Virus record (IMG/VR): IMGVR_UViG_3300018005_000012
Location: 1 to 64,000 of that record
Reading direction: 5' to 3' (one strand)
Length of the DNA: 64,000 nt
Source of the DNA: a virus
Of this stretch, positions 1 through 64,000 are shown piece after piece. Both the position numbers and the translations under genes were made by a program. The notes beneath the pieces were generated by a model that had not been told where the DNA came from, searched no databases, and worked only from the letters and a program-made list of their open reading frames with translations. Positions within the stretch are counted from its first letter, which is position 1. Every line of letters begins with the position of its first letter.

Positions 1-47
1 AGAAAAATGAGTAACGCAGGGACGAATGAGTGGGACTCTGCAACAGG

Positions 48-272
48 TTAAGATACTACAGGTCTAGGACTCAACATCTTCGCTATCATCCTTCCTATAG
101 TCTCTACGTTATCTGAGTAGGTCTCTTCAGGTGTTGCGAGAACACCAGCCCTGCCATCGTGCACGATATGAGCCAGCCCCTTGGTTAGGGTTATCATAGA
201 GCAGGTCTCATCATTCTCCCAGTGGCCCAAAATCACGGTATTTTCCTCTTCTTTTAGTCTTTTCCATCCCAT
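48..272 (-). CDS. Hypothetical protein
   Basis: 74-aa ORF downstream of a TTTAAGTA...AGGGT promoter-like element. Confidence 0.55.
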   Translation of the reverse strand: MGWKRLKEEENTVILGHWENDETCSMITLTKGLAHIVHDGRAGVLATPEETYSDNVETIGRMIAKMLSPRPVVS

Positions 273-318
273 TATGGTCGCATTACCCTCGTTATCAACC
301 TACTTAAACATTATCCTT

Positions 319-639
319 CTAGAGGTTGATTTGGGCTTCCAAAGCATCAATTTGGGGCTTGAAAGCGTCTAATCTGGCCTTTAGAGCCATATCGTTTCGG
401 TTCTTGGCTATTGAGAGGCCCATAGTAAGCATCGTCCTTACGAACACAATCTTGTCCTCCGCCTCTCTCATCTTCCCCTCGTCTATGCTACTCTTAATGG
501 TGGCAATCGTATCCTGAATCACGGCAAACGGGTCTATGGCTTGCGGTGGTTGCGTTGTAGGTTCGTCTCCTGAAGCCTCTGGGTTGACTCCTCCATCCTC
601 TAGGAGTTCGGCCTTATAACGGGGATTGTCACTGCTCAT
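319..639 (-). CDS. Hypothetical helical protein
   Basis: ORF 319..699; ATG at 639 preceded by GAGGTG is the more likely start. Confidence 0.6.
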   Translation of the reverse strand: MSSDNPRYKAELLEDGGVNPEASGDEPTTQPPQAIDPFAVIQDTIATIKSSIDEGKMREAEDKIVFVRTMLTMGLSIAKNRNDMALKARLDAFKPQIDALEAQINL

Positions 640-784
640 GGAGATAACCACCTCTTGATTCTCGCCAATGCTTCTCACACTTACGGTCTGTTTCTCCATT
701 GGCAGTGCAGACTATCGTAGCAGGCTTATTGCAACCTCTAACATCACAGAAGCCGAGAGGTGCATTGAGGCTTACTTCGCTCAA
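629..784 (-). CDS. Small Zn-finger protein (51 aa, not in ORF track)
   Basis: Hand translation MSEVSLNAPLGFCDVRGCNKPATIVCTANGETDRKCEKHW...; TTG start overlaps the upstream stop. Confidence 0.55.
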   Translation of the reverse strand: MSEVSLNAPLGFCDVRGCNKPATIVCTANGETDRKCEKHWRESRGGYLHEQ

Positions 785-942
785 GCGAGGAACACCAAGA
801 CAAGACCAAGGGCCATCCTCAGTCCTCTACCCACTTGCCAATACATATTGTCTTTCACTCCGCCACCCCAGATATACCAGTAGACTAGGTTGGCCGCACC
901 CTCTATTGCGAAGAAGGCTCCCACGAGTTGTATCCACAGCAT
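781..942 (-). CDS. Small membrane protein
   Basis: Two hydrophobic segments; ATG 942 lies 26 nt from the TATA box at 964-972. Confidence 0.6.
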   Translation of the reverse strand: MLWIQLVGAFFAIEGAANLVYWYIWGGGVKDNMYWQVGRGLRMALGLVLVFLA

Positions 943-963
943 ATCAACCCCTACAGCAGAAGA

Positions 964-972
964 CTTAATAAG
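964..972. promoter_or_regulatory. Bidirectional TATA box
   Basis: CTTAATAAG centred between divergent ATGs at 942 (-) and 994 (+), each preceded by TAGGGGT. Confidence 0.65.
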
Positions 973-993
973 TGTTTCCACCATAGGGGTGGT

Positions 994-1197
994 ATGGCAC
1001 TGGCAAACCAAAAGGAGTTGGCAAAGGCTGAAGGAAAGGTCACGACTGTCTATGAAGCAGGTATAACTGTGGTAAACTTCAACGCCAACATCACCGTCCA
1101 ACTTCCGCCAGAAGCCCGACAGAGGATTATAGATGCTCTCAACGAAGCGTTCCGCAGGGTTGTATCTGAACTAGGTCTCACACCAGTAACTCCATAA
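994..1197 (+). CDS. Small protein with LANxxEL N-terminal motif
   Basis: ATG 994 downstream of TATA gives MALANQKELAKAE... Confidence 0.7.
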   Translation: MALANQKELAKAEGKVTTVYEAGITVVNFNANITVQLPPEARQRIIDALNEAFRRVVSELGLTPVTP

Positions 1198-1235
1198 TAG
1201 ACTGGTTTAAGTAGAGGGCCAACCTATGATAGTCT

Positions 1236-1433
1236 GTGCATTGGTATTCCGTGACCCTGCTTCTTTTCGCTGTGGGTCTGCTTTGGAAGGCCCAAGTGCC
1301 AGTGCCTTGGCCCGATGCGTGGTGTCCCTTCCCCATTCCTTGGCTCATAGTATGGGCTGTGGGTTGGGGTCTCATTATACACTACGTTCAAGTTAATGAC
1401 AGAAAAAGGGAAAGGAGTCTTTCGGACTCCTAA
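1236..1433 (+). CDS. Small membrane protein
   Basis: Two Trp-rich hydrophobic segments, upstream TTTAAGTA. Confidence 0.5.
   Translation: MHWYSVTLLLFAVGLLWKAQVPVPWPDAWCPFPIPWLIVWAVGWGLIIHYVQVNDRKRERSLSDS
1402..1431 (-). terminator. Hairpin plus pyrimidine tract terminator
   Basis: AGGAGTC-CGAAA-GACTCCT followed by TTCCCTTTTTC on the minus strand, just after the 1440..2048 gene. Confidence 0.6.
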
Positions 1434-1439
1434 CTATTA

Positions 1440-2048
1440 CTACCCACTTATGTTGAAGGTGAAGATGGCCGCATCTGTTCCCGACCCAACGCTATCCACA
1501 TGGATTGTCCATGCTAGTTGAGTAGGCTGCCCACCACTAAGGGTTGAAGGTATTGTGATTGGATAGGACAGATTGACAGGGGGTTGAGCACCGCATCCAT
1601 TTGGATTTGGATTGCAAGGTTGGAAGTTTTGGAGTGTGAATTGACCATCACTTTGGACGGTTAGTGAACCTTGGAAGGTGATGCTATTCAGAGTTCCACT
1701 TAGAGTGCCCGAATTTCCGAATGCTATCATCAATTGGAATTGGTCTCCTACATAGACGGTTGTAAGGACTGGCCCATTATATTGCGAAGGCTGTGTTGCA
1801 CAGGTTACAGATGTTTGGTCGGGTGAAACGGTGCAAGGTTCACTGTAGCCTTCTCCTCCACTTCCCCAATTAAGTTGTGCATTCATGATGAATACATTGG
1901 CAGGAGTTGGTGGGTATGTTGTGATGGTGAGAGTCCCTGTAGTGGCTGTAAGTAATGAAGCCGCATAGACGGCTAACACTCCCATTACTAGGAGTGCCGC
2001 TAACGTGAGTAGTGCCGAATGTTTTCGCAGACTTGTCTGCATCGGCAA
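1440..2048 (-). CDS. Secreted or surface beta-rich protein with signal peptide
   Basis: Basic N-terminus plus hydrophobic helix, then Thr/Gly/Asn-rich beta-type sequence with paired Cys; likely start ATG 2042. Confidence 0.7.
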   Translation of the reverse strand: MPMQTSLRKHSALLTLAALLVMGVLAVYAASLLTATTGTLTITTYPPTPANVFIMNAQLNWGSGGEGYSEPCTVSPDQTSVTCATQPSQYNGPVLTTVYVGDQFQLMIAFGNSGTLSGTLNSITFQGSLTVQSDGQFTLQNFQPCNPNPNGCGAQPPVNLSYPITIPSTLSGGQPTQLAWTIHVDSVGSGTDAAIFTFNISG

Positions 2049-2078
2049 TCCCTATGGCGACAGGGTATAAAAAGATTC

Positions 2079-2309
2079 TTACCAACCAAACCTTTTCTTA
2101 TGTCGTCTATGTATGTCTTCTTTACACTTTTCCCCATGACATCTTTCACAAAGAAGTTGCATATTTTTCAAAGAAGTCTCTGAACCGCCCTCGCATACAG
2201 GTTTAATGTGGTCAAAATCAAATGGGCCTTTTTTGGTGTGACATCTAGCACACTCATTACCCAACTGTAAAGCGGCTAGTCTTCGTATGGTAACGTAAGT
2301 ATTAGCCAT
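2079..2309 (-). CDS. HNH endonuclease
   Basis: CARC...FDHIKPVCEGG...NMQLLCERCH motif. Confidence 0.85.
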   Translation of the reverse strand: MANTYVTIRRLAALQLGNECARCHTKKGPFDFDHIKPVCEGGSETSLKNMQLLCERCHGEKCKEDIHRRHKKRFGW

Positions 2310-2346
2310 GTCCAGACCTCACATTTCAGCCTATAAAAAGATTCGG

Positions 2347-2410
2347 GCCAGAGAGGGCCGGAAAGCCCTTTGTCATTCGGTCATTAGTTGGCATCGAACC
2401 AACGACTGGC
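2347..2410 (-). ncRNA. Candidate small structured RNA C (about 65 nt)
   Basis: TTTAAATA at 2433-2440; closing stem GCCAG/CTGGC, T-arm-like hairpin GTTGG-TTCGATG-CCAAC, hairpin AGGGC-TTTCCG-GCCCT. Confidence 0.45.
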
Positions 2411-2446
2411 AAGTATGTAATGAAGACTGAAGTATTTAAACCTTGT

Positions 2447-2570
2447 CGGCAAACGCAAGTTTCTCATGTGGCCCTACGAGGGTTCAAGTCGGCCACATGA
2501 CTACGGCCTGCATTAGCCAACTGGACACCCCTCAAACATTGGCATTTGCAAGCACCTTGCGTTTGGCCCA
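2447..2570 (-). ncRNA. Candidate three-way-junction RNA B (about 120 nt)
   Basis: Promoter CTTAATAACCCT at 2588-2599; 10-bp closing stem CAAACGCAAG/CTTGCGTTTG, 13-bp interrupted hairpin, 10-bp hairpin TCATGTGGCC/GGCCACATGA. Confidence 0.65.
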
Positions 2571-2602
2571 TCTACCCTATGGTTGGTAGGGTTATTAAGG
2601 AT

Positions 2603-2800
2603 TGTGGGTGGGGCTTGCACCCACATCTCGGTGCTCTTGCGTTGTCCTTGGTTCACCTGCCCCATTCGGCTCCCCAAGTAAGACAGAGGCTCGACCTTCC
2701 ACCTTCCGATGGAAAGCACCCGAACTAGGGGCCTATCCCAAGCCCTTTGGGGCCAGTAACAAGCCTTGTGGGGTTCGCTAACTACCCCCTGTCGCTCACC
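2603..2800 (-). ncRNA. Candidate structured RNA A (about 195 nt)
   Basis: Promoter CTTAATAACCCT at 2815-2826; no usable ORF; hairpins with GGAA and GGAG tetraloops, long-range stem GGGTGCTT/GAGCACC, 3' T-arm-like hairpin. Confidence 0.55.
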
Positions 2801-2828
2801 AACCCTTAGTGGGCAGGGTTATTAAGTG

Positions 2829-3089
2829 TTACCAACAACTGAAGTCGGTGATGTTGAACTCCTTCTTACAGACGTTACAGATACAGACGTAGACGGTTCC
2901 TATTGAACTGGGGGTGATTCTGTAGGTGCTATCACTTGCATCCACCCCACCCGGAACTCGGCCCATAACATTCAGTTGTTTCTTTGCCATGTAATCGCTC
3001 CAGTGATTTTGAACGTGCTCTAGAAACCTGTCCAACTCCTCTTTCTCTTTAGCGTTCAACTCCTGCCTCAGATACTCTTCTACGTTCAT
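2829..3089 (-). CDS. Hypothetical Zn-ribbon protein
   Basis: Ends with YRITPSSIG...CNVC...NITDFSCW; coupled to the upstream gene. Confidence 0.7.
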   Translation of the reverse strand: MNVEEYLRQELNAKEKEELDRFLEHVQNHWSDYMAKKQLNVMGRVPGGVDASDSTYRITPSSIGTVYVCICNVCKKEFNITDFSCW

Positions 3090-3412
3090 TGTCTTGCCTT
3101 CCTTATGAGAGCCTTGCTCCGAGCCTCGCCACAGGGTTCCATTTTACTCTTGGTGTTTTTGAGCCGCCAGTGAAGCCTCTTGTTGAACATCTCTAACATC
3201 ACTATCAACTCGTTCACGGCTTGAATGTCACGTTGGATGTCGTCCTTAGTGAAGTTGACGATGTAGGGGCTGTCGTCTAAAATCTTGTAGTGCTCGGTAG
3301 CACCGTTGCTAACAGTGACCCCAAAGTAGATGTCATCGAAGAAGAACTCGAAACAAGTGTCTCGTATCCAGACCTGCTTGACTGTGTGAATCATTTCTTT
3401 CCACTCTTCCAT
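3086..3412 (-). CDS. Hypothetical protein
   Basis: ORF; likely start ATG 3394, overlapping the stop of the 40-aa gene. Confidence 0.65.
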   Translation of the reverse strand: MEEWKEMIHTVKQVWIRDTCFEFFFDDIYFGVTVSNGATEHYKILDDSPYIVNFTKDDIQRDIQAVNELIVMLEMFNKRLHWRLKNTKSKMEPCGEARSKALIRKARQ

Positions 3413-3513
3413 TTGCGATACTCGTTGAGGCTCATCTTCAGCCGATTGGCCTCGGCCTGCTCTTCTCTGTCTTGTCTGGCGAACTCAGCGAAGTCCTCAT
3501 CTTGGTTACACAT
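3391..3513 (-). CDS. 40-aa charged protein (not in ORF track)
   Basis: MCNQDEDFAEFARQDREEQAEANRLKMSLNEYRKWKSGKK; TATA (CTTATAAA) about 25 nt upstream. Confidence 0.55.
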   Translation of the reverse strand: MCNQDEDFAEFARQDREEQAEANRLKMSLNEYRKWKSGKK

Positions 3514-3548
3514 ACACAGGGGTAGGAAGGTAGGGTTTATAAGGATTC

Positions 3549-3655
3549 TGACCCACCGTGGCTCGGAGCCTCTGAAGGGTGCACCCTTCGCTCATCCGGC
3601 CCCGGTCTCGTTTGAACAAGACTTTATGGTGGGCCTACCAGAGCCAGTGGGTTGA
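3549..3655 (-). ncRNA. Candidate four-way-junction RNA D (about 105 nt)
   Basis: TTTATATA at 3676-3683; closing stem ACCCAC+TGGCTC / GAGCCA+GTGGGT enclosing three hairpins, including the palindrome GAAGGGTGCACCCTTC. Confidence 0.6.
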
Positions 3656-3933
3656 CAGAGGGTAGGCTACCAGACTATATAAAGGTTTTCAACCGGATTC
3701 CTATTGTGTGGGCAAGCGTTTGGGTAGGCCCCAACAAATGAACAGTCCTTTATATATGTCTGGTAATCAGGGTGAACACCTACTTATAAGTAGTCTGCTA
3801 ATAGGGAGGTAGGTAGGTAGGCATACTGGATAAAGGTATGTATAGAAGCCCATGCGAACTGTGCTTTGCTATCTAAGGGGCCTCCCCACCCCTATATAAG
3901 GGTTCCTAGATTAACAATCCTTACTGTGGCTAC

Positions 3934-4033
3934 TGCAAAAGTTCCAATGGAAACACTGCATACTTGCACTGCGGCCATGTAAGACTTGTAAGTCGCCTTG
4001 CAATAGTTCCACTGGAAACACTGCATATTTGCA
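3934..4033. repeat. Two 35-bp direct repeats containing ORB-like cores
   Basis: TGCAAAAGTTCCAATGGAAACACTGCATACTTGCA and TGCAATAGTTCCACTGGAAACACTGCATATTTGCA, 65-nt period; partial copies at 4273-4290, 4365-4378 and 4676-4693. Confidence 0.85.
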
Positions 4034-4610
4034 AAGCCGCACCACAGTTCTTGCAACTTGCCCTACTATATAAAGGTTGTCATCCCTCGTCTGCCCCCTC
4101 TCTTATATAAAGTATCCTACCGAAATCCATAAGGGTGGCAGGCGTTTTCATGGCGACTGGCACGAACCTTTATATAGCCTACGATTGGGGGGCAAGCGGG
4201 GGCGGCAAGTGACAAAATGTTTATATAGCCTATAATTCGGGGGTAGGCGGGGGAACGAACAACTATATAAAGGTATCAATGGAAACACTGGTCTCACTTA
4301 TAAGGGTTAGGGGATATAGGGTATACCCTCGCAACTGGCGGTGGCTTTATATAGGCGACCTGCACTTCCGATGGAAACTTATGGAAACGCACAAACAATA
4401 GGGCGCAAGATAGGCATCACTTCATTGCTATTGCCCTCTATTGTAAGTGGGTTTGCAGATAGGATAGATGATAGATAGATACACCCTATTCAGATGATGT
4501 CACCCTACCCTAGTATGCAATACCCTACTCCACAACATAATGCAGACAGATGAAGGATGCAAGACTTATGAGATTCTTGGTGCGAGCCATGCAAGAATTA
4601 CATGGTTGGC

Positions 4611-4652
4611 TCAAGCCTAGTCAAGCCCTAGTCAGGCCCTAGTCAAGCCCTA
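4611..4652. repeat. Four tandem 10-11 bp iteron-like repeats
   Basis: TCAAGCCTAG TCAAGCCCTAG TCAGGCCCTAG TCAAGCCCTA. Confidence 0.9.
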
Positions 4653-4809
4653 CGACTGGTCGCATTTCCATACCACTTCCAACGGAAGCACTGGTTGTGA
4701 GCCGACCTTTATATAAGTCATGTTGCCGGAGGGATGGGTGCTTGAGGGAGGGGTATACGGTATATGGCAAGAAACTACATATCTAGTCCACGCCTATTAT
4801 ATTATTGAG

Positions 4810-4960
4810 GGACTGAGGACACCCAAATGGGTGGTGTGGGTTGACCCGTAATAACGGCAACGGCCCCACTTCAGAACCTTCCGAGTTTGGGAGACGCAGA
4901 CAGTGCGATAGGGTCGGGTCATTCCCGACTTAAACACTCGGTTAAAAAAATCTCCCATTT
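4810..4960 (+). ncRNA. Candidate structured leader or ncRNA ahead of the early operon
   Basis: Hairpins CACCCA-AA-TGGGTG, CCGT-AATA-ACGG, CGCA-GACAG-TGCG and GTCGGG-TCATT-CCCGAC; the last two lie inside the closing stem CCGAGT/ACTCGG. Confidence 0.4.
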
Positions 4961-4965
4961 TTGGC

Positions 4966-5394
4966 TTGAGGAATATGAACACAAATAACCCAAAGGGCGA
5001 GAGAGAACGACAGCCTTCCACCACGGCATTTTCTAGTAGTGGGAAGGGCAATGAAAGGTCGCACATACTCGTGGCCGTTCAAGAGTTGGGCATTCAGTTC
5101 GGTGGCCGACCTAACACCGTGAGGCGTGAGGTTCTCGTGGACATAGGCAATGCCAAGAACCAAGAGGACGCAGAGGTTAAGGCGAAGGCGAGAGCCGCTA
5201 AGAAGTGGCATACAAACGTGGTCTGTCTTCAAGTCTCAGCCGTCAGAATAGCCGAGCCAGTCAAACAAGTGTGGCGGGATTCAGCCGTGGACTCGCATTA
5301 TTCATACCCTGAGACGAAGACACCCAAGCCCGAACCCGTCCAGCAATTCGTTCAAGCAGGGCCTAACTTCTTCATAAAGGTGAGGACTGAGTAA
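4966..5394 (+). CDS. Hypothetical early protein
   Basis: First ORF of a tightly coupled rightward operon. Confidence 0.7.
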   Translation: MRNMNTNNPKGERERQPSTTAFSSSGKGNERSHILVAVQELGIQFGGRPNTVRREVLVDIGNAKNQEDAEVKAKARAAKKWHTNVVCLQVSAVRIAEPVKQVWRDSAVDSHYSYPETKTPKPEPVQQFVQAGPNFFIKVRTE

Positions 5395-5395
5395 A

Positions 5396-5827
5396 TTGGA
5401 AATTCGCATACCTGCCGCAGACTGGATAAAGTTCGGAGAGTTGGCAGAGGACTTACGGGAGTGGAATATCGAGACCCACGTTTCTAAGGGTCATACTATG
5501 CGAAACGGATTCCTGAGTATTCGGGTTAACCTGACTCCCCACTATACCCTAGAGCAATGCGACACTTATCGCAAGATGTCAAACGGGAGAAGGATTTTCG
5601 TACTGTGTTATCACGGACATAAGGCTTGGTTAGACATCCTCTTTCAGAGAATCCCACTGGCGAAGGTTCGTTCAGTGATGACAGAGCAATTTCCAGACCA
5701 CTGGATGACTAAGGCAAACTTTCACAGCATGGCATACCAAATACAATTCGTGAATGTTGGGTCGCAAATGGAACCGCAAGAGTTCGCAGAGCAATGCGAA
5801 TGCAACGAAGGAGAGAGTTCAAATTGA
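5396..5827 (+). CDS. Hypothetical protein
   Basis: Coupled ORF with Cys/His-containing C-terminus. Confidence 0.7.
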   Translation: MEIRIPAADWIKFGELAEDLREWNIETHVSKGHTMRNGFLSIRVNLTPHYTLEQCDTYRKMSNGRRIFVLCYHGHKAWLDILFQRIPLAKVRSVMTEQFPDHWMTKANFHSMAYQIQFVNVGSQMEPQEFAEQCECNEGESSN

Positions 5828-6375
5828 GTCTTCACTTCGATAGACACGGAATGTGGAAGGGCACTAGAAAGTTGGCATCAGTCGGGCCAATTATCCGAGA
5901 CCCAACTCAGCCGTGGCCAGCAATACCGTGGGAGCGAGAACCAACTCAGCCGCAACCCCAAGCAATCCGCATAACCGTGAGAGACACACCGAACTTTGGC
6001 CTAGAGGTCGGGGTCGGGATTAAGGGACTTAAGGGCAATTGGGGTATGACCTTCGCTAAGGGCTATTCAGTGGTGGACGTTAAGAGAATTGCTGAGAATC
6101 TAAAGTCCTTTTCCGAAGTGCGACCTAACGAGTTTCCCTATATGGAAAGCCTAATGGAAGCAATCAGTGAATGCTCAGTCCACGAATTGGTTCATCTATT
6201 TGGCAAAGTCGGGCATTCAAGATACGATAAGTGGAGCAACACAGATTTTAACAACTTAACCACTGCAATGGGTCTCCCCATAAAGCGAAGGATGTTAGAG
6301 GCTGTTAAGAACTATACACCACCCAAGCGGAAGGTTCACACCATCCGAGTCATTGACCTAGAGGGGAGCGAGTGA
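5794..6375 (+). CDS. Hypothetical protein with HExxH motif
   Basis: SVHELVHLFG zincin-like motif. Confidence 0.6.
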   Translation: MRMQRRREFKLSLHFDRHGMWKGTRKLASVGPIIRDPTQPWPAIPWEREPTQPQPQAIRITVRDTPNFGLEVGVGIKGLKGNWGMTFAKGYSVVDVKRIAENLKSFSEVRPNEFPYMESLMEAISECSVHELVHLFGKVGHSRYDKWSNTDFNNLTTAMGLPIKRRMLEAVKNYTPPKRKVHTIRVIDLEGSE

Positions 6376-6376
6376 T

Positions 6377-6574
6377 TTGACCCACTGGATTCACAGTCTC
6401 ATCAGAGAGACTTTAGGCCAGAGATTGCCCCAAGAAGTGTCTAACGAACTTGAAGACATTCTAAGACACGATATTTTTCATTCAACCCTAGACTGGCAGA
6501 CTAAGGAGCAATTACAGGAAGGGATACATATAGCCTATGCGACTTGGCTTCACTTTTGCGGGGGAGTTCTTTAG
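6377..6574 (+). CDS. Hypothetical protein
   Basis: Coupled ORF. Confidence 0.65.
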   Translation: MTHWIHSLIRETLGQRLPQEVSNELEDILRHDIFHSTLDWQTKEQLQEGIHIAYATWLHFCGGVL

Positions 6575-6762
6575 ACTTGGCCGATAAAATCTTAGAGTTC
6601 CACTTTAAGGTCGAGAGACTAGATAAAGCCGTGGCTTATCTTCCAGAGGGAAGAGTTCAGGTCTTTTCAGTCCTACAAACCTTAGACATCTTGACGGATA
6701 AGATACTCGTCTCACCCACCGAAGTTAGACAACTCTTAAAGAGGGTCGGGGTTTCGATTTGA
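6544..6762 (+). CDS. Hypothetical protein
   Basis: ORF in operon; true start probably slightly downstream. Confidence 0.55.
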   Translation: MASLLRGSSLDLADKILEFHFKVERLDKAVAYLPEGRVQVFSVLQTLDILTDKILVSPTEVRQLLKRVGVSI

Positions 6763-7162
6763 GCAAACGATTAGAGACAGTCAACGAGAAGGGCCAGTTA
6801 GATACACCCTATTGGCAGTGCGTCTTTTGTCGGGCCATCTACCCTATGAAAGCGTGGGCTGACAAGTGCGAGAGAGACGACACACTAGGAAGAGGTTTTT
6901 AACATAACACCCACAAAAATGAATCGTAGACATTATAAGCAAGTATGTCCTAACACGGACTCAATGAACACAAACACCTTAAGCCAAGCGGGAGACCGAA
7001 ATAGATGACGTTATCAGACGACCTTCCAGTTAACTATATCCTCACTGAGATAAACGAGACTAAGAAGAGCCTCACTTACAAACAGGTTAAGCCCGAAGAG
7101 ATTCAGGACTTCACAAACGCAAGAAAAGCCCTTCAATCGTATGAAGACTTGGCGATTTTAGT

Positions 7163-8257
7163 ATGACAAACCTTCCTCTAACGTTGGATTGCTTCATGAC
7201 CAACGAAACAACAACCGACACTTTACCAAGTAAAAAGTCAGGATGGATTATAGACGAAAAGCAAAAGACTAGAGAAGACTTCACCGAGTATCTAACAAAC
7301 CGTTTAATGGTCTGCCTAGAGATGGAACTGAATTACAAGACCGGAATACATGACAGCACTATAGAATCAGTCTCTAAAGATGAGTTCGGGGTTGATGCCA
7401 CCGAATACGGATTGCCCGAATGTCCAGTATGCGGAGAGAACGATTGCATTAGACACGACCCACCGAAGACCATCCGAGTGATAAGGCATGACTCCACGGT
7501 GAGAGGAAAGGAAATAATCGTGTGGGGAAGCCCAATATCAACGGAAGAGTTTGCAAAAAGACTCCCACTAGAAAATATCAAAAAATACTTCGTGCCAAGA
7601 CCCCAAGACTCACTACACACACACACACTGATTCCAAACCAGAATAAGGCAATTCCGATTCAAATTGCACAGAACACTTGGCAACTCTTTAGAGCCTATT
7701 ATCCTGCTTGGGTGCATATTTTCGGCAACTACAGAAAGCACTTTCTGAGAAGCAACTGGGCGCAGTGGAAGAATTACCAAGTGAACGCACTAGACACGGC
7801 TTGGTGGCCTTATGCGTGTCACAAATTTCAGGGTGGGCTTCACTTCGCAAATTGCAATAAGGACTACGATGGAAATCTCTCTTCATTCGATGCGGAAATT
7901 CGCACACAGGACGCAAGCACAAACCTAGAGCAAATCGTTTCAGCGAGAGCATTGAGCAAAGCGATTTTCCTTAAGGCCGCACAACTGAGCAATGAGGGAG
8001 TTATCGAGATGCCCGAAGAAAGGAAGGAAATCATTCTCCCAATAATTGAGGCATTGAATAGCGGATGTGCGAAAATTTGGAGAGAGGGCAAGAGGACTTA
8101 CGATATGGAATTAGAATCGAAGCATGGCCGATTCATGAAGGAACTGGCCGCAGAGTTCTTTAGCCAAGTCCGACCCTTACTCTCAGAGTTTGAGGCCAGA
8201 TGCGTGGGTAATTGCATTGCTAATCCTATTAGACTCAGGAGGACAAAATTCGCATGA
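7163..8257 (+). CDS. Putative COOH-NH2 amidoligase (glutamine synthetase/GCS-like fold), paralog 1
   Basis: Motifs CLEMEL, HDSTVRGKEI, SLHTH, AEIRTQDAS; clearly similar to 8549..10123. Confidence 0.75.
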   Translation: MTNLPLTLDCFMTNETTTDTLPSKKSGWIIDEKQKTREDFTEYLTNRLMVCLEMELNYKTGIHDSTIESVSKDEFGVDATEYGLPECPVCGENDCIRHDPPKTIRVIRHDSTVRGKEIIVWGSPISTEEFAKRLPLENIKKYFVPRPQDSLHTHTLIPNQNKAIPIQIAQNTWQLFRAYYPAWVHIFGNYRKHFLRSNWAQWKNYQVNALDTAWWPYACHKFQGGLHFANCNKDYDGNLSSFDAEIRTQDASTNLEQIVSARALSKAIFLKAAQLSNEGVIEMPEERKEIILPIIEALNSGCAKIWREGKRTYDMELESKHGRFMKELAAEFFSQVRPLLSEFEARCVGNCIANPIRLRRTKFA

Positions 8258-8541
8258 CTACCGCAAAATCAAACCGACACATTAAAATACCCTGCGGTGA
8301 AGGTAGAGGCATGAGCAAATCGCAACCGATTCCACTAAAGGTAAAGAACGAAGGTAGAGTGTTCGCTATAACCCTAGCCGTTTCTAAGAATCGGCTTATT
8401 GAATTGCTTCACGGTGAGGGCATGGCAATGGGCGTTATTTCGGTGAGACGGGTCACGGAAGACGAAAAGGACGCACTTGAAGCGGCAAAAGAGGACAATG
8501 ACTATGCCAACACTAAAAGCGATTATGGATTCATGGAGTAA
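8254..8541 (+). CDS. Hypothetical protein
   Basis: ORF between the two amidoligases. Confidence 0.6.
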   Translation: MTTAKSNRHIKIPCGEGRGMSKSQPIPLKVKNEGRVFAITLAVSKNRLIELLHGEGMAMGVISVRRVTEDEKDALEAAKEDNDYANTKSDYGFME

Positions 8542-8548
8542 ATAGAAA

Positions 8549-10123
8549 TTGCTCCCCACCGAGACGATTGAGTTCACAGAAGACCCGATAACGGCAGACG
8601 ACTTAAGCACTCACGAAGGAAGTGCGAGTCATTCCTCTTGTCCCTATTGCGGGGCGAAGGTTTCAAGTCACATGATACCCGAAGAGCCGGACACCGTGGA
8701 GCATGAGCATAGAATCATCGAAAACATACAGATTTGCCGAAGACTCTATGAATGTAATGCTCTAGGACTGACTAACCAATTCTACACTTATCAGGACTTG
8801 AACACTCTAACCAATTGGACTATTGCAAAGGTCGCACAGGGGAAGACCGAGAAAGCAGACGACACCGAGAGGCTTCAATTCGGAAAGAAGAAACTGGCCG
8901 AAGCCATCAAACCCATTTGGCGTTTCAAGACGAAGTTAGCCACGAAAGACGACTTCACCGATTATCTGGCCAAGAATCTAGTCTTAGGGCTAGAATTAGA
9001 GTTCGACTATAAGGATGCACTCGACCCAATTTCAGATTCCGCAGTAAAGCGAGCCTTCGGGGTTAGCACTACAGACTACCATCACCACCCTGAATGTCCG
9101 ATATGCGGAAACGAAATGTGCTGGAACCATCTTCCCGACAACCTGATAAGAGGCATCGAAAGAGATGCTTCAATTCGTGGGTGGGAGTTCTTAATCTACG
9201 GGAGCCATATCTCTAGCGAAGACTTTGCCAAACGTCTACCACTGGCCAAGTTTAGAGACCACTTCATAGTCAACGAGAGAGACGGACTCCACGTTCACGC
9301 CATGCTGAAACACGACATCGCCAGACTACCTAACGTTATCGTGAAGAATTTGTGGCAACTCTTCCGCTATTACTATCCGGCTTGGGTCAATCTCTTCGGC
9401 AACTATTCACAGAGTCAGGGATTCTTGAGACATTCGGGCTATAACGGCCATGACTATGTGACTTTCACATCATTCAGTAAATCGCCTTTCCTAACTCGGT
9501 GGGCACAGGACGTTAAGATGCAAAGATGTGCCCTTTACCTTAAGGAGACACCTATCGAGAACGAAGATATGGATTCATTTGACGTTGAGATTCGGACAAG
9601 TGATGGGAGCATGGATTTGGAACAACTCGTGGCCGTCAGGTCAATCACTAAAGCGTTGATATTGAGAGCCGCACAACTTAGCAACTTCGGACTCATCAGT
9701 GTAGAAAGCAACACCGAAACTTGGGAGAGGGTGAAGGATGTGGTTAGCAAAATCAATCTGAGGTCTGGATTCAAGAAAGACGACATTGAGTTCATGCAAA
9801 AGCATACAGTGAGTTTGGTTAGAGAATTGGCCCCGTTCCTTAGTGAGTTTGAGCGAACCTGCATTAAGCATCTACTTGAAAAACCAGTGAGAGAGCGAGA
9901 GAATCACCCGACATCACACGACTTAGGCTTAGACCTGAGCGAGAACGCCAAGCACCTTAAGAAACTAATTGCTGTCGGTGGCATTGAGACGGACACCGAA
10001 GAGGCGTGGTTCGGGAAGGTCGCACACATAATGGGTCTGCCAACTGACGAAGTTAAGACCGCACTTCGCCAACTAAAGGCGTATTTTGACAACGAAACAC
10101 ACCAAATGGTAGTGATTGGCTAA
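8549..10123 (+). CDS. Putative COOH-NH2 amidoligase, paralog 2, with N-terminal Zn ribbon
   Basis: Motifs LGLELEFD, RDASIRGWEF, GLHVH, DVEIRTSDGS typical of Amidoligase_2-type enzymes. Confidence 0.8.
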   Translation: MLPTETIEFTEDPITADDLSTHEGSASHSSCPYCGAKVSSHMIPEEPDTVEHEHRIIENIQICRRLYECNALGLTNQFYTYQDLNTLTNWTIAKVAQGKTEKADDTERLQFGKKKLAEAIKPIWRFKTKLATKDDFTDYLAKNLVLGLELEFDYKDALDPISDSAVKRAFGVSTTDYHHHPECPICGNEMCWNHLPDNLIRGIERDASIRGWEFLIYGSHISSEDFAKRLPLAKFRDHFIVNERDGLHVHAMLKHDIARLPNVIVKNLWQLFRYYYPAWVNLFGNYSQSQGFLRHSGYNGHDYVTFTSFSKSPFLTRWAQDVKMQRCALYLKETPIENEDMDSFDVEIRTSDGSMDLEQLVAVRSITKALILRAAQLSNFGLISVESNTETWERVKDVVSKINLRSGFKKDDIEFMQKHTVSLVRELAPFLSEFERTCIKHLLEKPVRERENHPTSHDLGLDLSENAKHLKKLIAVGGIETDTEEAWFGKVAHIMGLPTDEVKTALRQLKAYFDNETHQMVVIG

Positions 10124-11797
10124 ATGTGTAGACTAGCACTGATAATCTCGAAAATTCCAGTCAATCGGTTCGAGACCGCATTCAAGTCGGCTTGGGCTGA
10201 TGGCAATGACGATGGCGTGGGAATTTACTGGCGAGACATGGAAGGAACACGACACTTGGCTAGATTCCCGAAGTCGGCAGACTTGGCGAAGGTCGGGACA
10301 ACTTATGACCGAATGCTGATTCACTTCCGCAAATCCACGAAGGGCGAAGGGACTCATCCCTTCACTTGTAAAGACAGACCCAAACTTGACAGTAGAAATT
10401 GGCTTCTCGTTCATAATGGATGTGTGGCAGACGGTGAGGCTAGGAAGGAATTAGAGAAGACCCACACATTTTCGACAGAGATAGACAGCGAGATTTTCAT
10501 TCACATTTGGGGAGAGATTAAGGAAAAAGACTTAGCGAAGAGAGCCAAGAAATTCAGTGAGGCCAGAGAAAAGTTGGGGATAACAGGGTGGGCGAACCTG
10601 ATTTTCTACAACGTGATTTCGGATGAATGGGTCGCATTTAGCGATGGCTCGATAGGTTTTGTTTACAACAAAGATACGCTAATAATTTGCTCGGATGACA
10701 CATGGTTCGACACGATAGAGGCCACCAAACGGAAGATTCACAACTTGGTCTTAGCCACTGGCGATATTGCTTACGGAAAGGGATTGAAGTATAAGGTAAA
10801 GGAGGGCGTTTGGAAGATTCGCTCTGCTATACCGACAACTTCGGCCAGTCTTACAAACGTAGACGGAAGGGCACTTTACCGTGGGTGCGGCATGGACGCA
10901 GATGTGTGGGAGCCAGCGTATGATAAGCCAACACAGAGAAAAGAAGCCGGATGGGATGCCACTGAAAGGTCATTCGTAGATACGAAGGGAAACGCATTAA
11001 ATTGGGATGCTAGTAAACGGGCCTTCGTGGATGCAAAGGGGTATCCCGTAGACAGCAACTACACCCAATATGGCAACCCTAACGGACACTATTTCACACC
11101 TTCAGAGTTCACAGACCAGAATAACGATGAGTATTGCGACATTTGTTTCATGACTAGAGAGTATCACACTCTTAAACCCGCACTTGATAATGACGGGGAT
11201 GACGGAGACGAAGATGCACGAGAGAGAGAGACAGCCGAGATTGACAGTATCGCAAACAGCCGCATTGACGAAAGCGTTTGGAATAGGCCACACCCGTTCA
11301 CTCGCAACTTCAATAAGGGAACCATCACTTGTATGTGTGGTTCAACGGTAAGTTATGGGACATTGCACTTGGCTCACGAGTTCAAGCCTATCATAGCCAA
11401 GAACGGTAAACCAACTTCATATTGTTTCGTTTGTGGCAACATGAAGACTATGGGAAACCATAAGGAAGAAAACTCTGAAACTCACTTCTTTACCCCTCTG
11501 AGATTTGAAGTTAACCAAAGCAACGGCTCGACAACTTATATAGATTCACCCATTTGTGGACGGTGCGGATTCAGAAACGAAGTCCATCCTATGTCTTATA
11601 ACGTTCAAATCAAACAATCTACACAGAGTAGCGAGACAATGAGAGTTGAACGCATGAGGCCGATGGGTTGCGGTTGCAAACCTGACGAGAGACCACAACC
11701 TATTATTTGCACTTATCACTGGGGTCAGGGATTTAGAGATGCAGACAATCAGGGCTATCTCGTCAAAAAGATAGCATTCGATAGTGGGGCAGAGTAA
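10124..11797 (+). CDS. Class II (Ntn) glutamine amidotransferase with C-terminal Zn-knuckle repeats
   Basis: N-terminal MCRL nucleophile, NDDGVG, IHFRKST, THPF, LVHNG, IDSE. Confidence 0.88.
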   Translation: MCRLALIISKIPVNRFETAFKSAWADGNDDGVGIYWRDMEGTRHLARFPKSADLAKVGTTYDRMLIHFRKSTKGEGTHPFTCKDRPKLDSRNWLLVHNGCVADGEARKELEKTHTFSTEIDSEIFIHIWGEIKEKDLAKRAKKFSEAREKLGITGWANLIFYNVISDEWVAFSDGSIGFVYNKDTLIICSDDTWFDTIEATKRKIHNLVLATGDIAYGKGLKYKVKEGVWKIRSAIPTTSASLTNVDGRALYRGCGMDADVWEPAYDKPTQRKEAGWDATERSFVDTKGNALNWDASKRAFVDAKGYPVDSNYTQYGNPNGHYFTPSEFTDQNNDEYCDICFMTREYHTLKPALDNDGDDGDEDARERETAEIDSIANSRIDESVWNRPHPFTRNFNKGTITCMCGSTVSYGTLHLAHEFKPIIAKNGKPTSYCFVCGNMKTMGNHKEENSETHFFTPLRFEVNQSNGSTTYIDSPICGRCGFRNEVHPMSYNVQIKQSTQSSETMRVERMRPMGCGCKPDERPQPIICTYHWGQGFRDADNQGYLVKKIAFDSGAE

Positions 11798-12356
11798 ATT
11801 GGTAGACATCTATATTCGTAAGTCGGGACAGGATGAGAGCCAAATTCCAAAGGGCATCAAGATAAAGGATGATGATAAAAAGATTCGGATTGCGGGAGCC
11901 GTTATCAGAGTCACAGTCATGCCACGGAGATATGGGAATGACTACAAGATTTCGGTTTGGCTTCCAAACGGAAAGCAACTAGAGGCCAGCGATGAGCATG
12001 GGTATATCAACTTCGTGGACTTCGCTAAGGGACTCGTTGAGGCCGCAACTGGAACCAAGCCAAAGGACGGGACAGAGAAGAAGGTTGTGGACATCAACGG
12101 ATTCCCCGCTAAAATCAGTGAGCGAGAGGATGACAAAACCATGACCATTGAAGCAACCATTGACCCATTAGACGAGAACTACTCGATGCCTAAGAAGGAA
12201 GAGGTCAAACCCATTATGCCCCAAGTCCAGAATCAGCCAAGTCTACCTGAGAGAATCAGGGCAGATATGTCAGACGCAAACAAACAGAAGGAGGGCGAAA
12301 CCATTGAAGAATGGGTGGCTCGATTGCAAGATGACGACTTTAGGGGGTATGCCTAG
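11784..12356 (+). CDS. Hypothetical protein
   Basis: Coupled ORF. Confidence 0.7.
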   Translation: MGQSKLVDIYIRKSGQDESQIPKGIKIKDDDKKIRIAGAVIRVTVMPRRYGNDYKISVWLPNGKQLEASDEHGYINFVDFAKGLVEAATGTKPKDGTEKKVVDINGFPAKISEREDDKTMTIEATIDPLDENYSMPKKEEVKPIMPQVQNQPSLPERIRADMSDANKQKEGETIEEWVARLQDDDFRGYA

Positions 12357-12755
12357 ATGCCATCAGGAATCACGAGACGAAGTATAGATAACTACCAAAG
12401 ACTGGTAGCGGGATATAGGCGAAGTGTGGGCAAGTTCATAGCCAATTACAAGAGTCTCGCACCCAAGATAGACATACTGTGCAGACTGATGGAAGCACAA
12501 AAACTTTTCACGATGACTAAGAAGTGGGGCAACCCCATACAAAGGGATGAGGTTATGAGGCTATTTAAGATTCGTTCACTAGGCATTTTCCTTCAATGTA
12601 GATGTGACGATTCGGAATGCAGTTGGGCAAACTACGATGAGGGGGAAGATGTGACCTATTGCGAGTGCATCGCTAACAATGAGATGGGTTGCCGTGGACT
12701 TTTTGTGGTGGCATTTGACCATGAGGGCAACGTATTAGGATACGAAGTAGAATGA
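12357..12755 (+). CDS. Cys-rich hypothetical protein
   Basis: CRCDDSEC-W...CEC...C motif, also present in the N-terminus of 12752..13768. Confidence 0.7.
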   Translation: MPSGITRRSIDNYQRLVAGYRRSVGKFIANYKSLAPKIDILCRLMEAQKLFTMTKKWGNPIQRDEVMRLFKIRSLGIFLQCRCDDSECSWANYDEGEDVTYCECIANNEMGCRGLFVVAFDHEGNVLGYEVE

Positions 12756-13768
12756 TACTCAAACTCGGCTTCGGAGAGACCTGTGCTGTGAAAGAGTTAG
12801 AGTTGGCCCACGAAGAATTAGTAAACCACACTTCGCCAAATGAGCGAGACATTCAGACTTACGCATTGACTGAGACAGTCCGACTTCTCAACTTTAGAGT
12901 GCGGTGTATGTGTCATGATGTAAGATGTAATTGGTGGGACAGAGGGGCTTGTAGATGCAACGGGGCTTTGAATTGTCTACATATAGGCTTCGAGATAAGG
13001 AATACTGATGAAATAAATCTAATCACAGACGGGGAAACGGAAACGGCCAAGAGACAGATTCCTCAAGACCATTTGGAACGACAACCCAACGAAGCCTTCA
13101 TTGTTTGGAAGGTCAGGGTGGCTTACGAAGTCTACCAAAGGGCCAGTGAGATTCATAATATGCCAGAGGATGGCATAGTTCAGTATCGGTATGAGAATTG
13201 GAGAGAGGAACCCATTGACGAAAGACGCAACAACTTCGAGAGAACGGTGAACGATGTGAGAGGGATAGGGGTTGAGAGACATGGCAACATGAGCCAAGTG
13301 GTGGGTTGCTTCTCATGTGGCAGAATCTTCGAGAACGAAACCTATCTCAATGCTCATGTTGATTTGCACAGATACAGGGAAGAGGTTGACCACACCTTTG
13401 CACAAATAGTCACACCTATTTCCGTCTCTTCAGTAAGAGCAACTCCACCCGACTACCGACCACCTATCCCCGTTGTCGCACCCACACCCACACCAACAAG
13501 ACGGCCAAGAGCAATCCATCGTAGTCCCATACGAATTGACCAAATAGACCGAGAATCAGACGAGAGTGATGACCACTTTAGAGAGGCCGTTGCAAACTTC
13601 GTTGAAGACATTAGAGGTGGAGATGGAGACCGTGGCGAATTTCCAGAGGCAGTGGGTTGTTCCTTATGCGGTGCTGTCTACACAACTGAGAGCGACTACT
13701 TCGCCCATGCAGTTGATGACCACGTTCTCACCCTTTCAGAATCAGAGAGATATGAGGTAAACCCATGA
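12752..13768 (+). CDS. Multi-Zn-finger protein (two C2H2 fingers)
   Basis: CFSCGRIFENETYLNAHVDLH and CSLCGAVYTTESDYFAHAVDDH. Confidence 0.75.
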   Translation: MILKLGFGETCAVKELELAHEELVNHTSPNERDIQTYALTETVRLLNFRVRCMCHDVRCNWWDRGACRCNGALNCLHIGFEIRNTDEINLITDGETETAKRQIPQDHLERQPNEAFIVWKVRVAYEVYQRASEIHNMPEDGIVQYRYENWREEPIDERRNNFERTVNDVRGIGVERHGNMSQVVGCFSCGRIFENETYLNAHVDLHRYREEVDHTFAQIVTPISVSSVRATPPDYRPPIPVVAPTPTPTRRPRAIHRSPIRIDQIDRESDESDDHFREAVANFVEDIRGGDGDRGEFPEAVGCSLCGAVYTTESDYFAHAVDDHVLTLSESERYEVNP

Positions 13769-14550
13769 CCCCTCTCATTGTCTTCGTAGATTGTGGTCTC
13801 TCGCTCTCAGAAACGCCAGACCGCATTATCTCACGGCTTGAAGAGAAGGGACTAAGAGTTGTGAGGAATCCACGAGAGAGACCCACTGAAGACTATGTGG
13901 TGATTCGATGGGGGTCGGCCAGATTCCCTGAGTTGGATGCGACAGCGAAAGCCGTCCTCAACTCTGCCGAAGCCATCGAATCCAATCTCCATAAGAACAG
14001 GGCACACGCCAAATTTTTAGAGGCCGAAGTCAGTGCCCCGCTATTCTGGCGAACCTTTAGAGAGGCAAGAGAAGAGTGCCGAAGGTTAGGGTGCGACTTC
14101 CTGCGGAGACGCACACACCACATTCAGGGTCGGGACATCATTCGCCTAAGTCCTACTGACCACTTGAAACGTAGACAGAGAAGTGGATACTACGTTCAAT
14201 ACATAGAGAAGGATGCAGAGTTCAGACTTCACATCTTCGGAGACAAGTGCATAGGCTTGGCCGAAAAGAAGCCAAAGGAGAATCCTAACAAGACTATTTG
14301 GAACTTTGAAAATGGGTGGGATTTAGTCTACTACCCACAAGAGGATAGAGAGAGTGAGGTTCCCCACTACAACAAGATGGTGGCTGAATCGGTAAAGGCA
14401 TTGAAGAGTCTGGGTCTGGACTTTGGTGCGGTGGACTTGATAATGTGCGGAGACAAACCGTATATCCTAGAGGCTAACACGAGTCCTAAGTTGTATCAGA
14501 CCAAACGCTACACCAAGCATTTCGAGAGATGGGTGGAGAGCCAAGCATGA
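13765..14550 (+). CDS. ATP-grasp ligase (phage RimK/YheCD-like)
   Basis: VIRWG, VQYIEKDAEFRLH, LGLDFGAVD, YILEANTSP. Confidence 0.88.
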   Translation: MTPLIVFVDCGLSLSETPDRIISRLEEKGLRVVRNPRERPTEDYVVIRWGSARFPELDATAKAVLNSAEAIESNLHKNRAHAKFLEAEVSAPLFWRTFREAREECRRLGCDFLRRRTHHIQGRDIIRLSPTDHLKRRQRSGYYVQYIEKDAEFRLHIFGDKCIGLAEKKPKENPNKTIWNFENGWDLVYYPQEDRESEVPHYNKMVAESVKALKSLGLDFGAVDLIMCGDKPYILEANTSPKLYQTKRYTKHFERWVESQA

Positions 14551-14782
14551 GACCTGAAGCAATCCGTCACTTGGAAATCTACCGAAGACCTATCTGGGGT
14601 TGCCGTTGCACAGAGGATAGTGTGAAGGGTATGGAGACCGAAGGAACGAAGACCGAGAGTATATGGGAATTTCTACTAGATGAAGTTAAACCAAGTGACC
14701 ATTTGCCGTGGTGGGAATGGTGCGCTCAAAAAGACTTGATGGAAGAGCAAATGATTCTCAACTACTCGGATGGGTATGGCGC

Positions 14783-15193
14783 ATGAGCAATCGCCAATAC
14801 GGACATCAAGAGAATTGTTCGGGTTATATTCCCGAAGAACTTTGGAGAGCAATTAACAAAGTTTACGAATACACTGGAAACGAGCCGAGATACAATCTTG
14901 TTGCCAGAACTAAAGTGGCTGGCCCACGACCTGATAGATGTCAATTTCCAAATTGCACTAAGCCAGCAACCGATAGGGCACATAAGATTCCATACAAATA
15001 CTATAGGATTCTTGGTCTATGCCCTCGATGCGTTCTTGATGTTTCGACAAATTTAGTGTGGACTTGTCATGAACATAATTACTTGGTAGAGTTATCAGAG
15101 TCAGAATGTCTCAACGAACTTAAGAAGAAAGGCGTTAAGTTAGCACCCTACTTGAATGATACTTTTACAAACTCCCAGAGGGAGATAACATGA
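14783..15193 (+). CDS. HNH-like nuclease
   Basis: CQFPNC...DRAHKIP...NLVWTCHEHN; ATG 14783 overlaps the upstream stop. Confidence 0.6.
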   Translation: MSNRQYGHQENCSGYIPEELWRAINKVYEYTGNEPRYNLVARTKVAGPRPDRCQFPNCTKPATDRAHKIPYKYYRILGLCPRCVLDVSTNLVWTCHEHNYLVELSESECLNELKKKGVKLAPYLNDTFTNSQREIT

Positions 15194-15583
15194 GCAATCT
15201 ACTAATATCTGGAACGGTGTGTCCGAAGTGCGAGTCCCAAGATTGGGGATGGCGAACAGAAGACGAATACGTTCCGCAGGGGAAGAGAAAATGCTACACT
15301 TGCGGCCAACTCTTCTGGGTCTCCGATAAGCCTAGTGAGTCTAGTCTTCCAATGGGAAAGATGTTAGCATGACCGACAAACTTGTAGTGGGGCTTGGCAT
15401 CGTGGTCTTCATATTTGGTATACTCTGGACTGTGATGGCCTTTGGGCCTAATTGCTATGCCCCACCAGACAACTTTCTTTCGGTAGCAACTTGTCAAACT
15501 TCTCAAAACATGGGGGGAAATGATGGGATGGTTGTGGCCCTTATGGGAATAGTAGTTGCCATCATTGGAAAGAGGATGCAAAC

Positions 15584-15955
15584 ATGAGTCTCATTAAGTT
15601 CAACGACCCTGAAAGGAACGAATTGATGCTCACATATTGGGCCAACATTCTAGCATTCATTGACCCCAAACACATAGATGTCATTGTCATTTCTGGCGAT
15701 TGGCATAAAGTGAGGGGAGACAAATGGGTGAGATTCATGAAGGTCTATTGCCACGAAATTCTCCATGTGTCTCTCTCAGAAATCGGACAGGAAAAGGCAT
15801 CGCACAAGTTGGACGGCCTTTACGAACTCTTCGTCTCATTCGAGAAGGATAACAGTGCCAAGCACTACAGGTATACAGGTCTGCCCTATTATCTCATCGA
15901 GATGTTGCCGCATTTGAAGAGAGGGAAGATACCCAAGTGGATGTTGAAAGCATGA
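15584..15955 (+). CDS. Hypothetical protein with HExxH motif
   Basis: YCHEILHV. Confidence 0.55.
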   Translation: MSLIKFNDPERNELMLTYWANILAFIDPKHIDVIVISGDWHKVRGDKWVRFMKVYCHEILHVSLSEIGQEKASHKLDGLYELFVSFEKDNSAKHYRYTGLPYYLIEMLPHLKRGKIPKWMLKA

Positions 15956-16237
15956 TTCAAAGGCCAGTCTGCACAAACACCTTTCATACGAAGATGCGGA
16001 ATCAGAATTGGTGGTTCCTATCTATGGCCACGCACTATTATGTGTCGAAGTGGGTCGCATGACACCCCGTTTTTGGATTCAATGTTGGAAATGTGGGCGA
16101 GATGCACAAGCCTACTTCGATACGGGCCAAGCATGGTGTGATTCCTGTATGGAGGAAGTAGCAAATTGCACCTGCCAATCTTTGACATTTCGCCAAAAAG
16201 ACCTAAGTAGTCTAGTCACCATAGGGGAGTATAGGAT

Positions 16238-16663
16238 ATGACAACGAATAAGAACACCATAAGAAGGACGAAGATAGGAGAAGTATGCGTAGATACAGGG
16301 TCACTTGTCATCTGTGACCCATGCAATCTCGCTGAAATGACCGCTAAACTTGATGTGGAAACGTGCATTAAGATGATAGGCAATAAGGGGAAGGACTTTG
16401 GCGTAGTTCAAGACCGGACAGGTAAAGTGACTACATGGGGAAAGAACGCACCAATGGGAATCATCTCAAGGGCTGGATTGGGCGATGGCTTCTATCCAGT
16501 CTATGCAATCACAGACGAGTTGGGTGGTTGGGGTAGACGGGTAATGGCTCTCGAAATTGACCTCTCTCCGACCAAGCCGCAGATTGCCTATCTCAAGAGT
16601 TTGAGACACAAAACTATGCAAAACGACAAAAAAGCCTATAAAGGTCGCAGACAGAGGGTATAG
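16238..16663 (+). CDS. DUF4241-like protein
   Basis: GEVCVDTGSLVICDP and GLGDGFYPVYA motifs. Confidence 0.65.
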   Translation: MTTNKNTIRRTKIGEVCVDTGSLVICDPCNLAEMTAKLDVETCIKMIGNKGKDFGVVQDRTGKVTTWGKNAPMGIISRAGLGDGFYPVYAITDELGGWGRRVMALEIDLSPTKPQIAYLKSLRHKTMQNDKKAYKGRRQRV

Positions 16664-19316
16664 TATATGACCAAAGAAGAACAAAAACTGTTGGTGGGAC
16701 GGGAGATAGACGGCCTAGCCCAACTTGTAAAGGACATTGTGGACGGGCCAAGTGAGGGGAGCGAGAAGTAGTGGCCCACATCTTTACACGAGACGAACTA
16801 ATAGCCCTATTAGCGAAATGCCCAGAGGGTGGTGGTGTTTGTGCCTCTTGCGGAGACACTTTCACGAAAGAACAGTTAAAGAAGGGTGAGGAGCCAGAGT
16901 TCACTTCTTGTGAGTGTGATAACGATGACTAAGTTCCCCATGACAATCGTGGACTCGGCAACGAGAATCCATGTAGTAAGGCGAAGTCCGACAGGGTATT
17001 ACACTTGCGATGTTTGCCTCAACTCTTTCACACGAGAAGAGTTGGAGAAGACCCATGAAGTTGTCAACCCAAATGCTTATAAGGGATGGAATGTGGGGAG
17101 ATAGTATGACCTACATCGCTACCTATAGAGATGGTAAAGTGATTCTCAAAGGAGAGGTAGATGGTTGGTATCTTGCGTGGGCTTACAAACAAGCAAAGAA
17201 GGAAGCCAAAAATAACGGATGGATACTGCTAAGTGTCGAGCCAAAGGACTATCCACCTATCCCTCAGATAGTTCATTCTGAGAAACCGAGAGGAGAACGG
17301 TGGGAACGGCCCATCTTAAGAGCGAAGATAGCATGACGGGTCTCTACAGAGTGACTTACTTCATTGGAACCCCCGACTCTCAGATTAAGATAAGTGAGAT
17401 GCTCGATGCCAACAGTGCAGAAGAGGCCATTGCCTTAGTCAAAGCCAAACACCCCACGGACTTGGGGAAAATATCATCGGTGGCCATGCTCAGATGACAA
17501 GAGAAGCATTCAAGCCTATCGTCTTTCTCAAGCCCAAGTCAGTGACCATCGAGAACTTGATACAGGGAGCGATGTGTCTAGTCGTGGACAGTAAGGGATG
17601 GACACATACCTTCTACACTCGTGTAGACTCAGTATCCATGAATGAACGGACAGACATCTCACGCAAAGTCAAGAAAGGGCGATTGACAGAATGAAAGCCA
17701 CTCGTAACGAATCAGCCAAGACCTTCATACTCGAAGCCGACTCGGAAGACCTAGAGACAATTCTTAATGCTCTTGAATTTGCTCATGCAAAATGGTGGTT
17801 CCCAAAGCCAGCAAAGAGAGCCATAACAATGTATGACAAACTCAGAGAAGACTTGAATGTAGACTTCAATTCAGATGGTGAATTAGTTCTACAATGAGAC
17901 CCAAAGGCAAGATGCGAAGCCCACACAAGAAGGAATGGTGTCCAGAGCATGGGATTCACCATTGCACAACACACGGCAAACACAAGAGAGGCCGGAGAAT
18001 AGGGCCATGAAATATCGTTGCTGGAAATGCAAAACTGTTCTTGATGGAAGTTTAGAGGACTTTCTGAAGCACGAATCCAAATGTGATTGTAATGCTTTCG
18101 ATAATATCGAAGATGAGGCAATAAAGCCATGACTGAAGAAGTTCCCTGCCCCTTCTGTGCGACAACGTGTAGTTCCGATTGGAGTCTACGGGCACACATG
18201 AAACAACAACATGGTCTTCCATAATGGCTCGTGGATACGTCAAGAATAGGATACGAAGTGCCCCTCACTACTATGTCACGTTGCGTGACGTAGAAGAGCC
18301 GCCTCACGAAGCCAAAGGCATTAAGGGATTGGTCATGGACTTGAAGTTGGACTTTCGCCCACAAGCAGACATCGAAGATTACATGGACGTTCCATCGGAG
18401 TCTGTTAGTGGAGTTAGTCAGATGTTTCTAGGGCTTGAGATGGATGAGGTTCAAGCCATCCTTCGCTATCTCAACACCCACGGAATGTTTAAGAGCGAGT
18501 GGTTCCAAGCCCTTACTAGGGGAGAAAGCGTATGACCAAAGGGTACGATGAAGAAAATTGTCCGTGGGACTGTTGTCCACTCGGATGTCACTGTCAAGAT
18601 TGTGTGGGATGCACACCGGAGATGGACTAATTGCATAAGCGGACTGACCACTACAGTTGTGACCACAATGTTCAAAACAGTGAGGGCATCAATTTCCTCA
18701 AGTGTCCTCTCTGCCATGTGGGAGACTACAACGGCTCACTGGTTGAGTCAGATGGGAGAGAGGAACCAGAGGCTAGGATAGTTCAAGAGCCTAATTCCTA
18801 TACCGAGTATGCGTATGGACAATTCGGTGGAGCATCAGAAATCCATCGAAATCCAGATGGAACCTATGGGACATCAATCTTGCAACCAATCAATCCTGCT
18901 CAATGGGCAAGTATCTCTAGTGCTTCAACCGCAAGCGTAACACCACAAGCCTACACATCCTTTTCCATCAGCCCACCCCAAACAGTAAGCAATGGTGGAA
19001 CCGTGGCCTTTGATGGTTCGGCTTATGTTGAAACACAATCAATACCGGAAGGCCATCCCTTCCCATCTTCAGACCACGACCCTGCCACTTGTCGGATTTG
19101 CATAGTCGCAAGACGAAGAGAAGAAGAGCATGATGAAGAGATAGACATCGAGAACCACGAGAACTACAGTGAGACAAATGGCCAAGAGTAAAGAGAAGGT
19201 TGTGTGTTGGAGATGTGGAGGAGAGGTAGTCTCCATAAAGAAGTTCCTCATGTGCAAAGAATGTGGGGCGTTGAGCAGTTGATACCACAACCTTTAAAAG
19301 GGTCACAAACGAAGGG

Positions 19317-19418
19317 ATGCCGTTGAGCCAAGAAGATGGGGAGTTAGAAGACGAGGACTTTGACGAAGACTTCGATGAAGAGGGCTTCGAGCAAGAAAGC
19401 GAGGAAGAGGACTTATAA
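19317..19418 (+). CDS. 33-aa hyper-acidic peptide (not in ORF track)
   Basis: MPLSQEDGELEDEDFDEDFDEEGFEQESEEEDL; own TTTAAAA...AGGG promoter; stop overlaps the next ATG. Confidence 0.65.
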   Translation: MPLSQEDGELEDEDFDEDFDEEGFEQESEEEDL

Positions 19419-19424
19419 TGCCAA

Positions 19425-20261
19425 GTGAATATCACTGGCGATGCACGAGTTGTGGTGTCCTCATCATCGAGAAGACTAGAGACTCGTGGGAAGAGACCAA
19501 GAAACATACGCTTCGGTGCAAAAGCGAGGGCTTTCATCTTGAGCCGTAAGCCGTTTCATCGAAAGGTTTGGCTGGCCTTTCGACTCATTCCTAACGAGAA
19601 AACCTATACTTGTAGCGGAATGCTTACACGAAACAAAATAGACAAAGAGGCTGGCATTGAGGAAGGAATCATAGGTGGTGTGGAGATTGGCCAAGACGAA
19701 ATTGAGAGACGGGACTTTCTCGGTGGAGAAGTGGAATATGGATTTGAGCAAAAGGTTCTCCATTTACAATGGATTCCCTTTGCAGAGAGACCAGACAAAG
19801 GAATTGACTTCATTTCCCCACCAGACATCATCAGCCAAGTGAAAGGCAGAAGTTCATGGATTGCAGACTGTGGCTTGGGTAGAGAACTCTGGCCACATAG
19901 GGCTGAGATATTCATAGTGTGCCAACAGCATAATGACGACCCCACTGTTTACGTTGTCAAAGGGTGGTTCACAAAAGAAATGTTCTTTGAGAGACACATT
20001 CACTACGACAATAAGCAACACTTGGGAGATTGCTTCATAACAACTTCATGCCCCTATTGTGGCAAAGGTGGAAAGGGTGAAAGAATAGGCCAACCGTGGA
20101 TACAAGACGAAGACTTAGAGCCTATAGACACCTATCTTCAAGAATATTGGCCAGAGAAACTACGAGAACTCTATGAACGAATGAAGCAAACTGGCAATGG
20201 TCAACTACTAATAGAGGAAGACTGTAGCAGAATGTTTATTAAGGGTGCGGAGATAGGGTAG
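19425..20261 (+). CDS. Hypothetical protein, possibly PD-(D/E)xK-like nuclease
   Basis: Long ORF with GEVEYG...DKGIDF...QVKG pattern; true start probably internal. Confidence 0.4.
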   Translation: MNITGDARVVVSSSSRRLETRGKRPRNIRFGAKARAFILSRKPFHRKVWLAFRLIPNEKTYTCSGMLTRNKIDKEAGIEEGIIGGVEIGQDEIERRDFLGGEVEYGFEQKVLHLQWIPFAERPDKGIDFISPPDIISQVKGRSSWIADCGLGRELWPHRAEIFIVCQQHNDDPTVYVVKGWFTKEMFFERHIHYDNKQHLGDCFITTSCPYCGKGGKGERIGQPWIQDEDLEPIDTYLQEYWPEKLRELYERMKQTGNGQLLIEEDCSRMFIKGAEIG

Positions 20262-23200
20262 GCCATGAGAAAAGACGACATCATTGCAGTGGTCATAGTC
20301 GTGGTAGCGGTCATCTTCATGGCTTGGGCTATCTCAACGTGGGGGTATTCACCATGAGCAAAGACGATGCTCCCTACTTACAAGATGTAAAGGAGTTGGA
20401 AGCCTTTCTGAAGGGATACAAACGAGATGTCCACATGACAGCGAAGGTGTTATCAGCATTGGCAAAGTCAATGGACGCACACCCTCAACTGAGGCTAGGG
20501 CAGTTGCTTGTAGCGGTAATCAAGAAAGCCTATCCCAACGATGAGGGATTTGAAGGACGTTTGTTCTACATCTACGATGAAGATTTCGTGAATGCCATAA
20601 ACGCATTTGATGGTGAGTTAATAGTATGAGGTCTTGTGCGTGGTGCGGGATGGACATTCCAGAGGATACACACATACAGGTGACGGAGTTCCACACTTGC
20701 GGCTCTACGACTTGGGACTTTGACAACTACGATTGCATACCCTTCTGGCTAAAGGCCAATTGTAAGACCGATGTTCTCGGTGAGTTGCATGAGTCTTGAA
20801 ACACCGCACCTCAACCTCTCCATCAGCATCTACGTTGACGGAGCACTTGCCGCAGAAGTCACGAAGGAAGACGCTCCCCTATTTCAAGAAGCCTACCGAA
20901 GACTCTTCCCTACTGCCACCATTGAATCCTTTACCGTCCTCCAATTGGCTAAGAAACGAAAGAAGGCCGAAAGGGAAGCCCAAGAAACCCCACAGGAAGG
21001 ATTGGAAGTAGAGTGATAGCAACTATAAAGGCATGGATAGCGGGTTCGTTCATACACTTGTCAGCCGCCCTCATAACAATCTTTCTCTGCTTAAACTACA
21101 GCCGCATCCACGAAGCAGGACTCCTCAATGTCTACCTCATAAATGGTGGATTGACATGGGCTATCGCTCCTGTGCAAGCGATACTCGCTTTCGTCATCTT
21201 AGGAGTTATCCTGATTTTCAACAAGAAGGAGATATTCGTAGCAAAGGCCATAGTGAGTATGTATGTCATCATGTTCGCTTACGACCTATTTCTCAATGTC
21301 TACTTCTTAATGTGGGTGGGGGCAATATGAGATTCTCTACCAAGTTCTGGCTATTTGCCATGCTGTTCCTTCTTGCTTCCTACTTCACAGCATCCGTCAT
21401 ACTGCTTGTCCTCTTCTTTAGTCTTGTAATAGTGGCTCTCTATGGAGCCGCCTACTATCGAGGAAAGGAAGTTGCAATTGCGGCCATTGAGAAGGCCAAG
21501 TTGGAGATAGGAAGCAACCTCAAGTGTGAACTCTGTGGGGCCGTTCCTCACCTGACGGAACTAGACAACAAGTTCGTGTGCGATGCTTGTATGCTCAAAC
21601 ACTGGGCATCACATTGTCCAGTGTGTGGAATGGATGTGCCACTTGAGGATGTGAAGGGGAGACTAAACCACTTGAACGAGCATGAGAAGAAGGGAGAGAT
21701 ATGAGAGATAGAGTTCACTGGAAGCCTACCAAGTATGAGAGAGTCATTGACCGTAAGGACATCATGGAGAGGATTGACTGTAAGGAGTGCGGCTTCATTG
21801 CAGTTGGTAGACTCAGAAAAGGAGAGGAGTGTAGGGCTTGTGGCTCGAAACAGATGGGTGAATACTTGGGCACAGCAACCGGACTTGTCACTGGAGACTT
21901 TAAGTTGATGATGAGTCACCTTATCAAAATGGGAGTGAAAGTCATATGAAATACTCCTATCACTTGGTCATTCCACCAAAGCCAGAGGAACCTGAAACGC
22001 TCACAGAACCCGAACAACACGCAACGGTAGAAAGTTTATTAAGGCTGTTGACAGAGGGTAAGGGGCATGAGTGAACTAGAAGAGTTGGCAGAGAAACTGT
22101 CAAAGGCAAAAGCACCCAACAACATGGGGCCATATGGCGAGTGGAACTACTACAGAATAGCCGACATTGACGGGGTCATTGCAGACTTGAAGAAACTCAG
22201 TAAGACTAAACAAGCCAAAACCTATGGCACAGGTTACGGTGCAAACGGGCCTATAATATGACCAAAGAGGAGTGGGAATTGATGGAATATCTCTGGCTTT
22301 TGGGTCTTCAACATCCCGATGAGTTATGGAAGTGGGTATACCATGTCTGCTACATCAAAGATTGGTCGAAATACTGTCCAGTGTGTTGGAAGGATATGTC
22401 ACTTGATGATACCAAAGCGAGGGTAGACCACATAGCCAAGCATAAAAAGAGGGGGGCGGGGTGGATAGAATGAGTGGTGATATTCAATGTGTATTCGGTA
22501 TCATAATAATGTTTCTAGGAGTGGCTTCTTTCATCACCAGTCCACAGTCGTTGCTGGCCGCTTGTATGTATGGAGGTGGCCTAATCGTGTTAGGAATGGG
22601 TTTGGGTGACTCGAAGTGAGTGAAGCACTTAAGGCGAGAGACAAGATGACCAAACTTGAAGAGGTCGAACCTAAGTTGGAGTCTGTGGCAGTTGAAGCGG
22701 AACGTGCCCATGCCACCATAAAACTGTCAGAGATAGATGCTGAGTTGGCTAAGGAGATAACCACAGACCGCAGAAACGCTCTTCTCAAAGAGAGGCTAGA
22801 TGTCCTAGTGGGGTTGATGAAACGAAGATGAAAGTGAGAGGCGGCAATAGGAGTTTCGAGTTCATCGTAAGCAATCAGGGAACGCTAACCTATACTGACA
22901 AGAAGAATCTTAAGAGGCAACTTCAATTGAGGAACAAGACTGGCCATTCGGTTTCAGTCAGACTCAGCCGAAGGAAGATGATTTTGGTGACTATCAAATG
23001 AAAGCGTTTGTTTACGACATCACCATATCGGAAAGTGTGATGGACATGATGCACGGATTCACCTACGACATAAGAGAACTCTACGTTCCTGACCTTAAGA
23101 TATACGCCAACTTGGGTGGCCAACAGGGGCAGATATTCGTCTACCAAAACGATGAGAAGAGATGGAAAACAGGACACAACTTCAAAGATGTGACCATCAC

Positions 23201-23706
23201 ACCAAAGTTCGCCAAGATGCTAAAGCAGGCTTTGAGAAGCAAGAATCTAGAGAAAGAACTAAAGAGGGTTCTAGCATGACCCACCAAGTCGTTACAGTTT
23301 GGATTGATTGGGAAGGGGTTCAAATGGCCATCTGCACTTGTGGCTTCTACACTAAAGTTCAGGACATCCAAGAGCATATTGAGAGGCACAACAAATCATG
23401 ACTTTTGCGAGACGCAAAAAGTGGAACGTAATAAAGAAGCGAAGGAAGATTTCCCATCAGAAGGTCATTGAGAATCGGGCCAATAAGGAGAAGAAGAAGG
23501 AATGAATCCCCCAAGTAAGCGAGAGCAGAATAGGATACTGGCCTTCCTTTGGGCTATGTGCGTCATCGGCTTCCTCACCATCTGTGCCATCTGGATGTCG
23601 AGTGTATTATGACCAAATGCGATTGTGGGTCGGGCCTACCAATGCTTGGGGTCTGTCAAATCTGTTTCCAAACCTACTGTGAGAAATGCAAAGGAGACCA
23701 TAGAAG

Positions 23707-23952
23707 TTGACCTTAGCCAACCAGAGGGAACTCGATAAAGCCACAATGTTTACAGAGATAAAATCAAATGATGTGGGTATCGGTATACGATGTCCACATT
23801 GTTCAGCAGGATTTCGTAGCAATGAAGGTAGTCATCTGATAGCGAGCATTCTAGGTCACATTCTTAATTTTCATGGACACCAAGTTTTTCAAGAATATAT
23901 ATACAACCATCAAACAAGATTGGACGTTCCTCCAGAGGAGATAATAGATTGA
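23707..23952 (+). CDS. C2H2 Zn-finger protein with LANxxEL motif
   Basis: MTLANQRELDKA...CPHC...HILNFH. Confidence 0.7.
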   Translation: MTLANQRELDKATMFTEIKSNDVGIGIRCPHCSAGFRSNEGSHLIASILGHILNFHGHQVFQEYIYNHQTRLDVPPEEIID

Positions 23953-24133
23953 CGTTATCAACGGCAATCCTTATATTGCCCTTGGTGGAAGAGGGAGTAA
24001 TGAGCCGCTACCAATGCACTGCTTGTGATTACTCTACGATGTTTGAAGGTGGGGCGGGACACCACTCAAAAGAAACGGGACACTTCGTTCAAGAAACAGA
24101 TGAGCCGCCAAGAGATAGGAAGGTAAAGCATCA

Positions 24134-24622
24134 GTGATTGTCTGCTACGTTGATGGATTATGCGAACCAGAACGATGGGAAGGGGTGGCCACCTATGGTG
24201 TAGTTATCCGAAAGGATGACGGAGAACTCGTCTACATGGGTAGTGGGATGATAGGAGAGGGCAAAGGCTTCACCAATCAAGTTTCCGAATACTACGCTGT
24301 GATAGATGCCCTCAAGTCTTTGATTGGCCACTACCTAGCCAACGAAGAGACCATAATCTACACCGACTCCAAACTGGTAGCGGAGCAAATGAACGGCCAT
24401 TGGAAGGCCGTGAAAGGGGCATACCTGCCTTACTTCCTCAAAGCCAGAGACTATCAGACTCAGTTCAGTCATCTCAAGTTCCAGTGGATTCCGAGAGAGG
24501 AGAACAAAGAAGCAGATAAGATGTCTCGTCTGGCTTATGAGAGTTGGATGTTGGCCACTGGCCGCAAGCCCCGATATGGGAAACGAAAGCCCAAAACTAT
24601 GGGAAAGAGACAGAATGTTTAA
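24134..24622 (+). CDS. rnhA: Ribonuclease HI
   Basis: YVDG, TNQVSEY, YTDSKLV, WIPREENKEAD catalytic motifs. Confidence 0.92.
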   Translation: MIVCYVDGLCEPERWEGVATYGVVIRKDDGELVYMGSGMIGEGKGFTNQVSEYYAVIDALKSLIGHYLANEETIIYTDSKLVAEQMNGHWKAVKGAYLPYFLKARDYQTQFSHLKFQWIPREENKEADKMSRLAYESWMLATGRKPRYGKRKPKTMGKRQNV

Positions 24623-25326
24623 ATAGGTTGCGAACAGAGGGGTAGGTAATGACAACAAAATGGGGTTGGAAGATGCGGTTCTTTGCGGTCTTCCTTGCGT
24701 CAGCCGTGACTCTGCTCCTAATGGGTGCAGTATGGCTGGTTGTTGAGGCTTACTCTCTTAGTCCACTTGTTGGAACAGCAGTAGTTCTTGGAGAAATATG
24801 TCTCGGAAGTTTCTTCCTTTGGGATTTTGCAGAGGATTATCCATGACTCTGATAGAAGAGTTGCTGGATTGGGAGAAGGTTGAGAAGGCCAAGAGATGGG
24901 GCGGCACACAGATGATAGTCGAGATTTCAGTGCTTGAGGCCATCAGAGAGGCCGAAGAGAAGAGTGGAAAACCATGACCCTTTGCACTATACCTTCGCAC
25001 AAGCATGGTATGAGACTAGCACAGGGCCAGACCGAGTGCAACGGCCTCAAGAACGGAATGCACAAATTCAATGGTCGAGTCGTCCAACTCAGGACGGATG
25101 CTATACCTCTCCACCTTTGCTCCAAGTGCAATCTCATGGCCGCTTACTTTGAGTGCAACGGTGAGGTCAAGTGAAACACAATTTGTGGTGTAGCATTCGC
25201 TACTTTTTTGTGGGACACCGATACTACTCCGGCATCGTTGTCAACCCCACACAGCCCATAGGCGAGGGTCTCTACAAGTGCGACATCTGCCATCGTGAGT
25301 TCACACGAAAAGAGGCACAAGTCTAA

Positions 25327-25941
25327 ATGCTCCTATTCAAGACTATAACTGGTGCTCATCTTTGGCGGATGGAACATGAGGGGTCGGATGAGGATGTCTT
25401 TGAATGCTACCAAGCCCCCACTCTCGACATCCTGAGAGGGAACGCTTTCATGAAGAGCACCTTCGATGCTAAGGTAGCAAACCAAGACATAGCCCGTCAC
25501 GAGTTGGGAACCGTCATCGAGCAACTACTTAAGGGCAACCTGAACTTCGTAGTGGGTGTGATGTCACCCATCGTAGAAGAAACCAGTGAGACCCATAAGG
25601 ATTTGATTGCACTCTTTAGAGCAATGCCGCCCAAGAACCTCTACCATTCGGTGAGAGGCATGGCCGTTCACAACGTTAAACTCTACCAAGACGAACTCGA
25701 CTTCAAGCCTAAGAAGGTCAACGCCATACTAAGGCTCCTCTTCATGGGCGAGGCTTATCTCAGGTCAGGAGTGTTGCTCTTTGAGCCATACTACGGCACA
25801 CGCTCTGAGATAGACCCTATGTTGGAGAGACTCGATAAAGCCTATCAGGATTCGCCTCTCATAGACCAAATACCAGAACTCCTGCTTCGTGACATTCTCC
25901 TTAAGGCCAGACTGGTTAACTTGGGTGAGCCTATTTCGTGA
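25327..25941 (+). CDS. Pol-beta superfamily nucleotidyltransferase (YcgL/RlaP-like)
   Basis: ITGAHLWRMEHEGSDEDV signature; HELG...LLKGN. Confidence 0.8.
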   Translation: MLLFKTITGAHLWRMEHEGSDEDVFECYQAPTLDILRGNAFMKSTFDAKVANQDIARHELGTVIEQLLKGNLNFVVGVMSPIVEETSETHKDLIALFRAMPPKNLYHSVRGMAVHNVKLYQDELDFKPKKVNAILRLLFMGEAYLRSGVLLFEPYYGTRSEIDPMLERLDKAYQDSPLIDQIPELLLRDILLKARLVNLGEPIS

Positions 25942-26204
25942 GCCTTGCCAATAGCAGAGAATTAAGACAAGCCAAACTTTGTGGCAAATGTTCTAAACCA
26001 TTAGGAAAGGAGAGAACTATCGTTGATAAGACTGGAAAATATCATACTAACTGTTGGAAAGAATGGGCAATGAATGACCCCGATTATCAGTCTCAACTAG
26101 CAATATACAAAGCAGACCCACACCCACAATACTATATGTTAGACCCTGCCGACTTGGACAAGCCATTCGACCCTGCCGATGCCATCATGTTGGTGATACA
26201 ATGA
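25938..26204 (+). CDS. Zn-finger protein with LANxxEL motif
   Basis: MSLANSRELRQAKLCGKC...YHTNC. Confidence 0.7.
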   Translation: MSLANSRELRQAKLCGKCSKPLGKERTIVDKTGKYHTNCWKEWAMNDPDYQSQLAIYKADPHPQYYMLDPADLDKPFDPADAIMLVIQ

Positions 26205-26486
26205 AAATCACCCTCAAGTGCGGATGCACAGGGACTCTGAATAAGCGAAAGAAGACCCTTGCTATTTCCTACATTTGCGAGAAACATCTAGCCGTCATAA
26301 TGAAGAGAGTCCATGAGGAATTGTGGGGTGAACTTGATTGGCGAAAGATAGCGAAACAATACGACAGTTACATGAAACAATACGACACACTTCACGTTCC
26401 ATCAAACACACTATACTGGCTCCATTGGCTATCCGAACAAAGGCCAAAGGCTCTTAGAGGCGAACTCTCATATAGAGGAATCCCAA

Positions 26487-26735
26487 TTGTCACTAGCAAA
26501 CCAAAAGGAACTCAATGACCAATATCGGGAGATGCGTCACGAGTTCGACATTCCCGATGACCTGACTGAAGAAGACTTCTTCCCTGAGAAGTTCGGCCCT
26601 TGCTTCTTCTGTGGTAAGATGGTGTCAGATTACGATTTTTGTTGGGGTTGTGAGCATTTCGTATGTAAAGATTGTAACGACCCCAATAAGATTCTACACG
26701 AACAGCACAGAGTAGAAGAACACTTAACCCCGTAG
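26487..26735 (+). CDS. Zn-finger protein with LANxxEL motif
   Basis: MSLANQKELNDQ...CFFC...CWGCEHFVCKDC. Confidence 0.7.
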   Translation: MSLANQKELNDQYREMRHEFDIPDDLTEEDFFPEKFGPCFFCGKMVSDYDFCWGCEHFVCKDCNDPNKILHEQHRVEEHLTP

Positions 26736-26957
26736 AATCTCATTCCTTGGGTTGTAGGGTTTGCAATCACACGCACCCACTGGTTGATTGCATCCTGAAC
26801 AGACCTCCGGTTCTAGAGCACTTAGACGATAGGTAGACCGTCCACACCAACAGGGTTGGTGCTCACGCTTGATGACCTGAGCAACCTGATTCTTAGAGAT
26901 GCTCTTAGCCTCTATTCTCCCTGTCAACTTCCTCTTTGGTGCGGTCATCAAGACCAT
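26724..26957 (-). CDS. Small Cys-rich protein
   Basis: CWC...CSGC...CDC; upstream CTTATATA. Confidence 0.6.
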   Translation of the reverse strand: MVLMTAPKRKLTGRIEAKSISKNQVAQVIKREHQPCWCGRSTYRLSALEPEVCSGCNQPVGACDCKPYNPRNEILRG

Positions 26958-26993
26958 AGGATGAGTCTCGTTTGAATGCTATATAAGCATTTC

Positions 26994-27689
26994 CTAAGAG
27001 GTAAGGTAGTCTACCACAAGTTGCTTGGGCACTTGAGACTGGAAGAGCATTTGAAGGTTGGATGACTCTGCCGTTGAAATCGCCCACATCACTGGCTTAT
27101 TGGAAGTCGCATCAATACCAAAGATAGGAGCCTCTCCACCGACAGCATTCAAGACATCCATACCTGTCATCATAAAGCGGAATGCTCCCGTCTTGAAGTC
27201 GAAGGTTGAACCTTCTTCTGCTCCCACTGGTTCGACTGCCATCATTTTGGGAGGCTCCATGAACTTCTGAGTCACTTCATCAATCAGATTGTTAGAAGAA
27301 TCTCGAAACTGAAAGGTGAAGGTGACGTTCCCATCGTAGGTGAATTGAATCGTCACATCGCCAGCATTGAAGTCGGCCACCTTCGCCTTCGTTGGGATTT
27401 CAGCAAACGAAGGTGAAGCCTGAGGTTCCAAGTAAACATAGGCAGGCCCACCCATATCCACAATCTTTGCTGGAGCCGCACCACCCCCATACCCTATGTA
27501 TTGGACATCAGCATACAAAACCAACTGAGTGTAAGCCTTTAGAGAGAGAAAATTATATTGAATAGAGTAACCAGAGATGGGAGAACATCCACCGATACAA
27601 GAGAGATTTGAAGTGAAGATAGGAAGTTTCGTATTCTGAACTAAAGGCCCACCTCTGCCAGCGAATCTAATCGGATTTTTGAGAACCAC
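26994..27689 (-). CDS. Hypothetical beta-rich protein, possibly virion-associated
   Basis: 231-aa ORF directly downstream of the ATPase gene. Confidence 0.55.
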   Translation of the reverse strand: MVLKNPIRFAGRGGPLVQNTKLPIFTSNLSCIGGCSPISGYSIQYNFLSLKAYTQLVLYADVQYIGYGGGAAPAKIVDMGGPAYVYLEPQASPSFAEIPTKAKVADFNAGDVTIQFTYDGNVTFTFQFRDSSNNLIDEVTQKFMEPPKMMAVEPVGAEEGSTFDFKTGAFRFMMTGMDVLNAVGGEAPIFGIDATSNKPVMWAISTAESSNLQMLFQSQVPKQLVVDYLTS

Positions 27690-27691
27690 GT

Positions 27692-29632
27692 TTATCGCCC
27701 TGCATGGGTGTTAAGATGATTGAGATAGTCTTTCTCATACTTGAAAGCCTGCCCATCGAACTCACAACGGAAGGCCCCCTCTTGCTTCTCTGCCTCTGGT
27801 TCTTCAGTGGGTTCCTCTTCAGGTGGCTCTCCTTCAGGTGGGAGTTCGGGTTCCTTACCCCCCTCGCCAATAGATGGCGTGGGTGGCCCCTTCTCCTTTG
27901 GCTCGCTAGGTTCCTTCCCCTTCTCTGGCTCTGGCTCTTTGCCCTTCTCCTTATCCTTCCCCTTCGGCTTCTTGGGTGGAGTAGGCTTTGCAGTAGGCTT
28001 GGTAGTAGGCTTCTCAGGAACCTTACCCACCCACATCTGTTCTCCATTGTGGAAGAGGATGGCCTCAAACTCCTGAAGGTCACGGAAGACTGTTTCATCC
28101 TGTGCAAACCAATCAATCAGAACGTCCAAGTCCTGAGGTAGAATGTGTTGGAAAGTGAAGATGTAGGGCGAGTTGGCTAGGATGTCCTTGTTAACATCAG
28201 CCGTTCTTCGAGCCGCAAAGATGCCGCCCACATTGTAGTTACGACCAACGTTGACCAACTCATTGAGCATACTTCCGGGCTTGGAGTTGTAACGGTCAAC
28301 CTCGTCCAACACTATCATACAATCTCCTCTCTCCAATGCTGCATAGATTATCTCATCTACACCCGCTTGGTCGGAAGGCGTGACCTGATGATAGTCTATG
28401 TTTGGCTGACCATTATACTCAGCAAAATTACCAAGAGCATCCAATAGGATAAACTGATAGTCCTTAAGGATGTCCGATAGAAGCACCTTGATGAGATTGG
28501 TCTTGCCCGAACCCGTCTTACCGAGTATGGTAATCTTGTCCGAGACATCAACCTCAAGTTTGGGCTTCTCTTTGCTCTTCGCTTCTACAGTCGCAGGGTC
28601 AGTGCCAGCGACCTTCTGGGCCTCTGGCGAGAGTTGGGACTCAGGCTCCTTGCCCTTATCCTTCTCTGCAATGCGTGGGTCTTTGAGTTCCTCGGTTTTC
28701 CGACCTTGATATTCGCTATGACCACACTCATCGCAAATCCATGAGTTTGTATCTCCACCATAATAAGACATCGCACCCCCACATTCAGGACAGACCACTT
28801 CCTCGCTCTTAGACTGCCCTTCTTTTTGCTCTTTGATAACCTCGTTACAATCTGCACAGTTGTTAGGGCAGACATCATTATCCATAACACACTCTACACA
28901 AGAAGGTTCACAATCCAAAGAATATTCTTTCTTACCATAGGTTTTTGATTCCCAATCTCGTTGTGGAAAACAGGTAGGGCATTCGGCATATCTTCCTTCA
29001 TGATGCAGTATCTTGTGTTCTTCCTCACTGAACTGGGCTTCGCCTGTGAACTCTGAACTCTCTTCCTGAAGTTCGTCTCCATTATCTTCATCTGGCCCAA
29101 ACTCCAATTCAATGAAGTCTTCAACATCTCCAATTGGATACGAGTAACCACACTGAGAGCAAACCCACTTCCCCGCCTTCAGTGCGTCTGCTTGCTCTTC
29201 TGGCCCCATAGCCCACGGAAAGCCACAGTCGGGACAATCGAAGAGAATGTAATCATCAACATCGCCCTCTCCCTTACCAGTAGGTGCTGTCATTTGAGTG
29301 CTAGTAGGAGTGAATTGGCTCTGAGTGAATGGACTAACATTCTGTTGTGTAGTGGGGTTCAATTGCTGAGAAGGGTCGCCTTGGCTCTGTCCTTCCCAAC
29401 CCTGTCCTGTTGAAGCGTCACCCTGCTCACCATACCACTTCTCTTTCCATTCTGGATGATGCTGAAGAACGTGCTTGTCCATGTCCTCACTAGCCATCTC
29501 AGCCAAGTCCTGCCCACAGTCTGGGCAGACGGTATCAGAAGACGACTGTTCAAATCTAACAGGGTCAGAAGGCTTGGAGCCAACACGGTGGTTAGGCCAA
29601 TCTAAGACTTTCCTCACACTTTTGTCACTCAA
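27692..29632 (-). CDS. FtsK/HerA-superfamily ATPase with acidic multi-Zn-finger N-terminus
   Basis: Walker A GKTGSGKT, Walker B IVLDEVD, arginine-finger VGRNYNV and sensor AARR; several CxxC pairs in low-complexity flanks. Confidence 0.8.
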   Translation of the reverse strand: MSDKSVRKVLDWPNHRVGSKPSDPVRFEQSSSDTVCPDCGQDLAEMASEDMDKHVLQHHPEWKEKWYGEQGDASTGQGWEGQSQGDPSQQLNPTTQQNVSPFTQSQFTPTSTQMTAPTGKGEGDVDDYILFDCPDCGFPWAMGPEEQADALKAGKWVCSQCGYSYPIGDVEDFIELEFGPDEDNGDELQEESSEFTGEAQFSEEEHKILHHEGRYAECPTCFPQRDWESKTYGKKEYSLDCEPSCVECVMDNDVCPNNCADCNEVIKEQKEGQSKSEEVVCPECGGAMSYYGGDTNSWICDECGHSEYQGRKTEELKDPRIAEKDKGKEPESQLSPEAQKVAGTDPATVEAKSKEKPKLEVDVSDKITILGKTGSGKTNLIKVLLSDILKDYQFILLDALGNFAEYNGQPNIDYHQVTPSDQAGVDEIIYAALERGDCMIVLDEVDRYNSKPGSMLNELVNVGRNYNVGGIFAARRTADVNKDILANSPYIFTFQHILPQDLDVLIDWFAQDETVFRDLQEFEAILFHNGEQMWVGKVPEKPTTKPTAKPTPPKKPKGKDKEKGKEPEPEKGKEPSEPKEKGPPTPSIGEGGKEPELPPEGEPPEEEPTEEPEAEKQEGAFRCEFDGQAFKYEKDYLNHLNTHAGR

Positions 29633-29984
29633 CTTGTATCACCAAATAGTTGCTTGCCATTCTAAGCAGATTCGGGTCATCTTTGAAACACCCAAGACCA
29701 CGATTGCAGTTTTCACATAAGACCCCTCTCAATTTGTTGGTCTTATGGTCGTGGTCGAGATGCTTGTTACGACCTTCAACTTCTACTCCACAAATCATAC
29801 AATGAGAACTTGAATCGTAAACTGCTTGTGCTTCTTTCACATTCAATCCTCTAGTTTTCCAAGCACCGTGCCTTCCATTGAACTTCACACGCTCTGGATT
29901 CAAGGCTTTCCATTGTCTTAAATACTCTGGATTCTGCCTTCCATCAGGAAGCGAGTATGGAACCGTTGGTCTCTTATCAGACAT
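29625..29984 (-). CDS. Endonuclease VII-like (His-Me) homing endonuclease
   Basis: CMIC...HLDHDHKTNKLRGVLCENCNRGLG. Confidence 0.9.
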   Translation of the reverse strand: MSDKRPTVPYSLPDGRQNPEYLRQWKALNPERVKFNGRHGAWKTRGLNVKEAQAVYDSSSHCMICGVEVEGRNKHLDHDHKTNKLRGVLCENCNRGLGCFKDDPNLLRMASNYLVIQVE

Positions 29985-30077
29985 ACTACATTGAATAAGC
30001 CCCTTCTCCTATTTAAACGTAGCCACTCCCTCGTAACGCAAACTCTTATAAAGGAGAAACGCCACTTTAAATATAGT

Positions 30078-31976
30078 ATGTCTGATAACTCCACCGATGA
30101 CAAACCGAGAGATAACGTCATCACTGGCACACTGAAACGTCTGGGGTTCATCTCAGCCGCACCAAACAATCTGGTGACAGGAAAAGGATTGAGCGACCCA
30201 ACTGCCCAAGCATCCTACAAGCCGCCCTTGGAATCTCAGTTAGGACAGATTGATAGGGGTGAGGCGTGGTGGAGAGACTTCGCTTGGGAAGAGTATGCGA
30301 CCAAAGACCTGCCCGGTCTCGGTCTAGGCTTCACGGTCTACCCGTATGTTGCCGTCTGGGAGAAGATATGGGGAGCCGTCCCTACCGAAGACTACGAGAA
30401 GTATAAACAATACTACGTTCAGGAGCCGTTCATCAGAGCCACGATAGACTTCCACACACAGATGACTATCTCACAGGGCTATGAGTTGGACTACCCACTC
30501 GCTACTGTAGTGAAGGACGTTAAGGCTTTCCTTGACAGACACGATTTCGTCAATCTACTGAAGGTCATGGTGAAGGATATGCTCGTCTTCGGTAACTCCT
30601 ACACAGAGGTTGTCAGAACTTGGTTCTGCCACGAGACGGGTCACGACCTACAGGAACTAAGGATTTCCTATGAGACACAGGGAAAGGATGGAGAACCGGG
30701 ATACTGGTGGACAGACAGAGTGGACGTTGCCGATAAGCACAACAAGTTGTATCCGACCCACAAGTTGGAGAACCCCTATGGTGAGATTACCCGCTTCAAG
30801 CCACTCGACCCCATGTATATGCGTGTCAGAAGGGATGCCTACGGAACCATCCTTGGGTATGTCCAGTATTACGTTTTTCCGTTGGTCACGTTCTTGGCTG
30901 ACGAGATAGTTCACCTAAGATATATGCCTACCTCTTGGACTTACGAATCAGTCTACGGAGTTTCAATGCTGAGACCTATCCTCTTCCATCAGGAACTCAT
31001 GAAGAACTATGAGCAAACGATGGGAGCCATCATGAATGTCTTCCTGAAACCGATGTTCCTAGTCCATGTTGGCACTTCAGATAACGGCCTGCCTACAGGA
31101 GAAGTAACCAACCAACAGTATAATGCGGTAAGGAGATACTTCCAGTCGAGCCAGCCCGGACAGTCCATCGTAATCAGAGCCTCAAGTCCCGTGAAGGTAG
31201 AGCCAATCAACCCACCCATTGACAGAATGCAGACCACATCCTTCTGGCTTCAGTGGTTACACAACATGAGAACCTACGCCCTATCTGTTCCCAAGTTCTT
31301 CACCGACCCTGCTGGACTCAACAGAGCCACAGCCCAGACAGTAGAGAGAGGATACTTTACTTTCATCAGTTCCAACCGCCAGTCCTTGAACAGCCAACTA
31401 GAACGGAGCATCATGATAATGGTGTTGAAGTCGCTCTATGGTAAGGTTGCAGACGAACTCATCCATGAGTATGATGTGCCCAAGTTTATCTGGAAACCAG
31501 TGAAAGAGGACTCCCTAGAGGACAAAGCAAAAACTTATTTACCCCTCTACGCAAGCCGTATCCTGACAAGAGATGAAGTCAGAAAGGCACTCGGCTTTGA
31601 GCCACTGGATGAGGAAGCGTTGGAACAGGAGATAGGTGAGACAATGCCACCTATGGCTCAGACAGGAGCAGGAGCACCCGGAGTGACACATGAAGGAACA
31701 CCGACCTTCGGTAGTCCAGATGAGAAGATGGCCACAAGACCGCCTGACGTTGGTGTATCGCCAAACGTAGGAGCCGAACCAGAATGGGGAGCAGACATGG
31801 CAGAGAAGACCGAACAAGGAGAAAGACTAACAGAGGTAGAAGACGACATAGATGCCTTGAGACAGGAGTTTAGTGCTCTTAAGAGAGAGGCACAAGGCTT
31901 GTTAGATATGCCCACTACAGAGGACATAGAAAAGAATCTAACAGAAATGAAGAAACGGCTTGGCGGGAAGCAATGA
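30078..31976 (+). CDS. Portal protein
   Basis: LVFGNSY, LDPMYMRVRRD..G.ILGYVQ, DEIVHLR, YGVSML, ILTRDEVRKALG; ATG 30078 preferred over the track start 29991. Confidence 0.88.
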   Translation: MSDNSTDDKPRDNVITGTLKRLGFISAAPNNLVTGKGLSDPTAQASYKPPLESQLGQIDRGEAWWRDFAWEEYATKDLPGLGLGFTVYPYVAVWEKIWGAVPTEDYEKYKQYYVQEPFIRATIDFHTQMTISQGYELDYPLATVVKDVKAFLDRHDFVNLLKVMVKDMLVFGNSYTEVVRTWFCHETGHDLQELRISYETQGKDGEPGYWWTDRVDVADKHNKLYPTHKLENPYGEITRFKPLDPMYMRVRRDAYGTILGYVQYYVFPLVTFLADEIVHLRYMPTSWTYESVYGVSMLRPILFHQELMKNYEQTMGAIMNVFLKPMFLVHVGTSDNGLPTGEVTNQQYNAVRRYFQSSQPGQSIVIRASSPVKVEPINPPIDRMQTTSFWLQWLHNMRTYALSVPKFFTDPAGLNRATAQTVERGYFTFISSNRQSLNSQLERSIMIMVLKSLYGKVADELIHEYDVPKFIWKPVKEDSLEDKAKTYLPLYASRILTRDEVRKALGFEPLDEEALEQEIGETMPPMAQTGAGAPGVTHEGTPTFGSPDEKMATRPPDVGVSPNVGAEPEWGADMAEKTEQGERLTEVEDDIDALRQEFSALKREAQGLLDMPTTEDIEKNLTEMKKRLGGKQ

Positions 31977-32146
31977 AAAGCGACAATGAGACGTTCTTCG
32001 CTTGCATTCGCCACCCCTGTTCTCTAACCTTTAGAGAGGTTTTCTTTCTGATACATCTAGGTTTCGAGCCATGCCCAATGTGCGGCTGTCCTTTAGGTTC
32101 TCACAAAGAAGTGTGAGAATCCTTTTATACCCTGCTACAGTAGGGG

Positions 32147-32992
32147 GTGGTAATGACGCAACCTACAATCGAGGAAATGCTCCGCAAATACCCCGCCCTC
32201 AAACGGTTTGAGAGCAACCCAGACGCAGTTCGCCAACTCTTCGCAGAACTCAATCCTAAGAAGAGCCTCTCTGATTTAGGAGAGGGAGACTATGTGAATG
32301 GGATTGATGTCCTGATTGTGAGAGTCATTGGCACATCCTACTATGTGGGATGTCCAGTGTGCTACCGCAAGAAGGAAGGCGTTGAGATTGGCACATCATT
32401 CGACTGCACCGATGTCAAGTGCCATACACAGAGAGTCGCAACCAAACTGACCAAGTGGACACTGCTAGGTGGAGACGAAAAGACAAAGGCCATTCTCGAC
32501 TTCCCACCCTTCGCCTACAAGATAGAAGACGGAAACGAATACTTGGCGAAGGTTGTCAACATCAAAGGAAGAGTGCAAAAGATGACCGACCAAAAGCAGA
32601 ATGGACAGGTGGTAGGGAAGACCCCCGTAATCATGGTGAGAGACATGACTGTTGTCTCAGACATAAGAGACGCAGAAGTGGAACCTCTCGCAGAGATAAT
32701 CACCAAATCTACGTTGGCAGAAGCCGCCCAAATACCGTTGACTCCGACTGCCACAGCACCTACTCAAGCGTCTCCACCTGCTCCACCCGTCCCAACCATC
32801 CCCGAAGCCAAACTCAAAGCGTTCAACACTTGGATGACCATCATGAAGACGGTGACAGATGCCCAACTGAAGAACCACGTTGAGAACAACCTCAAGTTGA
32901 AGTTGGATGACGTTCTGCCTCTTGTGGACAAGCACTTCCTAGACAACAACCAGACAACCGTATTTACGCTGAGACCTGAACCTACACACTGA
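32147..32992 (+). CDS. rpa: RPA-like ssDNA-binding protein (OB fold with Zn ribbon)
   Basis: YVGCPVCYRK...CTDVKC inserted in OB-type strands, as in RPA70-C and archaeal RPA. Confidence 0.7.
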   Translation: MVMTQPTIEEMLRKYPALKRFESNPDAVRQLFAELNPKKSLSDLGEGDYVNGIDVLIVRVIGTSYYVGCPVCYRKKEGVEIGTSFDCTDVKCHTQRVATKLTKWTLLGGDEKTKAILDFPPFAYKIEDGNEYLAKVVNIKGRVQKMTDQKQNGQVVGKTPVIMVRDMTVVSDIRDAEVEPLAEIITKSTLAEAAQIPLTPTATAPTQASPPAPPVPTIPEAKLKAFNTWMTIMKTVTDAQLKNHVENNLKLKLDDVLPLVDKHFLDNNQTTVFTLRPEPTH

Positions 32993-33012
32993 GGTTCGGG
33001 TCTTCCCCTTTT
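32974..33012 (+). terminator. Hairpin plus pyrimidine tract terminator
   Basis: ACCTGAACCT...AGGTTCGGGT followed by CTTCCCCTTTT. Confidence 0.5.
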
Positions 33013-33054
33013 CTGAACACCTTTAAATAGTCCCGTCACTCTTATCTCCTTAGT

Positions 33055-34146
33055 ATGCAACCGCCTTACGCACCTGCATCGCCCCAACAGCCAGCACCGA
33101 AGCAGGGCCAGCCGAACTATCCTAACATCGAGAAGTTCAATGAAGAGCAACCCAAAGGGCCATGTGCACTTTGCGACCAACCGTGGGAAAATCATTGGAC
33201 TATAGACGACCATGAGTATATGCCACTAAAGACGGAAGAGCCAGCCCCTAGTGATGTTTGTCAAGAATGTGGAGACTTGCTTTCAGTAGAAGAGATAGAA
33301 AAGGGTGAGATATACTGTTCTAACTGTAAAACCGATGTTATGGAGAAACAGGAACCAGACCCTAGCAATCCTGATAGAGAGTTGGACACTGACCCTGAGA
33401 TTCCAGAGCCAGTAGAGCCGGGTGAGGACGAGGACGAGAAGAAGCCTTTTGACGGTAAGCCAGTCACAACCGAAGGGCTAGAGGTTCCAGACAAGATTGA
33501 GATACCTGAGAGGCTCTACAACGACCTGATGATGATGATTGAATACTCCGTGAGTAATGACAATGAAGCGGGTGGCTTCCTCATAGTTGCCAAGCATGGT
33601 GAACTAGGTGTAGTGGGAGAGCAGTTTGGGAAGGACAGGGAGATAGTGCTGGAGCCTAACGAGCAACTCCATGAAGGGGAGTCTCTCATTGGAACAGTCC
33701 ATATGCACCCCGTAACTCCAACGGCCAGCACTGGCGATGTCTCTGGTTACTTGGGCGATGAAAACGAGAAGGTCATGGTGGTCGTGGGACAGGACAAGTC
33801 TATCAACTTCTTCTTCAAGACCCCCTTCACAGCCGAAGGAGACTACGGAGAGGAGATAAGCGACAACTTCGAGCAGGAAGACATGGATATGCTGGCCGAA
33901 GGGCTAGGCTTCATCTGGTATCGGGGCGAGGAATCGGACAGGACTACCCTCAACCTCATGTCCAATACGGTGGACAACGTGGAGTTGAACATCGTAGAAG
34001 ACGTTTGGCCCGTTGAAGACCTCGTGAAAGGGCTAGGGATTAAGGGCAGACCTGACATACCGGAAGAGTATTCAACCAAAAAACAGCCACTTCGTCTTCA
34101 GATACCGTTCCATCTACACTGCAACGAGAGAAGGCTAATTGGATAG
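33055..34146 (+). CDS. JAB/MPN+ (JAMM) metalloprotease with acidic Zn-finger N-terminus
   Basis: NEAGGFL...IGTVHMHPVTPTASTGD matches E...HxH-x5-S-x2-D. Confidence 0.8.
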   Translation: MQPPYAPASPQQPAPKQGQPNYPNIEKFNEEQPKGPCALCDQPWENHWTIDDHEYMPLKTEEPAPSDVCQECGDLLSVEEIEKGEIYCSNCKTDVMEKQEPDPSNPDRELDTDPEIPEPVEPGEDEDEKKPFDGKPVTTEGLEVPDKIEIPERLYNDLMMMIEYSVSNDNEAGGFLIVAKHGELGVVGEQFGKDREIVLEPNEQLHEGESLIGTVHMHPVTPTASTGDVSGYLGDENEKVMVVVGQDKSINFFFKTPFTAEGDYGEEISDNFEQEDMDMLAEGLGFIWYRGEESDRTTLNLMSNTVDNVELNIVEDVWPVEDLVKGLGIKGRPDIPEEYSTKKQPLRLQIPFHLHCNERRLIG

Positions 34147-34294
34147 CATAATCTTTAAATAGTCTGCTACCATAGGGTGTGTGCGAACCATCAGATGTAT
34201 GACACCCATACTTGCCGTGTGAATGAAGCGTGATTGGGGGTATAGTATACCCCCTAAACGCAATGTTTAATAGGTATGAATGTGAAAAGGGGGT

Positions 34295-34534
34295 ATGGTA
34301 GCCCTCTCAGACGTTGGGAAATATCTGAAGGAAGAGGCCAAGTTCCTTGGTGTTACTCTGTTGGCAACAGCCGCAGGGGGCATCGTTGGAGCAGTGATAG
34401 CATGGGTCATTTCACTATTCAGTGGAGTGCCCGTTCTCTCATCGGCAATCGTTCAGCCTGCCTTTGTAGCCCTAGCACCGCTAGGAGCATTGGCTGGCTT
34501 TGCGACCTCTTTCATACGCAGGATGTTGGCGTAA
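34295..34534 (+). CDS. Small two-TM membrane protein
   Basis: Two hydrophobic helices; followed by the terminator hairpin TGTTGGCGTA/TACGCCAACA and a T run. Confidence 0.7.
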   Translation: MVALSDVGKYLKEEAKFLGVTLLATAAGGIVGAVIAWVISLFSGVPVLSSAIVQPAFVALAPLGALAGFATSFIRRMLA

Positions 34535-34605
34535 GGAAATCTACGCCAACACGGTTTTTTTCTAACCTAGCCTATATCTTTATATAGGTCACTCTCTAAG
34601 GAAAT

Positions 34606-34989
34606 GTGTTGCCAAAGAAAACATGGGGTGTTATTGAAATTAGAAGAACCACCAGTGGGTGGTGGGATGGAGTTGTCAACATTGAAGCGTTGGTTGAAGC
34701 AGTTCCAGAGGTTACGGGGCCACTCTTCGATGTAGACAATGATAAGGGGCTGAAGCCTATAGCCGCCAGACGAGAAGTGCCAGCCGACAGGTCTTTCATG
34801 ACTGAGACTCTCTTGAAGGAAATGGGCATCCTTCATTACAACGACTCGTGGATAGGCTCGGATGAGATAGAAGAGGTCTTCAGCGTTACAAGACCGAAGA
34901 AGGGATGGGCCACCGTCTTCAATCTCATTAAGAACTTTGCCTCACAGTATGGCGGAGAGAACGTAAGGCTGATTGTCTGGTTTAGTTAG
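34606..34989 (+). CDS. Hypothetical protein
   Basis: Ends YGGENVRLIVWF; own TATA. Confidence 0.7.
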   Translation: MLPKKTWGVIEIRRTTSGWWDGVVNIEALVEAVPEVTGPLFDVDNDKGLKPIAARREVPADRSFMTETLLKEMGILHYNDSWIGSDEIEEVFSVTRPKKGWATVFNLIKNFASQYGGENVRLIVWFS

Positions 34990-35035
34990 GATTTTGCTTA
35001 GAATCTTTATATAGGTTGCTCACTAAGGGTAGCCG

Positions 35036-35995
35036 ATGAACATATCCAGAAAGACAGCAACACGAGTTCTTCCTTCACTCATAGTCGCAACTCTACTTGT
35101 TCTGGCCATCATGATACCAGTAGTGTTGGCATGGAACGGAACCTGTAGCGAAACCTATCCATCAGACACTAACCTTGGCACAGCATCCGTATCAGCAAAC
35201 GGAATTTATCATGTTGTGCAAGGAGACCCATTCACAATTCCTAGTCTCACTGGTTGGTGTTGGAATCTGAATGTGAATGTGCCAACGAAGGGCACGACCA
35301 CAACCACAGTAACTTCGCCTACCACTACAACTAAGACGATGCCGACTACAGTGACGAGCACCGTTACTGGCCCAACAACAACTAAGACCGCTACAACAAC
35401 CCTTCCAGCAAATACAGTGACAAACACACAAACTTCTACAGAAACGCAAAGTGTCACTACAACTGAAACAGAGACCCTTCCGGTCACTACTACACAGACT
35501 CTTACACAGACTAGCACCGAAGTCCAGACTCAGAGTGTAACGCAAACTGAGACAACAACCGTAACTAACACGGTAACTGGTGAGGGTCAGAATGTGACTG
35601 AGACAGTAACAGAGACTAACACACAAGTTGTTCCTGTAGTAACGACTCAGACTGTTACAGAAACAACAACAGAGTTTGGTATTGGATTTGTTACTCAAGT
35701 GATAACAACGACTCTACCGAACCCGAACACTGTTACTCAGACCACAACTCAGACTAACACCCAACCGACCACAGTAACGGCACAAGGCCCAACGATAACA
35801 ACGACAGAACAGGGGCCGACTGGAACCGTAACACACACAGTCACACAAACTGTCACTCACACACCACTAACCACTCCTCCGCCCACTGGCAACTTCCCCA
35901 TCTTAGGACTTCCGTTCCTAGTATGGCTTTGGGTATTGGTGGCTGGCGGCTGTGGTATCGTCATAGGTTACACCGTCACACGGAAGAAACCGTAA
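35036..35995 (+). CDS. Thr-rich mucin-like membrane-anchored surface protein
   Basis: Signal peptide, about 200 aa of T/V/E/Q repeats, C-terminal TM helix plus RKKP. Confidence 0.85.
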   Translation: MNISRKTATRVLPSLIVATLLVLAIMIPVVLAWNGTCSETYPSDTNLGTASVSANGIYHVVQGDPFTIPSLTGWCWNLNVNVPTKGTTTTTVTSPTTTTKTMPTTVTSTVTGPTTTKTATTTLPANTVTNTQTSTETQSVTTTETETLPVTTTQTLTQTSTEVQTQSVTQTETTTVTNTVTGEGQNVTETVTETNTQVVPVVTTQTVTETTTEFGIGFVTQVITTTLPNPNTVTQTTTQTNTQPTTVTAQGPTITTTEQGPTGTVTHTVTQTVTHTPLTTPPPTGNFPILGLPFLVWLWVLVAGGCGIVIGYTVTRKKP

Positions 35996-36034
35996 AGGGA
36001 CTCAGGGATTAGTCCCTGATTCCTTCCCCCTTTT
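35996..36034. terminator. Hairpin between convergent genes
   Basis: TCAGGGA-TTAG-TCCCTGA followed by a pyrimidine tract. Confidence 0.55.
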
Positions 36035-36347
36035 AAATAAGAACGTGCAAGAAGTAGAGTATCGTTGCTAAGGCCGCACCAGACGCAATTACTCCGCCTA
36101 TGGTAGCGAAGAGTTTAATCGTAAAGTCCCTGTAGTCTGTGCCCTTCTGCACTCCTCTTTCGAGAACACCAACACGCTCTGCCAAGACAGTGCTGTTGTG
36201 ATTCATAATGGCACAACTCTCTTTAATCGAGTCTATCTTCACTCCAAGTGTGGCTCTATCGGCTTTGCTCTCAGCAATGAAATCAGTCAACTTATCATTC
36301 AGTTGAAGTAACAAATCTCGTGTGGTTGAACCATTCTCAGCCATCAC
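36033..36347 (-). CDS. Coiled-coil protein with C-terminal TM (holin/XhlA-like architecture)
   Basis: Heptad-like N-terminus plus one C-terminal hydrophobic helix. Confidence 0.55.
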   Translation of the reverse strand: MMAENGSTTRDLLLQLNDKLTDFIAESKADRATLGVKIDSIKESCAIMNHNSTVLAERVGVLERGVQKGTDYRDFTIKLFATIGGVIASGAALATILYFLHVLI

Positions 36348-37189
36348 GCTTCACCCTTCTCTGGCGTTGGCTCTGAGGGAGTGGGCGAAGTCAGACTTCT
36401 CATATACTCTCTTGGCGAGGCCATATGGATAGTCTCTTCGGGTGGTTCTTCGACTGTCTCTTCTGGCGTTGGGAAGCCCATCTCCTTTGCCTCCTTTAGT
36501 GCTGTCATGATACTGTTGACGACCTCAATCGCACTATCTATGTCCTCGAAGTCCAAGTCTTCGATAGTGGCCAAATAACTCTCGATTCCCTGAACGAGAT
36601 TGGTTGCATCAGTTAAAGCATCAGTCAAGACCGACTTGACCATCTTAGCATCAAGCGGTGCTTCCTCTTCCCCTTTACTTGCTTCTTGATAAGTCTTACA
36701 AGGGCAATCTGCCGCACCGGGAAAATAAGAGGTGGGTGCATGACAACCATCTTCTTGATGATAACCTTCTACATGACCACATACACACTTGCCCTCTTCC
36801 TCTCGCATGGGTATGTCTTCTGGAGCAGTGAACGGTGTCCTTTTAGTTGCAAACTCTCCAGTCTCGGCTTGGTGTTGACTTACATGATGACTCCTCTTTT
36901 CGGGGTCAGAAGGTAGTTTGTTTCCACAGACTGGACACGGATGGCCTGATTCCTCATCCTCACTTCTGCTTACCTCAATAGGCTCGGTGGGTGAGACCTT
37001 ACTGTTAGGAGTAAGACACTCTTCGGCTTTTCTGAGAGCATCTTCAGCCTTCTCGTAGTAGGCCATCTCAGTCCCCCTTACCTTATCAATCTCAGTCATA
37101 GGGTCGTCCCGACTGTAGAACTCTTCGGCCTTAGAGACATCCTCTTCGGCCTTCTGAAGCAGGGCTGGCCAACTCAGTTTGTAACTCAT
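36344..37189 (-). CDS. Acidic Zn-finger protein
   Basis: CPVC...HHVSQH, CVCGH...CH...CPC; E/P-rich linkers. Confidence 0.7.
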   Translation of the reverse strand: MSYKLSWPALLQKAEEDVSKAEEFYSRDDPMTEIDKVRGTEMAYYEKAEDALRKAEECLTPNSKVSPTEPIEVSRSEDEESGHPCPVCGNKLPSDPEKRSHHVSQHQAETGEFATKRTPFTAPEDIPMREEEGKCVCGHVEGYHQEDGCHAPTSYFPGAADCPCKTYQEASKGEEEAPLDAKMVKSVLTDALTDATNLVQGIESYLATIEDLDFEDIDSAIEVVNSIMTALKEAKEMGFPTPEETVEEPPEETIHMASPREYMRSLTSPTPSEPTPEKGEA

Positions 37190-37236
37190 CCTATATCAAG
37201 TCTTTATAGGGTTGGGAACTATTTAAAGGTGCTGTC

Positions 37237-37944
37237 CTACAGCAATTCATGAGGCGACTTCAGAAAGACTTTCCAATCTATCGGAGTCGGTTTACGCTGG
37301 TAGAGTTGATAGAACTCATTGACGTAGTTCTCTGGATATTGGCTCCGTCTCAGAATCTCTTGAAGTGAGAGAGTAGGGTCTACTGGGATTTTCCATCGCA
37401 CAGGGGTAGGATGCTCAGGGTCAACCGAGTGCTTGGTGAGGGTGATGCGACAAATCCTGTCCAGACTTATGAAGACTCGCTTATCGTGAAGATACTGAAG
37501 CCAAGTGGCTAGGTTCCAATAGAGTTCGTCCCGATACTCACGCAACTCTTTGTAGGTAGCGGGAGTGATGTAGATGTAGAAGTGGAAACCCTTACCCGCA
37601 CTGAAGAACATATCCACGTTGTTCCAGAACCGAGTGCCAAAGAACTTTGCCTTCTCCAAGACACTGGTGAAGGTATCACCATCTTTCACATCTATGTCTA
37701 CAAAGAGTCGGTTAATCACCACTGCATCCTTCTGCTCTTGTGGCCACTCTTTGGTCTTAAGAGGGGCATAGAATGGGAAGTAGGCATCTTCAACCCCAAT
37801 CAATCTATCTAATACATAACTATAATATTCGCTGATTGTGCTCACATGGTATCTATACAACCCTACGTCTGCCGGAATCTGAGGCAGGTCTCTGTCCCAA
37901 TAGGCTTTCGCCAGACTAAGTAATGGCATATTTGATTGAGTCAA
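37237..37944 (-). CDS. priS: Archaeo-eukaryotic primase catalytic subunit
   Basis: LFVDID, FSAGKGFHFY, LDRICRI. Confidence 0.88.
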   Translation of the reverse strand: MTQSNMPLLSLAKAYWDRDLPQIPADVGLYRYHVSTISEYYSYVLDRLIGVEDAYFPFYAPLKTKEWPQEQKDAVVINRLFVDIDVKDGDTFTSVLEKAKFFGTRFWNNVDMFFSAGKGFHFYIYITPATYKELREYRDELYWNLATWLQYLHDKRVFISLDRICRITLTKHSVDPEHPTPVRWKIPVDPTLSLQEILRRSQYPENYVNEFYQLYQRKPTPIDWKVFLKSPHELL

Positions 37945-39262
37945 GATTCATGGCCTTTATTTGTTCCACATAAGTCTGAGCCTGTTCAATTACATCGTCC
38001 ACAATCTTCTCCAAGTCGCCCACCATCAGAACCTCCACTGCGGCCAATCTTGGCAGATTGTCCACCAGAGCACAATTCAAAGCCCCACCCCGAATGTGAG
38101 GGAAGGAGTGAGCGTAGTGGGCTTTGAGAAAGGATGAGACTTCTATTATCTCACAATTCTCAATCTCCTCAAAAAGCCCTCTCTCATAGACAGGTGTATT
38201 GCAAAAGTCCCGAACCTTGTGATTGAACCAGAACTTCCTCAGAGTCAGGGTTATCCTCTCTTCTAAGGCCCGATAGTCATCAATCAATCCCTTGTGCAAA
38301 TCGCTGTCGTATCCCATATCTTGTAGCGGAGCATAGTCTCCATATGCGAGAATCCCAAACCGTCTCCCCATTGCGTAACTATTTCTGCAAAGGAAGCCGA
38401 GAATATCTCTGAAGACGGAGACATGAGTTCCCTGTAGAGCGAGAGGATTGGCCGTCACTACAAAGGGACACGCACCTGTCACCGATAGTGTTGTGCCACC
38501 GCCAGCCACCGTTGCCCTTCCCGATTCCAGAAAGCCCAACAAGAATCCTGCCATGTTCTCTACCGTCTGGCTCTCAATCTGGTCTATGGCAAGCGGATAG
38601 TATTGCTCATGGAACAAGCCGTAAGCCTTGTCGTCAGTCCACTTGGCCGACCCTAGAAGGGTGTTCTTGGTGGCCTTATCAATCAGTCTACCAGCCAACT
38701 CGAAGAAGGTGCTCTTGCCAGTGTTGGGCGGGGTAATCTGCAACTCGTGAGGCTGATACCTCATGACATAGCCTCTTGGCAGGGTGGCCCTGTTAGCCAA
38801 AACCAGAGCAGGGTCTCTTGTGCAATTGTATTCCATGATGCCCTTGATGAGATTGTTATACTCTTCGGTGGGTTTGTCAGCCACAACATCGAGCCACCTA
38901 CCAAGAGTAGCGTCATTGAACTGATAGTCCGTCCCGAAAACATACATTCCCAAATCGTTCCATTCTTCGAGCCTTGGGTCGCCTCTCTGAATCTTATTCA
39001 TGATGTAACCCTGCTCCTTCAGTTCAAAAATCCCATCTAAATCCTTAATAGTCATCTCAGTGAGAGGTAAGGCAGACTTCTTGCTATGGATAACACTCTT
39101 GGTATCCACGATGTAGATAGGCGGAGTTATCACTGTCGGATAGGCCCGATAGAGTTTGGCCCCAACGGTAATGAAGATTCCGTTGTCAGTCTTCTCAATC
39201 TCCGACTTCTGATAGATGGGTTCGACTTGCTCAAACGTATTGAGCACTTTGTTTTCGGACAA
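37916..39262 (-). CDS. MCM-like AAA+ helicase
   Basis: HELQITPPNTGKS, LAIDQIE, FLESGRATVAGG, VVTANP, RRFG parallel the MCM core motifs. Confidence 0.7.
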   Translation of the reverse strand: MSENKVLNTFEQVEPIYQKSEIEKTDNGIFITVGAKLYRAYPTVITPPIYIVDTKSVIHSKKSALPLTEMTIKDLDGIFELKEQGYIMNKIQRGDPRLEEWNDLGMYVFGTDYQFNDATLGRWLDVVADKPTEEYNNLIKGIMEYNCTRDPALVLANRATLPRGYVMRYQPHELQITPPNTGKSTFFELAGRLIDKATKNTLLGSAKWTDDKAYGLFHEQYYPLAIDQIESQTVENMAGFLLGFLESGRATVAGGGTTLSVTGACPFVVTANPLALQGTHVSVFRDILGFLCRNSYAMGRRFGILAYGDYAPLQDMGYDSDLHKGLIDDYRALEERITLTLRKFWFNHKVRDFCNTPVYERGLFEEIENCEIIEVSSFLKAHYAHSFPHIRGGALNCALVDNLPRLAAVEVLMVGDLEKIVDDVIEQAQTYVEQIKAMNLDSIKYAIT

Positions 39263-39344
39263 CTACTTACCCTTCGTGAGTATCCTATTTAACTGTTCTC
39301 ACCCATAATTCTTTAAATAGGCCGATTGCGTAGGGTATGGTAGC

Positions 39345-40013
39345 ATGGCAGAGACGGAGAAGCCAGTTGAGAAGCCGACAAAAGAGGCATTGGAAGACCT
39401 TTATCCAGATGTGGATATGCCCCACCTTCAGACTGTCATTCAACTGCTCTATCACACTGGCTATGAGATTGACGACATTGAGAGCATGGATGCCACTCCC
39501 TATGTAAGAGTCTATGTGGGTGGTGAAGAGTGGTTCATCATGAGCGATACTGAGGCCGATGAATATGCCGAAGAGGACGCAGAGAACTTGTTTGACGAGA
39601 TGGAAATGGATGCGTTGCCCGGAGACTGGCCCGACTTCATAATGAACAAAGATGACTTCGATAGTGCTCTGGCTGAAGCCATTCAGAACTACATTGAAAC
39701 CGCTAGAGAGGAGCCGTCCAACGACCCTACAACCTACGATAGCAAACTAGACGAGGAGATGGCCGGAGCCAATACCGCCTCAGAACAGGACTTCGAGGAT
39801 TATCTCACTACTCAATGGGTTCCAGATGGAGACGTTATCCAGTGGTTCATCAGCGAGTATGGCCACGAAGCCTTTAAGGAGACAGCCAATGTTGATACTG
39901 CGGCTCTCGCCAAACACATCATGGAAACAGATGGCAGGGGTTCCATCATCTCTGACTACAATGGAGAAGAGATTGACCTTGGTAAAGGTTACTACGCCTA
40001 CAGATTAGCATAA
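39345..40013 (+). CDS. Highly acidic hypothetical protein
   Basis: D/E-rich throughout; own TATA+AGGG promoter. Confidence 0.75.
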   Translation: MAETEKPVEKPTKEALEDLYPDVDMPHLQTVIQLLYHTGYEIDDIESMDATPYVRVYVGGEEWFIMSDTEADEYAEEDAENLFDEMEMDALPGDWPDFIMNKDDFDSALAEAIQNYIETAREEPSNDPTTYDSKLDEEMAGANTASEQDFEDYLTTQWVPDGDVIQWFISEYGHEAFKETANVDTAALAKHIMETDGRGSIISDYNGEEIDLGKGYYAYRLA

Positions 40014-40047
40014 AATCCTTTTATACCCTGCTAACGAAGGGTAGCCT

Positions 40048-41028
40048 ATGAAATTCCTCGAATTAGACGAACCCATGATACCATACATCTGTATGGGAAC
40101 CTGCGGTAAGAAGCAGGCCGGAAAGAGCCTCTACTCTCGTGAGTTGGGCTATAAGATAATCAAAGAAGAGGGGGGCGAAATTCTATGGCTGTCCACCGAA
40201 GAGCCTACTGACTTCATGTTCACCATCGAGATTGAAGAGCATGAGGGGTGGGATAAGGTCTTCGCTAAGAAGTATGGTGTCGAACCTATCGTCCATTGGG
40301 AGTATCTTCCGAATGCGGAAGAGGTCATGCGATACATCGGAGTGGATGGCAGAATCATCATTACTGAGGCAGAACCAGTCGAACCTAAACCTCTGAAAGA
40401 CATAAAGGGAGAGACACCAGAAGCGAGAGCAAAGAGAGAAGAGGAAGTCAAGAAAGCGGCAAACGACAGACAGAAGGGCATCAAGTTGGAGTTCAAGACC
40501 ATTAAGGTGGACACCGACCATTCGCCACTCGCCAAGATGCTGGAAGAGCACGACATCCGTTACATCGTTCTCGACTCCCTTACCACGCCATTCGACCAAC
40601 TCCTAATAGGTGGGAGACAGAACTTCGGCATCAGAGCACAACTTGAGGAAGCCTTCCTGAACACCACTCAACAGTTGGTCGTCAAGAGGGGCAAAGTGAC
40701 CAAAAAGAACATCTACGTCATGACCACCAATCACATCACCAACGACCCAACAGACCGTTTCACAAAACTGATGATTGAAAAGGAGTTAGTAGAGAAGGGT
40801 GGTGGGGCGGTGGGTTACAATCTCAAAGTCCTCTACGGCTTCAAACCAAAGCAAACGCCTCACGGTTCGAGAGAGGTCTGGGTGATAAGGTTCCCCAACC
40901 TACCGGACTATGGCAAGATGTATAACCTACTCATCACCAACAAGGGCTTCACCAAGACATCGAAAGACGAATTGAAGGATGTAAAAGAAGAGCAAAAGGC
41001 TGAGAGAAAAGAAGCGAAAGAAGCATGA
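40048..41028 (+). CDS. RadA/RadB-family recombinase ATPase
   Basis: GKKQAGKS, LWLSTEE, IVLDSLT, MTTNHI, GGGAVGY. Confidence 0.8.
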   Translation: MKFLELDEPMIPYICMGTCGKKQAGKSLYSRELGYKIIKEEGGEILWLSTEEPTDFMFTIEIEEHEGWDKVFAKKYGVEPIVHWEYLPNAEEVMRYIGVDGRIIITEAEPVEPKPLKDIKGETPEARAKREEEVKKAANDRQKGIKLEFKTIKVDTDHSPLAKMLEEHDIRYIVLDSLTTPFDQLLIGGRQNFGIRAQLEEAFLNTTQQLVVKRGKVTKKNIYVMTTNHITNDPTDRFTKLMIEKELVEKGGGAVGYNLKVLYGFKPKQTPHGSREVWVIRFPNLPDYGKMYNLLITNKGFTKTSKDELKDVKEEQKAERKEAKEA

Positions 41029-41180
41029 CTCAATTAGCCAATGAAAAGGAGTTGGAAAAGGCACGAGAGTCATCAGTAGAGTTGTTGGATAGAGAGGCTC
41101 GTCTCCAACTTCTAAAGGACAACCTAAACGAAATCAAAAGGAGAGTAGAAATAAGACATGAGCAACTTAGACAAGTTTAA
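41025..41180 (+). CDS. 51-aa coiled-coil protein with LANxxEL motif (not in ORF track)
   Basis: ATGA overlap with the RadA-like stop; MTQLANEKELEKARESS... Confidence 0.7.
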   Translation: MTQLANEKELEKARESSVELLDREARLQLLKDNLNEIKRRVEIRHEQLRQV

Positions 41181-41559
41181 TACAGCCAACTTCAAGGCCC
41201 AATTCCATACGGAAGGGGAATACACCGGAAGCGGAGACATGGGCGGCAGTTACGAGTATATCGCCAAACTCCTGCTCAATCCTGTATCGGATGGTCGGAA
41301 CAGACTCCTATGGTTGGTTCTGGCTCCCTATGCTGTATCCATCCTCAAACTGGATAGAGAGAAGGCCATAGACTTGGTGACAGAATACATAAAAGCCTGT
41401 CACGAACTCAAACCCTGTCAGGATGTGATTGATAAGGTGGAGCAATATGTGGACAATGCGGCAAACGTGGAGAACGGATTAAAGCCGCCTCACTTGGATA
41501 CTCTCCAACAGAGCGACCCAGAACTATATGAGATAGTTCAAGAGGCGATTAGAGAATGA
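41158..41559 (+). CDS. priX: PriX-like primase accessory subunit
   Basis: DGRNRLLWLVLAPYAVSILKL...AIDLVTEYI helical signature. Confidence 0.65.
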   Translation: MSNLDKFNTANFKAQFHTEGEYTGSGDMGGSYEYIAKLLLNPVSDGRNRLLWLVLAPYAVSILKLDREKAIDLVTEYIKACHELKPCQDVIDKVEQYVDNAANVENGLKPPHLDTLQQSDPELYEIVQEAIRE

Positions 41560-41744
41560 GTCTAGCCAATGAGGAACAACTTTTAGAAGCGAAGTTCGAG
41601 TCCTTCATACCATTTCGTCCTTTGCTTTTGGATGAACACAAAGCAATTTTTGTAATGATTAACTCAAAGGTAGTTGACGATTGGTTTGTGCTGACCGTTA
41701 AATTGACTAATGGAGACACAATAGTATTTGGTGAGATGAGATGA
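41556..41744 (+). CDS. Small protein with LANxxEL-like motif
   Basis: MSLANEEQLLEAK. Confidence 0.7.
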   Translation: MSLANEEQLLEAKFESFIPFRPLLLDEHKAIFVMINSKVVDDWFVLTVKLTNGDTIVFGEMR

Positions 41745-41890
41745 GTCTAGCCAACCAACAGGAACTTGATGAGACCAGAGAACCGTGGTGGTCACACTTG
41801 GATTCTACAACCTACGCATCAATAACGATTCCAACTTGTATGTATGGGATGCCCCGTATCCATGTCTCAAGAGAGGCGATTTCAGAATGA
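41741..41890 (+). CDS. 49-aa protein with LANxxEL motif (not in ORF track)
   Basis: ATGA overlaps at both ends; MSLANQQELDET... Confidence 0.65.
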   Translation: MSLANQQELDETREPWWSHLDSTTYASITIPTCMYGMPRIHVSREAISE

Positions 41891-42081
41891 TTCCCTTCTA
41901 TCTCTTAGTCAATCAAGTGGAACTTGCTCGTGCAAAACACGCCAAGTGCCCTAGTAAGCACTCGTGGAATTTAGAGATTGATACTTGCAAAGACTGTGGA
42001 ATCTTGAGAGAAGAATACGAGGACTTCATCGTTGCAAAACTTACCTTAAGAGAGGCGTTTGGAATTGATACCATTCGATAG
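41887..42081 (+). CDS. Small Zn-binding protein with degenerate LxNxxEL motif
   Basis: MIPFYLLVNQVELARAK...CPSKH...CKDC. Confidence 0.6.
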   Translation: MIPFYLLVNQVELARAKHAKCPSKHSWNLEIDTCKDCGILREEYEDFIVAKLTLREAFGIDTIR

Positions 42082-44173
42082 TGCGACCTATACCACACAG
42101 AACGGGAAGGTCAAGATGAAGGTCTATAGGAATGGAGAGGTCGAACTCATAGACCCCACACCCATGCCCTACTGTTACGCCCCGGCCAAGTATGAGATTC
42201 AGACGCAAGCCAAGATGACGAGAACAGACTTCAGGACTTTCGATACGGGAGAGGGCGTGAAGAGATACACCTTCCCACAGCCTATGAACGTAAAGGCGTT
42301 CCGTTCATTCCAAGAGGCGAAGGGCATTCCTATCTATGAAGCCGACAAAAAGTATGTTGGAGTTTGGATGGCAGACAATGAGTTCGTATGCGATGACTAT
42401 CCTAACCAAGCCGCATGGGACACAGAAGAAGACGACTCGAAAGCCAAGCCCGACCCAGAGACGGCCAACGTTCCAATCACAGCCATAGGCATAGTCTATA
42501 AGGGCCAGAGGTATGCGTGGACTGGTATAGAGAAGGAGATTCTTAAGGGGGCAGTGGACTTCATAGTGGAGAACAAGATTCATATGTTGAAGGGTTGGAA
42601 CACCCACTTCTGGGACGTTCCTTTCTTCGCCAAACGACTGGCCTTTGCGGGTATCAAATTCGACTTCAGTTCCGTCAGGTTCCTAGACTTAGCCCTCTGC
42701 TATCGTTTCATGGAAAAGAACTTCCGAAGTCAGTGGTCGTTGGAGAAGGTAGGCAGACGACTGTTCAATGAGCAGAAGCCCTTCGTCAATACCAGACTCA
42801 GCACCCTACCGCCAGAGCAACTAAAGGAGAGGGTGTTGTGGGATGCGGAGATGACTAATAGGATAGACGATAAGAAGGGGTATACTGGGGTGGCTACACA
42901 ACTGGCCAAGCAGAGCCATATCTTTCCAGACCAGATATTCGGAATCCACCCCCTCAAGAAGTCCATCACCATTACTCCTGTCTTAGACCAATACTTTCTG
43001 CGGTATGCCCATAAGATTAACTATGTATTACCATGTAAGTCGGGGTATAAGCAGAGGCCAAAATATACAGGAGCATGGGTCGAAGTCTTCGAGCAAGGGT
43101 TCTTTGAGGATGTGCTACAGTATGATGTAGACTCCCTATATCCCAACATCATCCTAGCGTATAAGTTGGCCCCATTGAACAGGTTCGAGTTGGTGGAACC
43201 TATCGTCAAAGACCTGCTTGCTGGCAAGCGAAACGCTAAAGACGAGGTAGAGAGATGGGCTATGAAAATCACGGTCAATGCCCTGTATGGTCTCTTCGCT
43301 AGTTCTTACTACAGATTTAAGGCCGTAGAGGTGGCAGATGCTATAACCTACCACGGAAGGGACATCGTTACCCATACAGCAGAGTTCCTAAGAAGTATGG
43401 GTTATACGGTCTACTACATAGATACGGACTCTTGCTTCGTGAAGGGTAAGTTCGATGAGGCGGAGACTATAAGAGACCTGATGAACACTTATATTCAGAG
43501 GACATACAACGTGGACAATATCAAGTTCGGGTTGGAGAACGATTGGAGGCTGCTCGGATTCCCAAGAGGAGCCAAAGGAGAGAAGACCAAGAAGCGTTAC
43601 TATGGTATAGTCCATGTCAACAAGAAGGGTGAAGTGGTGGACAAGTTTGAAGAGGCTGGCATGGAAGGGTTGCGTGGAGATTGGTGCGAGTTGGCGAGGA
43701 ACGTGCAAGACGCAATCAAGAGGTTCCAAGTCACAAAGGTTCCGAAGGAGAAGATGCTTGAGTTCTATGAGGATACGAAAGTCAACTTATACAAAGGACT
43801 CTACGACCCCCTTCTGGTTATGGAGAAACATATGGGGAAGGATGTCTCAGAGTATGGTCAAATGAAGAAGGATGAGAAGACGGGGAAGATAAGAAAGATG
43901 CCCACCCCACAACACGTTAAGGCTTTGCGAGATGCGATGGAACATGGATGGGTTCCCAACGATATGGTTCAGTATGGTGTGGTTCAATACTATATGTGTA
44001 GAGGAGCCATACCCAAACTGGTCAATCTAGTGAAGCAGGGTGAGATAGACTATGCTTGGTATTGTAGTCACCAGATAGACCCCATAGTGTGGAGACTTGG
44101 CCTCATCGAAGAGATGACCAAGTATAAGAAGGAGAAGGTTCAGCCATCAGACCAAACAACTCTTGTTTCTTGA
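42059..44173 (+). CDS. polB: Family B DNA polymerase with 3'-5' exonuclease
   Basis: WDTE, GWNTHFWD, YDVDSLYPNII, KITVNALYG, YIDTDS. Confidence 0.96.
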   Translation: MELIPFDSATYTTQNGKVKMKVYRNGEVELIDPTPMPYCYAPAKYEIQTQAKMTRTDFRTFDTGEGVKRYTFPQPMNVKAFRSFQEAKGIPIYEADKKYVGVWMADNEFVCDDYPNQAAWDTEEDDSKAKPDPETANVPITAIGIVYKGQRYAWTGIEKEILKGAVDFIVENKIHMLKGWNTHFWDVPFFAKRLAFAGIKFDFSSVRFLDLALCYRFMEKNFRSQWSLEKVGRRLFNEQKPFVNTRLSTLPPEQLKERVLWDAEMTNRIDDKKGYTGVATQLAKQSHIFPDQIFGIHPLKKSITITPVLDQYFLRYAHKINYVLPCKSGYKQRPKYTGAWVEVFEQGFFEDVLQYDVDSLYPNIILAYKLAPLNRFELVEPIVKDLLAGKRNAKDEVERWAMKITVNALYGLFASSYYRFKAVEVADAITYHGRDIVTHTAEFLRSMGYTVYYIDTDSCFVKGKFDEAETIRDLMNTYIQRTYNVDNIKFGLENDWRLLGFPRGAKGEKTKKRYYGIVHVNKKGEVVDKFEEAGMEGLRGDWCELARNVQDAIKRFQVTKVPKEKMLEFYEDTKVNLYKGLYDPLLVMEKHMGKDVSEYGQMKKDEKTGKIRKMPTPQHVKALRDAMEHGWVPNDMVQYGVVQYYMCRGAIPKLVNLVKQGEIDYAWYCSHQIDPIVWRLGLIEEMTKYKKEKVQPSDQTTLVS

Positions 44174-44548
44174 AGCACGAATCTCCTTCTTTACCGATGC
44201 TTTCACAAATTGACAACTCATACAAAGCACTTGAACATCTTCGGGATAGTTATTGGTCTTAAGCCAACGATAAAGAGCAGTCCCACTTCGATAGACATTG
44301 GCTCTTTGTATTTTGCCATCACCATTAATATGGTCAATCGAAAGTGCTCGTGAATCGTGAACAGGACATAATCCCTTGTGCCAACAATCTTCGCCTTGAC
44401 ACATACAATGGGGCGGATTGGTTCCAGAATAGTGGACAAGAACTTCAAACTTCAATTGATGATGGATTTTCTGTTGAAGTAACTTATGTTTGACATACTG
44501 CTCTGGCTTCTTTTTCCAATATTCTTTCATCTGCTCATAGGTAGTCAA
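44147..44548 (-). CDS. HNH-type homing endonuclease, RALxIDHI family copy 1
   Basis: RALSIDHINGDG...LYRWL...YPEDVQVLCMSC. Confidence 0.8.
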   Translation of the reverse strand: MTTYEQMKEYWKKKPEQYVKHKLLQQKIHHQLKFEVLVHYSGTNPPHCMCQGEDCWHKGLCPVHDSRALSIDHINGDGKIQRANVYRSGTALYRWLKTNNYPEDVQVLCMSCQFVKASVKKEIRASRNKSCLV

Positions 44549-44581
44549 CGGTATCTCTATAAGATTGCTTTCTTATAAACA

Positions 44582-44884
44582 TTACTTGTAAGCAGTAGGT
44601 AGTGGTGTATCGCCTTCTTTCTCCATACGGTCATTTACTTCCTTAATGAAAGAATCGAAATTATGGGCATTGAGAAGAGTCATCTCCAAGTCAGACTTGT
44701 AGTTGGCCATTATCACACTCATCTTCCTGCTCTGGTCTTTGATGATGCCAAAGCACCCTACTAGGAGAAGGGTATCAATGAGAGTAATCGCACCGAACAG
44801 AACTAGAAGAGCCACAGTGATTAAGTCCAATTTAAACACCCTTGCATTGGAGCCACCACTCCATTGCTTTATTGTTAATCTCAT
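44582..44884 (-). CDS. Small membrane protein
   Basis: One long hydrophobic helix. Confidence 0.55.
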   Translation of the reverse strand: MRLTIKQWSGGSNARVFKLDLITVALLVLFGAITLIDTLLLVGCFGIIKDQSRKMSVIMANYKSDLEMTLLNAHNFDSFIKEVNDRMEKEGDTPLPTAYK

Positions 44885-45269
44885 CCATTCTCCATCCCGT
44901 TCTCAGATTATGTCTCACATCATTATGTAGACTTGAAGGAATGTAGATGGCAACAGATGGAGTCACATGATGAAGATGTGCTCCTTCAAAGGACTTATTT
45001 AGAATGAAATCGGTAGGAAGGTCACGTTCCCTTCTATCCTTATAAAGCCGTCCCTTCTCTGGATGCTCTCTTGCCCATTTTCGCTTATAGCCCAAAACCT
45101 TCTCTCGGTTAAAACTTTGCCATTTGGCAACCACTTTCTTAGAACAAGACTTACATACAAACTGAGGAGAAGATGTCCCACGGTCATTGTGAAACGTCCA
45201 ATAGAAGTCGGTAAGAGGCTTAATCTGATGACAAGCATTACACTCTTTAGGGTCAGACGATTTGTTCAA
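44832..45269 (-). CDS. Zn-finger/HNH-like endonuclease
   Basis: CNAC...CKSC, basic linker, AHLHHV...LHNDVRH. Confidence 0.65.
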   Translation of the reverse strand: MNKSSDPKECNACHQIKPLTDFYWTFHNDRGTSSPQFVCKSCSKKVVAKWQSFNREKVLGYKRKWAREHPEKGRLYKDRRERDLPTDFILNKSFEGAHLHHVTPSVAIYIPSSLHNDVRHNLRTGWRMDEINNKAMEWWLQCKGV

Positions 45270-45312
45270 GGTATAGGGTATATCCCTTCTTCGGAGTATA
45301 TAAGGATTCTAA

Positions 45313-45702
45313 TCAGGTAGGGAGATTGTAGGTCTCGGTCATAGTCACATCTACAACATAGTAGAAGGGTTGGCCACCCTCATGTTTCGTTCCTATCTGT
45401 GTAATCCTAACCAGATGTCCAACGCTTTCTACATCTATTAGAAGTTGGTCTTGTGATTGCATCCCCGCAAGCAGAGTTTCGATGTCCTCGTGACCAGTGA
45501 AGTCTTGCGGAACCGCTATCTCCATGTTGTATTCGGCATTGTAAGCACCCACTATAAGAGAGACATCTGAGAAGGCTTGGACTCGTGAATAGGTCTTGAG
45601 TTTGGCCTTTCTCGACTCATCAAAACTGACAACCTCTAAGTTTATCGGAACTCCCAATGGAGTTCCTGTAGGACTAGCAGGCACAAGTGTAATCTGTGTC
45701 AT
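45313..45702 (-). CDS. Tail-associated protein
   Basis: Beta-rich distal-tail-like pattern; located at the end of the tail module. Confidence 0.55.
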   Translation of the reverse strand: MTQITLVPASPTGTPLGVPINLEVVSFDESRKAKLKTYSRVQAFSDVSLIVGAYNAEYNMEIAVPQDFTGHEDIETLLAGMQSQDQLLIDVESVGHLVRITQIGTKHEGGQPFYYVVDVTMTETYNLPT

Positions 45703-45745
45703 CGAGTAATGAAGGAGCGAAGTTCTATTTAACTCTATTGAGCCT

Positions 45746-47632
45746 CTACAAGTCGTTTATGTTGTAGATGCCATCCTCACAAAGAATCACAGGTGTCCCA
45801 TTGTAAGACAGCATTTGCACCGTTGCAAAGGGAGCGTAAGCATCAGTAAAAGTAACTTTACTATCTGGAAGATGCTTGGTTGTTGCCAAAGTGAAAGCGG
45901 GATAGTTGTAAATGTAGACCGTAGCAGGAGTGCCTCGTGTCGCAACATAGAACTTATTGCCTATGAGCAACATTCTACCGACTATTCCTTGAGCATTCGG
46001 AACCGTAAGGACGAGAGTAGGGGTAATATTGCCACCACCACTTAGAGTCAATTTATAGACATGACCCACACCATCGCCACAATAAACGTTGCCATCTAGA
46101 TAAGCCAAAGCCCCTACAGAGTGGGCAAAAACACCAGACGCAAGCCAAGTTAATGGAGGAGTAAAGGCCATAACCGTCCCTAATTGAGCGACAATCCACC
46201 AAATATTACTTCCATCGTATAGTGATTCGTTTCCAGCAGTGACCTGATGAGGGTCAAATGTGTTCACTTGAAAAGATAGGGTCGGGTCATATTCAAAAAG
46301 CCATCCGCCCTCGCTGAAATATACGTTGCCACCAGCCGCTATAGTCAGGACTGTCATAGTGTTAAGAGGACTAAAATACGTTGCCACAAGAGTCATGGTG
46401 ATTGGGTCTATTTCGGTAATTGGAACCTCCGGTGGGGGAATGGGAAAGGTAAATGTATCGTAGGCCGCATAGAGATATACTCCATCATACCAAAGATTGT
46501 AGGCATTGAGACCACCACCAAGCCCCTGATTGAAAGTAGCAACAACAGTTCCATAGATATCTACCTTGTAAATATTACCTACACTTGCACCAGTATCATA
46601 AGTAGAAACATAGAAGTAAGTTCCATCTGTGGCCATTGCAAGGCAATCGCTAAGAGATATGATTGGGGGCACTGGCACTGGAACAGGTGGGGCAGTAGTA
46701 TCAATATTTGTTTCACCATCCGCCTTTATCAGACTGAAGGAGATGTCATACAACTCCTGTCCTGTAGCGGTGACAGCAATAGAATCTGTAGTCGGAAGAG
46801 GCACACCAACCCATCCCGCTTCACTGTGTCTCTTTACATCACTAAGGTATCCAGTAGCCTGTTGGGTGGGAGTGACGAGTTCCAAAGGAATGGCTCTCAC
46901 AAGTTTGTCCTCTAGCCACCGATAGGCCGCTACAGTAATCTTCGGTATTGTTACTGCCTTAGACCTGCTCGAAATGCCCAACTGCTGGATGATGTCTATG
47001 TCGTTGGGAATGGTCTGAGATTGAGTCTTCTTTGGAATAGAAACGTTCAAACTTTGCCCACCCTGATTGATGTAGTCACCAGACCCAAGAGCCACATAGT
47101 CTATAACGGCTCCATTATCAGCATACATGGCAATTCCCCAAACATCAGAAGCAGGAGAAATCGCATATGTGTAATGAGTATAGAGACTCGAAGATAAAGT
47201 AAAGTTCTTACTGAGAATCACACCAAAAGCGGAGTTTAGAAGTTCGATAGTAAGAGTGGAACTCACACCAAGGTTCTTTGCCCTGAGGCGAATAGAACCT
47301 ATAGTGTTATGAGGAAGAGCAACGGGGAAGTCCTTCTCTATCACAACAACACCAATCTGATTTGGAAGAGTGAGTTCGTCTCCATTTGAAAGGACTGGAC
47401 TAGGAGCACCAAAGGCTCCATATGTGGTCACACCACCAGTCATTGTGCTAGGACTGGCTGTATTGGAGAAGGTAATAGCATTGTCAGTGGTGTTATCCCA
47501 CCAACCGAGCATTCCAGCAGGAACACCGGGGCTTACAAACAGACCAGATTCATGGTCGGCTTGTTTGAAGGAATCGTCTTTCCAAACCAACCGCCTTATC
47601 TCAAGACCAATTGGTATTATAGTTGAAGCCAT
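45746..47632 (-). CDS. Tail/baseplate protein with carbohydrate-binding-like and beta-propeller regions
   Basis: Repeated YDGxxxY/W blades in the C-terminal half; tail module context. Confidence 0.65.
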   Translation of the reverse strand: MASTIIPIGLEIRRLVWKDDSFKQADHESGLFVSPGVPAGMLGWWDNTTDNAITFSNTASPSTMTGGVTTYGAFGAPSPVLSNGDELTLPNQIGVVVIEKDFPVALPHNTIGSIRLRAKNLGVSSTLTIELLNSAFGVILSKNFTLSSSLYTHYTYAISPASDVWGIAMYADNGAVIDYVALGSGDYINQGGQSLNVSIPKKTQSQTIPNDIDIIQQLGISSRSKAVTIPKITVAAYRWLEDKLVRAIPLELVTPTQQATGYLSDVKRHSEAGWVGVPLPTTDSIAVTATGQELYDISFSLIKADGETNIDTTAPPVPVPVPPIISLSDCLAMATDGTYFYVSTYDTGASVGNIYKVDIYGTVVATFNQGLGGGLNAYNLWYDGVYLYAAYDTFTFPIPPPEVPITEIDPITMTLVATYFSPLNTMTVLTIAAGGNVYFSEGGWLFEYDPTLSFQVNTFDPHQVTAGNESLYDGSNIWWIVAQLGTVMAFTPPLTWLASGVFAHSVGALAYLDGNVYCGDGVGHVYKLTLSGGGNITPTLVLTVPNAQGIVGRMLLIGNKFYVATRGTPATVYIYNYPAFTLATTKHLPDSKVTFTDAYAPFATVQMLSYNGTPVILCEDGIYNINDL

Positions 47633-47640
47633 TATCTCAC

Positions 47641-48768
47641 CTAAAGACTATTGACCACCTGTATCACTGTGTATGCTGAAGTAGTGACCCCATTTGCATC
47701 GGTTCCTATCAATTTGAACAGCCCATGATAGGTAGTGGAGTCTCCACTTATAGGAATAGCCGGAGCCACATAAAGAGTAATTATGACAGGAAGAGGCGGA
47801 CTGTTTCTACTGAATCCAGAAGGTATCACAATCTGATTTGTGTAGACAGGATTAACACCACCAATGCCAAAATCGTAAGTCACACCATTATAGTAGATGG
47901 TGCTATTGGCAACATCTATTACGTTATCGGTTGGTTGAAATGCGTTGACTGGTTGACCAAGAGTAATGGTGACATCCGTTGGTGCGGTAGATTGGGGTTC
48001 AAGAGGATAGAAAGTGAAATACAAAACAGCAAAATTTGGCGGAGTAAGGCCAGCCCCATTAGGGAGCAAATTCACAGTATTGGCAAAGACCAACGGATTA
48101 GTTACAGGGTCAGGAGATTTGGTTGGGTCTGAGAGTATTTTTCCATACACTCCTAATCCATAATTTGTCACACTCGGTAAGACTACAAGTGTGAAACTAC
48201 AAGCGGCATACTTGGGATTGAGAGGGTCTGAATTATCTAAAGCATAGATGTTGACCTGATAAGAAGGTGGGTGATTGGGGTCAATAGCACCACCAGTGCC
48301 TAACGGATTTATCCAAAGAGTCTGATAGTTCATAGCCGCATAATAATGGAGAGGATTGGTCGTATCAGTCGAAGGAGTAAGAGTGAAAAAAGCGGGTGCT
48401 CCCTTCCAACCGTTCTCTATACTATCATAAGTGCCTGTAATCCAATTAGCAGGACTTGAACCTATCTGTCCTTGCCAATCGGCAGTAGTCGCATCAATCG
48501 GATTCAAATTTGGGTCTACAATGGTATCAATCCTTTGTATGAAGAAGGAAACGGCCAAGGTGTCATGGAAGCCTTTGATGGCAGAAAGATAGATTGTAAC
48601 ACTATCTTTGGTGGTTGCGGTAGCAGTATTAGTAGGAACTAAAGGGCCAGTGGGCGGATTGGGTGTTGAAGGGGGGTTGGCTGGAACGGTGTAGTTCTGA
48701 GGCACTTGAATCATGGCATTGTCTACGCCTATCTGGAAGTCGATTGAAAGCGTGGGCGGTGGAACCAT
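47641..48768 (-). CDS. Tail or adhesin protein (Ig-like)
   Basis: T/P/N-rich beta sequence in the tail module. Confidence 0.6.
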   Translation of the reverse strand: MVPPPTLSIDFQIGVDNAMIQVPQNYTVPANPPSTPNPPTGPLVPTNTATATTKDSVTIYLSAIKGFHDTLAVSFFIQRIDTIVDPNLNPIDATTADWQGQIGSSPANWITGTYDSIENGWKGAPAFFTLTPSTDTTNPLHYYAAMNYQTLWINPLGTGGAIDPNHPPSYQVNIYALDNSDPLNPKYAACSFTLVVLPSVTNYGLGVYGKILSDPTKSPDPVTNPLVFANTVNLLPNGAGLTPPNFAVLYFTFYPLEPQSTAPTDVTITLGQPVNAFQPTDNVIDVANSTIYYNGVTYDFGIGGVNPVYTNQIVIPSGFSRNSPPLPVIITLYVAPAIPISGDSTTYHGLFKLIGTDANGVTTSAYTVIQVVNSL

Positions 48769-48807
48769 ACTAAGATTCTAGAGGGTCTGAGGGCTTATAA
48801 ATGTTCC

Positions 48808-51800
48808 TTACGGAGCCACATATCCGTGAGTTCCATACACCCTTCGTTGAGTGGGGTCGTATACAATAGCGTTGTTAGGATTGCTAGTTCCACCGCTAGT
48901 GTAAATCTTAGTGTGAGCAGGGTCACACAGAAAGGAGTAGTTGACATAGACAGTATAGACAGCGTTAGTAGAAGCAGTCTGTGTGAGAGCCTGTGGCGTT
49001 TGGGTTCCAACTGCAATCGTTCCATCGTCCTCAAAGACCGTGGTTGGAGCAGTCACAGTAGTAAGCAACTTGAGATTAGACGAGGGATAAGGATTGGCTG
49101 GACTATTGGCTCTGTAAATATTGTAACTCTGAGCATACGGAACGGCTGGCCAAGAGATTTCAATGGTTTGAACAGCCGGAGGCGGAACCCAAGCCGATTC
49201 GGATACTGCATTAAGAGCAGGTTCAGGCACACTGTTATTGTTAGTGTTGTCTAGAGGAAGATTGAATGTAGTGTTTGCTTGGGAATATTCGGTCTCGATG
49301 CCTTCTGGATTCAATGCCGCTATGACATACCAATATTGGTCGCCACCCACAAACGATGAGCCAACAGGAACAGCATTTCCAGTGTATGCAACATTCAATC
49401 CTTTTGGCTGTCCTGCGGCAGTAAGAGACTGAACAAAGGGTTGGGTATTGGATGTGGGGGCCGTAAGAAAGTCATCCGAGAATGAGGGAGTAGGCACATT
49501 AGTAATGTATTCAAAAAGAAGCGGGTCTTGAATCAGGTTTGTAGTATCGTAAAATCCTCGATAGATGTTGTAACGAATGACAGGAAGCCCTGTCGTTGGG
49601 TCTATAACTGCTGGCCAAGTGACAAGCACAGGACTTATGTTAGTGCCAAAATTGACACTAAAGGTCTCATACGACATACCAAACTCATTATTGTTAGAAT
49701 CAACAGGACAATATATGTAACAAGGGCTATTCGCTGGCCCTGCTATTACACCACCACTTACAGTAGGTGCGGGAAGAGACGAGAAGAGTGGAGTAGGACA
49801 CCAAGGCAGTGCTCGTGAGTTGCGAAGTATGATTTCATACTTTCCACTCAAGTTAGGGTTTCCAACATCGTCATAAAAGAAAGGAGCAGAAGTATCAGTT
49901 CGAGGAGGTGGAGGCGGTAAAGATGTATGAGACTTAGAGATGAGAGAAAGGATGTTGGCTAGTTGATTGAGTGGTTGAATTCCATCATATATGGCCATCC
50001 CGTCTGGTTGGATGACCGTCAAATAGACATCGTTTGGTGTGACAGATGTATTGCCAGTAGAAGTGGTTTGAGTATCAACTTCAACCCCAAATTGATAGAT
50101 AAGAATGTCGTCTCCTTTCACCGAGGCTCCACTTAGACTTATAGCATCCATAGTATTAGGTGTGGTCTGGGCAAAAATCGGGATGTCCAAAGACTCCTCA
50201 TCCGCAACCCACACTCCACTCATTAGGTCTGGCGGTTCGTCTGCAACTTTTACATTGAAAGGATTATTTCTGTTGGTAATGAAGTCACCACCACTCTGAT
50301 GGGTAGCCGCCCCTTCCGCTTGTCGCCCCCTTCCAAGCAAAGTCTTAGCGGCTGGCTCGACTACAGTATACATGAATTGCATTGCTCCTGCGGGAGACCC
50401 ATGTATTTGATTATAGTTGGCGGCATCCCAATCTGCTATCGGAACATTCTGAACAGGGAAGGACAGAGTAAGTGTAATATCCTCACCATCGTCTGGATTC
50501 CACGTTATGTCTATAGTCTTGATTCTAGCAGTGAAAGCGGCTGTTATGAGTCCTGTCGTTATACTATCGTAAGAACCTTCCAAAAGATTCCCATTGCTAT
50601 CTTCCATCACATTAGCAAGACTTGGAGCATTTACCAGAACATAGTCTCCCGGATACATCGTATGGGTGCTTGCGTAAACGTAGTCTGGCTTTATCACGAT
50701 GTTGGGGATAGGGTGCTGGAAGAAGTTGATGCTCGTCCCTACAAAGCGACTAATCTCTCCTTGGTCTACTACGTTGGAAAGGGATTGGTTAGTCTGTTTC
50801 AACCCATACTCAGCAATGCTTCTCTGATTGTCTATCGGAAGAGCCACCACATCCGACCCCTGAAAACTGCCGCCAGAGAGAACATAACTGTTGTTCATCA
50901 CCAAATAGTCGTAGGTGAGGTCAATTGAAACGATGCTATCTCCTTCTGAAAAGATTATAGTATCTATAGGTTCGTATCCGTTTGTCACTCCAAACTCTAC
51001 ATAAGACATTGGATACACAAGAGCAGACGGAAGTGTTCCGATAGGGTCATAAGAGTTGTCTCCGAGATGGATTCCTGTTCTGTTGTTGCCATTGCCCAAC
51101 TTACTATGAACAGGGTCGAAAAGCATCACAGTTACAGTCGGTAGTTTGGGCGTAACAAACTCAGGATGTGGAATAGTAGAAGTAGGAGTGGGGTAGTCTC
51201 CAATGTCCATTCTATACTCTGCAAGGAAAGGCTTGCCTTGGTTGGAATTGAATAGAGCAGATGTTACCAATCTATCCACCACAGCAGAGATAGACTGATA
51301 TTGAACATTCATATTATCATTCACCACAATAGTATCAAAATCAGTAACATATGGGGGTATTACACCTATATTCATATTCCCTGCTCCATCATCAGCCAAA
51401 TTAGCCAAGTGGAGTGGGGGAAGATGCCCAGTCGAATAGGACTCTTGAAAGGCAAAGGTAACGATGTCTGCCCAAAGTTGGCCAAAAGCCAGACCCAATG
51501 TTGGATTGAGATACACCAGATAAGGGTTGGTATTAGGCTGAAGTGGCGGTGGACTCTTACCTGCAATCTGAAAGAGACGGGTCTGAAGCATATACCACAG
51601 ACTGGCAATCTGAACGGTGGTAACAAGTCCATCATCGGCAACGTGATAGGTCGGATTTGTAGTCATTCCTCTGAACTTGAGAGTCGTAGTTGTGTCTGAA
51701 TTAACACGATAGATGTAGACCTCTCTAGCCGCATCAATCTTCTGGATTCCAGCGAGAGTGATGGTTGCATTGTCTTCGGAAGGGGCGATGTTGCGTTGAA

Positions 51801-51894
51801 ATTTGATGTCTTTGAGAGGAGCAAGATAGGTTGGAGTGGGCAGAGTATTGATGTCTGAGTTGTATGTGACCAAGTAGTTGATTTTGTTAGACAT
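48808..51894 (-). CDS. Tail tip/baseplate hub protein with FN3-like repeats
   Basis: Directly after the tape measure; SIAEYGLKQ, YPGDYV, ARIKTIDITW; two W-P-A-V...YNIYR repeats. Confidence 0.75.
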   Translation of the reverse strand: MSNKINYLVTYNSDINTLPTPTYLAPLKDIKFQRNIAPSEDNATITLAGIQKIDAAREVYIYRVNSDTTTTLKFRGMTTNPTYHVADDGLVTTVQIASLWYMLQTRLFQIAGKSPPPLQPNTNPYLVYLNPTLGLAFGQLWADIVTFAFQESYSTGHLPPLHLANLADDGAGNMNIGVIPPYVTDFDTIVVNDNMNVQYQSISAVVDRLVTSALFNSNQGKPFLAEYRMDIGDYPTPTSTIPHPEFVTPKLPTVTVMLFDPVHSKLGNGNNRTGIHLGDNSYDPIGTLPSALVYPMSYVEFGVTNGYEPIDTIIFSEGDSIVSIDLTYDYLVMNNSYVLSGGSFQGSDVVALPIDNQRSIAEYGLKQTNQSLSNVVDQGEISRFVGTSINFFQHPIPNIVIKPDYVYASTHTMYPGDYVLVNAPSLANVMEDSNGNLLEGSYDSITTGLITAAFTARIKTIDITWNPDDGEDITLTLSFPVQNVPIADWDAANYNQIHGSPAGAMQFMYTVVEPAAKTLLGRGRQAEGAATHQSGGDFITNRNNPFNVKVADEPPDLMSGVWVADEESLDIPIFAQTTPNTMDAISLSGASVKGDDILIYQFGVEVDTQTTSTGNTSVTPNDVYLTVIQPDGMAIYDGIQPLNQLANILSLISKSHTSLPPPPPRTDTSAPFFYDDVGNPNLSGKYEIILRNSRALPWCPTPLFSSLPAPTVSGGVIAGPANSPCYIYCPVDSNNNEFGMSYETFSVNFGTNISPVLVTWPAVIDPTTGLPVIRYNIYRGFYDTTNLIQDPLLFEYITNVPTPSFSDDFLTAPTSNTQPFVQSLTAAGQPKGLNVAYTGNAVPVGSSFVGGDQYWYVIAALNPEGIETEYSQANTTFNLPLDNTNNNSVPEPALNAVSESAWVPPPAVQTIEISWPAVPYAQSYNIYRANSPANPYPSSNLKLLTTVTAPTTVFEDDGTIAVGTQTPQALTQTASTNAVYTVYVNYSFLCDPAHTKIYTSGGTSNPNNAIVYDPTQRRVYGTHGYVAP

Positions 51895-51896
51895 GA

Positions 51897-52772
51897 TTAA
51901 TACACACCTCTTTGTCTCTGTGCCGCTAGAAGGGTCTTAGCCAAAGCCGTTTCCACTTCCTGTCTCACTCTTGCCAAGTCCACATTGCTTGAAGCGTTAA
52001 TGGTAATCTGAACGTTGCCCATTCCTGCTCCAGCCGTCCCACCTTTCGGAACCACGGTCTCGCCCTGATGGAGCGTATATGGGCCAGTTCTAGGAACATA
52101 GCCACCGCTTTGCATACCGGGTGCAGCAACATGGGGAACTGTAGCCGCCTGATATAGCCCAATTCCTAATGCGGCTATGCCACCAATAACCGGAATCATT
52201 GAAAGTGCCATTCTTGCACTACTCTCAGCCGCACTCGCACCGACCAACCCCAAAGAAATAGTAAACAAATTCATAGAGGTTATCACATCAGTAAAAGATG
52301 AAGTAATGGTCGCCAAGTTCTTGGCTGTTGCTGTAACATAGTCATTGAGAGCAACCATCTCGTTCTTCTTAGACTGAGTGTAGAGAGCACCAACATAACT
52401 TGCGGCTGTGGTTGCTCTCGTTGCCTGTTCTGAGCCTTTGCCATAGATATTGACAGCCGTTGCCTGCAAAGCAAGTGCCTGAGTATATTTATTCTGAGTC
52501 TGAATGACATTGATTTGAGCCTGATACAAATCCACCAACTCATCAATGTTACCAGATACCATGTCGGCTGTAGCATTGAAAATAGTCTGCCAATCCTTTA
52601 TAGCAGTCTGAAACGTTTTCACTCCCTGAATAGCCGCATTCTGAGTATCAGAAAGTGCGTGTAGTGCTTCATTATATTCTTTAACCGAAATAGCCTCGTG
52701 CTCCAGTGCCATTTTTAGGTCTTCTATACTTTCTGCTAAGTCGATAATCTCTTTCCCACTCAGAGTTGGCAT
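51897..52772 (-). CDS. Short tape measure protein
   Basis: Ala-rich helical, hydrophobic segment, MQSGGYV...LHQGETVVP...NVQITIN C-terminus; follows the chaperone genes. Confidence 0.75.
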   Translation of the reverse strand: MPTLSGKEIIDLAESIEDLKMALEHEAISVKEYNEALHALSDTQNAAIQGVKTFQTAIKDWQTIFNATADMVSGNIDELVDLYQAQINVIQTQNKYTQALALQATAVNIYGKGSEQATRATTAASYVGALYTQSKKNEMVALNDYVTATAKNLATITSSFTDVITSMNLFTISLGLVGASAAESSARMALSMIPVIGGIAALGIGLYQAATVPHVAAPGMQSGGYVPRTGPYTLHQGETVVPKGGTAGAGMGNVQITINASSNVDLARVRQEVETALAKTLLAAQRQRGVY

Positions 52773-52786
52773 CCTACTCTATAAGT

Positions 52787-53337
52787 CTACGTCTCGCCTT
52801 TTAAGCCTTCCGCCTGTCCTAACTTCTTCTGTTCTCTCTCAAGTCTCCTCTTCTCGGCTTCAATGGTAAACTCATGGGCTAGAAGGAGTTCCCTTATCTC
52901 AAGACTGGTCATCTTAAGGGCTTCCTCTCTGGGGATGCCTATCTGGTCTTGGAGCACTTTCAGAACGACATACTTGTTGTATTTGTTCAGAATGGCCTTG
53001 GCTTCGTTTACTGTTTCTTGGTCTTTTCTTGTGGTAACTCCTGTAACGGTAAGTTCTTTAAGAGCGATAAAAAACTGGTTTCGTATTGGTTGAATCTTCG
53101 TATCTCAACCCAAAGATGCAATACCACTTCTCTATCCGCCACTTTCACCGCTTGTATGGACTCAAACTTAGGGGCGGCTGTCCCATAGAAGACAGTAAGG
53201 GCTTGCTGTTCCACAATCTTGTTTTGGTTGGCATCAACAAAGTCGTCCACGACAGCACCCTCTTCAAAGCCAAAACGCTTGATGGTGTAGGTCACTCCCT
53301 TAATCTTTAGAACCTTAGTGTCGGTAGTCACAAACAA
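52787..53337 (-). CDS. Tail assembly chaperone G (53008..53337) and frameshifted GT extension to 52787
   Basis: In-frame T TTT TTA heptamer at 53074-53068; -1 frame open for 94 codons (…IGIPREEALKMTSLEIRELL…). Confidence 0.8.
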
Positions 53338-53365
53338 TAGAAGGGCGAGAGACTATATAAATGTT

Positions 53366-53740
53366 TTACTCGCCACGAATGGCCCTTGCGTTCTCATCGA
53401 GCATTCTCTTCAAGTCTTTCGCCTCTAGTTCCTGTCTGAGTCTCATTACCTCACTTGCGGCAGAACCAGCCACTACGTTCTGATAGGGGTAATCTCGCAT
53501 GACCTCTGCAACAGAAGGAAGGACTTCTCCTCTTTCTCTTGCAATTTTCCCTATCTCTGCATCTCTTTTCGCACCCACATATATGCCCATAAGAGCGACT
53601 GGAACAATTATTGCGGTCATTGCTCCAATTCCTATCATTATCACTTCAATGTTTCCCATGAGTGTTCCTAGTGCCGTCATGCCAACTCCTATCAGACAGG
53701 CGATTCCGTATCCCCATCCACTTGTCATTTGTTTTTTCAC
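53366..53740 (-). CDS. Membrane protein inserted in the tail module
   Basis: Two TM helices, own TATA promoter. Confidence 0.65.
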   Translation of the reverse strand: MKKQMTSGWGYGIACLIGVGMTALGTLMGNIEVIMIGIGAMTAIIVPVALMGIYVGAKRDAEIGKIARERGEVLPSVAEVMRDYPYQNVVAGSAASEVMRLRQELEAKDLKRMLDENARAIRGE

Positions 53741-53800
53741 TCTCCTGAGCAGTGGTATAGTGAGCAGGCTTTATAAGGTTTCTTGCCGAAATGTCAAGTT

Positions 53801-54952
53801 CTATGTGTGCACAGTGGCTCCAGTGGCAGTCCAGTCCAAGTTCAGAGCAACTAGGTCAGCAATGGGTAGGGTGAGGTCTATCTTAGGTAGCACCGCACCT
53901 GTATAGGTCAAATAGTAGGTGGTAGCGGTAGAAGACTTGTATCCAAGTTTCAAAGTAATCTCCTGTTGAGACAGACCAGATGGGGCGATATCCAAATCAA
54001 CAAGATATACATCACCACCACCAACAGTTGGAACAGGTGAAAATGCGGCAGTGGTTATTGTGGTTGCAGTGTTTGACAAGATTATCTGCTTTTGACCAGC
54101 CGCAGGGCCAGTGAAGTAAGTAAGAGTCATGCCAACAAAGGCATTGACTGTCCAACTTTTGGTGCTGTCAGTTAGTATCGTTGCTATTGCACTTGTAGTT
54201 GTGCCTTGAATATTCAAGATGTTGACCTCATTCGCTACATCAGTGAAAGTGGCAAAGGTGGCTGTGATAGTGCCATCGGCCTTGCGTATCAGAGTCGGAA
54301 TGCTTCTGATAACGTCTGTATCAAACTGAGGCACACGCTGTAGATTATTGGTGATAGTGCCAGTGAAGGTCAAAGCCTGCACTCGTGGAGTTCCGGTTGG
54401 AACCTGAACACTCTCTTGAGAGAAGTAGAATGGGATGTTGGTAGGGTCAACAATGCCGGGGTCAGTAGGGAAGGTAGGGCCAACAGGAAGCCCATTCATG
54501 ATGTTTTGACACCAATAGGTGACTTCGACTTCGAGTGCTCCCCCTGTCTTTCCGCTAATCCGCACACTATTAGCCACGGCTCCAGTAACGGTATAGGTCT
54601 GGAGTGTATCATAATTCTTGATGATGAAAACGTGAGAGACCGTATTGACTCCAAGACTGTTAATGTCGTCAATCAGCATTTTAATGTCCTGTGGCCAATA
54701 GGTGATGGTGAAGTCTACGTTTCTCTGTCCTTTCAGTAGGTAGGCAGGAAAATCAGTCATCCCATCCATTCTGTAGACAAAGATTGGATTCTTATCTATC
54801 GTTGCCTTCATATTCTGCACTGCACCAACCCAATTGTAGACGGTTCCACCGGGATTGGACGTAGAGAGAGGAGCAACCCCATAGATGGCTTCTGGATACC
54901 ATCCTACTGCGGCTCTCCAACCTGCGGCTATAAGCGGAAATGTAGTCGGCAT
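53801..54952 (-). CDS. Major tail tube protein with inserted domain
   Basis: WYPEAIYG, KGQRNVDFTITY, TITNNL, YTGAV...LDWTA tube pattern; upstream of the chaperone and tape measure. Confidence 0.75.
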   Translation of the reverse strand: MPTTFPLIAAGWRAAVGWYPEAIYGVAPLSTSNPGGTVYNWVGAVQNMKATIDKNPIFVYRMDGMTDFPAYLLKGQRNVDFTITYWPQDIKMLIDDINSLGVNTVSHVFIIKNYDTLQTYTVTGAVANSVRISGKTGGALEVEVTYWCQNIMNGLPVGPTFPTDPGIVDPTNIPFYFSQESVQVPTGTPRVQALTFTGTITNNLQRVPQFDTDVIRSIPTLIRKADGTITATFATFTDVANEVNILNIQGTTTSAIATILTDSTKSWTVNAFVGMTLTYFTGPAAGQKQIILSNTATTITTAAFSPVPTVGGGDVYLVDLDIAPSGLSQQEITLKLGYKSSTATTYYLTYTGAVLPKIDLTLPIADLVALNLDWTATGATVHT

Positions 54953-54993
54953 TCTAAGAAGATAAGGGCTTCCCTTCTATTTAAAGATGTCTT

Positions 54994-55458
54994 CTACAGA
55001 GCGTAAGTCATTAACAGTCCTTCTTCATCAGGATTCTGGTAGTAGTGAGGAATGGTCAAATTGGCCGTATACCCGAACTTCTCATACATCCGAATGGCAG
55101 GCTCGTTGCTCTTCCGCACCTGAAGTCCGGCCATCGGCAAGCCTCGCATCCTCATCGCTCTATGTGCCGCTTGCATCAGAAGTTCTCCTATGCCCTGCCT
55201 CTGGTGCTCCTTATCTACGGCCACAGAGATGACGAGACCCATCATCATATAGCCAATCTTCTCCTCTCTACACATAACGTAGCCCACCACCTTGCCATCC
55301 ACCTTGGCTACATAGAACATATCGCCAAACTGGTTGTAGTGAGTCGTCCAAAACATCGGTTGATAACGCTCTGGCATACTAGCCATGTTGAGTTTCATGC
55401 AAGCAGGGATGTCGGCTCGTGTGGCATGAGTAATAGCAAAAGTTACACTCGTTTTAAC
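54994..55458 (-). CDS. Ard1/RimI-type N-terminal acetyltransferase (GNAT)
   Basis: KVVGYVMCR, SVAVDKEHQRQGIG, LQVRKSNEPAIRMY, PHYY..PDE; frame open to 55458 but first ATG at 55398. Confidence 0.88.
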   Translation of the reverse strand, partial: VKTSVTFAITHATRADIPACMKLNMASMPERYQPMFWTTHYNQFGDMFYVAKVDGKVVGYVMCREEKIGYMMMGLVISVAVDKEHQRQGIGELLMQAAHRAMRMRGLPMAGLQVRKSNEPAIRMYEKFGYTANLTIPHYYQNPDEEGLLMTYAL

Positions 55459-55952
55459 TCACCATTTTTTGCTCTCTTGATGAATTGACAACACATACAG
55501 AGGACTTGGTATCCCTCTGGAAAGTTGTTCTTGATGAGCCATGGATAGATTGCTTGGGTTCCTATTGCTTTTAAATGTTTGTTTCCACCACCTTCAATGT
55601 GGTCTATGCTAAGTGCTCGAATGTCTTTGGCTAGAGGACAATTCGGAAGATGTTTATGAAAGATGTCTCGACAATGGGGTTCAATAGCATCAGGGTCGAA
55701 AATTCTGGTGTAATGAAGCAGAACAATCTCTTTGTTCGTCACCCATCGCTCATGACTTGCGACAAGAATGAATTTGCGTTTCTGTCTGTAATAGCCTTTC
55801 TTTTGTTTCAACACTTGGGGTTTTCGACTAGCGTAATTCTCTTTGCTTCGTTTACATTGACATGACTTACACGCATAATAGTTCTGGCGAAAGGATGCTG
55901 GATACCAGTTATCTTCGGTAAGAGAGACACCACAATACTTGCAAACTGCCAT
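55443..55952 (-). CDS. HNH-type homing endonuclease, RALxIDHI family copy 2
   Basis: CKYCGVSLTEDNW...DIRALSIDHI...WLIKNNFPEGYQVLCMCC. Confidence 0.8.
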   Translation of the reverse strand: MAVCKYCGVSLTEDNWYPASFRQNYYACKSCQCKRSKENYASRKPQVLKQKKGYYRQKRKFILVASHERWVTNKEIVLLHYTRIFDPDAIEPHCRDIFHKHLPNCPLAKDIRALSIDHIEGGGNKHLKAIGTQAIYPWLIKNNFPEGYQVLCMCCQFIKRAKNGELKRV

Positions 55953-56009
55953 ACCCATTCTTCGGCACAAGACTATTTAAGTCTTATGGAGAAAAGTGGT
56001 CTTTCAGCA

Positions 56010-56708
56010 TTAGGTAAATCCAAGTATCTCAACAAACTCCTGAAGATACTTCTTAGGGATAGTTTTCCCACTTCGATAGGTCTTCGGGAGTTTGCCCAAT
56101 ATTTCATCCTTTGAGAGAGGACTGTTTAAAAGGTCTTTGAGAGTAACACTTCCTATCGCTTTCGCAAACTGACTACCCATTGCATCTAGCAGATATTCTC
56201 TCTTCTGTTCAAGTGTCCAATCACGCTTCATACCCTCTCTTAAGGGGTAATCTTTCTTCTCCTTAGGCTTGCCCAACTTCACGTTCTGATGAGTGAGAAA
56301 GAGGGCGGTGTCATACTTATCCGTGGTGATGACCAATCCTACACCAAAGGCACGGAAGGCGGTCAATACCTCATAGAAGGCCATCTTCCTCTCTGGATGA
56401 TGGCTAAAGTAGTCCGACAAACTCAACCACTTCTTGACCGACCAATCGTAGAATCCTAGCCCTTCGAGAATAATGAAAGGCTCATAAGCATCCTTGTTGT
56501 TCGAGAGGTCTTTCAACTGTTCAAAGATACGTCCATCATGAACAGAGGCCAGAAAGTCCTTCAGTTCTTTCCTCTCATACATCCTGTTCTTCTCCACGCC
56601 CTGAATGATGATGTCAGTGCCAATCTCAGAGTCCACTACAGTATCGGGTGGCAGATACTCCTTCAGAGTCTCAAATTCCTGCTTGTTGAGGAAGAGCGTC
56701 ATAACCAC
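56010..56708 (-). CDS. ERCC4/XPF-family structure-specific nuclease
   Basis: GTDIII...YERKELKDFLASVHDGRIFEQ...IILEG. Confidence 0.85.
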   Translation of the reverse strand: MVMTLFLNKQEFETLKEYLPPDTVVDSEIGTDIIIQGVEKNRMYERKELKDFLASVHDGRIFEQLKDLSNNKDAYEPFIILEGLGFYDWSVKKWLSLSDYFSHHPERKMAFYEVLTAFRAFGVGLVITTDKYDTALFLTHQNVKLGKPKEKKDYPLREGMKRDWTLEQKREYLLDAMGSQFAKAIGSVTLKDLLNSPLSKDEILGKLPKTYRSGKTIPKKYLQEFVEILGFT

Positions 56709-57133
56709 TCACACATCTCTTTCAGAGATGAGAAGATTTGGAAAGCCTCTTTTGGAATATCGTAAAACTTCTCATTATCTCCGCCTGCCTTGTTGGGCAC
56801 AACGACCATCGGAGAAGCCTTGATTTTGTCTACTGAGGTTATGAACACTCTCTCCGAGATTTCAATCAAGAGGTCGAAGTTTAGCGACTCATCGGGAAGA
56901 TGGACAGTAGAAAAGTAGTCCAAATCGTAAAAACGCTTCTCTATTTGCAGTCTCTTCTGATTCCCATGAATTGAACACAAAATGTCAAATGGAGACCTAT
57001 CAGGAATAGTCTTTCCGGCCTCTCCCAAGACCTCGATTCCTGCCTCTTTCAATGCGACAACCACAGCATTTTGCCCTATCATACCTAGTTCCCCATGTTC
57101 CTTGTCATAGATTTTCCTAGTTCCTTCTGGCAC
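56699..57133 (-). CDS. PD-(D/E)xK nuclease-like protein
   Basis: PFDILC...LQIEKR. Confidence 0.55.
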   Translation of the reverse strand: MPEGTRKIYDKEHGELGMIGQNAVVVALKEAGIEVLGEAGKTIPDRSPFDILCSIHGNQKRLQIEKRFYDLDYFSTVHLPDESLNFDLLIEISERVFITSVDKIKASPMVVVPNKAGGDNEKFYDIPKEAFQIFSSLKEMCEWL

Positions 57134-57135
57134 AT

Positions 57136-57363
57136 CTATCCCTTTAGCCCGAACCTTAATAAGTGTTTCAGCGTCTTGAGGCTGGTGTTCTCATCCCAAT
57201 TCACGTTCTTCTTGATAGACTTATCCCAACACTTATCACCCATTGGATAGCCCATTCCTGTAACACTTATCGTGGCCAACTCCTTCCCATTACAGAAGAG
57301 GCACAGTTTGTCGTCTATGGTCGGCACATTTCCCAACGGATTTGCTGTCGCTTTCTTGCCCAT
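57136..57363 (-). CDS. Small Zn-finger protein
   Basis: CLFC...DKC; TATA plus TAGGGGTGGT promoter. Confidence 0.65.
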   Translation of the reverse strand: MGKKATANPLGNVPTIDDKLCLFCNGKELATISVTGMGYPMGDKCWDKSIKKNVNWDENTSLKTLKHLLRFGLKG

Positions 57364-57754
57364 ACCACCCCTATGGCATAAACCTTTTTAAGTCTTTCTG
57401 TCCATAGGTTGCCGATGAGATTCGACATACAGCATCTCTGTGCCTGCAATTGCGGATGCAAAAGGATGTGTCCCATAGACTATGACTTGTGCATTGTCTG
57501 TGTAGCCAGTGGTCATGTAAAACCCTTAAATAGGGTGGCGAGAGAGGGTGTGGTATGAAAGAAGAAGAGTTCAAAGCCCAGAACCAGAAGGAAGCCCAAC
57601 TGTGTCCAAGAGGACACGCCCATGCTAGAGCCAGAGACGAAGGGAAACTCAAGTGTGAAAGTTGCGACTGTGCAGTAGTATGTAGGGTGGACACACTTAG
57701 AACTTGATATTTCGGCAAAAAGACTTAAATACTCGCTCCATATACATATAAGGT

Positions 57755-58279
57755 ATGGTCAACTGTAATAGGTGCGGAGTTGAGTTAACTCCTGAAAATT
57801 GGTCTGCAAAAGGAACACATGGATTCAGATGTAAAAATTGCCATGCCTTAACAATGAGAGAATGGCGACAAAAGAACCCACAAAAGGTTCTAGACTATCG
57901 CAAAGACTACGGTAACACTCATAGAAAGGAGATTCGTGAAGGAGATGCACGACACAGAGAAAGAGCCAAAATTATCGTCAACGAATACTATTCTAATGGA
58001 ACGAATGCGTGTGCAGACCCCCATCATTTGCATCTTCCCAATGACCCCATTGCTCGTGATATTCGTGCTCTTGAGATAGACCACATCGGAGATGATGGAC
58101 AAGACGAGAGAAAGAAACTTGGAAAGGTAGGGTCTGGATGGCTATTCTACGATTGGCTCATTAAACACAACTTTCCAAAGGGATACCAAGTGTTATGTGC
58201 CAGTTGTAACCGTATTAAGCAAATAGAACACCTTAAGAGAGAACGCTTAAATAGGTTAAAGCAGATACCCCTGCCATGA
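57755..58279 (+). CDS. HNH-type homing endonuclease, RALxIDHI family copy 3
   Basis: CNRCGVELTPENW...DIRALEIDHI...WLIKHNFPKGYQVLCASCN. Confidence 0.82.
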   Translation: MVNCNRCGVELTPENWSAKGTHGFRCKNCHALTMREWRQKNPQKVLDYRKDYGNTHRKEIREGDARHRERAKIIVNEYYSNGTNACADPHHLHLPNDPIARDIRALEIDHIGDDGQDERKKLGKVGSGWLFYDWLIKHNFPKGYQVLCASCNRIKQIEHLKRERLNRLKQIPLP

Positions 58280-58590
58280 GACTCGTAAAGAGAGGTGATA
58301 AAACAATTGGCATATAGGAATCCTGATAGAGAAGACCCTGATAGCCATAGTTGCTTTCGGTAAGGCTCGTGAGATACAGCGAAGGACTGGCATCCTTCTA
58401 GGTCTGGAGAGTCATTCTATCATTTCTGAGATGTGTAGGCTCTGGGGTGTTAACAACGCAGACGAGTTCTATATGAGGATGAACTCAATGACCAATGCCG
58501 AACTTATAGCGGCTGTGGATGCGGCCAAGGCCAGACTAAGAAAGAAGAAAGGATTGACGGTGGCAGACCAAATAGAGGTGTTGGCTGGAG

Positions 58591-59262
58591 TTGCCTGATT
58601 CTCGCAAACTTTCCGACATTGAGAAGCAACTCGTCCAACAGAGCATTCAGAGGCACATGGACGAACTCTTCCAGTGGACTCAGGTGAAGATGGCTCTCCG
58701 TCTGCTTAAGGAAGACGAGGGCATAAATCAGGACGAATTGAAGTATGTGGAACAGGGGTTGAACGGGGTCTTCAACAACATCCTCAGAGACATCGTGCCA
58801 AGAGTGGAGAAGAGAAAGAAGACCTTCATTGAGATGACGGATGAAGACTTCGGTGAAATGGTCAAATCCGACCCTCTACTCTCTTACTTCCGAAAGGAAG
58901 ATTTCATCTACCACGTTACGGCCCCAGACTACGAAGAGAAGGAGCATCCCATCAAAGACCTCATCTATTCGCCACCTAGCAACAACCGTTTCATGCTAAT
59001 CGCAACCATAGGAAAGGACGCTCATGGCGTAGAGCAGAGTTGGGCAATCGTAGACTCCAATCCAGTCACCCAAGCAGTTGTTTCAACTAACAAAGATGGA
59101 ACTCCCAAAGATACGGTTGCTCACGGAGTCTACCGAATCTACTGTTTCAAGTGTAAGGAGTTCTTTACCTTTGAGTTGAATGCGGGACAAAACGTGGAGC
59201 AGATAGCCTGCGACAAATGCAACTCCACGATAATTGAGAAGAGGTTTAAGGTTCATCAGTAG
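58591..59262 (+). CDS. Hypothetical protein with C-terminal Zn ribbon
   Basis: CFKC...CDKC; upstream of the terminase. Confidence 0.7.
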   Translation: MPDSRKLSDIEKQLVQQSIQRHMDELFQWTQVKMALRLLKEDEGINQDELKYVEQGLNGVFNNILRDIVPRVEKRKKTFIEMTDEDFGEMVKSDPLLSYFRKEDFIYHVTAPDYEEKEHPIKDLIYSPPSNNRFMLIATIGKDAHGVEQSWAIVDSNPVTQAVVSTNKDGTPKDTVAHGVYRIYCFKCKEFFTFELNAGQNVEQIACDKCNSTIIEKRFKVHQ

Positions 59263-59698
59263 TTTCGAGAACGTTGGCAAGAAGATAATTATCTGCCAAG
59301 GCTTTCCATTCCGTTTTTTCGAGAAACCCAAGTCCAGTATTGCAACCATTACAAAGTAAACCTCTTACCTTACCAGTTTTATGATTATGGTCAACTCCAT
59401 ATCCATGTTGAGTTCTTTTCAATGGCTTTTGGCAAATTGCACAAAGACCATTTTGAACTAACCACATTGTCTCAAAATCTTCTAAAGAGAGACCAAGTTT
59501 TTTCAAACGCATAATGAGAAATTCTTGTTTATCTCGTCTCTTAATGTGCCGAAGTCTTTCCTTTGCCTGTAGTTGTTCTCTATGTGATTTACGATATTCT
59601 CGATTGTATTCGTTCCAGTGCTCCCTATTTTTACGTCTCCATTCTCTGCAATATTCCTTATTATCATAAGGCATATAATTACCATAATACAGACTCAC
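59246..59698 (-). CDS. Endonuclease VII-like homing endonuclease
   Basis: QNGLCAIC...VDHNHKTGKVRGLLCNGCNTGLG. Confidence 0.9.
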   Translation of the reverse strand: MSLYYGNYMPYDNKEYCREWRRKNREHWNEYNREYRKSHREQLQAKERLRHIKRRDKQEFLIMRLKKLGLSLEDFETMWLVQNGLCAICQKPLKRTQHGYGVDHNHKTGKVRGLLCNGCNTGLGFLEKTEWKALADNYLLANVLETTDEP

Positions 59699-59955
59699 TT
59701 ATAAGTGTTTCCATACTCTTCGGCCAAAGTTTCGTCAAGCCTTTCTGCTATAGAAATCAAATAAGTTAGATAATGATAAAACTCGTGAGCCAATGTTTGT
59801 TTTGAAACATTACTATTTACAACAATGACACATTTCCCAATATCAAATTGGGCTTCAAAATCATCGTGAATTTTGGTGGCCATCACTCCTATATAGGGAA
59901 CACGATACTTTTCACATAAACCATCTATCATTCGTTGGGCTTGTTCATGATTCAT
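59695..59955 (-). CDS. Small HExxH (ImmA/IrrE-like) protein
   Basis: TLAHEFYHY. Confidence 0.6.
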   Translation of the reverse strand: MNHEQAQRMIDGLCEKYRVPYIGVMATKIHDDFEAQFDIGKCVIVVNSNVSKQTLAHEFYHYLTYLISIAERLDETLAEEYGNTYK

Positions 59956-60039
59956 TCAATCACCTTATAAGGCCATAATACAAGACCTTCACCCGCTTAG
60001 TCATAACACTTATAACCACCCCAAACTATATAAACATTC

Positions 60040-61593
60040 ATGAGCAGTGTGAACGAAAGGCTCCTTAAGACCATAGAAACCGAGTTCGGTCAAATCAAGG
60101 ACATACAGCCAAAGGACGTAGAGTTAGACCTTAGTGACCCCGTTACATTTGTTGAGAAGTATGTGACCCTGCCAGAGAAGGCCCCACCCGAACAGAAGAC
60201 TTGGTTCGAGAAGCGGCCTTGGCTTCCAGAACTCTACCGAGATGAGAGCAAACGAATCGTCATAGTCAAGGGCAGACAGATGGAAGTCTCCGAGTATGCT
60301 GTCAATATGCTCTTCTATTGGGGTCTCAAGTGGCCGGGAAAGTATATCTACGCTTCATCTTCGGGTGAGAAGGCAGACAACTTCAGCCACGATAGGTTCC
60401 AAAAGCAACTGCTCCGAAGCCCCACTCTTCAAGCCCTCACAAGAGGGCAGGCTGTCAGAAGGATTGTCTATGGCAACTCTCAACTCTACTTCATGACAGG
60501 CTATGAAGACACCAAAACCTTGAGAAGCATTGACGCTGATGGCATCATTCTAGACGAGTTCCAAGACTATAGAGCCAACTCCGTCCCTATCGCAGAAGAG
60601 GGCATCCAACACAGTGCTCTGAAGAGGCTGTGGGTAATCGGAACGCCTCTGCTAACCGGAACCAACTTCTCCAATCTCTGGGATAACAGCACAAAGAAGG
60701 AATGGAAGGTGGATAAACAAGTGTGGGAAGTGGAGAATCCTGAGTCCGATAAGGCATGGACTGGATACCACATCAGTCAAGATTTCGCTGTGAATGTCTG
60801 GATTACACCAGAAGACATGGAATACAGACGCAAGAAGAAGCCACGACAGGAGTTCATGAACGAGGTCTTGGGGCTATTCTATGCTGGTCTTGGCAGACCA
60901 ACTGACTACGGTTACATGAGAACCCTCTTCAGTCCGGTCTTGACGAAGGGACAGTTTGCGGCAAACGATTTGCTACTGGCTGGTGTAGATTGGGGTGTCT
61001 CAAAGGCCAACACCGTCTTCTACGTCATCCGTCCCCGCCTCTTGGAGTTACCAGACATCTACACTCTCGACACCATCTACATCGAGAAGGTGGAAGACCC
61101 AGACCTCACCAAACAGATTACCAGAGTGGCCACCCTGCTCAAGACCTTTCCCATAAGACTAGCCATGCTAGACTATGGTTCAGGCTTCGTCCAGAATCAG
61201 ACACTCTTCAAGGAGTTCGGCAATCGTGTGATGCAAGTGGAGTTGGGCAGTGGCAAAGCGGGCCAACCCATCACCATTGAAAACACACCTTTTGGCAGAT
61301 TTGTGAAGGTGAACAGAACGTGGGCCATTGACACGGCTATGGATTACGTCACCAAACCAGAGAGGTTCAGAATCTACAGTGAGGTAGATGAAGGAACACG
61401 AGACTGGATTATCAGCGACTTCCTAGCGGAGTATCCAGAGAACAGCACGACTACGGGCAAGAAGATATGGGTTCACAACCCCGATACCACCGATGACGTT
61501 CTCATGGCCTTCGTCAACGCTGTAATAGGCTTCCACCTTCAGAAGGGCTCCACGGTATCGGGAAATGCCGAAGACTGGATTTCCTTCGTCTAG
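60040..61593 (+). CDS. terL: Terminase large subunit
   Basis: KGRQMEVSE Walker A region, IILDEFQD Walker B, IGTP, FMNEVLG, AGVDWG and DDVLMA nuclease motifs. Confidence 0.9.
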   Translation: MSSVNERLLKTIETEFGQIKDIQPKDVELDLSDPVTFVEKYVTLPEKAPPEQKTWFEKRPWLPELYRDESKRIVIVKGRQMEVSEYAVNMLFYWGLKWPGKYIYASSSGEKADNFSHDRFQKQLLRSPTLQALTRGQAVRRIVYGNSQLYFMTGYEDTKTLRSIDADGIILDEFQDYRANSVPIAEEGIQHSALKRLWVIGTPLLTGTNFSNLWDNSTKKEWKVDKQVWEVENPESDKAWTGYHISQDFAVNVWITPEDMEYRRKKKPRQEFMNEVLGLFYAGLGRPTDYGYMRTLFSPVLTKGQFAANDLLLAGVDWGVSKANTVFYVIRPRLLELPDIYTLDTIYIEKVEDPDLTKQITRVATLLKTFPIRLAMLDYGSGFVQNQTLFKEFGNRVMQVELGSGKAGQPITIENTPFGRFVKVNRTWAIDTAMDYVTKPERFRIYSEVDEGTRDWIISDFLAEYPENSTTTGKKIWVHNPDTTDDVLMAFVNAVIGFHLQKGSTVSGNAEDWISFV

Positions 61594-61610
61594 TAGGCTT
61601 TAAATAAGAC

Positions 61611-61626
61611 GAGTATTATAATACTC
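61611..61626. promoter_or_regulatory. Perfect 16-bp palindrome between TATA and start codon
   Basis: GAGTATTATAATACTC. Confidence 0.7.
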
Positions 61627-61628
61627 AT

Positions 61629-62072
61629 ATGGATTGGTCTTACGTTGCTGGTCTGTTTGATGGGGAAGGTAGTGTTACATTCCTCAAAAATAAGGGGAGT
61701 TTCCATCTTATGATAAGCATTTCGGCTTCACATCAACCAACTCGACAAGCATTGGAAGAGTTCTTAACTCAGAGGGGGATTAGTTCGTCTACTTCCACTA
61801 CCAAAAATCCTTTGGGTCAAAGTAGTCGTATCGTAATAGAAAACTGGGATGGAGCAAGAAAGTTTTGTCATGCCATTCTTCCTTATGTAATCGAGAAGAA
61901 ACGTCATATTGCGATAGTATTCAAGATTTTCCAATTAAGAACAAAAGTGGCCTTGAATGATGAGATGTTTATCTCTCATACTGCCGAATTTGACGCTTTG
62001 CGGCAAGAACTTCATGCTCTAGCCAACAAAGGGCCGTCCCTTAAGAGAGAGTGGGAAAACACCTTTAAATAG
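61629..62072 (+). CDS. Single-motif LAGLIDADG homing endonuclease
   Basis: WSYVAGLFDGEGSV...ILPYVIEKK. Confidence 0.9.
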   Translation: MDWSYVAGLFDGEGSVTFLKNKGSFHLMISISASHQPTRQALEEFLTQRGISSSTSTTKNPLGQSSRIVIENWDGARKFCHAILPYVIEKKRHIAIVFKIFQLRTKVALNDEMFISHTAEFDALRQELHALANKGPSLKREWENTFK

Positions 62073-62096
62073 TTCCCTCACCCTAATCATGTTAGT

Positions 62097-63683
62097 ATGG
62101 CACAGCCCCCAGATGAAGGAGTCATTCCTAGAGACCCAACAGTTTGGAATTACATTGAACCGAGTGCTCCTGCTCCAGAACCAGAGGCCCAACCACTAAG
62201 TCCTGAGACAGCACAATCTACACCTGCTCCTTACGATACAATAAATGTTGCTTTGGACGGATGGGAATATCGCATCTTCACAGAATGGTTGGGCGAAGAC
62301 GAGATAGAGCAAAAGAAGAATGTGGACATCTTCCTTGACATACTTAAAAAGTATGACTCCTCTGCGTCAGCCACTCATGAGAAATCTAAGAAACATTCCG
62401 GCTACTCTTGGGTATTTCGTTTCGGCTTGCTTGGCGACCCTGCAAACGTGACAGAAGCAATCGAGAATACCGATGCCCAACTCCTTAGTATGACCTCAAA
62501 TTGGAAAGTAAAAAACGGAACAGCGAAAGCACTTGTGAAAAGGATGGATGGAACAGAAGACGTTTACGAACTTCCTCCAGACCTAATCTCTTCCGACATC
62601 GCCACCACCATGTATAGACTTCTAGACTTGGTGCAAACTGGCGGGACTAAACCATCCCCTGAGACTGAATCCAGAACCTCAGAACTCCGCCAAATGACAT
62701 CTCCCGATTCTGATGAGTATTGCACAGAGCATAATAAGACGGGTGCAGAACACACCGATGAAGAGAGAGAACAAGACATATTAGGAGCAAAAGGAGAGGA
62801 AGGCTATCCAGAGGACAGAGTTGATATGAAATTGTCATACCCCTCAAGACCAGAACCAGTGCCAGAGCCAGAAGAGAAAGAACCGCTTATAGACATTCCG
62901 AGTCTTGTTGAAGGTATACAAAGAGGAGAGAAAGAGGACGAGGCTGGTCACAAGTGCCCAAATTGTGGGTCATACAATACCACCCCAATAAACGAAGCAA
63001 AAACTCAATACAGATGTCTGGACTGTCACGAGCCTTGGGAGTGTGAGAAATGCACCAAAGATTGGGAGAAGAGTGAAGATGATGGCATCGCTAGTCTTGA
63101 GTCAGAATTAGAAGGTTTAGAGACTGCCATTCAGAGCATGGACTTTGGAAATAAGAGTTGGACTCCGGGCTATCAGGCCGTTCCAAAGGCTCTGACTGAA
63201 GGTAAAGAGCCATTCAAACACAAACCAATCAAACCACGAATGGGAGACCTGCCCGGTTCCGAGACCACTGAATTTGACGAAACTGGAAGACCCAAGCAAT
63301 ATCCCTATCTTGAACAAGAACCCATGCCAGAGCCAGAGCCGCAACCCGACTGGGGCAGATGGAAAAAGGACGTAGATACCTACAGCACAGAGATGTCCAA
63401 TCTCATTGACACCGTTCTCAAAATCGGAGACGACCCAACAGGGACTCCTGAGGCGATAGAAAAGACTGGAAAGGTAGCCGCAGACAGAATGAAAGAGATT
63501 GTGGATTGGGCAACAGAGTTGCTTGAGAAGGTCACAAAACAGATGGAAACCTCTCTAGACGCAGGCCCAGACCCAGAGTATATCATAGACAGTCTCCAGA
63601 ACATGATTGACTACGGGAACCGTTTCCATATGCTTCTCATCCAAAGTCAAGAGAAGGCTAAGACGATGAGCATCCCACAGTAG
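62097..63683 (+). CDS. Acidic, Pro/Glu-rich Zn-finger protein
   Basis: CPNC...CLDC, CEKC; low-complexity linkers; late-type promoter. Confidence 0.7.
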   Translation: MAQPPDEGVIPRDPTVWNYIEPSAPAPEPEAQPLSPETAQSTPAPYDTINVALDGWEYRIFTEWLGEDEIEQKKNVDIFLDILKKYDSSASATHEKSKKHSGYSWVFRFGLLGDPANVTEAIENTDAQLLSMTSNWKVKNGTAKALVKRMDGTEDVYELPPDLISSDIATTMYRLLDLVQTGGTKPSPETESRTSELRQMTSPDSDEYCTEHNKTGAEHTDEEREQDILGAKGEEGYPEDRVDMKLSYPSRPEPVPEPEEKEPLIDIPSLVEGIQRGEKEDEAGHKCPNCGSYNTTPINEAKTQYRCLDCHEPWECEKCTKDWEKSEDDGIASLESELEGLETAIQSMDFGNKSWTPGYQAVPKALTEGKEPFKHKPIKPRMGDLPGSETTEFDETGRPKQYPYLEQEPMPEPEPQPDWGRWKKDVDTYSTEMSNLIDTVLKIGDDPTGTPEAIEKTGKVAADRMKEIVDWATELLEKVTKQMETSLDAGPDPEYIIDSLQNMIDYGNRFHMLLIQSQEKAKTMSIPQ

Positions 63684-63720
63684 TCAAATCTTTAAATACT
63701 AAGAGAGACATACCCTTGCC

Positions 63721-64000
63721 ATGAGTCTTCCAGATGAAGTTCCAAAGACTGAGGCTCAGGTCATGGAGGTAATGAGAAACCTATTCTCATCCACATATGC
63801 TCTCGATAAACCCGACAGAGAACTTGTTTTCCGTCTCATGCAATATGGGAAGGATAAGGTCGGATTGGAGAAGGAAGAGATAGCCCTGCTCCAAGCGAAA
63901 GGACTGATGGATAAGGACGAGACTTTCCTCATTCCAGATGAGTTCTGGTTCAGAGGCTTGGTAACGCCTTCCTTCTGGCTTAAGTGTTTGTTGGCCTTTC
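63721..64000 (+). CDS. Hypothetical protein, truncated by window end
   Basis: ATG 63721 after TTTAAATA; open to the end of the window. Confidence 0.6.
   Translation, partial: MSLPDEVPKTEAQVMEVMRNLFSSTYALDKPDRELVFRLMQYGKDKVGLEKEEIALLQAKGLMDKDETFLIPDEFWFRGLVTPSFWLKCLLAF

Follow-up and report, generated by a model that had tools for sequence, protein, structure and literature searches.

A portable N-terminal tag on unrelated micro-proteins in a lineage of peat-dwelling tailed viruses of archaea

The window analysed here comes from an uncultured tailed virus of archaea and covers the first 64 kb of its 91-kb record from peat (G000), which carries portal, TerL, PolB, PriS and PriX genes. Seven ORFs of the window begin with M-x-L-A-N-x-x-[EQ]-L-x-x-A; an eighth has the tag in degenerate form. 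All eight lie on the plus strand, at the starts where the initial annotation had placed them. Micro-ORF A (994..1197, 67 aa) opens with ATG and MA-LANQKELAKA (PSSM score 32.1) and has its own TATA-like box at 964; AF2 models its cargo, the part that follows the tag, as a beta-hairpin plus a long helix. Micro-ORF B (23707..23952, 81 aa; TTG, T-LANQRELDKA, score 31.3) shares a 4-nt start/stop overlap with an upstream 58-codon ORF, has an SD-like GGAG 5' of its start, and shows the cargo pattern CxxC...H...H. Micro-ORF C (25938..26204, 88 aa; GTG, S-LANSRELRQA, score 23.7), with a cargo that resembles a Zn ribbon, has a GTGA start that overlaps the stop of an RlaP-like nucleotidyltransferase gene (25327-25941). 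Micro-ORF D (26487..26735, 82 aa; TTG, S-LANQKELNDQ, score 30.1) consists of tag, linker and a 6-Cys, 2-His Zn domain.

The remaining four lie close together. Micro-ORF E (41025..41180, 51 aa; ATG, MTQ-LANEKELEKA, score 30.4) begins at an ATGA overlap, is flanked by a PriL-like gene and PriX, and has a helical or coiled-coil-like cargo. Micro-ORF F (41556..41744, 62 aa; ATG, MS-LANEEQLLEA, score 25.3) starts at an ATGA that overlaps the PriX stop, and its cargo looks beta-rich. It is followed by micro-ORF G (41741..41890, 49 aa; ATG, MS-LANQQELDET), whose stop is overlapped by the ATGA start of micro-ORF H (41887..42081, 64 aa; ATG, MIPFY-LLVNQVELARA, score 25.5); the degenerate tag of H is set five residues back, with its core beginning at 41905, and precedes a cargo resembling a Zn ribbon. 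As first described, two of the eight fall under the 60-aa cutoff of the ORF track (E and G) and two sit within over-extended ORFs (A in the TTG-extended 928-1197, H in 41785-42081). The four Zn-binding domains originally counted are Cys/His patterns, of which that of D alone is backed by homologues.

The tag lies far above chance. The initial annotation had staked its case on enrichment at ORF starts, and a start-anchored regex (^.{1,2}[LF][AV]N..[EQ]L) applied at candidate starts gave 6 matches, where sixty second-order Markov simulations gave 0.05 on average and never more than 1; the core in any of six frames and at any position occurs 9 times against 0.77 expected. When the entire 91-kb record is read in six frames, LANxxEL occurs six times, always on the plus strand and two or three codons past a start codon. 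Scoring with a PSSM of 12 columns and 23 bits, built from 26 tags, places every score above 15 in G000 at an ORF start; one further match (14.7), outside the window, is an internal copy at 82020(-) that stands between two Zn ribbons. Pfam and a literature string search gave no published description of the tag, in keeping with the earlier remark that no described family matches it.

The same tag occurs in two near-complete relatives and several metagenome fragments. G001 (TerL 94% identical) has 8 tagged ORFs and G006 (PolB 69%) about 12, and the fragments L063 and L064-L066 (PolB 65-66%) are also tagged, with variants in these relatives that include ISN..EL, VAN..EL and LSN..EL. Together with the eight in G000, the about 25 further ORFs bring the total to 33, of 14-102 aa. 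The tagged viruses form a small, peat-dwelling clade of tailed archaeal viruses, and the tag is limited to this single narrow lineage. It is no host motif: across 401 genomes of the class holding the nearest cellular uS2, the pattern occurs once, against a chance expectation that we estimate at about 1.3.

Thirty of the 33 tagged genes are internal cistrons, translationally coupled within replication or early-type operons and beginning at or within the stop codon of the upstream ORF, and none of the 33 is found in a structural (tail or head) module. Their neighbours include PriL-like, PriX, PolB, RNase H and RlaP-like genes. Translation from the tagged starts, on which the original proposal also depended, is suggested by these overlaps and by SD-like 4-mers, which lie 5' of 24 of 33 tagged starts compared with 18% of random positions; all sequencing runs that were found are of DNA. 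The sister lineages L059, L061 and L068 hold a module of helicase, PriS, PriL-like, PriX and PolB genes without tagged genes, so the replisome does not need the tagged proteins. The tagged genes are accessory and are rapidly gained and lost. E is missing from an abundant relative (two peat/wetland runs), in which the contig joins 41022 to 41191, and was not found in G001, L059 or L061; no homologues of F were found in the relatives. G is the most widely retained tagged gene and stands directly 5' of PolB in G001 and L064-L066.

Selection keeps the tag at the level of the peptide. Where paralogous tags have the same residue, they also use the same codon in 35% of 428 comparisons, matching exactly the 35% expected from codon usage; this puts a figure on the synonymous variation noticed at the outset, and rules out both a DNA/RNA signal and gene conversion. 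In every diverged orthologue pair the tag is better conserved than the cargo, with, among others, 8/13 positions against 33% for the D orthologues, present in G001 and G006, 7/13 against 28% for the DW family, and 7-9 of 13 against 34-49% for G. The A orthologues in G001 and P0004/P0005 keep the first 11 residues unchanged, and the H orthologue in L064 and L066 begins MKS-LENTVKLEKAR. The possibility that orthologues would keep their C-terminal domains and lack the motif, raised by the initial annotation as a threat to the proposal, is therefore not the pattern seen: they retain the tag, and more so than the cargo. A reading in which the conserved 36 nt are themselves the signal (a downstream box, recombination site or cassette boundary) and the peptide a by-product could draw on the F and G starts, identical over 14 nt, and on the tandem arrays, in which each cargo is flanked on both sides by a tag-coding stretch. 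However, the codon-sharing test effectively refutes it, wobble positions hold most of the variation, and different codons often encode identical residues in orthologues, leaving this explanation extremely improbable.

The cargo, by comparison, is interchangeable. BLASTP sorts 32 tagged proteins into 21 cargo families, without frame-shifted paralogy, and the eight cargos of G000 are mutually unrelated except for one weak 21-residue match, so that the claim of unrelated downstream parts holds at the BLASTP level. The tag is a portable N-terminal module on interchangeable, unrelated cargo, as proposed. A profile search for D returned 98 representative proteins, of which the five best-scoring keep the tag and a sixth, P0011, has a shortened one; the roughly 90 weaker homologues are small stand-alone proteins whose match is limited to the Zn domain and whose N-termini are unrelated. 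A 105-aa ORF at 26201..26518 (plus strand) shares its cargo family with tagged proteins of G001 (98275) and G006 (52407), its orthologues at BLASTP identities of 48% and 34%, but carries a different, Cys-rich N-terminal part in place of the tag. Loss of the tag with the cargo kept is thus possible.

The consensus, M-x-[LIVF]-[AS]-N-Q-x-[EQ]-L-x-[KE]-A-[KR], is 12-13 residues long. N5 and L9 are invariant (26/26 tags), E, Q or D occupies position 8 and A, S or V position 4, and L3 mostly lies two residues past the start. We take A-N-x-x-E-L to be a helix N-cap, combining a capping box with a hydrophobic staple: A4-N5-x-x-[EQD]8-L9 matches h-Ncap-x-x-[E/Q/D]-h in all 26 tags, and A4 would be N', N5 the N-cap, E/Q8 N3 and L9 N4. 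The exchange among E, Q and D and the invariant Asn and Leu follow from such a pattern. A capping box is generic local structure, indicative of neither family nor function, and it leaves unexplained why 20 or more unrelated proteins of one virus lineage should all have this one version, at a constant distance from Met1. In AF2 models, which are of low confidence because the alignments are shallow, the helix begins at residue 4 (residues 4-20 in D) and tag pLDDT is low (below 50 for residues 1-10 of A), which suggests that the tag is not packed against the cargo. Twenty of the 33 tags have A, S or T at position 2, and the others have K, N, Q, E, I or L. The bias of this position towards Ser, Thr, Lys and Asn arises largely because the ATGA start/stop overlap fixes A as the first base of the second codon, and the idea that this residue makes the tag a preferred NatA substrate suits those 20 tags and not the rest.

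What could such a peptide be for? We favour, at a probability of about 0.5, a portable address or docking peptide read by a common partner. Three or four free, extended N-terminal residues would lead into a self-capped short helix, a single shared partner in the infected cell would recognise this tag, and small interchangeable cargo domains, often Zn-binding, would be brought by it to the same place or machine. The tagged cistrons are accessory genes, inserted with translational coupling into replication/early-type operons. The hub-adaptor option of the initial annotation, with a putative hub for the tag to dock on, would be compatible with the evidence. A reader of the tag probably exists, although intrinsic helix capping alone can account for the conserved positions, so that conservation is no proof of a partner. 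The hydrophobic surface (L3, A4, L9, A12) is also small for a classical docking helix.

The tag might instead need no reader, serving as a generically good N-terminus for micro-proteins made by re-initiation in operons, its capped helix start shielding them from N-terminal degradation, aiding early elongation or nucleating folding. The invariant positions are indeed the structural ones of capping box and staple, no carrier exceeds 102 aa, 30 of 33 are coupled internal cistrons, and NTGA overlaps mark 20 of the 33 tagged starts against 10-21% of all called genes. Yet only 6 of the 22 genes of G000 that combine a 4-nt overlap with a length of at most 105 aa are tagged, leaving most small coupled genes bare. 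With generic capping, the N-cap could as well be S, T or D and N4 some other hydrophobic residue, yet N5 and L9 do not vary; Q6 and A12 are retained without being capping positions; and the tag is restricted to one narrow virus lineage. We therefore consider a module without a partner unlikely, though worth keeping in mind. The closest formal precedent belongs to another alternative, a capsid-targeting signal that binds the procapsid scaffold or inner shell; packaged in this way, the micro-proteins would be injected along with the DNA to act as first-strike effectors, perhaps having had the tag clipped off at maturation. In the T-even internal proteins IPI, IPII and IPIII, which are small, diverse and fast-evolving, the CTS peptide is the sole shared part; one cargo can be exchanged for another, and the peptide can address foreign proteins as well (PMC3012670). 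The peat-virus tag has the same anatomy, in that small, fast-evolving and unrelated micro-proteins of a tailed virus have a short peptide in common at the N-terminus, and the arrays C-D (G000), 97885-98468 (G001) and 36471-36820 (G006) adjoin a block of HerA-like ATPase and portal genes. We know of no sequence relationship between the two peptides. Most tagged genes, however, are coupled within replication/early-type operons rather than gathered at one internal-protein locus, Pfam and PHROGs searches recognised neither a prohead protease nor a scaffold, and no position past the tag is conserved enough for a cleavage site (positions 13 and 14 hold about 1.1 and 0.4 bits). The cargo is mostly acidic or neutral rather than basic, and the host, unlike that of T-even phages, is an archaeon. 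The capsid-targeting option of the initial annotation thus keeps its precedent but not its genomic setting, and we judge it improbable. Encapsulins, with shells of the same HK97 fold as tailed-virus capsids, and bacterial microcompartments likewise use a short helical terminal peptide as a portable address that a shell protein reads. Those peptides are amphipathic, and either lie mostly at the C-terminus, as in encapsulins, or are joined via a flexible spacer, whereas the tag is a polar peptide of just 12 residues that is strictly N-terminal.

A further alternative makes the tag a handle, RiPP leaders included, by which a viral enzyme modifies or processes the micro-proteins; candidates are a RimI-like N-acetyltransferase, a papain-family protease and an amidoligase/GATase/ATP-grasp set. 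The strict N-terminal distance would fit an enzyme that reads a free N-terminus, and the GNAT, the Peptidase_C1 protease (5.7e-11) and the amidoligase operon, with its weakly RimK/MvdD-like ATP-grasp, are conserved in three genomes. The alternation of E and Q at position 8 resembles ligation sites that require deamidation, as in pupylation. Double-glycine leaders of class II bacteriocins and lanthipeptides (consensus L-S-x-x-E-L-x-x-I-x-G-G) are read by a papain-fold (C39) domain; like them, the tag is N-terminal and probably helical, sits on variable cargo and has an E-L core followed three positions on by a small or hydrophobic residue, and the viral papain-family protease has a weak C39_2 match. 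Unlike them, it has no GG or GA site (G occupies position 14 in 4/26 tags) and a register that is off by one, while the virus lacks an ABC transporter and its tagged genes are not clustered with the protease gene. In the three genomes none of these enzymes is adjoined by a tagged gene, the A/S/T share at position 2 is incomplete, and no GG-type or other cleavage motif was found. Position 8 can also be D and some tags read 'D-K-L' for 'K-E-L', which argues against one obligatory reactive Glu, and the cargos are folded-domain-like proteins of 40-100 aa rather than short cores. An enzyme handle is thus quite doubtful, and its RiPP-leader form, one of the options first offered, is disfavoured by the separation from the amidoligase/ATP-grasp operon, the want of a conserved cleavage site and the domain-like cargo. 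The virus does encode the Ard1-like enzyme ascribed to it, a RimI/Ard1-type GNAT acetyltransferase at 54994..55458 on the minus strand (Pfam Acetyltransf_1, 7.6e-20), which is a candidate writer on the tagged N-termini. Its gene is kept in G001 and G006, and the best NCBIfam match of the G001 orthologue is rimI TIGR01575 (4e-23), at 82 bits just below the 86.4 cutoff.

All eight micro-ORFs that the initial annotation had grouped by a common N-terminal peptide were confirmed, N-termini and start codons alike: A at 994, B at 23707, C at 25938, D at 26487, E at 41025, F at 41556, G at 41741 and, with a degenerate copy, H at 41887. The peptide, called the tag here, spans about 12 residues (M-x-L-A-N-x-x-[EQ]-L-x-x-A), and the rest of each micro-protein is called its cargo. 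Six-frame translation of the whole 91-kb record (G000) yields six LANxxEL matches, every one of them on the plus strand and two or three codons past an ATG, GTG or TTG. A start-anchored regular expression finds 6 matches, whereas sixty second-order Markov simulations averaged 0.05 and never exceeded 1, which bears out the proposed enrichment of the motif at ORF starts over chance. Across this virus and its relatives 33 tagged ORFs were tabulated, 14-102 aa long with a median of 74. A PSSM built from 26 of the tags has a content of 23 bits, and its sole further match in G000 off ORF starts is internal, flanked by two Zn ribbons, at 82020 (minus strand), beyond the window. It also picks up a tag-like LANWRELIRAR (score 19.6) at 5897 on the minus strand of the related genome G001 (L019:5800-5900), with no ATG, GTG or TTG within 8 codons upstream. 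The short frame continues for 28 codons beyond the tag's first residue and, by hand arithmetic, would overlap the start of the helicase gene (5830) by about 20 nt. It could represent a tagged micro-ORF in decay, or else one with an unusual start.

The conserved positions have a recognizable structural logic. N5 and L9 never vary among the 26 tags; position 4 accepts A, S or V and position 8 takes E, Q or D, Q6 is found in 19/26 and A12 in 20/26; position 13 is mostly R or K, and positions 13-14 carry only about 1.1 and 0.4 bits, with no consensus. All 26 fit the pattern hydrophobic(N')-S/T/D/N(N-cap)-x-x-E/Q/D(N3)-hydrophobic(N4). A4-N5-x-x-[EQD]8-L9 is what we take to be a textbook capping box (N-cap Asn, with Glu, Gln or Asp at N3) together with a hydrophobic staple (N' and N4), which would explain why N and L stay constant and why E, Q and D interchange freely at position 8. 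The tag would then consist of three or four extended residues leading into a helix that is brief but well started. In the AF2 models of D and of A the helix begins at residue 4, at low confidence (mean pLDDT 55 for D and 67 for A, whose residues 1-10 are below 50); at least, neither model places the tag inside the cargo fold.

Comparison between genomes points to the peptide as the conserved entity. The first 13 residues are kept better than the remainder in every orthologue pair: 8/13 identical versus 33% for the rest in D (G000 against G006, a second related genome), 7/13 versus 28% in the DW family, and 7-9/13 versus 34-49% in G. Many of the identical residues in orthologous tags are encoded by different codons. 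When paralogous tags of one genome are compared at identical residues, the codon is shared in 148 of 428 cases (35%), and the codon usage of long genes predicts 35%. Because codon sharing equals this expectation, the tag similarity cannot stem from an RNA or DNA signal, from recent duplication or from gene conversion. A nucleotide-level signal as the cause of conservation, which has practically no chance of being right, is refuted by the same paralogue test, and the earlier claim that the peptide rather than the DNA is conserved holds, there being no DNA conservation beyond what the peptide needs.

The tag is found in a narrow set of viruses. G001, a complete genome of 105.7 kb that carries terminal repeats and whose TerL is 94% identical to that of G000, has eight tagged ORFs, and G006 (106.9 kb, family B polymerase (PolB) 69% identical) has about twelve. 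The metagenome fragments L063 and L064-L066, with PolB 65-66% identical, carry the variants MSF-ISNAHEL, MI-VANQIEL, MT-LSNKKEL and MKS-LENTVKL. Pattern scans of IMG/VR found no tag outside this lineage beyond chance matches, and 401 genomes of the archaeal class with the nearest uS2 gave 1 match, against about 1.3 expected by our own estimate. Since the non-chance IMG/VR matches are confined to the lineage and the class scan is at chance level, the tag is a trait of the virus lineage and not a host N-terminal motif. Homologue searches of 5.8 billion proteins returned just 2-3 close relatives each for D and for A.

Cargo, by comparison of the tagged proteins, is diverse. With their first 14 residues removed, 32 of these proteins fall into 21 BLASTP families, in agreement with the view that the downstream parts are unrelated, and no hidden frame-shifted paralogy was found among them. 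Cargo length is 40-90 aa; that of A is predicted by AF2 to form a hairpin and a helix. A profile search with family D gave 98 matches among 1.84 billion representative proteins. The five top-scoring ones begin with the tag or a variant (MT-LANQKEL, MG-LANQSQL, ME-LANQKQL, MSH-ITNQNEL) and a sixth, P0011, has an abridged one (ME-LANKGQL). Most of the other matches, roughly 90 with weaker scores, are stand-alone proteins 52-80 aa long that align over the Zn domain only, their N-termini being unrelated. Conversely, tagged genes in G001 and G006 have an untagged orthologue in G000 (26201-26518), which starts with a different, Cys-rich segment. The tag-less D homologues and this untagged orthologue show that independent cargo gains and loses the tag. 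No second copy of D's domain was found in G000, G001 or G006; in the representative library, three proteins of 549-1164 aa (P0012, P0021, P0028) contain it as 5-11 tandem copies, a beads-on-a-string use of the same module. Pfam searches of the eight micro-proteins at E up to 10 gave nothing above curated cutoffs, and a literature string search with tag variants returned unrelated words only, so that the absence of a described family with this motif stands for Pfam and for literature mentions by string search.

The source is a tailed virus, as it encodes a portal (29991-31976), TerL (60040-61593) and a tail tube recognized by Pfam (53801-54952, minus strand). The IMG/VR record of 91,434 bp, whose bases 1-64000 make up the window, is linear, with an estimated completeness of 79%. 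Window positions 36033-44173 hold a virus-encoded primase and replisome block made up of the AEP primase PriS (37237-37944, minus strand, with DxD and SGKGFH motifs), a helicase-like Walker-A protein (37916-39262, minus strand; its G001 counterpart is 97% identical, and a PDB sequence search gave no match), a PriL-like protein of 326 aa, PriX (41158-41559; PF18689, 2.9e-12) and PolB (42059-44173). For the neighboring 36344-37189 a role as viral sliding clamp was weighed and rejected, the protein being acidic, of low complexity and not PCNA-like. The nearest relatives of the viral uS2 are in Nitrososphaeria MAGs, at an identity of just 36-38%. PriX is otherwise known from Sulfolobales-type archaea, and it likewise points to Thermoproteota; the host assignment stays tentative. 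A TerL profile search of genome contigs found no provirus, and many peat and wetland metagenomes contain this viral DNA, with no RNA run listed among them.

Tagged genes form tandem arrays and occupy the junctions of replication or early-type operons. The order here is PriL-like - E - PriX - F - G - H - PolB; B, C and D adjoin RNase H (24134-24622) and an RlaP-like nucleotidyltransferase, and in G006 and L063 tagged genes come after PolB. Tail and head modules contain no tagged gene. Translation appears coupled to that of the gene upstream: 30 of the 33 tagged ORFs begin at or within the stop codon of the preceding ORF, 20 of them with an exact 4-nt NTGA overlap (versus 10-21% of all called genes), and SD-like 4-mers precede 24/33 tagged starts, versus 18% at random positions. 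No C-terminal counterpart ("anti-tag") common to the upstream proteins was seen. In three fragments from sister lineages (L059, L068, L061) PriX abuts PolB with no tagged gene between. In a much more abundant relative from two peat/wetland runs (contig depth 106-224), position 41022 is joined to 41191 with 32 other letters between, and the PriL-like gene runs straight into PriX, gene E being precisely absent. The tag-free PriX-PolB junction and the precise lack of E mark the tagged genes as accessory.

What kind of peptide would behave in this way? The fixed N-terminal position, the purifying selection at the peptide level, the portability over 20+ folds and the restriction to a single virus clade argue for a shared recognition peptide read by one partner, a reading to which we give a probability of about one half. 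By analogy it would belong with portable terminal address peptides, which are already known as a principle. The best precedent is the capsid targeting sequence (CTS) of T4, a short N-terminal targeting peptide on small proteins (PMC3012670). The tag shares with it the feature of an N-terminal peptide common to otherwise unrelated small proteins, which in T4 are internal to the virion. However, targeting to the capsid in the manner of T4 is improbable. The T4 sequence is directly followed by a conserved prohead-protease site, whereas positions 13-14 lack a consensus, no cleavage motif or protease is recognized, and the replication or early-type setting argues, weakly, against packaging. Pfam and PHROGs detected no prohead protease among the portal-proximal genes; in these and the replication-block genes the sole named protein was PriX, and among tail genes and genes past the terminase PHROGs named just a papain-like peptidase and a weak head-closure match (0.0014). 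Because matches are so few, capsid protein, scaffold and prohead protease are not nameable. Encapsulin and microcompartment targeting peptides work similarly, but the tag departs from at least some of their defining features.

The tag could also act without a reader, as a stability or expression module for re-initiated micro-proteins, and the conserved positions are indeed the structural ones. This is conceivable but unlikely, as the majority of small coupled genes do without the tag, and conservation of N, Q and A is stricter than capping needs. An enzyme substrate or leader peptide has a slim chance. The E-L-x-x-small core resembles that of double-glycine leaders, but these have a GG site and clustered genes: no GG, GA or other conserved cleavage motif was found in the tags (G occupies position 14 in 4/26, never as GG), and in G000, G001 and G006 no tagged gene lies beside the amidoligase/GATase/ATP-grasp operon (7163-14550) or the papain-like protease. 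Nor is position 8 obligatorily Glu. The suggestion of a RiPP-like leader for the amidoligase/ATP-grasp enzymes is disfavored on the same clustering and cleavage grounds, and also on the cargo, which for a RiPP leader is a short unstructured core but here has 40-90 aa and in D is a conserved Zn domain that stands alone elsewhere. NatA/Ard1-type acetylation calls for a small residue (A, S, T, G, C or V) at position 2, bared by Met removal; the proposal fits 20/33 tags (A, S or T) but not the other 13 (K, N, Q, E, I or L), a partial fit that weighs on the enzyme-substrate reading. A RimI-type GNAT is encoded, as had been noted.

If the tag is a recognition peptide, its reader could be viral or host. 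Candidates kept in G000, G001 and G006 are the RimI/Ard1-type GNAT, the papain-family protease, the operon with two amidoligases, GATase and ATP-grasp, the HerA-like ATPase beside the portal, and replisome proteins. A predicted complex of PolB with G had an ipSAE of 0.00, a single pairing that is uninformative either way. More tentatively, this archaeal tailed-virus clade may run a dedicated protein-addressing system, in which one putative reader recognizes the self-capped 12-residue peptide, perhaps once the viral RimI-like enzyme has N-acetylated it, and gathers rapidly turning-over micro-protein effectors, Zn fingers among them, in one place, be it a replication factory, a host hub or the procapsid. 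Such a system would correspond, in an archaeal virus, to the T4 principle, but would extend to 5-6% of genes. No part of viral genomes is understood less well than the micro-proteins, and the portable tag unites about twenty orphan families in one functional class, with the 12-residue peptide as a handle for fishing out their common partner. Should the reader exist, archaeal viruses would have, to judge from Pfam and the literature searched, their first described system for addressing or docking proteins; it would reveal where the effectors act and offer a natural tag for cargo delivery in archaeal systems.

Several other features of the genome were recorded. The papain-family cysteine protease lies at G000 79537-80454 on the minus strand (L040:15537-16454), among replication-type genes, and is kept in G001 and G006 (Peptidase_C1 5.7e-11, a weak C39_2 match, PHROG peptidase 1.5e-17). 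A separate annotation of 33055-34146 as a JAMM/MPN+ (JAB) protease found no support: there is no Pfam or NCBIfam match at E <=0.01, and PDB sequences gave one insignificant, chance-level match (E 0.12). Endonuclease VII family genes (PF02945, 6e-17) are multi-copy and scattered, at 29625-29984 and 59246-59698 (both minus strand) and at G000 76082, 81343 and 83090; they are probably homing-type nucleases. Just past the window, at G000 64912-65903 (L040:912-1903), lie adjacent minus-strand genes with matches to the N-terminal domain of dATP/dGTP diphosphohydrolase (PF18909, 1.4e-20) and, weakly, to nucleoside 2-deoxyribosyltransferase, which hints that the virus alters the nucleotide pool or its DNA bases. 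Mapping of TATA-like boxes yielded no early/late sorting of genes. The boxes ([CT]TTAA[AT]TA) occur at several sites in the window (964-1000, 2599, 34154, 39312 and 57525), followed after about 20 nt by a common ATAGGGT..GGT-like element directly before the start codon or RNA start, which may be an initiator or SD-type signal for a subset of transcription units, tagged gene A included.

Follow-up and report, generated by a model that had tools for sequence, protein, structure and literature searches.

A candidate accessory small RNA with a conserved three-way junction in a tailed virus from peat

A non-coding region of a virus detected in peat holds, on its minus strand, a sequence (RNA B) that folds into a three-way junction and whose helices are maintained by compensatory changes in a second virus. 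On balance, RNA B is probably a self-contained accessory gene for a trans-acting small RNA of about 125-135 nt, which would bind a partner through surfaces of fixed sequence. To our knowledge, structured non-coding RNAs of archaeal viruses are almost unexplored, and a literature search found no RNA of this kind described in them.

The viral genome

The DNA analysed here (the window, 64,000 nt) covers the opening 64 kb of an IMG/VR virus record (G000) that is 91.4 kb long and has an estimated completeness of about 79%. Among its products are a portal, a large terminase of the GpA type, a family B DNA polymerase and an ATPase of the HerA/FtsK type. Most of its genes are leaderless, with a TATA 8-mer 29-33 nt ahead of the ATG (mode, 30 nt). 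A homologue of ribosomal protein uS2, encoded outside the window, looks archaeal, its nearest Atlas clusters being from Bathyarchaeota, Thermoproteota and Aenigmatarchaeota. DNA of the virus was detected in 14 peat and wetland metagenome runs, no RNA run being among those listed. Because of the leaderless genes with TATA boxes, the archaeal-looking uS2 and these runs, we treat G000 as a tailed virus of a peat archaeon, the host being assigned from gene features and habitat. Its closest relative, G001, contains about 21 kb (G001 50564-71506) that is missing from G000, which is consistent with the completeness estimate. A 104,438-nt contig in the protein database encodes a protein, p96, identical to that of G000, so that a fuller assembly of this virus probably exists.

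Fold of RNA B

RNA B occupies positions 2444-2572 of the minus strand and forms a three-way junction from a 10-bp closing stem and two arms. It lies in a stretch (2310-2828) with no credible ORF on either strand, bounded by an 86-aa ORF (2829-3089, minus strand) and the gene of a 76-aa HNH endonuclease (2079-2309, minus strand). This architecture had been proposed in an initial annotation of the letters, and every stem claimed there was recovered (2556-2565 with 2450-2459, 2547-2553 with 2506-2512, 2538-2543 with 2516-2521, and 2491-2500 with 2464-2473). When the fold was compared with shuffled controls, as that annotation had suggested, the minimum free energy (MFE) structure of 2447-2570 on the minus strand was exactly the proposed three-way junction, at -54.7 kcal/mol. 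The shuffled sequences had a mean of -40.2 kcal/mol (z = -3.44), and only one in 200 folded equally well. The opposite strand of the same region reached -46.5 kcal/mol. The parts of the structure are:

2556-2565, minus strand: closing stem P1, 5' strand; pairs with 2450-2459, with 10 of 10 pairs in both B1 (the copy in G000) and its homologue B2, one A-U becoming G-U
2547-2553, minus strand: outer stem of arm 1 (P2a), 5' strand; pairs with 2506-2512 over 7 bp
2516-2543, minus strand: inner hairpin of arm 1 (P2b, stems 2538-2543 and 2516-2521); contains a 26-nt block identical in B1 and B2
2522-2537, minus strand: loop 1, 16 nt, at the tip of the arm 1 inner hairpin; contains GAGGGG
2506-2512, minus strand: outer stem of arm 1 (P2a), 3' strand; pairs with 2547-2553
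2501-2505, minus strand: junction strand CGUAG between arm 1 and arm 2; GUAG invariant in B2
2464-2500, minus strand: arm 2 (P3, stems 2491-2500 and 2464-2473); 10 of 10 pairs in both sequences
2474-2490, minus strand: loop 2, 17 nt; contains ACCCUC, and its first 12 nt are invariant in B2
2460-2463, minus strand: junction strand GAAA between arm 2 and P1; invariant in B2
2450-2459, minus strand: closing stem P1, 3' strand; within an invariant 19-nt block at the 3' end

A split gene or intron, made up of the 86-aa ORF and a 202-aa ORF around the HNH gene, was considered for this part of the genome and rejected: the 202-aa protein begins with a signal or membrane segment of its own, and its ORF has its own promoter.

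Promoter and predicted transcript

RNA B appears to have its own TATA promoter on the minus strand, with the following elements:

2592-2599, minus strand: TATA box of RNA B (CTTAATAA), part of an exact 12-mer repeat common to RNA A
2572-2578, minus strand: promoter-proximal AGGGTAG element, found at equal offset in several mRNA promoters of the virus
2441-2571, minus strand: predicted RNA B transcript, with a putative 5' end at 2568-2571

Exact copies of CTTAATAACCCT occur twice in the window, at 2815-2826 before RNA A and at 2588-2599 before RNA B, and the TATA 8-mer of RNA B is also present in G001, ahead of an ATG at +31. The AGGGTAG element is likewise found before RNA A and, as AGGGTTG, before B2. 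The start of RNA B was placed at 2568-2571 by applying the 30-nt spacing to the first base of its TATA box. Transcription would thus begin at the distance expected in the initial annotation, about 30 nt after the TATA box being the spacing of the leaderless genes of this virus. The 3' end is expected past the closing stem (2447) and before the T-run (2438-2440) of the TATA box that follows. A clean oligo-T terminator is absent after B1, where the only such run is the TTT within that TATA box, so that RNA B and the following unit, RNA C, could form a single transcript.

Promoters of the virus fall into two classes. The first, TATA...(T)AAGGGTAG-N4-ATG at 30 nt, stands before RNAs A and B as well as before genes that are small or unknown; the second, TATA...CTTATC...TTAGTATG at 33 nt, precedes the largest genes (for example at 33022, 54985, 62064, 71972 and 87209). 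The two may represent temporal classes.

A diverged homologue maintains the helices

Alignment of contigs of the peat runs to the region, in which gaps in coverage carry no meaning, revealed a diverged copy of 2447-2542 in foreign flanks. A pattern derived from this copy retrieved the same variant, B2, from IMG/VR (records L020 and L021) and from a JGI metagenome contig (L114). B2 is located at 8041-8186 of L021, on the minus strand. L021 is a related virus, with a portal 74% and a HerA ATPase about 78% identical at the amino acid level.

The four helices of B1 contain 33 pairs, and 31 of them are kept in B2, in one comparison of two distinct sequences. Twenty-four of the 33 pairs are unchanged, 2 are changed on one side and still pair, 5 are changed on both sides and still pair, and 2 are broken. 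All ten pairs of arm 2 (P3) are kept, through four double changes and a one-sided one. In P2a, U-G has become G-C by compensatory change on both sides, and one pair is broken; five of the six pairs of P2b are kept. When the partner strand was slid by 1-3 columns as a control, pairing fell from 97% to 26-50%. G-U pairs occur in the minus-strand helices of both B1 and B2; these pairs and the energy gap between the strands point to the minus strand as the RNA strand.

Conservation outside the pairing pattern is concentrated in three blocks of 26, 12 and 19 nt, which are identical in B1 and B2 though about a quarter of the aligned columns differ. The 26-nt block spans the inner hairpin of arm 1 including loop 1, the 12-nt block is the start of loop 2, and the 19-nt block is the 3' end of RNA B, comprising GAAA, the 3' strand of P1 and GCCG. 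Such a distribution of identical blocks is strongly non-neutral. In B2, moreover, 21 nt are inserted into the 5' half of arm 1, after the 5' strand of P2a. The MFE structure of B2 draws arm 1 differently (-48.4 kcal/mol, versus -42.0 kcal/mol for the consensus-type fold) and pairs CACCU of the insertion with loop 1.

B1 overlaps a 35-codon ORF (MGQTQGAC...), and the initial annotation had pointed out that conservation of this ORF instead of the pairings would speak against a structured RNA. An ATG is indeed present at the predicted transcription start in B1 and B2, as a leaderless mRNA for a 35-aa micropeptide would require. The same frame nevertheless stops after 9 codons in B2, indels shift it, and substitutions follow base pairs and not codons, which leaves the micropeptide with a negligible probability; on the evidence of B2, a conserved coding function of the ORF is refuted. 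As the stems are kept by compensatory change while the ORF is lost, selection appears to act on the fold of the RNA and not on a peptide. Covariation from a second virus thus supports a genuine, separate three-way-junction RNA, whose transcription is read from its promoter. B1 and B2 would define a new RNA family, with two sequences as its support.

Distribution and genomic position

The family proved very rare. Pattern scans of IMG/VR, of JGI metagenomes and of one genome per prokaryote species (GTDB) returned only B1 and B2, chance matches being sorted out with covariance models of the whole RNA (R1) and of its core (R2, built from B1 and B2). Related virus records were gathered via the terminase and the portal. 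R1 and R2 found RNA B in 2 of 20 related records and in none of the three complete ones; the 18 records without a copy comprise these three (G001, G007 and G017) and 15 partial ones. A blastn search of 2300-2900 against INPHARED phages gave no match, and the flanking small proteins, used as anchors in IMG/VR, retrieved no relatives.

The absence from G001 concerns a virus very close to G000, with 94% (TerL) and 91% (portal) amino acid identity, 85% nucleotide identity in the HerA region and an overall syntenic layout. The sites of the two carriers also differ. In G000, RNA B lies between the 86-aa ORF and the HNH gene and adjoins an ORB-like region. In L021, B2 is flanked by the gene of a small membrane protein and the gene next to it; sequence matching the G001 terminal repeat is about 360 nt away, and the structural module is near. 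B2 keeps its own promoter there, and neither HNH gene nor ORB boxes are nearby. At the B2 site, nothing but a terminator and the next promoter is present in other relatives. Given its patchy presence and the different sites in the two carriers, RNA B appears to be an accessory, movable cassette, consisting of promoter and RNA, in variable regions.

This second site bears on the possibility that the element acts in cis or at the DNA level, as a leader or processing signal, as origin or recombination hairpins, or as a mobile-element remnant associated with the HNH gene. TATA boxes and ORB-like boxes abound in the 2.4-kb stretch that contains the element in G000, the HNH gene adjoins it, and no clear terminator follows B1, all of which would suit such a role. 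However, compensatory changes through G-U favour an RNA on one strand, a cassette with its own promoter is found at a second, unrelated site with no HNH gene or ORB boxes near, and the invariant loops argue against decay. We consider a cis-acting or DNA-level element quite improbable.

Two observations concern the sites themselves. At the B2 hotspot, G001 (L014 410-545, plus strand) and L125 have a different TATA-led unit, of about 100 nt and purine-rich, with GTGAAGT and AGTGTAGTG repeats and a fold z of -1.4. The region of G001 syntenic to window 1391-5062 (G001 73000-76600, corresponding to L017 13000-16600) holds three HNH-like ORFs and a LAGLIDADG ORF, which make it a homing-endonuclease island, and only the ORB-like box area (window 3860-3958) is conserved between the two.

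Fixed surfaces and the putative partner

The favoured reading, a trans-acting accessory RNA, can be formulated as follows. RNA B would be transcribed from its own minus-strand TATA promoter and would fold into the three-way junction. Its stems would need only to pair, while the loops, the purine-rich GUAG and GAAA junctions and the 3' strand would be fixed in sequence. Because these elements are fixed while the stems drift, they may form a recognition surface, and RNA B would act in trans by presenting it to a specific partner, most likely a protein and less likely another RNA. RNA B would be dispensable for the core life cycle of the virus and would be gained and lost as a promoter-plus-RNA cassette. 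Functions in host interaction or conflict, decoys and modulators among them, are typically placed in variable regions. Judging from its location and distribution only, RNA B may have such a role in host interaction or conflict, for example as a decoy or modulator.

Invariant loops on drifting stems would also be expected of a base-pairing regulatory RNA, the loops serving as seeds for RNAs of the host or, with lower likelihood, of the virus. Sequences of the CACCUC type are potential pairing partners of loop 1 (GGGGUG), and the 21-nt insertion of B2 has CACCU, which the MFE structure pairs with loop 1. A sequence resembling a tRNA T-arm (AGGGUUCAAGUC) has its exact antisense in loop 2 (GACUUGAACCCU), a resemblance judged by eye. 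When the loops were paired with RNAs A, C, D and E, the duplex of loop 1 with the apical hairpin of RNA D reached -21.6 kcal/mol, a value found in 2.3% of shuffles before correction for 8 tests; this duplex alone was mildly unusual, and it was not significant after the 8 tests. On the other side, no conserved complementary site of at least 11 nt was found in G000, G001 or L021 besides the opposite strand of RNA B itself, and folded tRNA T-arms are poor antisense targets. Base pairing through the loops is thus possible, but we regard it as unlikely.

Comparison with the phi29 packaging RNA

The initial annotation had compared RNA B with the prohead RNA (pRNA) of phage phi29. The likeness is one of architecture: both are virus-encoded non-coding RNAs of about 120 nt, with a three-way junction, a long helix closing the 5' and 3' ends and two loops capable of pairing with each other. 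Read in this way, RNA B would form a ring on the portal through intermolecular pairing of loop 1 with loop 2 and would bridge to the terminase or to the HerA/FtsK ATPase. Its size, its junction and the 5-bp loop complementarity agree with this, as does the position of the gene in L021, near terminal-repeat-like sequence and the structural module.

The remaining evidence is against a packaging role. The RF00044 covariance model (Rfam 15) matched neither the window at gathering score nor 2200-2950 when E values up to 10 were allowed, so that RNA B has no sequence or structure match to pRNA. The RNA is absent from the complete genomes of G001, whose motor is nearly the same, G007 and G017, and its genome position differs between the two carriers. 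Its promoter belongs to the AGGGTAG class and not to the class found before the large structural genes, and arm 1 of B2 tolerates a 21-nt insertion. The complementarity of the loops, GAGGG with CCCUC, is real, but five contiguous Watson-Crick pairs arise between 11-13% of shuffled or random loops of such size, and this part of the analogy stands at chance level. In B2 one C to U change gives a wobble, the loops being otherwise invariant and without covariation, whereas the pRNA loops covary between phages (PMC5066667). Because the loops are frozen between B1 and B2, the comparison neither supports nor contradicts a contact between them, within one molecule or between molecules.

The motors differ as well. 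pRNA is an indispensable part of phi29-like motors and is found in no others, and a large terminase is viewed as the counterpart of pRNA and ATPase taken together (PMC5066667). G000 encodes a complete large terminase, a 517-aa protein with a GpA_ATPase domain, more than 90% of which can be aligned to phage TerL. RNA B, by contrast with pRNA, is accessory and variable in position, and its virus, with a presumed archaeal host and a genome of about 100 kb, is unlike the phi29-like podoviruses (about 20 kb). The extra FtsK/HerA-type ATPase, which the initial annotation had mentioned, is present in G001 and L021 alike and does not track the RNA. With no Rfam match, a full TerL and relatives that share the motor and lack the RNA, a pRNA-like packaging role is hardly tenable, and oligomerisation through kissing loops finds no support; as far as genome comparison goes, the packaging reading is largely refuted by the absence of the RNA from relatives with the same motor. 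This result removes the idea of a pRNA-type packaging RNA outside the phi29 group.

Comparison with other RNA classes

Rfam searches, at gathering thresholds and at E up to 10, gave chance matches only. 5S rRNA resembles RNA B in its length (about 120 nt), its closing helix of about 10 bp, its three-way junction and its two unequal arms, and the virus does encode a uS2 homologue. The loop sizes and motifs differ, however, and 5S rRNA models (RF00001 and relatives) gave no match at E up to 10. For tRNA, ARAGORN predicted no gene in the window and Rfam no match. With regard to archaeal box C/D sRNAs, no CUGA was found near the 3' end of B1 or B2, and no snoRNA matched the stretch.

The junction of RNA B, in which one nucleotide, a 5-nt strand and then GAAA separate the helices, recalls the type III hammerhead, which likewise opens at the closing helix and has GAAA between helices II and III. 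A self-cleaving ribozyme or other catalytic RNA built on such a layout would be consistent with the invariant GUAG and GAAA junction strands and with a possible loop-loop contact. However, the CUGAUGA core is absent, CGUAG standing in its place, the context of the cleavage site does not fit, and no hammerhead, twister, pistol or hatchet match was obtained in Rfam at E up to 10. A catalytic function is therefore very unlikely.

The accessory small RNAs of phages and viruses, which comprise regulatory RNAs and decoys, for example pseudo-antitoxin or repeat-mimic RNAs, share with RNA B an own promoter, a small size, a location in variable regions and a patchy presence among close relatives. RNA B differs from them in having no repeat array, no resemblance to a described family, no known partner system and a presumed archaeal host.

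Neighbouring RNA units and a co-occurring protein

Several other promoter-led units were noted. RNA A (minus strand, 2600-2797) has its promoter and its AGGGTTGG start region in common with RNA B, and a fold z of only -1.4. Its last 40 nt (2607-2646), which form a T-arm-like hairpin, are also present, with 5 mismatches, in contigs from three of the peat runs, where these partial copies have identical foreign flanks. RNA C (minus strand, about 2334-2411) is a third TATA-led unit directly after RNA B, with a TTTAAATA box at 2433-2440. It is 75 nt long and comprises a closing stem GCCAG/CUGGC, a T-arm-like hairpin (GUUGG-UUCGAUG-CCAAC) and a GC hairpin, and its T5 end overlaps the TATA box of the HNH gene. 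Another peat contig has, behind a TTTTTATA box of its own, a diverged copy of RNA C (2339-2411; 8 mismatches, 1 gap). RNA D (minus strand, 3549-3655) folds at -49.0 kcal/mol (z = -3.5), and a complementarity of 9 bp exists between its apical hairpin (GAAGGGUGCACCCUUC) and loop 1 of RNA B. On the plus strand, 34147-34262 contains a TATA box and a ATAGGGTG promoter followed by an 87-nt structured stretch (z = -3.3) that ends in a perfect palindromic hairpin (GGGGGTATAGTATACCCCC), at a position corresponding to the G001 terminal repeat.

RNA B is best read as one of several promoter-led RNA cassettes that the G000 virus would carry. A wider proposal, which we find rather unlikely as it stands, is that the viruses of this archaeal tailed group swap exchangeable promoter-plus-RNA cassettes among variable sites and that these act as anti-host RNA effectors. 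The set would include RNAs A, B, C and D, the unit at 34176-34262 and the different unit at the G001 hotspot. Such effectors could be decoys, for instance, for a defence protein or a translation or tRNA-handling protein, the loops of RNA B being the recognition surface, with loop 2 as the antisense of a T-arm-like sequence. The patchy, cassette-like occurrence of RNA B suggests that RNA genes may be traded among related archaeal viruses much like anti-defence protein genes. RNA B offers a tractable entry, with its defined promoter, its compensatory changes and its invariant loops pointing to a specific partner.

A 93-aa protein, p96 (22998-23279, plus strand), is a weak lead because it co-occurs with RNA B. 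Neither Pfam nor PHROG has a family for it, its model (pLDDT 72) matches no fold in the PDB, and it falls in four clusters of a large protein database. Within the set of related records, G000 and the B2 contig alone encode p96, which is thus as patchily distributed as RNA B.

What the first reader, a model, noticed from the sequence alone, without database searches (positions are those of the whole stretch)
3934..4693. ORB-like boxes: viral origin that may recruit host Orc1/Cdc6
GTTCCAATGGAAAC (3941), GTTCCACTGGAAAC (4006; its reverse complement contains TTCCAGTGGAA), GTATCAATGGAAAC (4273), CTTCCGATGGAAAC (4365) and CTTCCAACGGAAGC (4676) match the core of archaeal origin recognition boxes (TTCCAGTGGAAAC-like). 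They lack the adjoining G-string, as mini-ORBs do. They lie in the only large non-coding gap, at the strand switch. No orc1/cdc6 gene is in this window, so the virus may use or titrate the host initiator.
Basis: partly seen in the sequence, partly recalled or inferred. Interest (0 to 1): 0.7.

Follow-up and report, generated by a model that had tools for sequence, protein, structure and literature searches.

The report
Host-type origin boxes in archaeal virus
The largest gene-free stretch of this roughly 105-kb tailed archaeal virus holds a conserved cluster of the short DNA boxes that archaeal cells use to mark replication start sites, and because the virus has no gene for the protein that reads them or for a replicative helicase, it probably borrows both from its host; this has not been tested at the bench.

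Summary
All five boxes are at the stated coordinates. Two of them match the published 14-bp ORB core at 13 of 14 positions, and they are the only such matches in 64 kb.

The cluster lies in the largest non-coding gap (3514-4974), at the main strand switch. It is conserved at the same syntenic place in four further virus lineages, while the surrounding sequence diverges. The right half, TGGAA(A/G)C, is almost invariant and the left half degenerates, as in cellular ORBs. Two relatives carry a full ORB with a G-string.

No Orc1/Cdc6, MCM or other tested helicase family was found in this genome or in two complete relatives. The virus does encode PolB, PriX, and RecJ/Cdc45-like and RadA-like proteins. 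The same extended box occurs in unrelated, Orc1-less viruses of about 12 kb, which argues for a host reader.

There are caveats. No AT-rich unwinding element is present. The G0 boxes are all direct repeats. The boxes are interleaved with about ten strong TATA boxes, and about a third of the boxes put the predicted transcription start inside TGGAAAC. A transcription-operator role therefore remains a serious rival.

Earlier notes of this scan describe similar ORB arrays in other Orc1-less virus-like elements.

The parts
3514..4974 (.). Largest non-coding gap of the genome. It is the divergent control region between the leftward and rightward gene blocks.
   Evidence: ORF maps and strand blocks. 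The syntenic gap is present in G1, G2, G3 and G4.
3941..3954 (+). Box 1, GTTCCAATGGAAAC. It matches the published ORB core at 13 of 14 positions.
   Evidence: It lies inside a 42-nt duplicated unit, 3934-3975 (D5).
4006..4019 (+). Box 2, GTTCCACTGGAAAC. It matches the ORB core at 13 of 14 positions and is palindromic.
   Evidence: This is the second copy of the 42-nt unit, 3999-4040.
4273..4292 (+). Box 3, GTATCAATGGAAAC, plus the ACTGGT flank (a short G element). It abuts a leftward TATA box at 4264-4271.
4365..4388 (+). Box 4, CTTCCGATGGAAAC, followed by a second TGGAAAC half-site at 4382-4388. Its right half starts 26 nt after the TATA box at 4346.
4676..4695 (+). Box 5, CTTCCAACGGAAGC, plus the ACTGGT flank. 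It is the most degenerate box and is collinear with the palindromic last box of G1.
3676..4715 (.). Array of archaeal TATA boxes (TTTATATA and variants) in both orientations. On the + strand: 3749, 4169, 4220, 4346, 4708. On the - strand: 3676, 4067, 4104, 4264; a variant lies at about 3893.
   Evidence: 9 of the 13 in the window (17 in the genome) lie here against 1.3 expected in the window; binomial p 1.5e-12. The same enrichment is seen in G1 and G2.
3867..3926 (-). Conserved anchor, TGCTATC-N46-CTTACTG. It looks like a leftward promoter and transcript start, and box 1 lies just behind it.
   Evidence: The spacing is 46-47 nt in all five lineages. No consensus RNA fold was found.
4372..4462 (+). 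Long hairpin with arms at 4382-4408 and 4431-4457, immediately downstream of the TATA box at 4346 and box 4. It is a candidate small RNA or DNA cruciform.
   Evidence: I1. RNA fold z-score is -3.3 on the + strand and -2.3 on the - strand. The homologous G1 segment also forms a hairpin with a different stem sequence.
4611..4652 (.). 11-bp tandem repeat, 3.9 copies (TCAAGCCCTAG), just upstream of box 5. It is specific to this lineage.
   Evidence: It is not present in G1.
3549..3655 (-). Structured small-RNA candidate downstream of the leftward TATA box at 3676-3683.
   Evidence: Fold z-score -3.5. Also noted earlier in the scan.
41158..41559 (+). PriX-like primase subunit, in the viral replication module with PolB (42116-44173) and a RadA/RadB-like P-loop protein (40048-41025).
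   Evidence: PF18689, E 3e-12. NF033412, 70 bits against a cut-off of 50. PolB. Walker A motif and weak RadA/RadB matches.

Best explanation
The gap 3514-4974 is the replication and control hub of the virus. Its TTCCA-N-TGGAAAC boxes are origin recognition boxes of the archaeal Orc1/Cdc6 type.

The virus has no initiator and no recognisable replicative helicase. The inferred mechanism is that the host's Orc1/Cdc6 binds the box cluster and loads the host MCM there. The viral PriX-containing primase, PolB and a RecJ/Cdc45-like protein would then take over DNA synthesis.

The interleaved strong promoters probably stand in for the missing AT-rich unwinding element, or they couple origin firing to early transcription.

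What is shown: the identity, clustering, conservation and asymmetry of the boxes; the absence of viral orc1, mcm and the tested helicase families; and the presence of the same box in unrelated viruses. What is inferred: Orc1 binding, MCM loading, and initiation at this site.
For: 1. Sequence match. Boxes 1 and 2 match the published ORB core GTTCCAGTGGAAAC at 13 of 14 positions. The archaeal consensus is CTTCCAGTGGAAACGAAAGGGGT, and cellular Methanomassiliicoccales ORBs show the same left-half variants (TTGCA, TTACA) with an invariant TGGAAA.

2. Conservation. The cluster is conserved at the same syntenic place in G1, G2, G3 and G4. Flanking genes there are only 43-66% identical at the protein level, and the inter-box DNA diverges. 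Boxes with a left half matching at 4 of 5 or better are nearly confined to this gap in genomes of 91-105 kb.

3. Asymmetry. The right half is near-invariant, with rare single changes. The left half varies without compensation. This fits asymmetric protein recognition, not a hairpin or a symmetric dimer.

4. G-string. G3 and G4 carry GTTTCCAGTGGAAGCGGTGGGGGT, a full ORB with a G-string. It is inverted relative to a neighbouring box 41 bp away. Most other boxes have GG(T) starting 4 nt after the core.

5. Missing viral genes. No Cdc6_C, no TIGR02928 Orc1/Cdc6, no MCM, and no AAA_25, ResIII or VapE helicase families were found in G0 or in two complete relatives with terminal repeats.

6. Viral replication genes present. 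The virus encodes PolB, PriX, a RecJ-family (archaeal Cdc45/GAN-like) protein and a RadA/RadB-like protein.

7. Recurrence in other viruses. A scan of IMG/VR for two perfect cores 25-55 bp apart gave 47 stretches against about 2.5 expected. Among them are near-complete viruses of about 12 kb whose non-coding gaps hold boxes with the same TGGAAAY-NNN-GGT extension. Nine tested contigs lack Orc1/Cdc6. They share no protein with this virus except a lectin domain.

8. GC skew. The cumulative GC-skew minimum of the complete G1 genome falls at the right edge of the region.
Against: - There is no AT-rich unwinding element. The region is 52% AT against 53.6% for the genome, and the best 40-nt window is 70% AT.
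- All five G0 boxes are direct repeats. Clear inverted pairs are seen only in relatives.
- The G-string is vestigial in G0.
- GC skew is confounded by the strand switch, and in G2 the minimum lies about 3 kb away.
- Eight of 26 orientation-specific boxes across the lineages lie with TGGAAAC exactly 26-27 nt after a same-strand TATA start, at the predicted transcription start. This is what an operator would look like.
- The RadA-like gene allows recombination-dependent replication without an origin.
- A single mini-ORB binds Cdc6 only weakly in Pyrococcus (PMC1904270).
- The host is unknown, so its ORBs could not be compared.
- A very divergent viral initiator or helicase among the many unannotated proteins cannot be excluded.
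Confidence: 0.5

Rival explanations
1. The boxes are operators of a transcription regulator, viral or host. This might even be a non-initiator Orc1 paralogue. The regulator would switch the dense promoter array on or off (small RNAs and early genes), and the boxes would play no direct part in replication initiation.
For: - About ten strong TATA boxes are interleaved with the boxes.
- In 8 of 26 cases TGGAAAC starts exactly 26-27 nt after a same-strand TATA start. In this virus that is where leaderless genes start; for example, the TATA at 35006 precedes the ATG at 35036.
- G2, G3 and G4 share tandem box-TATA-box units with a 41-44 bp period.
- Structured RNA candidates follow some of these promoters.
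Against: - Most boxes have no promoter at a fixed distance.
- Conservation of the half-sites is asymmetric, unlike a symmetric dimer operator.
- No DNA-binding regulator gene was recognised next to the region.
- The same extended box occurs in unrelated viruses that share no regulator, and there it is not phased with TATA boxes.
- The motif is the published ORB, including a G-string in G3 and G4.
Confidence: 0.27
2. The cluster is a decoy that titrates the host Orc1/Cdc6 away from the host oriC. This would shut down host replication rather than start viral replication.
For: There are many ORB-like sites on a genome that multiplies in the cell, and no viral initiator. A downstream ORB cluster that negatively regulates an origin has been proposed in Haloarcula (PMC4010727).
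Against: Five weak sites per genome make a small sink. The arrangement and synteny are conserved like a cis-acting origin or promoter hub. The virus still needs a helicase loaded from somewhere.
Confidence: 0.07
3. The boxes act at the RNA level. They would be 5' ends or small hairpins of the non-coding transcripts made from the promoter array.
For: The predicted start sites fall inside some boxes. Two structured RNA candidates lie in the gap.
Against: Left-half changes are never compensated in the right half, so pairing is not maintained. The transcript that would carry boxes 1 and 2 does not fold better than shuffled sequence, z -0.9. Most boxes lack a promoter in register.
Confidence: 0.06
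4. The boxes are a terminase recognition (pac/cos) site, or a chance cluster.
For: It is a repeat cluster in a non-coding region of a tailed virus.
Against: The terminal repeats of the complete G1 and G2 genomes lie about 30 kb and about 13 kb from the region, at non-equivalent places. terL is 55 kb away. Chance is excluded by the shuffles and by conservation in five lineages.
Confidence: 0.02

Closest known systems
Cellular archaeal oriC1-type origins: ORB and mini-ORB repeats bound by Orc1/Cdc6 (Pyrococcus oriC, Sulfolobus oriC1 and oriC2, Haloferax oriC1, paired ORBs of Methanomassiliicoccales)
   Same: - The same core, TTCCA-N-TGGAAAC, with the same left-half degeneracy.
- A G element on the 3' side.
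- A cluster of 4-6 sites in a long intergenic region between divergent genes.
- Inverted pairs about 40 bp apart in relatives.

   Different: - No adjacent orc1/cdc6 gene.
- No AT-rich unwinding element.
- The G-string is mostly reduced to GG(T).
- The boxes in this genome are all direct repeats.
- Strong promoters are interleaved in register.
- It sits on a virus, not a chromosome.
Replicator-initiator pairs of haloarchaeal chromosomes, megaplasmids and viruses (ORBs next to their own cdc6 gene)
   Same: Extrachromosomal or mobile replicons that use ORB-type sites (PMC4010727).
   Different: Those carry their own, origin-specific cdc6 gene. Here none was found in complete genomes.
Bacterial plasmid and phage origins that carry host DnaA boxes (for example P1 oriR, pSC101), and herpesvirus latent origins that recruit host ORC (from general knowledge, not tested here)
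   Same: The logic is the same: a mobile genome displays binding sites for the host's own initiator.
   Different: Different proteins and motifs. Those elements usually also encode a Rep or tethering protein of their own.
Transcription-activated or transcript-primed origins (T7 primary origin, T4 ori(uvsY), ColE1; from general knowledge)
   Same: Promoters without genes are embedded in the presumed origin.
   Different: No archaeal example is known to me. Here the promoters are phased with ORB-like boxes.

Membership tests
Archaeal Orc1/Cdc6-dependent (ORB-type) replication origin | Repeated ORB or mini-ORB core (TTCCAGTGGAAAC-like), clustered in an intergenic region | tested here: met
   There are five boxes, two of them 13 of 14 matches to the published core, and they are unique to this gap. 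They are conserved in five lineages.
Archaeal Orc1/Cdc6-dependent (ORB-type) replication origin | G-string 3' of the core (full ORB) | tested here: inconclusive
   G0 has only GG(T) starting 4 nt after the core, in boxes 3 and 5. G3 and G4 have a full GGTGGGGGT string. Mini-ORBs without a G-string are accepted sites.
Archaeal Orc1/Cdc6-dependent (ORB-type) replication origin | AT-rich duplex unwinding element flanked by ORBs | tested here: not met
   The region is 52% AT against 53.6% for the genome, and the best 40-nt window is 70% AT. Only the 8-10 bp TATA boxes are AT-rich.
Archaeal Orc1/Cdc6-dependent (ORB-type) replication origin | ORBs in inverted orientation around the opening site | tested here: inconclusive
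   All five G0 boxes are on the + strand. G2, G3 and G4 have inverted pairs 41 bp apart around a TATA box, and G1, G3 and G4 have a perfectly palindromic last box.
Archaeal Orc1/Cdc6-dependent (ORB-type) replication origin | Initiator gene (orc1/cdc6 or whiP) next to the origin | tested here: not met
   No PF09079 or TIGR02928 match in G0, G1 or G2. The only hits are P-loop fragments in the HerA-like ATPase.
Archaeal Orc1/Cdc6-dependent (ORB-type) replication origin | Nucleotide-skew inflection at the site | tested here: inconclusive
   The cumulative GC-skew minimum is at the region's edge in G1 and about 3 kb away in G2. It is confounded by the strand switch of the genes.
Archaeal Orc1/Cdc6-dependent (ORB-type) replication origin | Specific Orc1/Cdc6 binding and mapped initiation | not testable with these tools
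   This needs EMSA or ChIP, and marker-frequency or 2D-gel analysis in the unknown host.
Operator array of a dimeric transcription regulator | Fixed position of the sites relative to promoters | tested here: inconclusive
   Eight of 26 oriented boxes have a TATA start exactly 26-27 nt upstream. The others have none within 60 nt, or one at another distance.
Operator array of a dimeric transcription regulator | Symmetric conservation of both half-sites, and a cognate regulator gene nearby | tested here: not met
   The right half is near-invariant and the left half is degenerate. No DNA-binding domain was found in ten flanking ORFs.

The most novel reading that the evidence does not exclude
This would be a transcription-coupled archaeal origin. 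An array of host-type ORBs is interleaved, in 41-44 bp register, with strong gene-less promoters that replace the AT-rich unwinding element. Promoter open complexes or short transcripts that start inside the ORB would open or prime the DNA. Host Orc1/Cdc6 would load host MCM for a virus that brings only its polymerase, primase subunit and a Cdc45-like factor. The same ORB 'password' is used by unrelated archaeal viruses.
Probability: 0.12. Interest if true: 0.8.

Novelty: new variant of a known kind. Interest (0 to 1): 0.6.

Why it matters
How archaeal viruses that lack an initiator start replication is largely unknown. Two viral studies that I read looked for classical ORBs and reported none.

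A conserved ORB cluster on a large tailed virus with no Orc1, no MCM and no other recognisable helicase gives a concrete, testable model of initiator and helicase hijacking. The same extended box in unrelated small viruses strengthens that model.

The finding also gives a host-prediction handle, by matching the box to ORBs at candidate hosts' oriC. The phasing with promoters offers a natural system for asking how Orc1 binding and transcription initiation interact on the same DNA.

Tried and rejected
Longer contigs of the relatives found could therefore not be fetched.
- Both genome-contig scans gave nothing useful: no relative for A2, and only Bacteroides uS2 for the viral uS2. I got no handle on any archaeal genome and could not compare the boxes with ORBs of candidate hosts.
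- The first metagenome scan with A1 found nothing.
- Single-motif scans of IMG/VR and the flanking 139-aa protein gave only chance hits or G1.
I used the published consensus with mismatches instead.
- PHROGs gave almost no annotation. PolB has no close relative among deposited phages and archaeal viruses, 26% identity at most.
- Rfam and tRNA scans of the window were empty.
- The conserved anchor element has no supported RNA fold.
- I rejected the terminase-site and chance explanations, and the idea that the boxes are start codons of micro-ORFs, because the central base varies (ATG, CTG, GTG, TTG, ACG).

Full report
**What the window is.** The window is the first 64 kb of a 91.4-kb IMG/VR virus record (G0), which is linear and estimated 79% complete. 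It encodes a portal, a large terminase, a tail tube protein, a family B DNA polymerase and a HerA/A32-like ATPase. Promoters are of the archaeal TATA type, about 25-30 nt before the start codons. This is therefore a tailed virus of an archaeon. PolB has no close relative among deposited viruses.

**Check of the observation.**
- I scanned the window with the published euryarchaeal ORB core GTTCCAGTGGAAAC (Norais et al. 2007, PMC1868953). The only matches with at most 1 mismatch in 64 kb are at 3941 and 4006. Five of the 15 matches with at most 3 mismatches fall within 440 bp, and no shuffle out of 100 reached 15.
- TTCCNNTGGAAAC occurs three times in the whole genome, all here.
- The gap 3514-4974 is the largest non-coding stretch and lies at the main strand switch.

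**Relatives.** A PolB search and a search with a gene 2 kb to the right of the gap found four related lineages:
- G1: 105.7 kb, terminal repeats, complete.
- G2: 105.3 kb, complete.
- G3: a 13.5-kb fragment.
- G4: contigs of 49 kb and 20 kb.

The marker protein of G2 and G3 is only 43-44% identical to that of G0. In every lineage the syntenic gap starts with a conserved anchor (TGCTATC, 46-47 nt, CTTACTG). This is followed by three to five boxes with the consensus GTTT(C/G)CA-N-TGGAA(A/G)C, and the DNA between the boxes diverges. Boxes whose left half matches at 4 of 5 or better are nearly confined to this gap in genomes of 91-105 kb.

**Why the boxes look like ORBs.**
- The right half is almost always TGGAA(A/G)C. 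The left half degenerates to TTGCA, TTCGA, TTTCA and TATCA without any compensating change.
- The cellular ORBs tabulated for Methanomassiliicoccales behave the same way (TTTGCAGTGGAAAT, ATTACAGTGGAAAT), next to the archaeal consensus CTTCCAGTGGAAACGAAAGGGGT (PMC4153887).
- This asymmetry argues against an RNA hairpin and against a symmetric dimer site. It fits the known asymmetric reading of ORBs by Orc1, which I state from general knowledge of the Orc1-DNA structures.
- In G3 and G4 the last box read on the minus strand is GTTTCCAGTGGAAGCGGTGGGGGT. That is a full ORB with a G-string, inverted relative to a box 41 bp away.
- Most other boxes carry a short G element, TGGAAAC-NNN-GG(T).

**Initiator and helicase.**
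- Cdc6_C (PF09079), the full-length Orc1/Cdc6 model TIGR02928, MCM, AAA_25 (DnaB/RepA-like), ResIII and VapE/D5-like models found nothing in G0, G1 or G2. The only exception is P-loop fragments in the HerA-like ATPase.
- The 15 kb that G0 lacks relative to G1 holds structural genes.
- The virus does encode PolB, a confident PriX primase subunit (70 bits against a cut-off of 50), a RecJ-family protein of the archaeal Cdc45/GAN kind (weak match, below the curated cut-off), and a weakly RadA/RadB-like P-loop protein.
- A genome with a polymerase and primase parts but no helicase or initiator needs the host MCM, and MCM is loaded at ORBs by Orc1/Cdc6. This last step is inference.

**The same box in unrelated viruses.**
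- A scan of IMG/VR for two perfect TTCCA-N-TGGAA cores 25-55 bp apart returned 47 stretches, against about 2.5 expected by my estimate.
- Many of these are coding repeats.
- Several are non-coding arrays of boxes such as TTCCAGTGGAAACGTAGGT and TTCCATTGGAAATGAAGGT, in near-complete viruses of about 12 kb and other contigs. These carry the same TGGAAAY-NNN-GGT extension as in the G0 lineage.
- None of the nine contigs tested has an Orc1/Cdc6.
- Their proteins share nothing with G0, G1 or G2 except a lectin domain.
- One box shared by viruses with unrelated gene sets points to a reader supplied by the hosts.
- Earlier notes of this scan describe similar ORB arrays in other Orc1-less virus-like elements. 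I treat those as leads, not as evidence.

**What does not fit a canonical origin.**
- The gap is not AT-rich (52% against 53.6% for the genome), and its best 40-nt window reaches only 70% AT. There is no classical unwinding element.
- The five G0 boxes are all direct repeats.
- The cumulative GC-skew minimum falls at the region's edge in G1 but 3 kb away in G2, and the skew follows gene orientation anyway.
- The RadA-like gene leaves room for recombination-dependent replication.

**The promoter array.**
- Nine of the genome's 17 TTTATATA boxes lie in 3676-4715, in both orientations. G1 and G2 show the same enrichment.
- Across the lineages, 8 of 26 oriented boxes have a same-strand TATA start exactly 26-27 nt before TGGAAAC. 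That is where transcription should start, judging from the virus's own leaderless genes.
- G2, G3 and G4 share tandem box-TATA-box units with a 41-44 bp period.
- In G0 the promoter at 4346 is followed by box 4 and then by a long hairpin at 4382-4457 (z -3.3). The G1 counterpart also forms a hairpin, with a different stem sequence.
- A further structured RNA candidate lies at 3549-3655 on the minus strand.
- The boxes are therefore physically coupled to transcription start sites. This can mean that Orc1 and the transcription machinery compete or cooperate at an origin. It can also mean that the boxes are operators. In the unrelated small viruses the boxes are not phased with TATA boxes, which favours a generic binding site recruited into promoters in this lineage.

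**Verdict.** The ORB identity of the boxes is well supported by sequence, asymmetry, conservation and recurrence. Host-initiator use is the best explanation; I give it about 0.5. It is unproven, and a transcription-operator role (about 0.27) is the main rival. The terminase-site and chance explanations are rejected. In the literature I could search, two viral studies looked for ORBs and reported none. A conserved ORB cluster on an Orc1-less, MCM-less virus is therefore a new variant of a known kind.

Noticed in passing
window 3676-4715: Nine of the genome's 17 TTTATATA boxes, in both orientations, lie in about 1 kb without ORFs. Some form convergent pairs about 50 bp apart (4220 rightward and 4271 leftward). 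Two 51-bp tandem units at 4169 and 4220 consist of a TATA box plus G-runs.
   Followed up: partly
window 4372-4462 (+); L014:2196-2290 (+): A long hairpin lies right after the promoter at 4346 and box 4 (z -3.3). The G1 counterpart also forms a hairpin although the stem sequence differs. It is a candidate small RNA or cruciform with TGGAAAC/GTTT(G/C)CA at its base.
   Followed up: partly
window 4611-4652: An 11-bp tandem repeat with 3.9 copies (one helical turn per unit) sits just upstream of box 5. It is absent from G1.
   Followed up: no
L020:14951-15310 (-) and L020:15568-16116 (-) (G1): In G1 the homologous gap has acquired a LAGLIDADG homing-endonuclease ORF (PF00961, E 3e-7) and a second 182-aa ORF with no Pfam match. 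The hub therefore tolerates insertions between the boxes. G0 has an HNH endonuclease at 2079-2309 (-).
   Followed up: partly
window 41158-41559 (+); L004:12550-13737 (-): The virus carries a PriX primase subunit (above the NCBIfam cut-off) and a RecJ-family, archaeal Cdc45/GAN-like protein (weak match). From general knowledge, PriX is a Sulfolobus-type (TACK archaea) subunit, which is a clue to the host.
   Followed up: partly
window 3867-3926 and the syntenic places in G1-G4: TGCTATC and CTTACTG are kept exactly 46-47 nt apart in five lineages, although the sequence between them changes. No RNA fold is supported. It is probably a leftward promoter with an upstream element.
   Followed up: partly
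L138:8900-9290; L121:2396-2778; L130:1800-1900; L131:1850-1930: Unrelated IMG/VR viruses, three of them about 12 kb and near-complete, carry non-coding arrays of ORB-like boxes with the same TGGAAAY-NNN-GGT extension and no Orc1/Cdc6.
   Followed up: partly
window 4319-4330 and 4751-4765; L043:5505-5520; L044:4690-4705: A GGTATACC palindrome embedded in an ATATA-rich box lies about 20-25 nt before the first rightward gene in G1, G2 and G3. It occurs twice in G0, further upstream of that gene.
   Followed up: no
window 13765-14550 (+): A RimK-like 'ribosomal protein S6 glutaminyl transferase' match (phrog_2599, E 1e-32) lies at the end of the amidoligase / glutamine-amidotransferase operon.
   Followed up: no

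Follow-up and report, generated by a model that had tools for sequence, protein, structure and literature searches.

A divergent archaeal-virus version of the phiEco32-type amidoligase cassette with a small acidic-tailed protein encoded between its two ligases

Which substrate would a set of amide-bond enzymes act on in a virus of an archaeon? The question is raised by a locus in the first 64,000 nucleotides of IMG/VR record IMGVR_UViG_3300018005_000012, which form the window analysed here; the virus record searched was 91 kb, about 79% complete. The sequence supports an archaeal host for this tailed virus, as an earlier note on this DNA had proposed, because TATA boxes lie about 30 nt 5' of start codons and the virus encodes an archaeal-type uS2 gene. 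Such a host argues against peptidoglycan as the target.

Positions 7163-14550 contain a tightly packed gene set on the + strand, according to the ORF positions read from the sequence. The earlier note had described two amidoligase-type ligases, a class II amidotransferase and an ATP-grasp enzyme in this region. All four ORFs lie exactly where it had placed them, and fold, motifs and phrog_2599 support their assignment. Five more conserved genes belong to the operon (the 53-aa protein, g95, g190, g132 and ZnF338), giving a size of eight or nine genes in the order ligase, small gene, ligase, class-II amidotransferase (GAT), small genes, ATP-grasp. The features are:

7005..7166, + strand: acidic protein of 53 aa, its stop overlapping the AL1 start
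7163..8257, + strand: AL1, carboxylate-amine ligase of 364 aa with a glutamine-synthetase/glutamate-cysteine-ligase (GS/GCL) fold according to its predicted structure
7421..7456, + strand: CxxCG..C..H (CCCH) insert of AL1, residues 87-98, read from the sequence as LPECPVCGENDCIRH
8254..8541, + strand: g95, 95 aa, between AL1 and AL2
8549..10123, + strand: AL2, predicted GS/GCL-fold ligase of 524 aa, a paralogue of AL1 by homology
9095..9130, + strand: CCCH insert of AL2, residues 183-194, read from the sequence as HPECPICGNEMCWNH
10124..11797, + strand: GAT, class-II (Ntn) glutamine amidotransferase of 557 aa, from motifs and near-cut-off Pfam scores
11784..12356, + strand: g190, 190 aa, following GAT in every complete locus
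12357..12755, + strand: g132, 132 aa, with a six-Cys cluster, conserved in all complete loci
12752..13768, + strand: ZnF338, 338 aa, from zf-C2H2 match and conservation
13765..14550, + strand: RimK-like ATP-grasp ligase of 261 aa, from phrog_2599 and RimK structures

The operon is kept in five viral contigs and several metagenome contigs (loci L003, L004, L006, L007, L018, L020, L024, L029 and L031). When co-occurrence was checked in relatives, the module genes were found together in every sufficiently long related contig, and the pairing of ligase and GAT was kept also among distant members of the ligase family. Where the ATP-grasp gene lies with respect to g132 and ZnF338 varies in the archaeal-virus clade. 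The 53-aa protein, which matched no family, is kept upstream of AL1 in L003, L005, L018, L020 and L028 (E about 1e-16 to 1e-18). None of the nine operon proteins has a hydrophobic, signal or membrane segment (maximum KD19 1.18), and no export or transport genes were found in the operon.

AL1 is predicted to have the GS/GCL fold across its domain. Its AlphaFold (AF2) model (pLDDT 81.6, pTM 0.84) matched YbdK 1tt4 with VIA Z 16.0 (rmsd 3.7, 255 aligned), plant GCL 2gwc with Z 15.7, PafA 4bjr with Z 12.5 (PafA/Dop range 12.5-12.6) and glutamine synthetases with Z 9-11; eighteen chains of the superfamily reached Z 8 or more, and the best unrelated row had Z 4.8. Foldseek gave E 6e-5 to 1e-3. Profile libraries made no assignment for the ligase family, whose fold was seen by structure comparison: the two ligases had no Pfam, PHROG or NCBIfam match and AL1 none in PADLOC either, and the family, with 129 cluster representatives, is outside Pfam coverage. 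Residues E53, E55, D110, E117, H152, N171, E245 and R247 (AL1 numbering) are invariant in 47 family members including AL1 and AL2, and AL2 keeps every one of them in its row of alignments A1 and A6. They form the motifs ExE, D..GxE, H, N and ExR, in register with the Amidoligase_2 motifs at alignment level. AL1, AL2 and 44 relatives all stayed below the gathering threshold of Pfam Amidoligase_2 (PF12224), which had no match across the whole virus record. Comparison of the ligase profile A6 (47 sequences) with five phage PF12224 proteins (hhalign 96.7%, E 3.6e-10, 171 columns) points to a remote homology of the AL1/AL2 family with phage Amidoligase_2. For the type-2 ligase PF14395 (COOH-NH2_lig), the hhalign probability was 0.4%, and its HMM had no match in the virus record, the control genomes being blank too.

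AL1 and AL2 share 37% identity over 344 aa (E 4e-71). AL1 is the short paralogue, without N- and C-terminal extensions. In AL2 the N-terminal extension (residues 1-120) carries a CxxC element; the C-terminal one (residues 455-524) is common to the distant bacterial-phage clade and weakly similar to a GntR/FadR winged helix (E 0.044). AL2 orthologues are 48-78% identical across the full length. Both ligases bear the Zn-type insert that the earlier note had pointed out, the AL1 insert being modelled with lower confidence (pLDDT 62-69). It is present in most near-clade ligases and absent in P0012 and the distant bacterial-phage clade. The ligase had also been described as duplicated: the paralogy stands, but a ligase pair is itself normal in the bacterial cassette discussed below, and what differs is that both copies come from one family.

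YbdK and GCL, the structures nearest to AL1, have small molecules as their substrates. This counts against a protein tail as the acceptor and is in favour of another explanation, which we consider possible but rather unlikely: the cassette may produce a free gamma-glutamyl amide or a short non-ribosomal peptide, e.g. a polyamine/amino acid conjugate, with GAT supplying ammonia or recycling the gamma-glutamyl group and the small proteins as scaffolds or regulators. However, an operon free of export or transport genes and membrane segments speaks against such a product, and the Zn-finger, C2H2 and possible winged-helix modules on or beside every enzyme are unusual for metabolite synthases.

GAT begins with Met-Cys and keeps the class-II motif set. 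The Ntn amidotransferase domain occupies about residues 1-235; behind it lie four H..[FY]..P...CxxC...H modules located by pattern (322-488) and, at the C-terminal end, a CxC...C..H knuckle (516-532). Two Pfam scores came close to the cut-offs: 26.8 bits for GATase_6 (cut-off 27) and 22.9 bits for GATase_4 (cut-off 23). Across five orthologues R69, N98-G99 and D121 are invariant, and Cys2 is kept at the DNA level in 5/5, two of which retain the Cys behind an Ile-codon start. In GlmS-type enzymes the Arg and Asp bind glutamine by its free alpha-carboxylate and alpha-amino groups. The retention of these free-glutamine-binding residues is a further point for a small-molecule product; Arg and Asp fit small-molecule chemistry equally well, which counts against a protein tail.

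The ATP-grasp protein matched phrog_2599 with E 9.8e-33, and its family profile A8 matched RimK 5zct with E 1.6e-7, making RimK the nearest solved structure. The family scores are below cut-offs, both for TIGR00768 rimK_fam (E 1.8e-5, 24.3 bits, cut-off 143.4) and for MptN. R114, G122, E152, R154, H156, K168, D224, E236 and N238 are invariant in the ATP-grasp, and no other gene of the module is as well conserved (57-83% identity). Judged by the invariant residues of the ligases, GAT and ATP-grasp, the catalytic motifs of the operon enzymes appear intact. RimK extends ribosomal protein S6, and a protein substrate of the nearest ATP-grasp relative speaks against small-molecule synthesis.

The earlier note had likened the locus to phiEco32-type neighbourhoods, and the comparison bears this out: the genes follow one another in the same order, the ATP-grasp is a homologue, and the ligases show remote homology with Amidoligase_2. 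The bacterial cassette was reportedly predicted in 2009 by Iyer, Abhiman, Burroughs and Aravind, to whom later papers credit it; our literature search found no experimental paper on the cassette or its product, in agreement with the earlier note. Kuravirus NJ01, Salmonella phage 7-11, Cronobacter phage A24, Pseudomonas phages PA11/O4/TC6 and Alcaligenes phage QDWS535 served as examples, and the same order was seen in five annotated bacterial cassettes. Both versions consist of two GS-fold ligases, a class-II GAT and a RimK/R2K-like ATP-grasp, arranged as ligase, small gene, ligase, GAT, small genes, ATP-grasp, and both are located within a block of non-structural genes; the bacterial GATs (400-660 aa) have Cys-rich C-terminal parts like the GAT of this operon. 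The ATP-grasp is 25-31% identical to those of phiEco32-, PA11- and 7-11-type phages over 80-95% of length, and BLASTP against five cassette ATP-grasps gave E 3e-24 to 3e-12, indicating direct homology. The cassette is widespread in lytic phages, with matches to the ATP-grasp alone in 166 phage records.

The two versions also differ. The bacterial ligase pair combines PF14395 and PF12224, whereas the archaeal-virus operon has two paralogues of one family that lies beyond the Pfam models and has only a remote relation to Amidoligase_2; no PF14395 ligase was found in it. The class-I GATase/peptidase C26 of the bacterial cassette was not found in the archaeal-virus version. The CCCH inserts, the string of Zn modules in GAT, the two Cys-cluster/C2H2 proteins, g95 and g190 are additions of the archaeal-virus version, and the host is an archaeon instead of a bacterium. 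In bacterial-phage relatives the ligase-GAT pair is accompanied by gamma-glutamyl cyclotransferase (GGCT), which acts on small gamma-glutamyl compounds and in this way favours a small-molecule product; against this, GGCT (GGACT/AIG2, PF06094) had no match in the 91-kb record, 79% complete, or among the module proteins. Because neither a PF14395 ligase nor GGCT was found, this pathway may not be that of the bacterial cassette. Taken together, the operon appears to be a very divergent but intact archaeal-virus version of the known phiEco32-type cassette.

An intact and long-conserved version in an archaeal virus would mean that the cassette does not need peptidoglycan, and its target would then probably be something common to bacteria and archaea, or supplied by the virus. 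Later papers repeat the proposal, said to come from the 2009 phiEco32 study, that the cell envelope is modified and superinfection blocked. For this locus we give it hardly any credence, since archaea lack bacterial peptidoglycan and all nine operon proteins are without signal or membrane segments.

A target supplied by the virus may be encoded in the operon itself. The N-terminus of g95 is basic, about 45 aa make up a conserved core, and the C-terminal tail is acidic and finishes ...DYGFME (net charge by thirds +5, +3 and -7). The protein contains one Cys and no Cys ribbon, and AF2 modelled it poorly (pLDDT 62), both ends being disordered. It was found between both ligases at all loci possessing it. 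The tail has an aromatic residue and terminal Glu in 8/10 distinct orthologues, and the other two end in Gly. We regard g95 as a candidate carrier, tag or docking partner, and as a better-placed candidate substrate than the LANxxEL proteins, poly-acidic peptide and glycans that the earlier note had named. As to its distribution, the complete record L007 has only a tail-less distant relative of g95, downstream of the ATP-grasp gene, and no counterpart was found in bacterial cassettes; together with the two Gly ends, this lack of universality counts against g95.

In g190 about 130 aa at the N-terminus form a conserved domain; an acidic linker that varies comes next, and the protein ends in ...GY[A/W/Y], as do 6/7 of the sequences compared. 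It had no family, Atlas or hhalign match. The Cys domain of g132 aligned with the N-terminus of ZnF338 (hhalign 62%, E 7.4e-5), with six of six Cys in register. ZnF338 combines this six-Cys domain with a conserved middle domain, two C2H2 fingers (zf-C2H2, E 8.6e-5 and 6.8e-4) and a Pro-rich linker. It is conserved across all complete loci (33-50% identity), and the Atlas search returned C2H2 proteins only.

The acidic aromatic tails of g95 and g190 might instead be SSB-like docking motifs and not substrates. They would recruit the enzymes to a nucleoprotein or replication complex, and the protein modified there would be a DNA-associated one of the host or of the virus. In bacterial phages the cassette adjoins primase/helicase and DNA polymerase genes, and in phages A24 and 7-11 the small proteins just after ATP-grasp end in DD[D/K]IPF, the bacterial SSB tail motif; the C2H2 fingers and possible winged helix of the operon, and in L026 a similar tail (...EVWE) fused to GAT itself, agree with this. 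Nevertheless, we consider such docking improbable: an SSB tail was seen on none of the five bacterial GATs examined, neither g95 nor g190 matched an SSB or OB-fold family, and we know of no archaeal partner for an SSB-type tail. The replication genes next to the cassette in bacterial phages, and operon modules typical of nucleic-acid binding, would also suit a modification of viral DNA or nucleotides in which a base receives an amino acid or an amide. This is very improbable, however, as no ThyA- or ThyX-type pyrimidine hydroxymethylase was found in the record (about 79% complete) and the operon is without kinase, transferase or glycosylase.

We lean, with a little more than even confidence, to an archaeal counterpart of the phiEco32-type cassette whose amide-bond enzymes act on a protein acceptor, probably an acidic C-terminal tail, with g95 as the leading candidate. 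Three ATP-dependent ligases, namely the paralogous pair of GS/GCL-fold carboxylate-amine ligases and the RimK-like ATP-grasp, would work as a co-transcribed cytoplasmic set with the glutamine-hydrolysing Ntn amidotransferase. By the chemistry that is established for these folds, each ligase would convert a carboxylate to an acyl-phosphate and join it to an amine, and the amidotransferase would either use ammonia from free glutamine to turn an activated carboxylate into a carboxamide, or cleave a gamma-glutamyl amide. The acceptor would be a protein and not the cell envelope; most likely, Glu/Gln-type units would extend or cap its acidic C-terminal tail, as RimK does with S6. Docking may be the role of the Zn modules that every enzyme and the co-encoded proteins carry.

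Encoded between both ligases and usually ending in Glu, the small acidic-tailed g95 is a new lead that recalls LysW or Pup. The LysW tail is EDWGE and the S6 end is Glu-rich, and g95 is alike in its acidic tail with aromatic residue and terminal Glu. Different from the LysX/LysW system, g95 has no LysW-type Zn ribbon, its terminal Glu is not universal, and the operon lacks the enzymes LysZ, Y, J and K. The dop and pup genes are neighbours, and here too a paralogous GS-fold pair flanks a small flexible-tailed protein that mostly ends in Glu. The likeness to PafA/Dop is at fold level only: YbdK and GCL outscore PafA against AL1, PafA/Dop did not appear in PDB sequence searches, and at the sequence level no homology with PafA, Dop or Pup was seen. 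Pup ends in GGQ/GGE, whereas the g95 tail has no GG[QE] end, and no proteasome genes were found that would link the operon to pupylation. We might tentatively speculate, though we hold it unlikely, that g95 is a virus-encoded carrier or tag whose C-terminal Glu is activated by one of the three ligases, the tail being extended or amidated as in RimK and LysX/LysW or joined, as in Pup, to lysines of proteins of the host or the virus. If true, it would be the first case of a virus encoding a small-protein conjugation or carrier system based on GS-fold ligases, and a possible route to the product of the widespread phiEco32-type cassette.

In archaeal tailed viruses, an amidoligase and a GATase were already annotated in 2025 in Vyasavirus brisbanense, a virus of Poseidoniales (Marine Group II), and discussed with phiEco32 (PMC11706807). 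There the two genes are listed as auxiliary metabolic genes, the viruses are from a marine setting, and ATP-grasp is named, in the passages covered here, only in a cited title (PMC11706807). The kind of cassette is thus already known, and what is new here is the divergent archaeal-virus version with g95.

Nine plus-strand open reading frames (ORFs), abutting or overlapping one another, were found across positions 7005-14550:

7005-7166, plus strand, ORF of 53 aa
7163-8257, plus strand, AL1, the first of two GS/GCL-fold ligases
8254-8541, plus strand, g95, small protein of 95 aa
8549-10123, plus strand, AL2, the second GS/GCL-fold ligase
10124-11797, plus strand, GAT, class-II (Ntn) glutamine amidotransferase
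11784-12356, plus strand, g190, small protein of 190 aa
12357-12755, plus strand, g132, small protein of 132 aa
12752-13768, plus strand, ZnF338, accessory protein of 338 aa
13765-14550, plus strand, ATP-grasp, RimK-like ligase

Within this block we found no plus-strand copy of the genome's consensus promoter box, and GGAGG-like motifs are located ahead of the start codon in several internal genes; both features would agree with a single transcript. By fold and motifs, the operon encodes three ATP-dependent ligases plus one enzyme that hydrolyses glutamine, all of them apparently intact and predicted to be produced together as soluble proteins. On a larger scale, the octamer YTTWAATA is absent from about 20 kb of co-oriented small genes on the plus strand (about 4700-24600, the module included), whereas most other genes have it about 30 nt before the start. 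Either a single, very long operon or a different class of promoter might account for the 4700-24600 block.

The source record is linear with 91,434 bp and an estimated completeness of 79%, and the window is its first 64 kb. The virus is a tailed one, since the window encodes a portal and a large terminase along with a DNA polymerase of family B and an ATPase of HerA/A32 type. YTTWAATA was observed 19 times against 6.4 expected, and 12 of the 19 copies are located 25-40 nt upstream of an ORF's first start codon, where about one was expected and 1000 random placements gave five at most. An archaeal TATA box has this spacing upstream of mRNAs that are leaderless or have a short leader. The uS2 gene of the record matched the archaeal/eukaryotic model TIGR01012 over nearly its full length (E 2.3e-38), while the match to the bacterial model was much poorer (E 1.7e-13) and restricted to the C-terminus. 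Based on the spacing of the TATA-like box and the type of uS2, we accept an archaeon as the predicted host, in line with what an earlier note on this DNA had proposed. Given an archaeal host and operon proteins without membrane segments, we rejected cell-wall modification by the operon and regard an envelope target as unlikely. DNA hypermodification by the operon is also unlikely, because neither ThyA nor ThyX was found in the record at its estimated 79% completeness.

Other genes of the virus include one at 25327-25941, whose product matches RlaP (PF10127, E 3.2e-9), a pol-beta-type nucleotidyltransferase of an RNA-repair pathway. The HerA/poxvirus-A32-like ATPase (27692-29632, minus strand, 646 aa) shows Zn-ribbon matches in its N-terminal half, and is encoded by the same virus as a large terminase of classical type (60040-61593).

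AL1 and AL2 are paralogues with 37% identity across 344 residues (E 4e-71), and the CxxCG..C..H insert which the earlier note had described is present in both. Neither protein had a match in Pfam, PHROG, NCBIfam or PADLOC; no match was obtained for AL1 by tblastn in 50,697 phage records or for the whole region by blastn, and no ligase was found among PDB sequences with either the shallow family profile A1 or the deeper profile A6. The AlphaFold model of AL1 (alignment n = 8) was confident, with pLDDT 81.6 and pTM 0.84. Through structure comparison of this model, we obtained Z-scores of 16.0 with YbdK (1tt4), 15.7 with plant glutamate-cysteine ligase, 12.5-12.6 with PafA/Dop and 9.4-11.0 with glutamine synthetases, the best unrelated chain giving 4.8; Foldseek was in agreement.

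A profile search of 1.84 billion representatives revealed 129 relatives of the ligases at E <= 0.001, and no relevant Pfam domain was detected in any of the 44 that were scanned. Residues E53, E55, D110, E117, H152, N171, E245 and R247, invariant in 47 aligned members and kept in both AL1 and AL2, would be the type of strand-borne acidic/His/Arg set expected for the GS/GCL fold. The 47-member profile matched five phage Pfam Amidoligase_2 proteins in hhalign (96.7%, E 3.6e-10) with the motifs D-G-S..G-E, H-x-H, N and E-x-R in register; this match appeared only with the deeper profiles, A1 against single ligases of phage O4 being negative, and hhalign of the ligase profile with the PF14395 ("type 2" ligase) set was negative as well. 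Therefore, the ligase fold assigned earlier from the sequence holds, and the AL1/AL2 family is a remote branch of the Amidoligase_2 lineage without an existing model.

In a quick maximum likelihood tree with midpoint root, AL1 orthologues and AL2 orthologues formed separate clades (each with SH-aLRT 99), inside both of which the same viruses clustered together, so the duplication predates these viruses. AL2 residues 455-524 (9911-10120) form a C-terminal extension common to a distant bacterial-phage clade. It weakly resembles a winged helix-turn-helix of GntR/FadR type (E 0.044 for its profile with PDB 8pqm), and one relative also matched HTH_8 (E 0.0023); the extension might serve the ligase in binding nucleic acids or proteins. 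At the end of one related contig (L031:9414-10531), the C-terminal part of AL2 is on the minus strand and the N-terminal part on the plus strand, which an inversion or, this being the contig edge, an assembly artefact would explain.

GAT starts with Met-Cys and scores slightly below the GATase_6 and GATase_4 cut-offs. R69 (H-F-R-K-S/A-T-K-G), N98-G99 (H-N-G) and D121 (I-D-S-E) are invariant in five orthologues. By analogy with GlmS/PurF-type enzymes, we take the N-terminal Cys to be the nucleophile, R69 and D121 the glutamine-binding residues and N98-G99 the oxyanion residues. No synthase domain is present; the C-terminal half instead contains four H..[FY]..P...CxxC...H modules and a terminal CxC..C..H element that is kept in all five orthologues. 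In two orthologues an Ile codon stands directly before the Cys instead of ATG (L003:13068-13073 and L004:3512-3517), and these proteins probably use a rare ATH start and still begin with Met-Cys; an unusual start is thus the price of retaining the Cys. The last 35 residues of four of the five GATs from bacterial phage cassettes also include a small Cys element of CxxC type, the Alcaligenes phage GAT being the exception, so the terminal Zn knuckle may be an ancestral feature of the cassette.

The ATP-grasp protein matched phrog_2599 (E 9.8e-33), and tblastn revealed 166 phage records, mostly phiEco32-like, PA11-like and 7-11-like, with 25-31% identity along most of the length. R114, G122, E152-x-R154-x-H156, K168, D224 and E236-x-N238 were kept in the joint alignment, and RimK structures were the first matches of the joint profile (E 1.6e-7). 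NCBIfam gave sub-threshold matches to rimK_fam and the archaeal MptN glutamate ligase.

In four viral contigs (33-83% identity) and in further metagenome contigs, every gene of the module was found again in the same neighbourhood, the ATP-grasp gene being the best conserved. Distant members keep the core pair: in contig L026 a single AL2-like ligase is accompanied by a GAT of 258 aa, and in the bacterial-phage loci L008-L010 a ligase and an Ntn GAT of 261-316 aa are encoded with a GGACT protein adjoining DnaB. Therefore the lack of co-occurrence in relatives that, according to the earlier note, would refute its reading was not observed. In the minimal version in L026 (913-4419), the ligase bears a C2H2-like finger at its N-terminus, an ORF of 147 aa is present, and the strongly acidic tail of the GAT ends in ...EVWE; located 3' of it is a gene whose product shows the KxDGxR motif of nucleotidyl-transferases (DNA/RNA ligase-like).

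Judging from fold chemistry, the ligases would activate carboxylates as acyl-phosphates and then join them to amines, while glutamine would supply ammonia, or a gamma-glutamyl amide would be cleaved. The acceptor would be a protein, most likely at an acidic C-terminal tail, and g95, encoded between AL1 and AL2, is the first candidate. For the LANxxEL proteins and the poly-acidic peptide, which the earlier note had listed as candidates, no link to the operon is apparent. The N-terminus of g95 is basic, its core conserved and its tail acidic (net charges +5, +3 and -7 over the three thirds). The tails differ in sequence among ten distinct orthologues, eight of which have a terminal Glu 1-3 residues after an aromatic residue (GFME, GFAE, GVME, RWNE, FSEGE, YEGE, TWSE) and two a Gly end. 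To us this tail recalls the EDWGE end of LysW, the carrier used by the RimK-family ligase LysX, and the Glu-rich end of S6, the RimK substrate; g95 likewise recalls Pup, encoded beside the GS-fold enzyme Dop. Against g95 as substrate, the sole counterpart in the complete L007 record is a distant relative that lacks the tail and is located directly after ATP-grasp, no g95-like protein was found in the bacterial cassettes, and the AF2 model was weak (pLDDT 62), too weak for a structure search. The GAT-fused ...EVWE tail of L026 would be as compatible with docking as with a function as substrate. A small-molecule product is a serious, if rather improbable, rival. We slightly favour the full reading, in which the operon is such a cassette with a protein acceptor, likely an acidic tail and first of all that of g95; most of this confidence lies in the cassette identity.

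Among the other small proteins, g190 has a second conserved end, GY[A/W/Y], in six of seven sequences. Searches in the ESM Atlas were of no use for g190, and for ZnF338 only generic C2H2 signals came up. A common domain with six Cys in register was found in g132 (12357-12755) and the ZnF338 N-terminus (12752-12980; hhalign 62%, E 7.4e-5), a predicted tandem pair of an undescribed Cys-cluster module.

Five annotated phiEco32-type cassettes (Pseudomonas phage O4, Cronobacter phage A24, Alcaligenes phage QDWS535, Escherichia phage NJ01 and Salmonella phage 7-11) are arranged alike. The type-2 ligase (PF14395) comes first, followed by a protein of about 200 aa and Amidoligase_2; next are GAT-II, one or two small proteins and finally ATP-grasp. 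A GGCT (gamma-glutamyl cyclotransferase) gene is usually nearby, with primase/helicase and DNA polymerase genes close. In A24 (L012:8137-8385) and 7-11 (L015:9115-9372), the small protein directly after ATP-grasp ends in GFDD[D/K]IPF, the C-terminal tail motif of bacterial SSB, a hint at docking of the bacterial cassette on partners of SSB. The operon studied here has the same order of ligase, small gene, ligase, GAT, small genes and ATP-grasp. However, both of its ligases come from a single family, it has extra Zn modules and four extra conserved proteins without bacterial counterpart, and no type-2 ligase, GGCT or class-I amidotransferase was found in its record, estimated 79% complete. Between the proteins of the operon and those of the bacterial cassettes, BLASTP matched ATP-grasp only, and hhalign of g190 with the protein of about 200 aa was negative. 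Amidoligase and GATase genes are already annotated in Poseidoniales viruses, according to a published study (PMC11706807). The operon is a variant of a known, uncharacterised cassette, and what is new here is the model-based proof of fold for an unmodelled ligase family, the apparent replacement of the type-2 ligase by a paralogue, and the full nine-gene anatomy with the g95 hypothesis.
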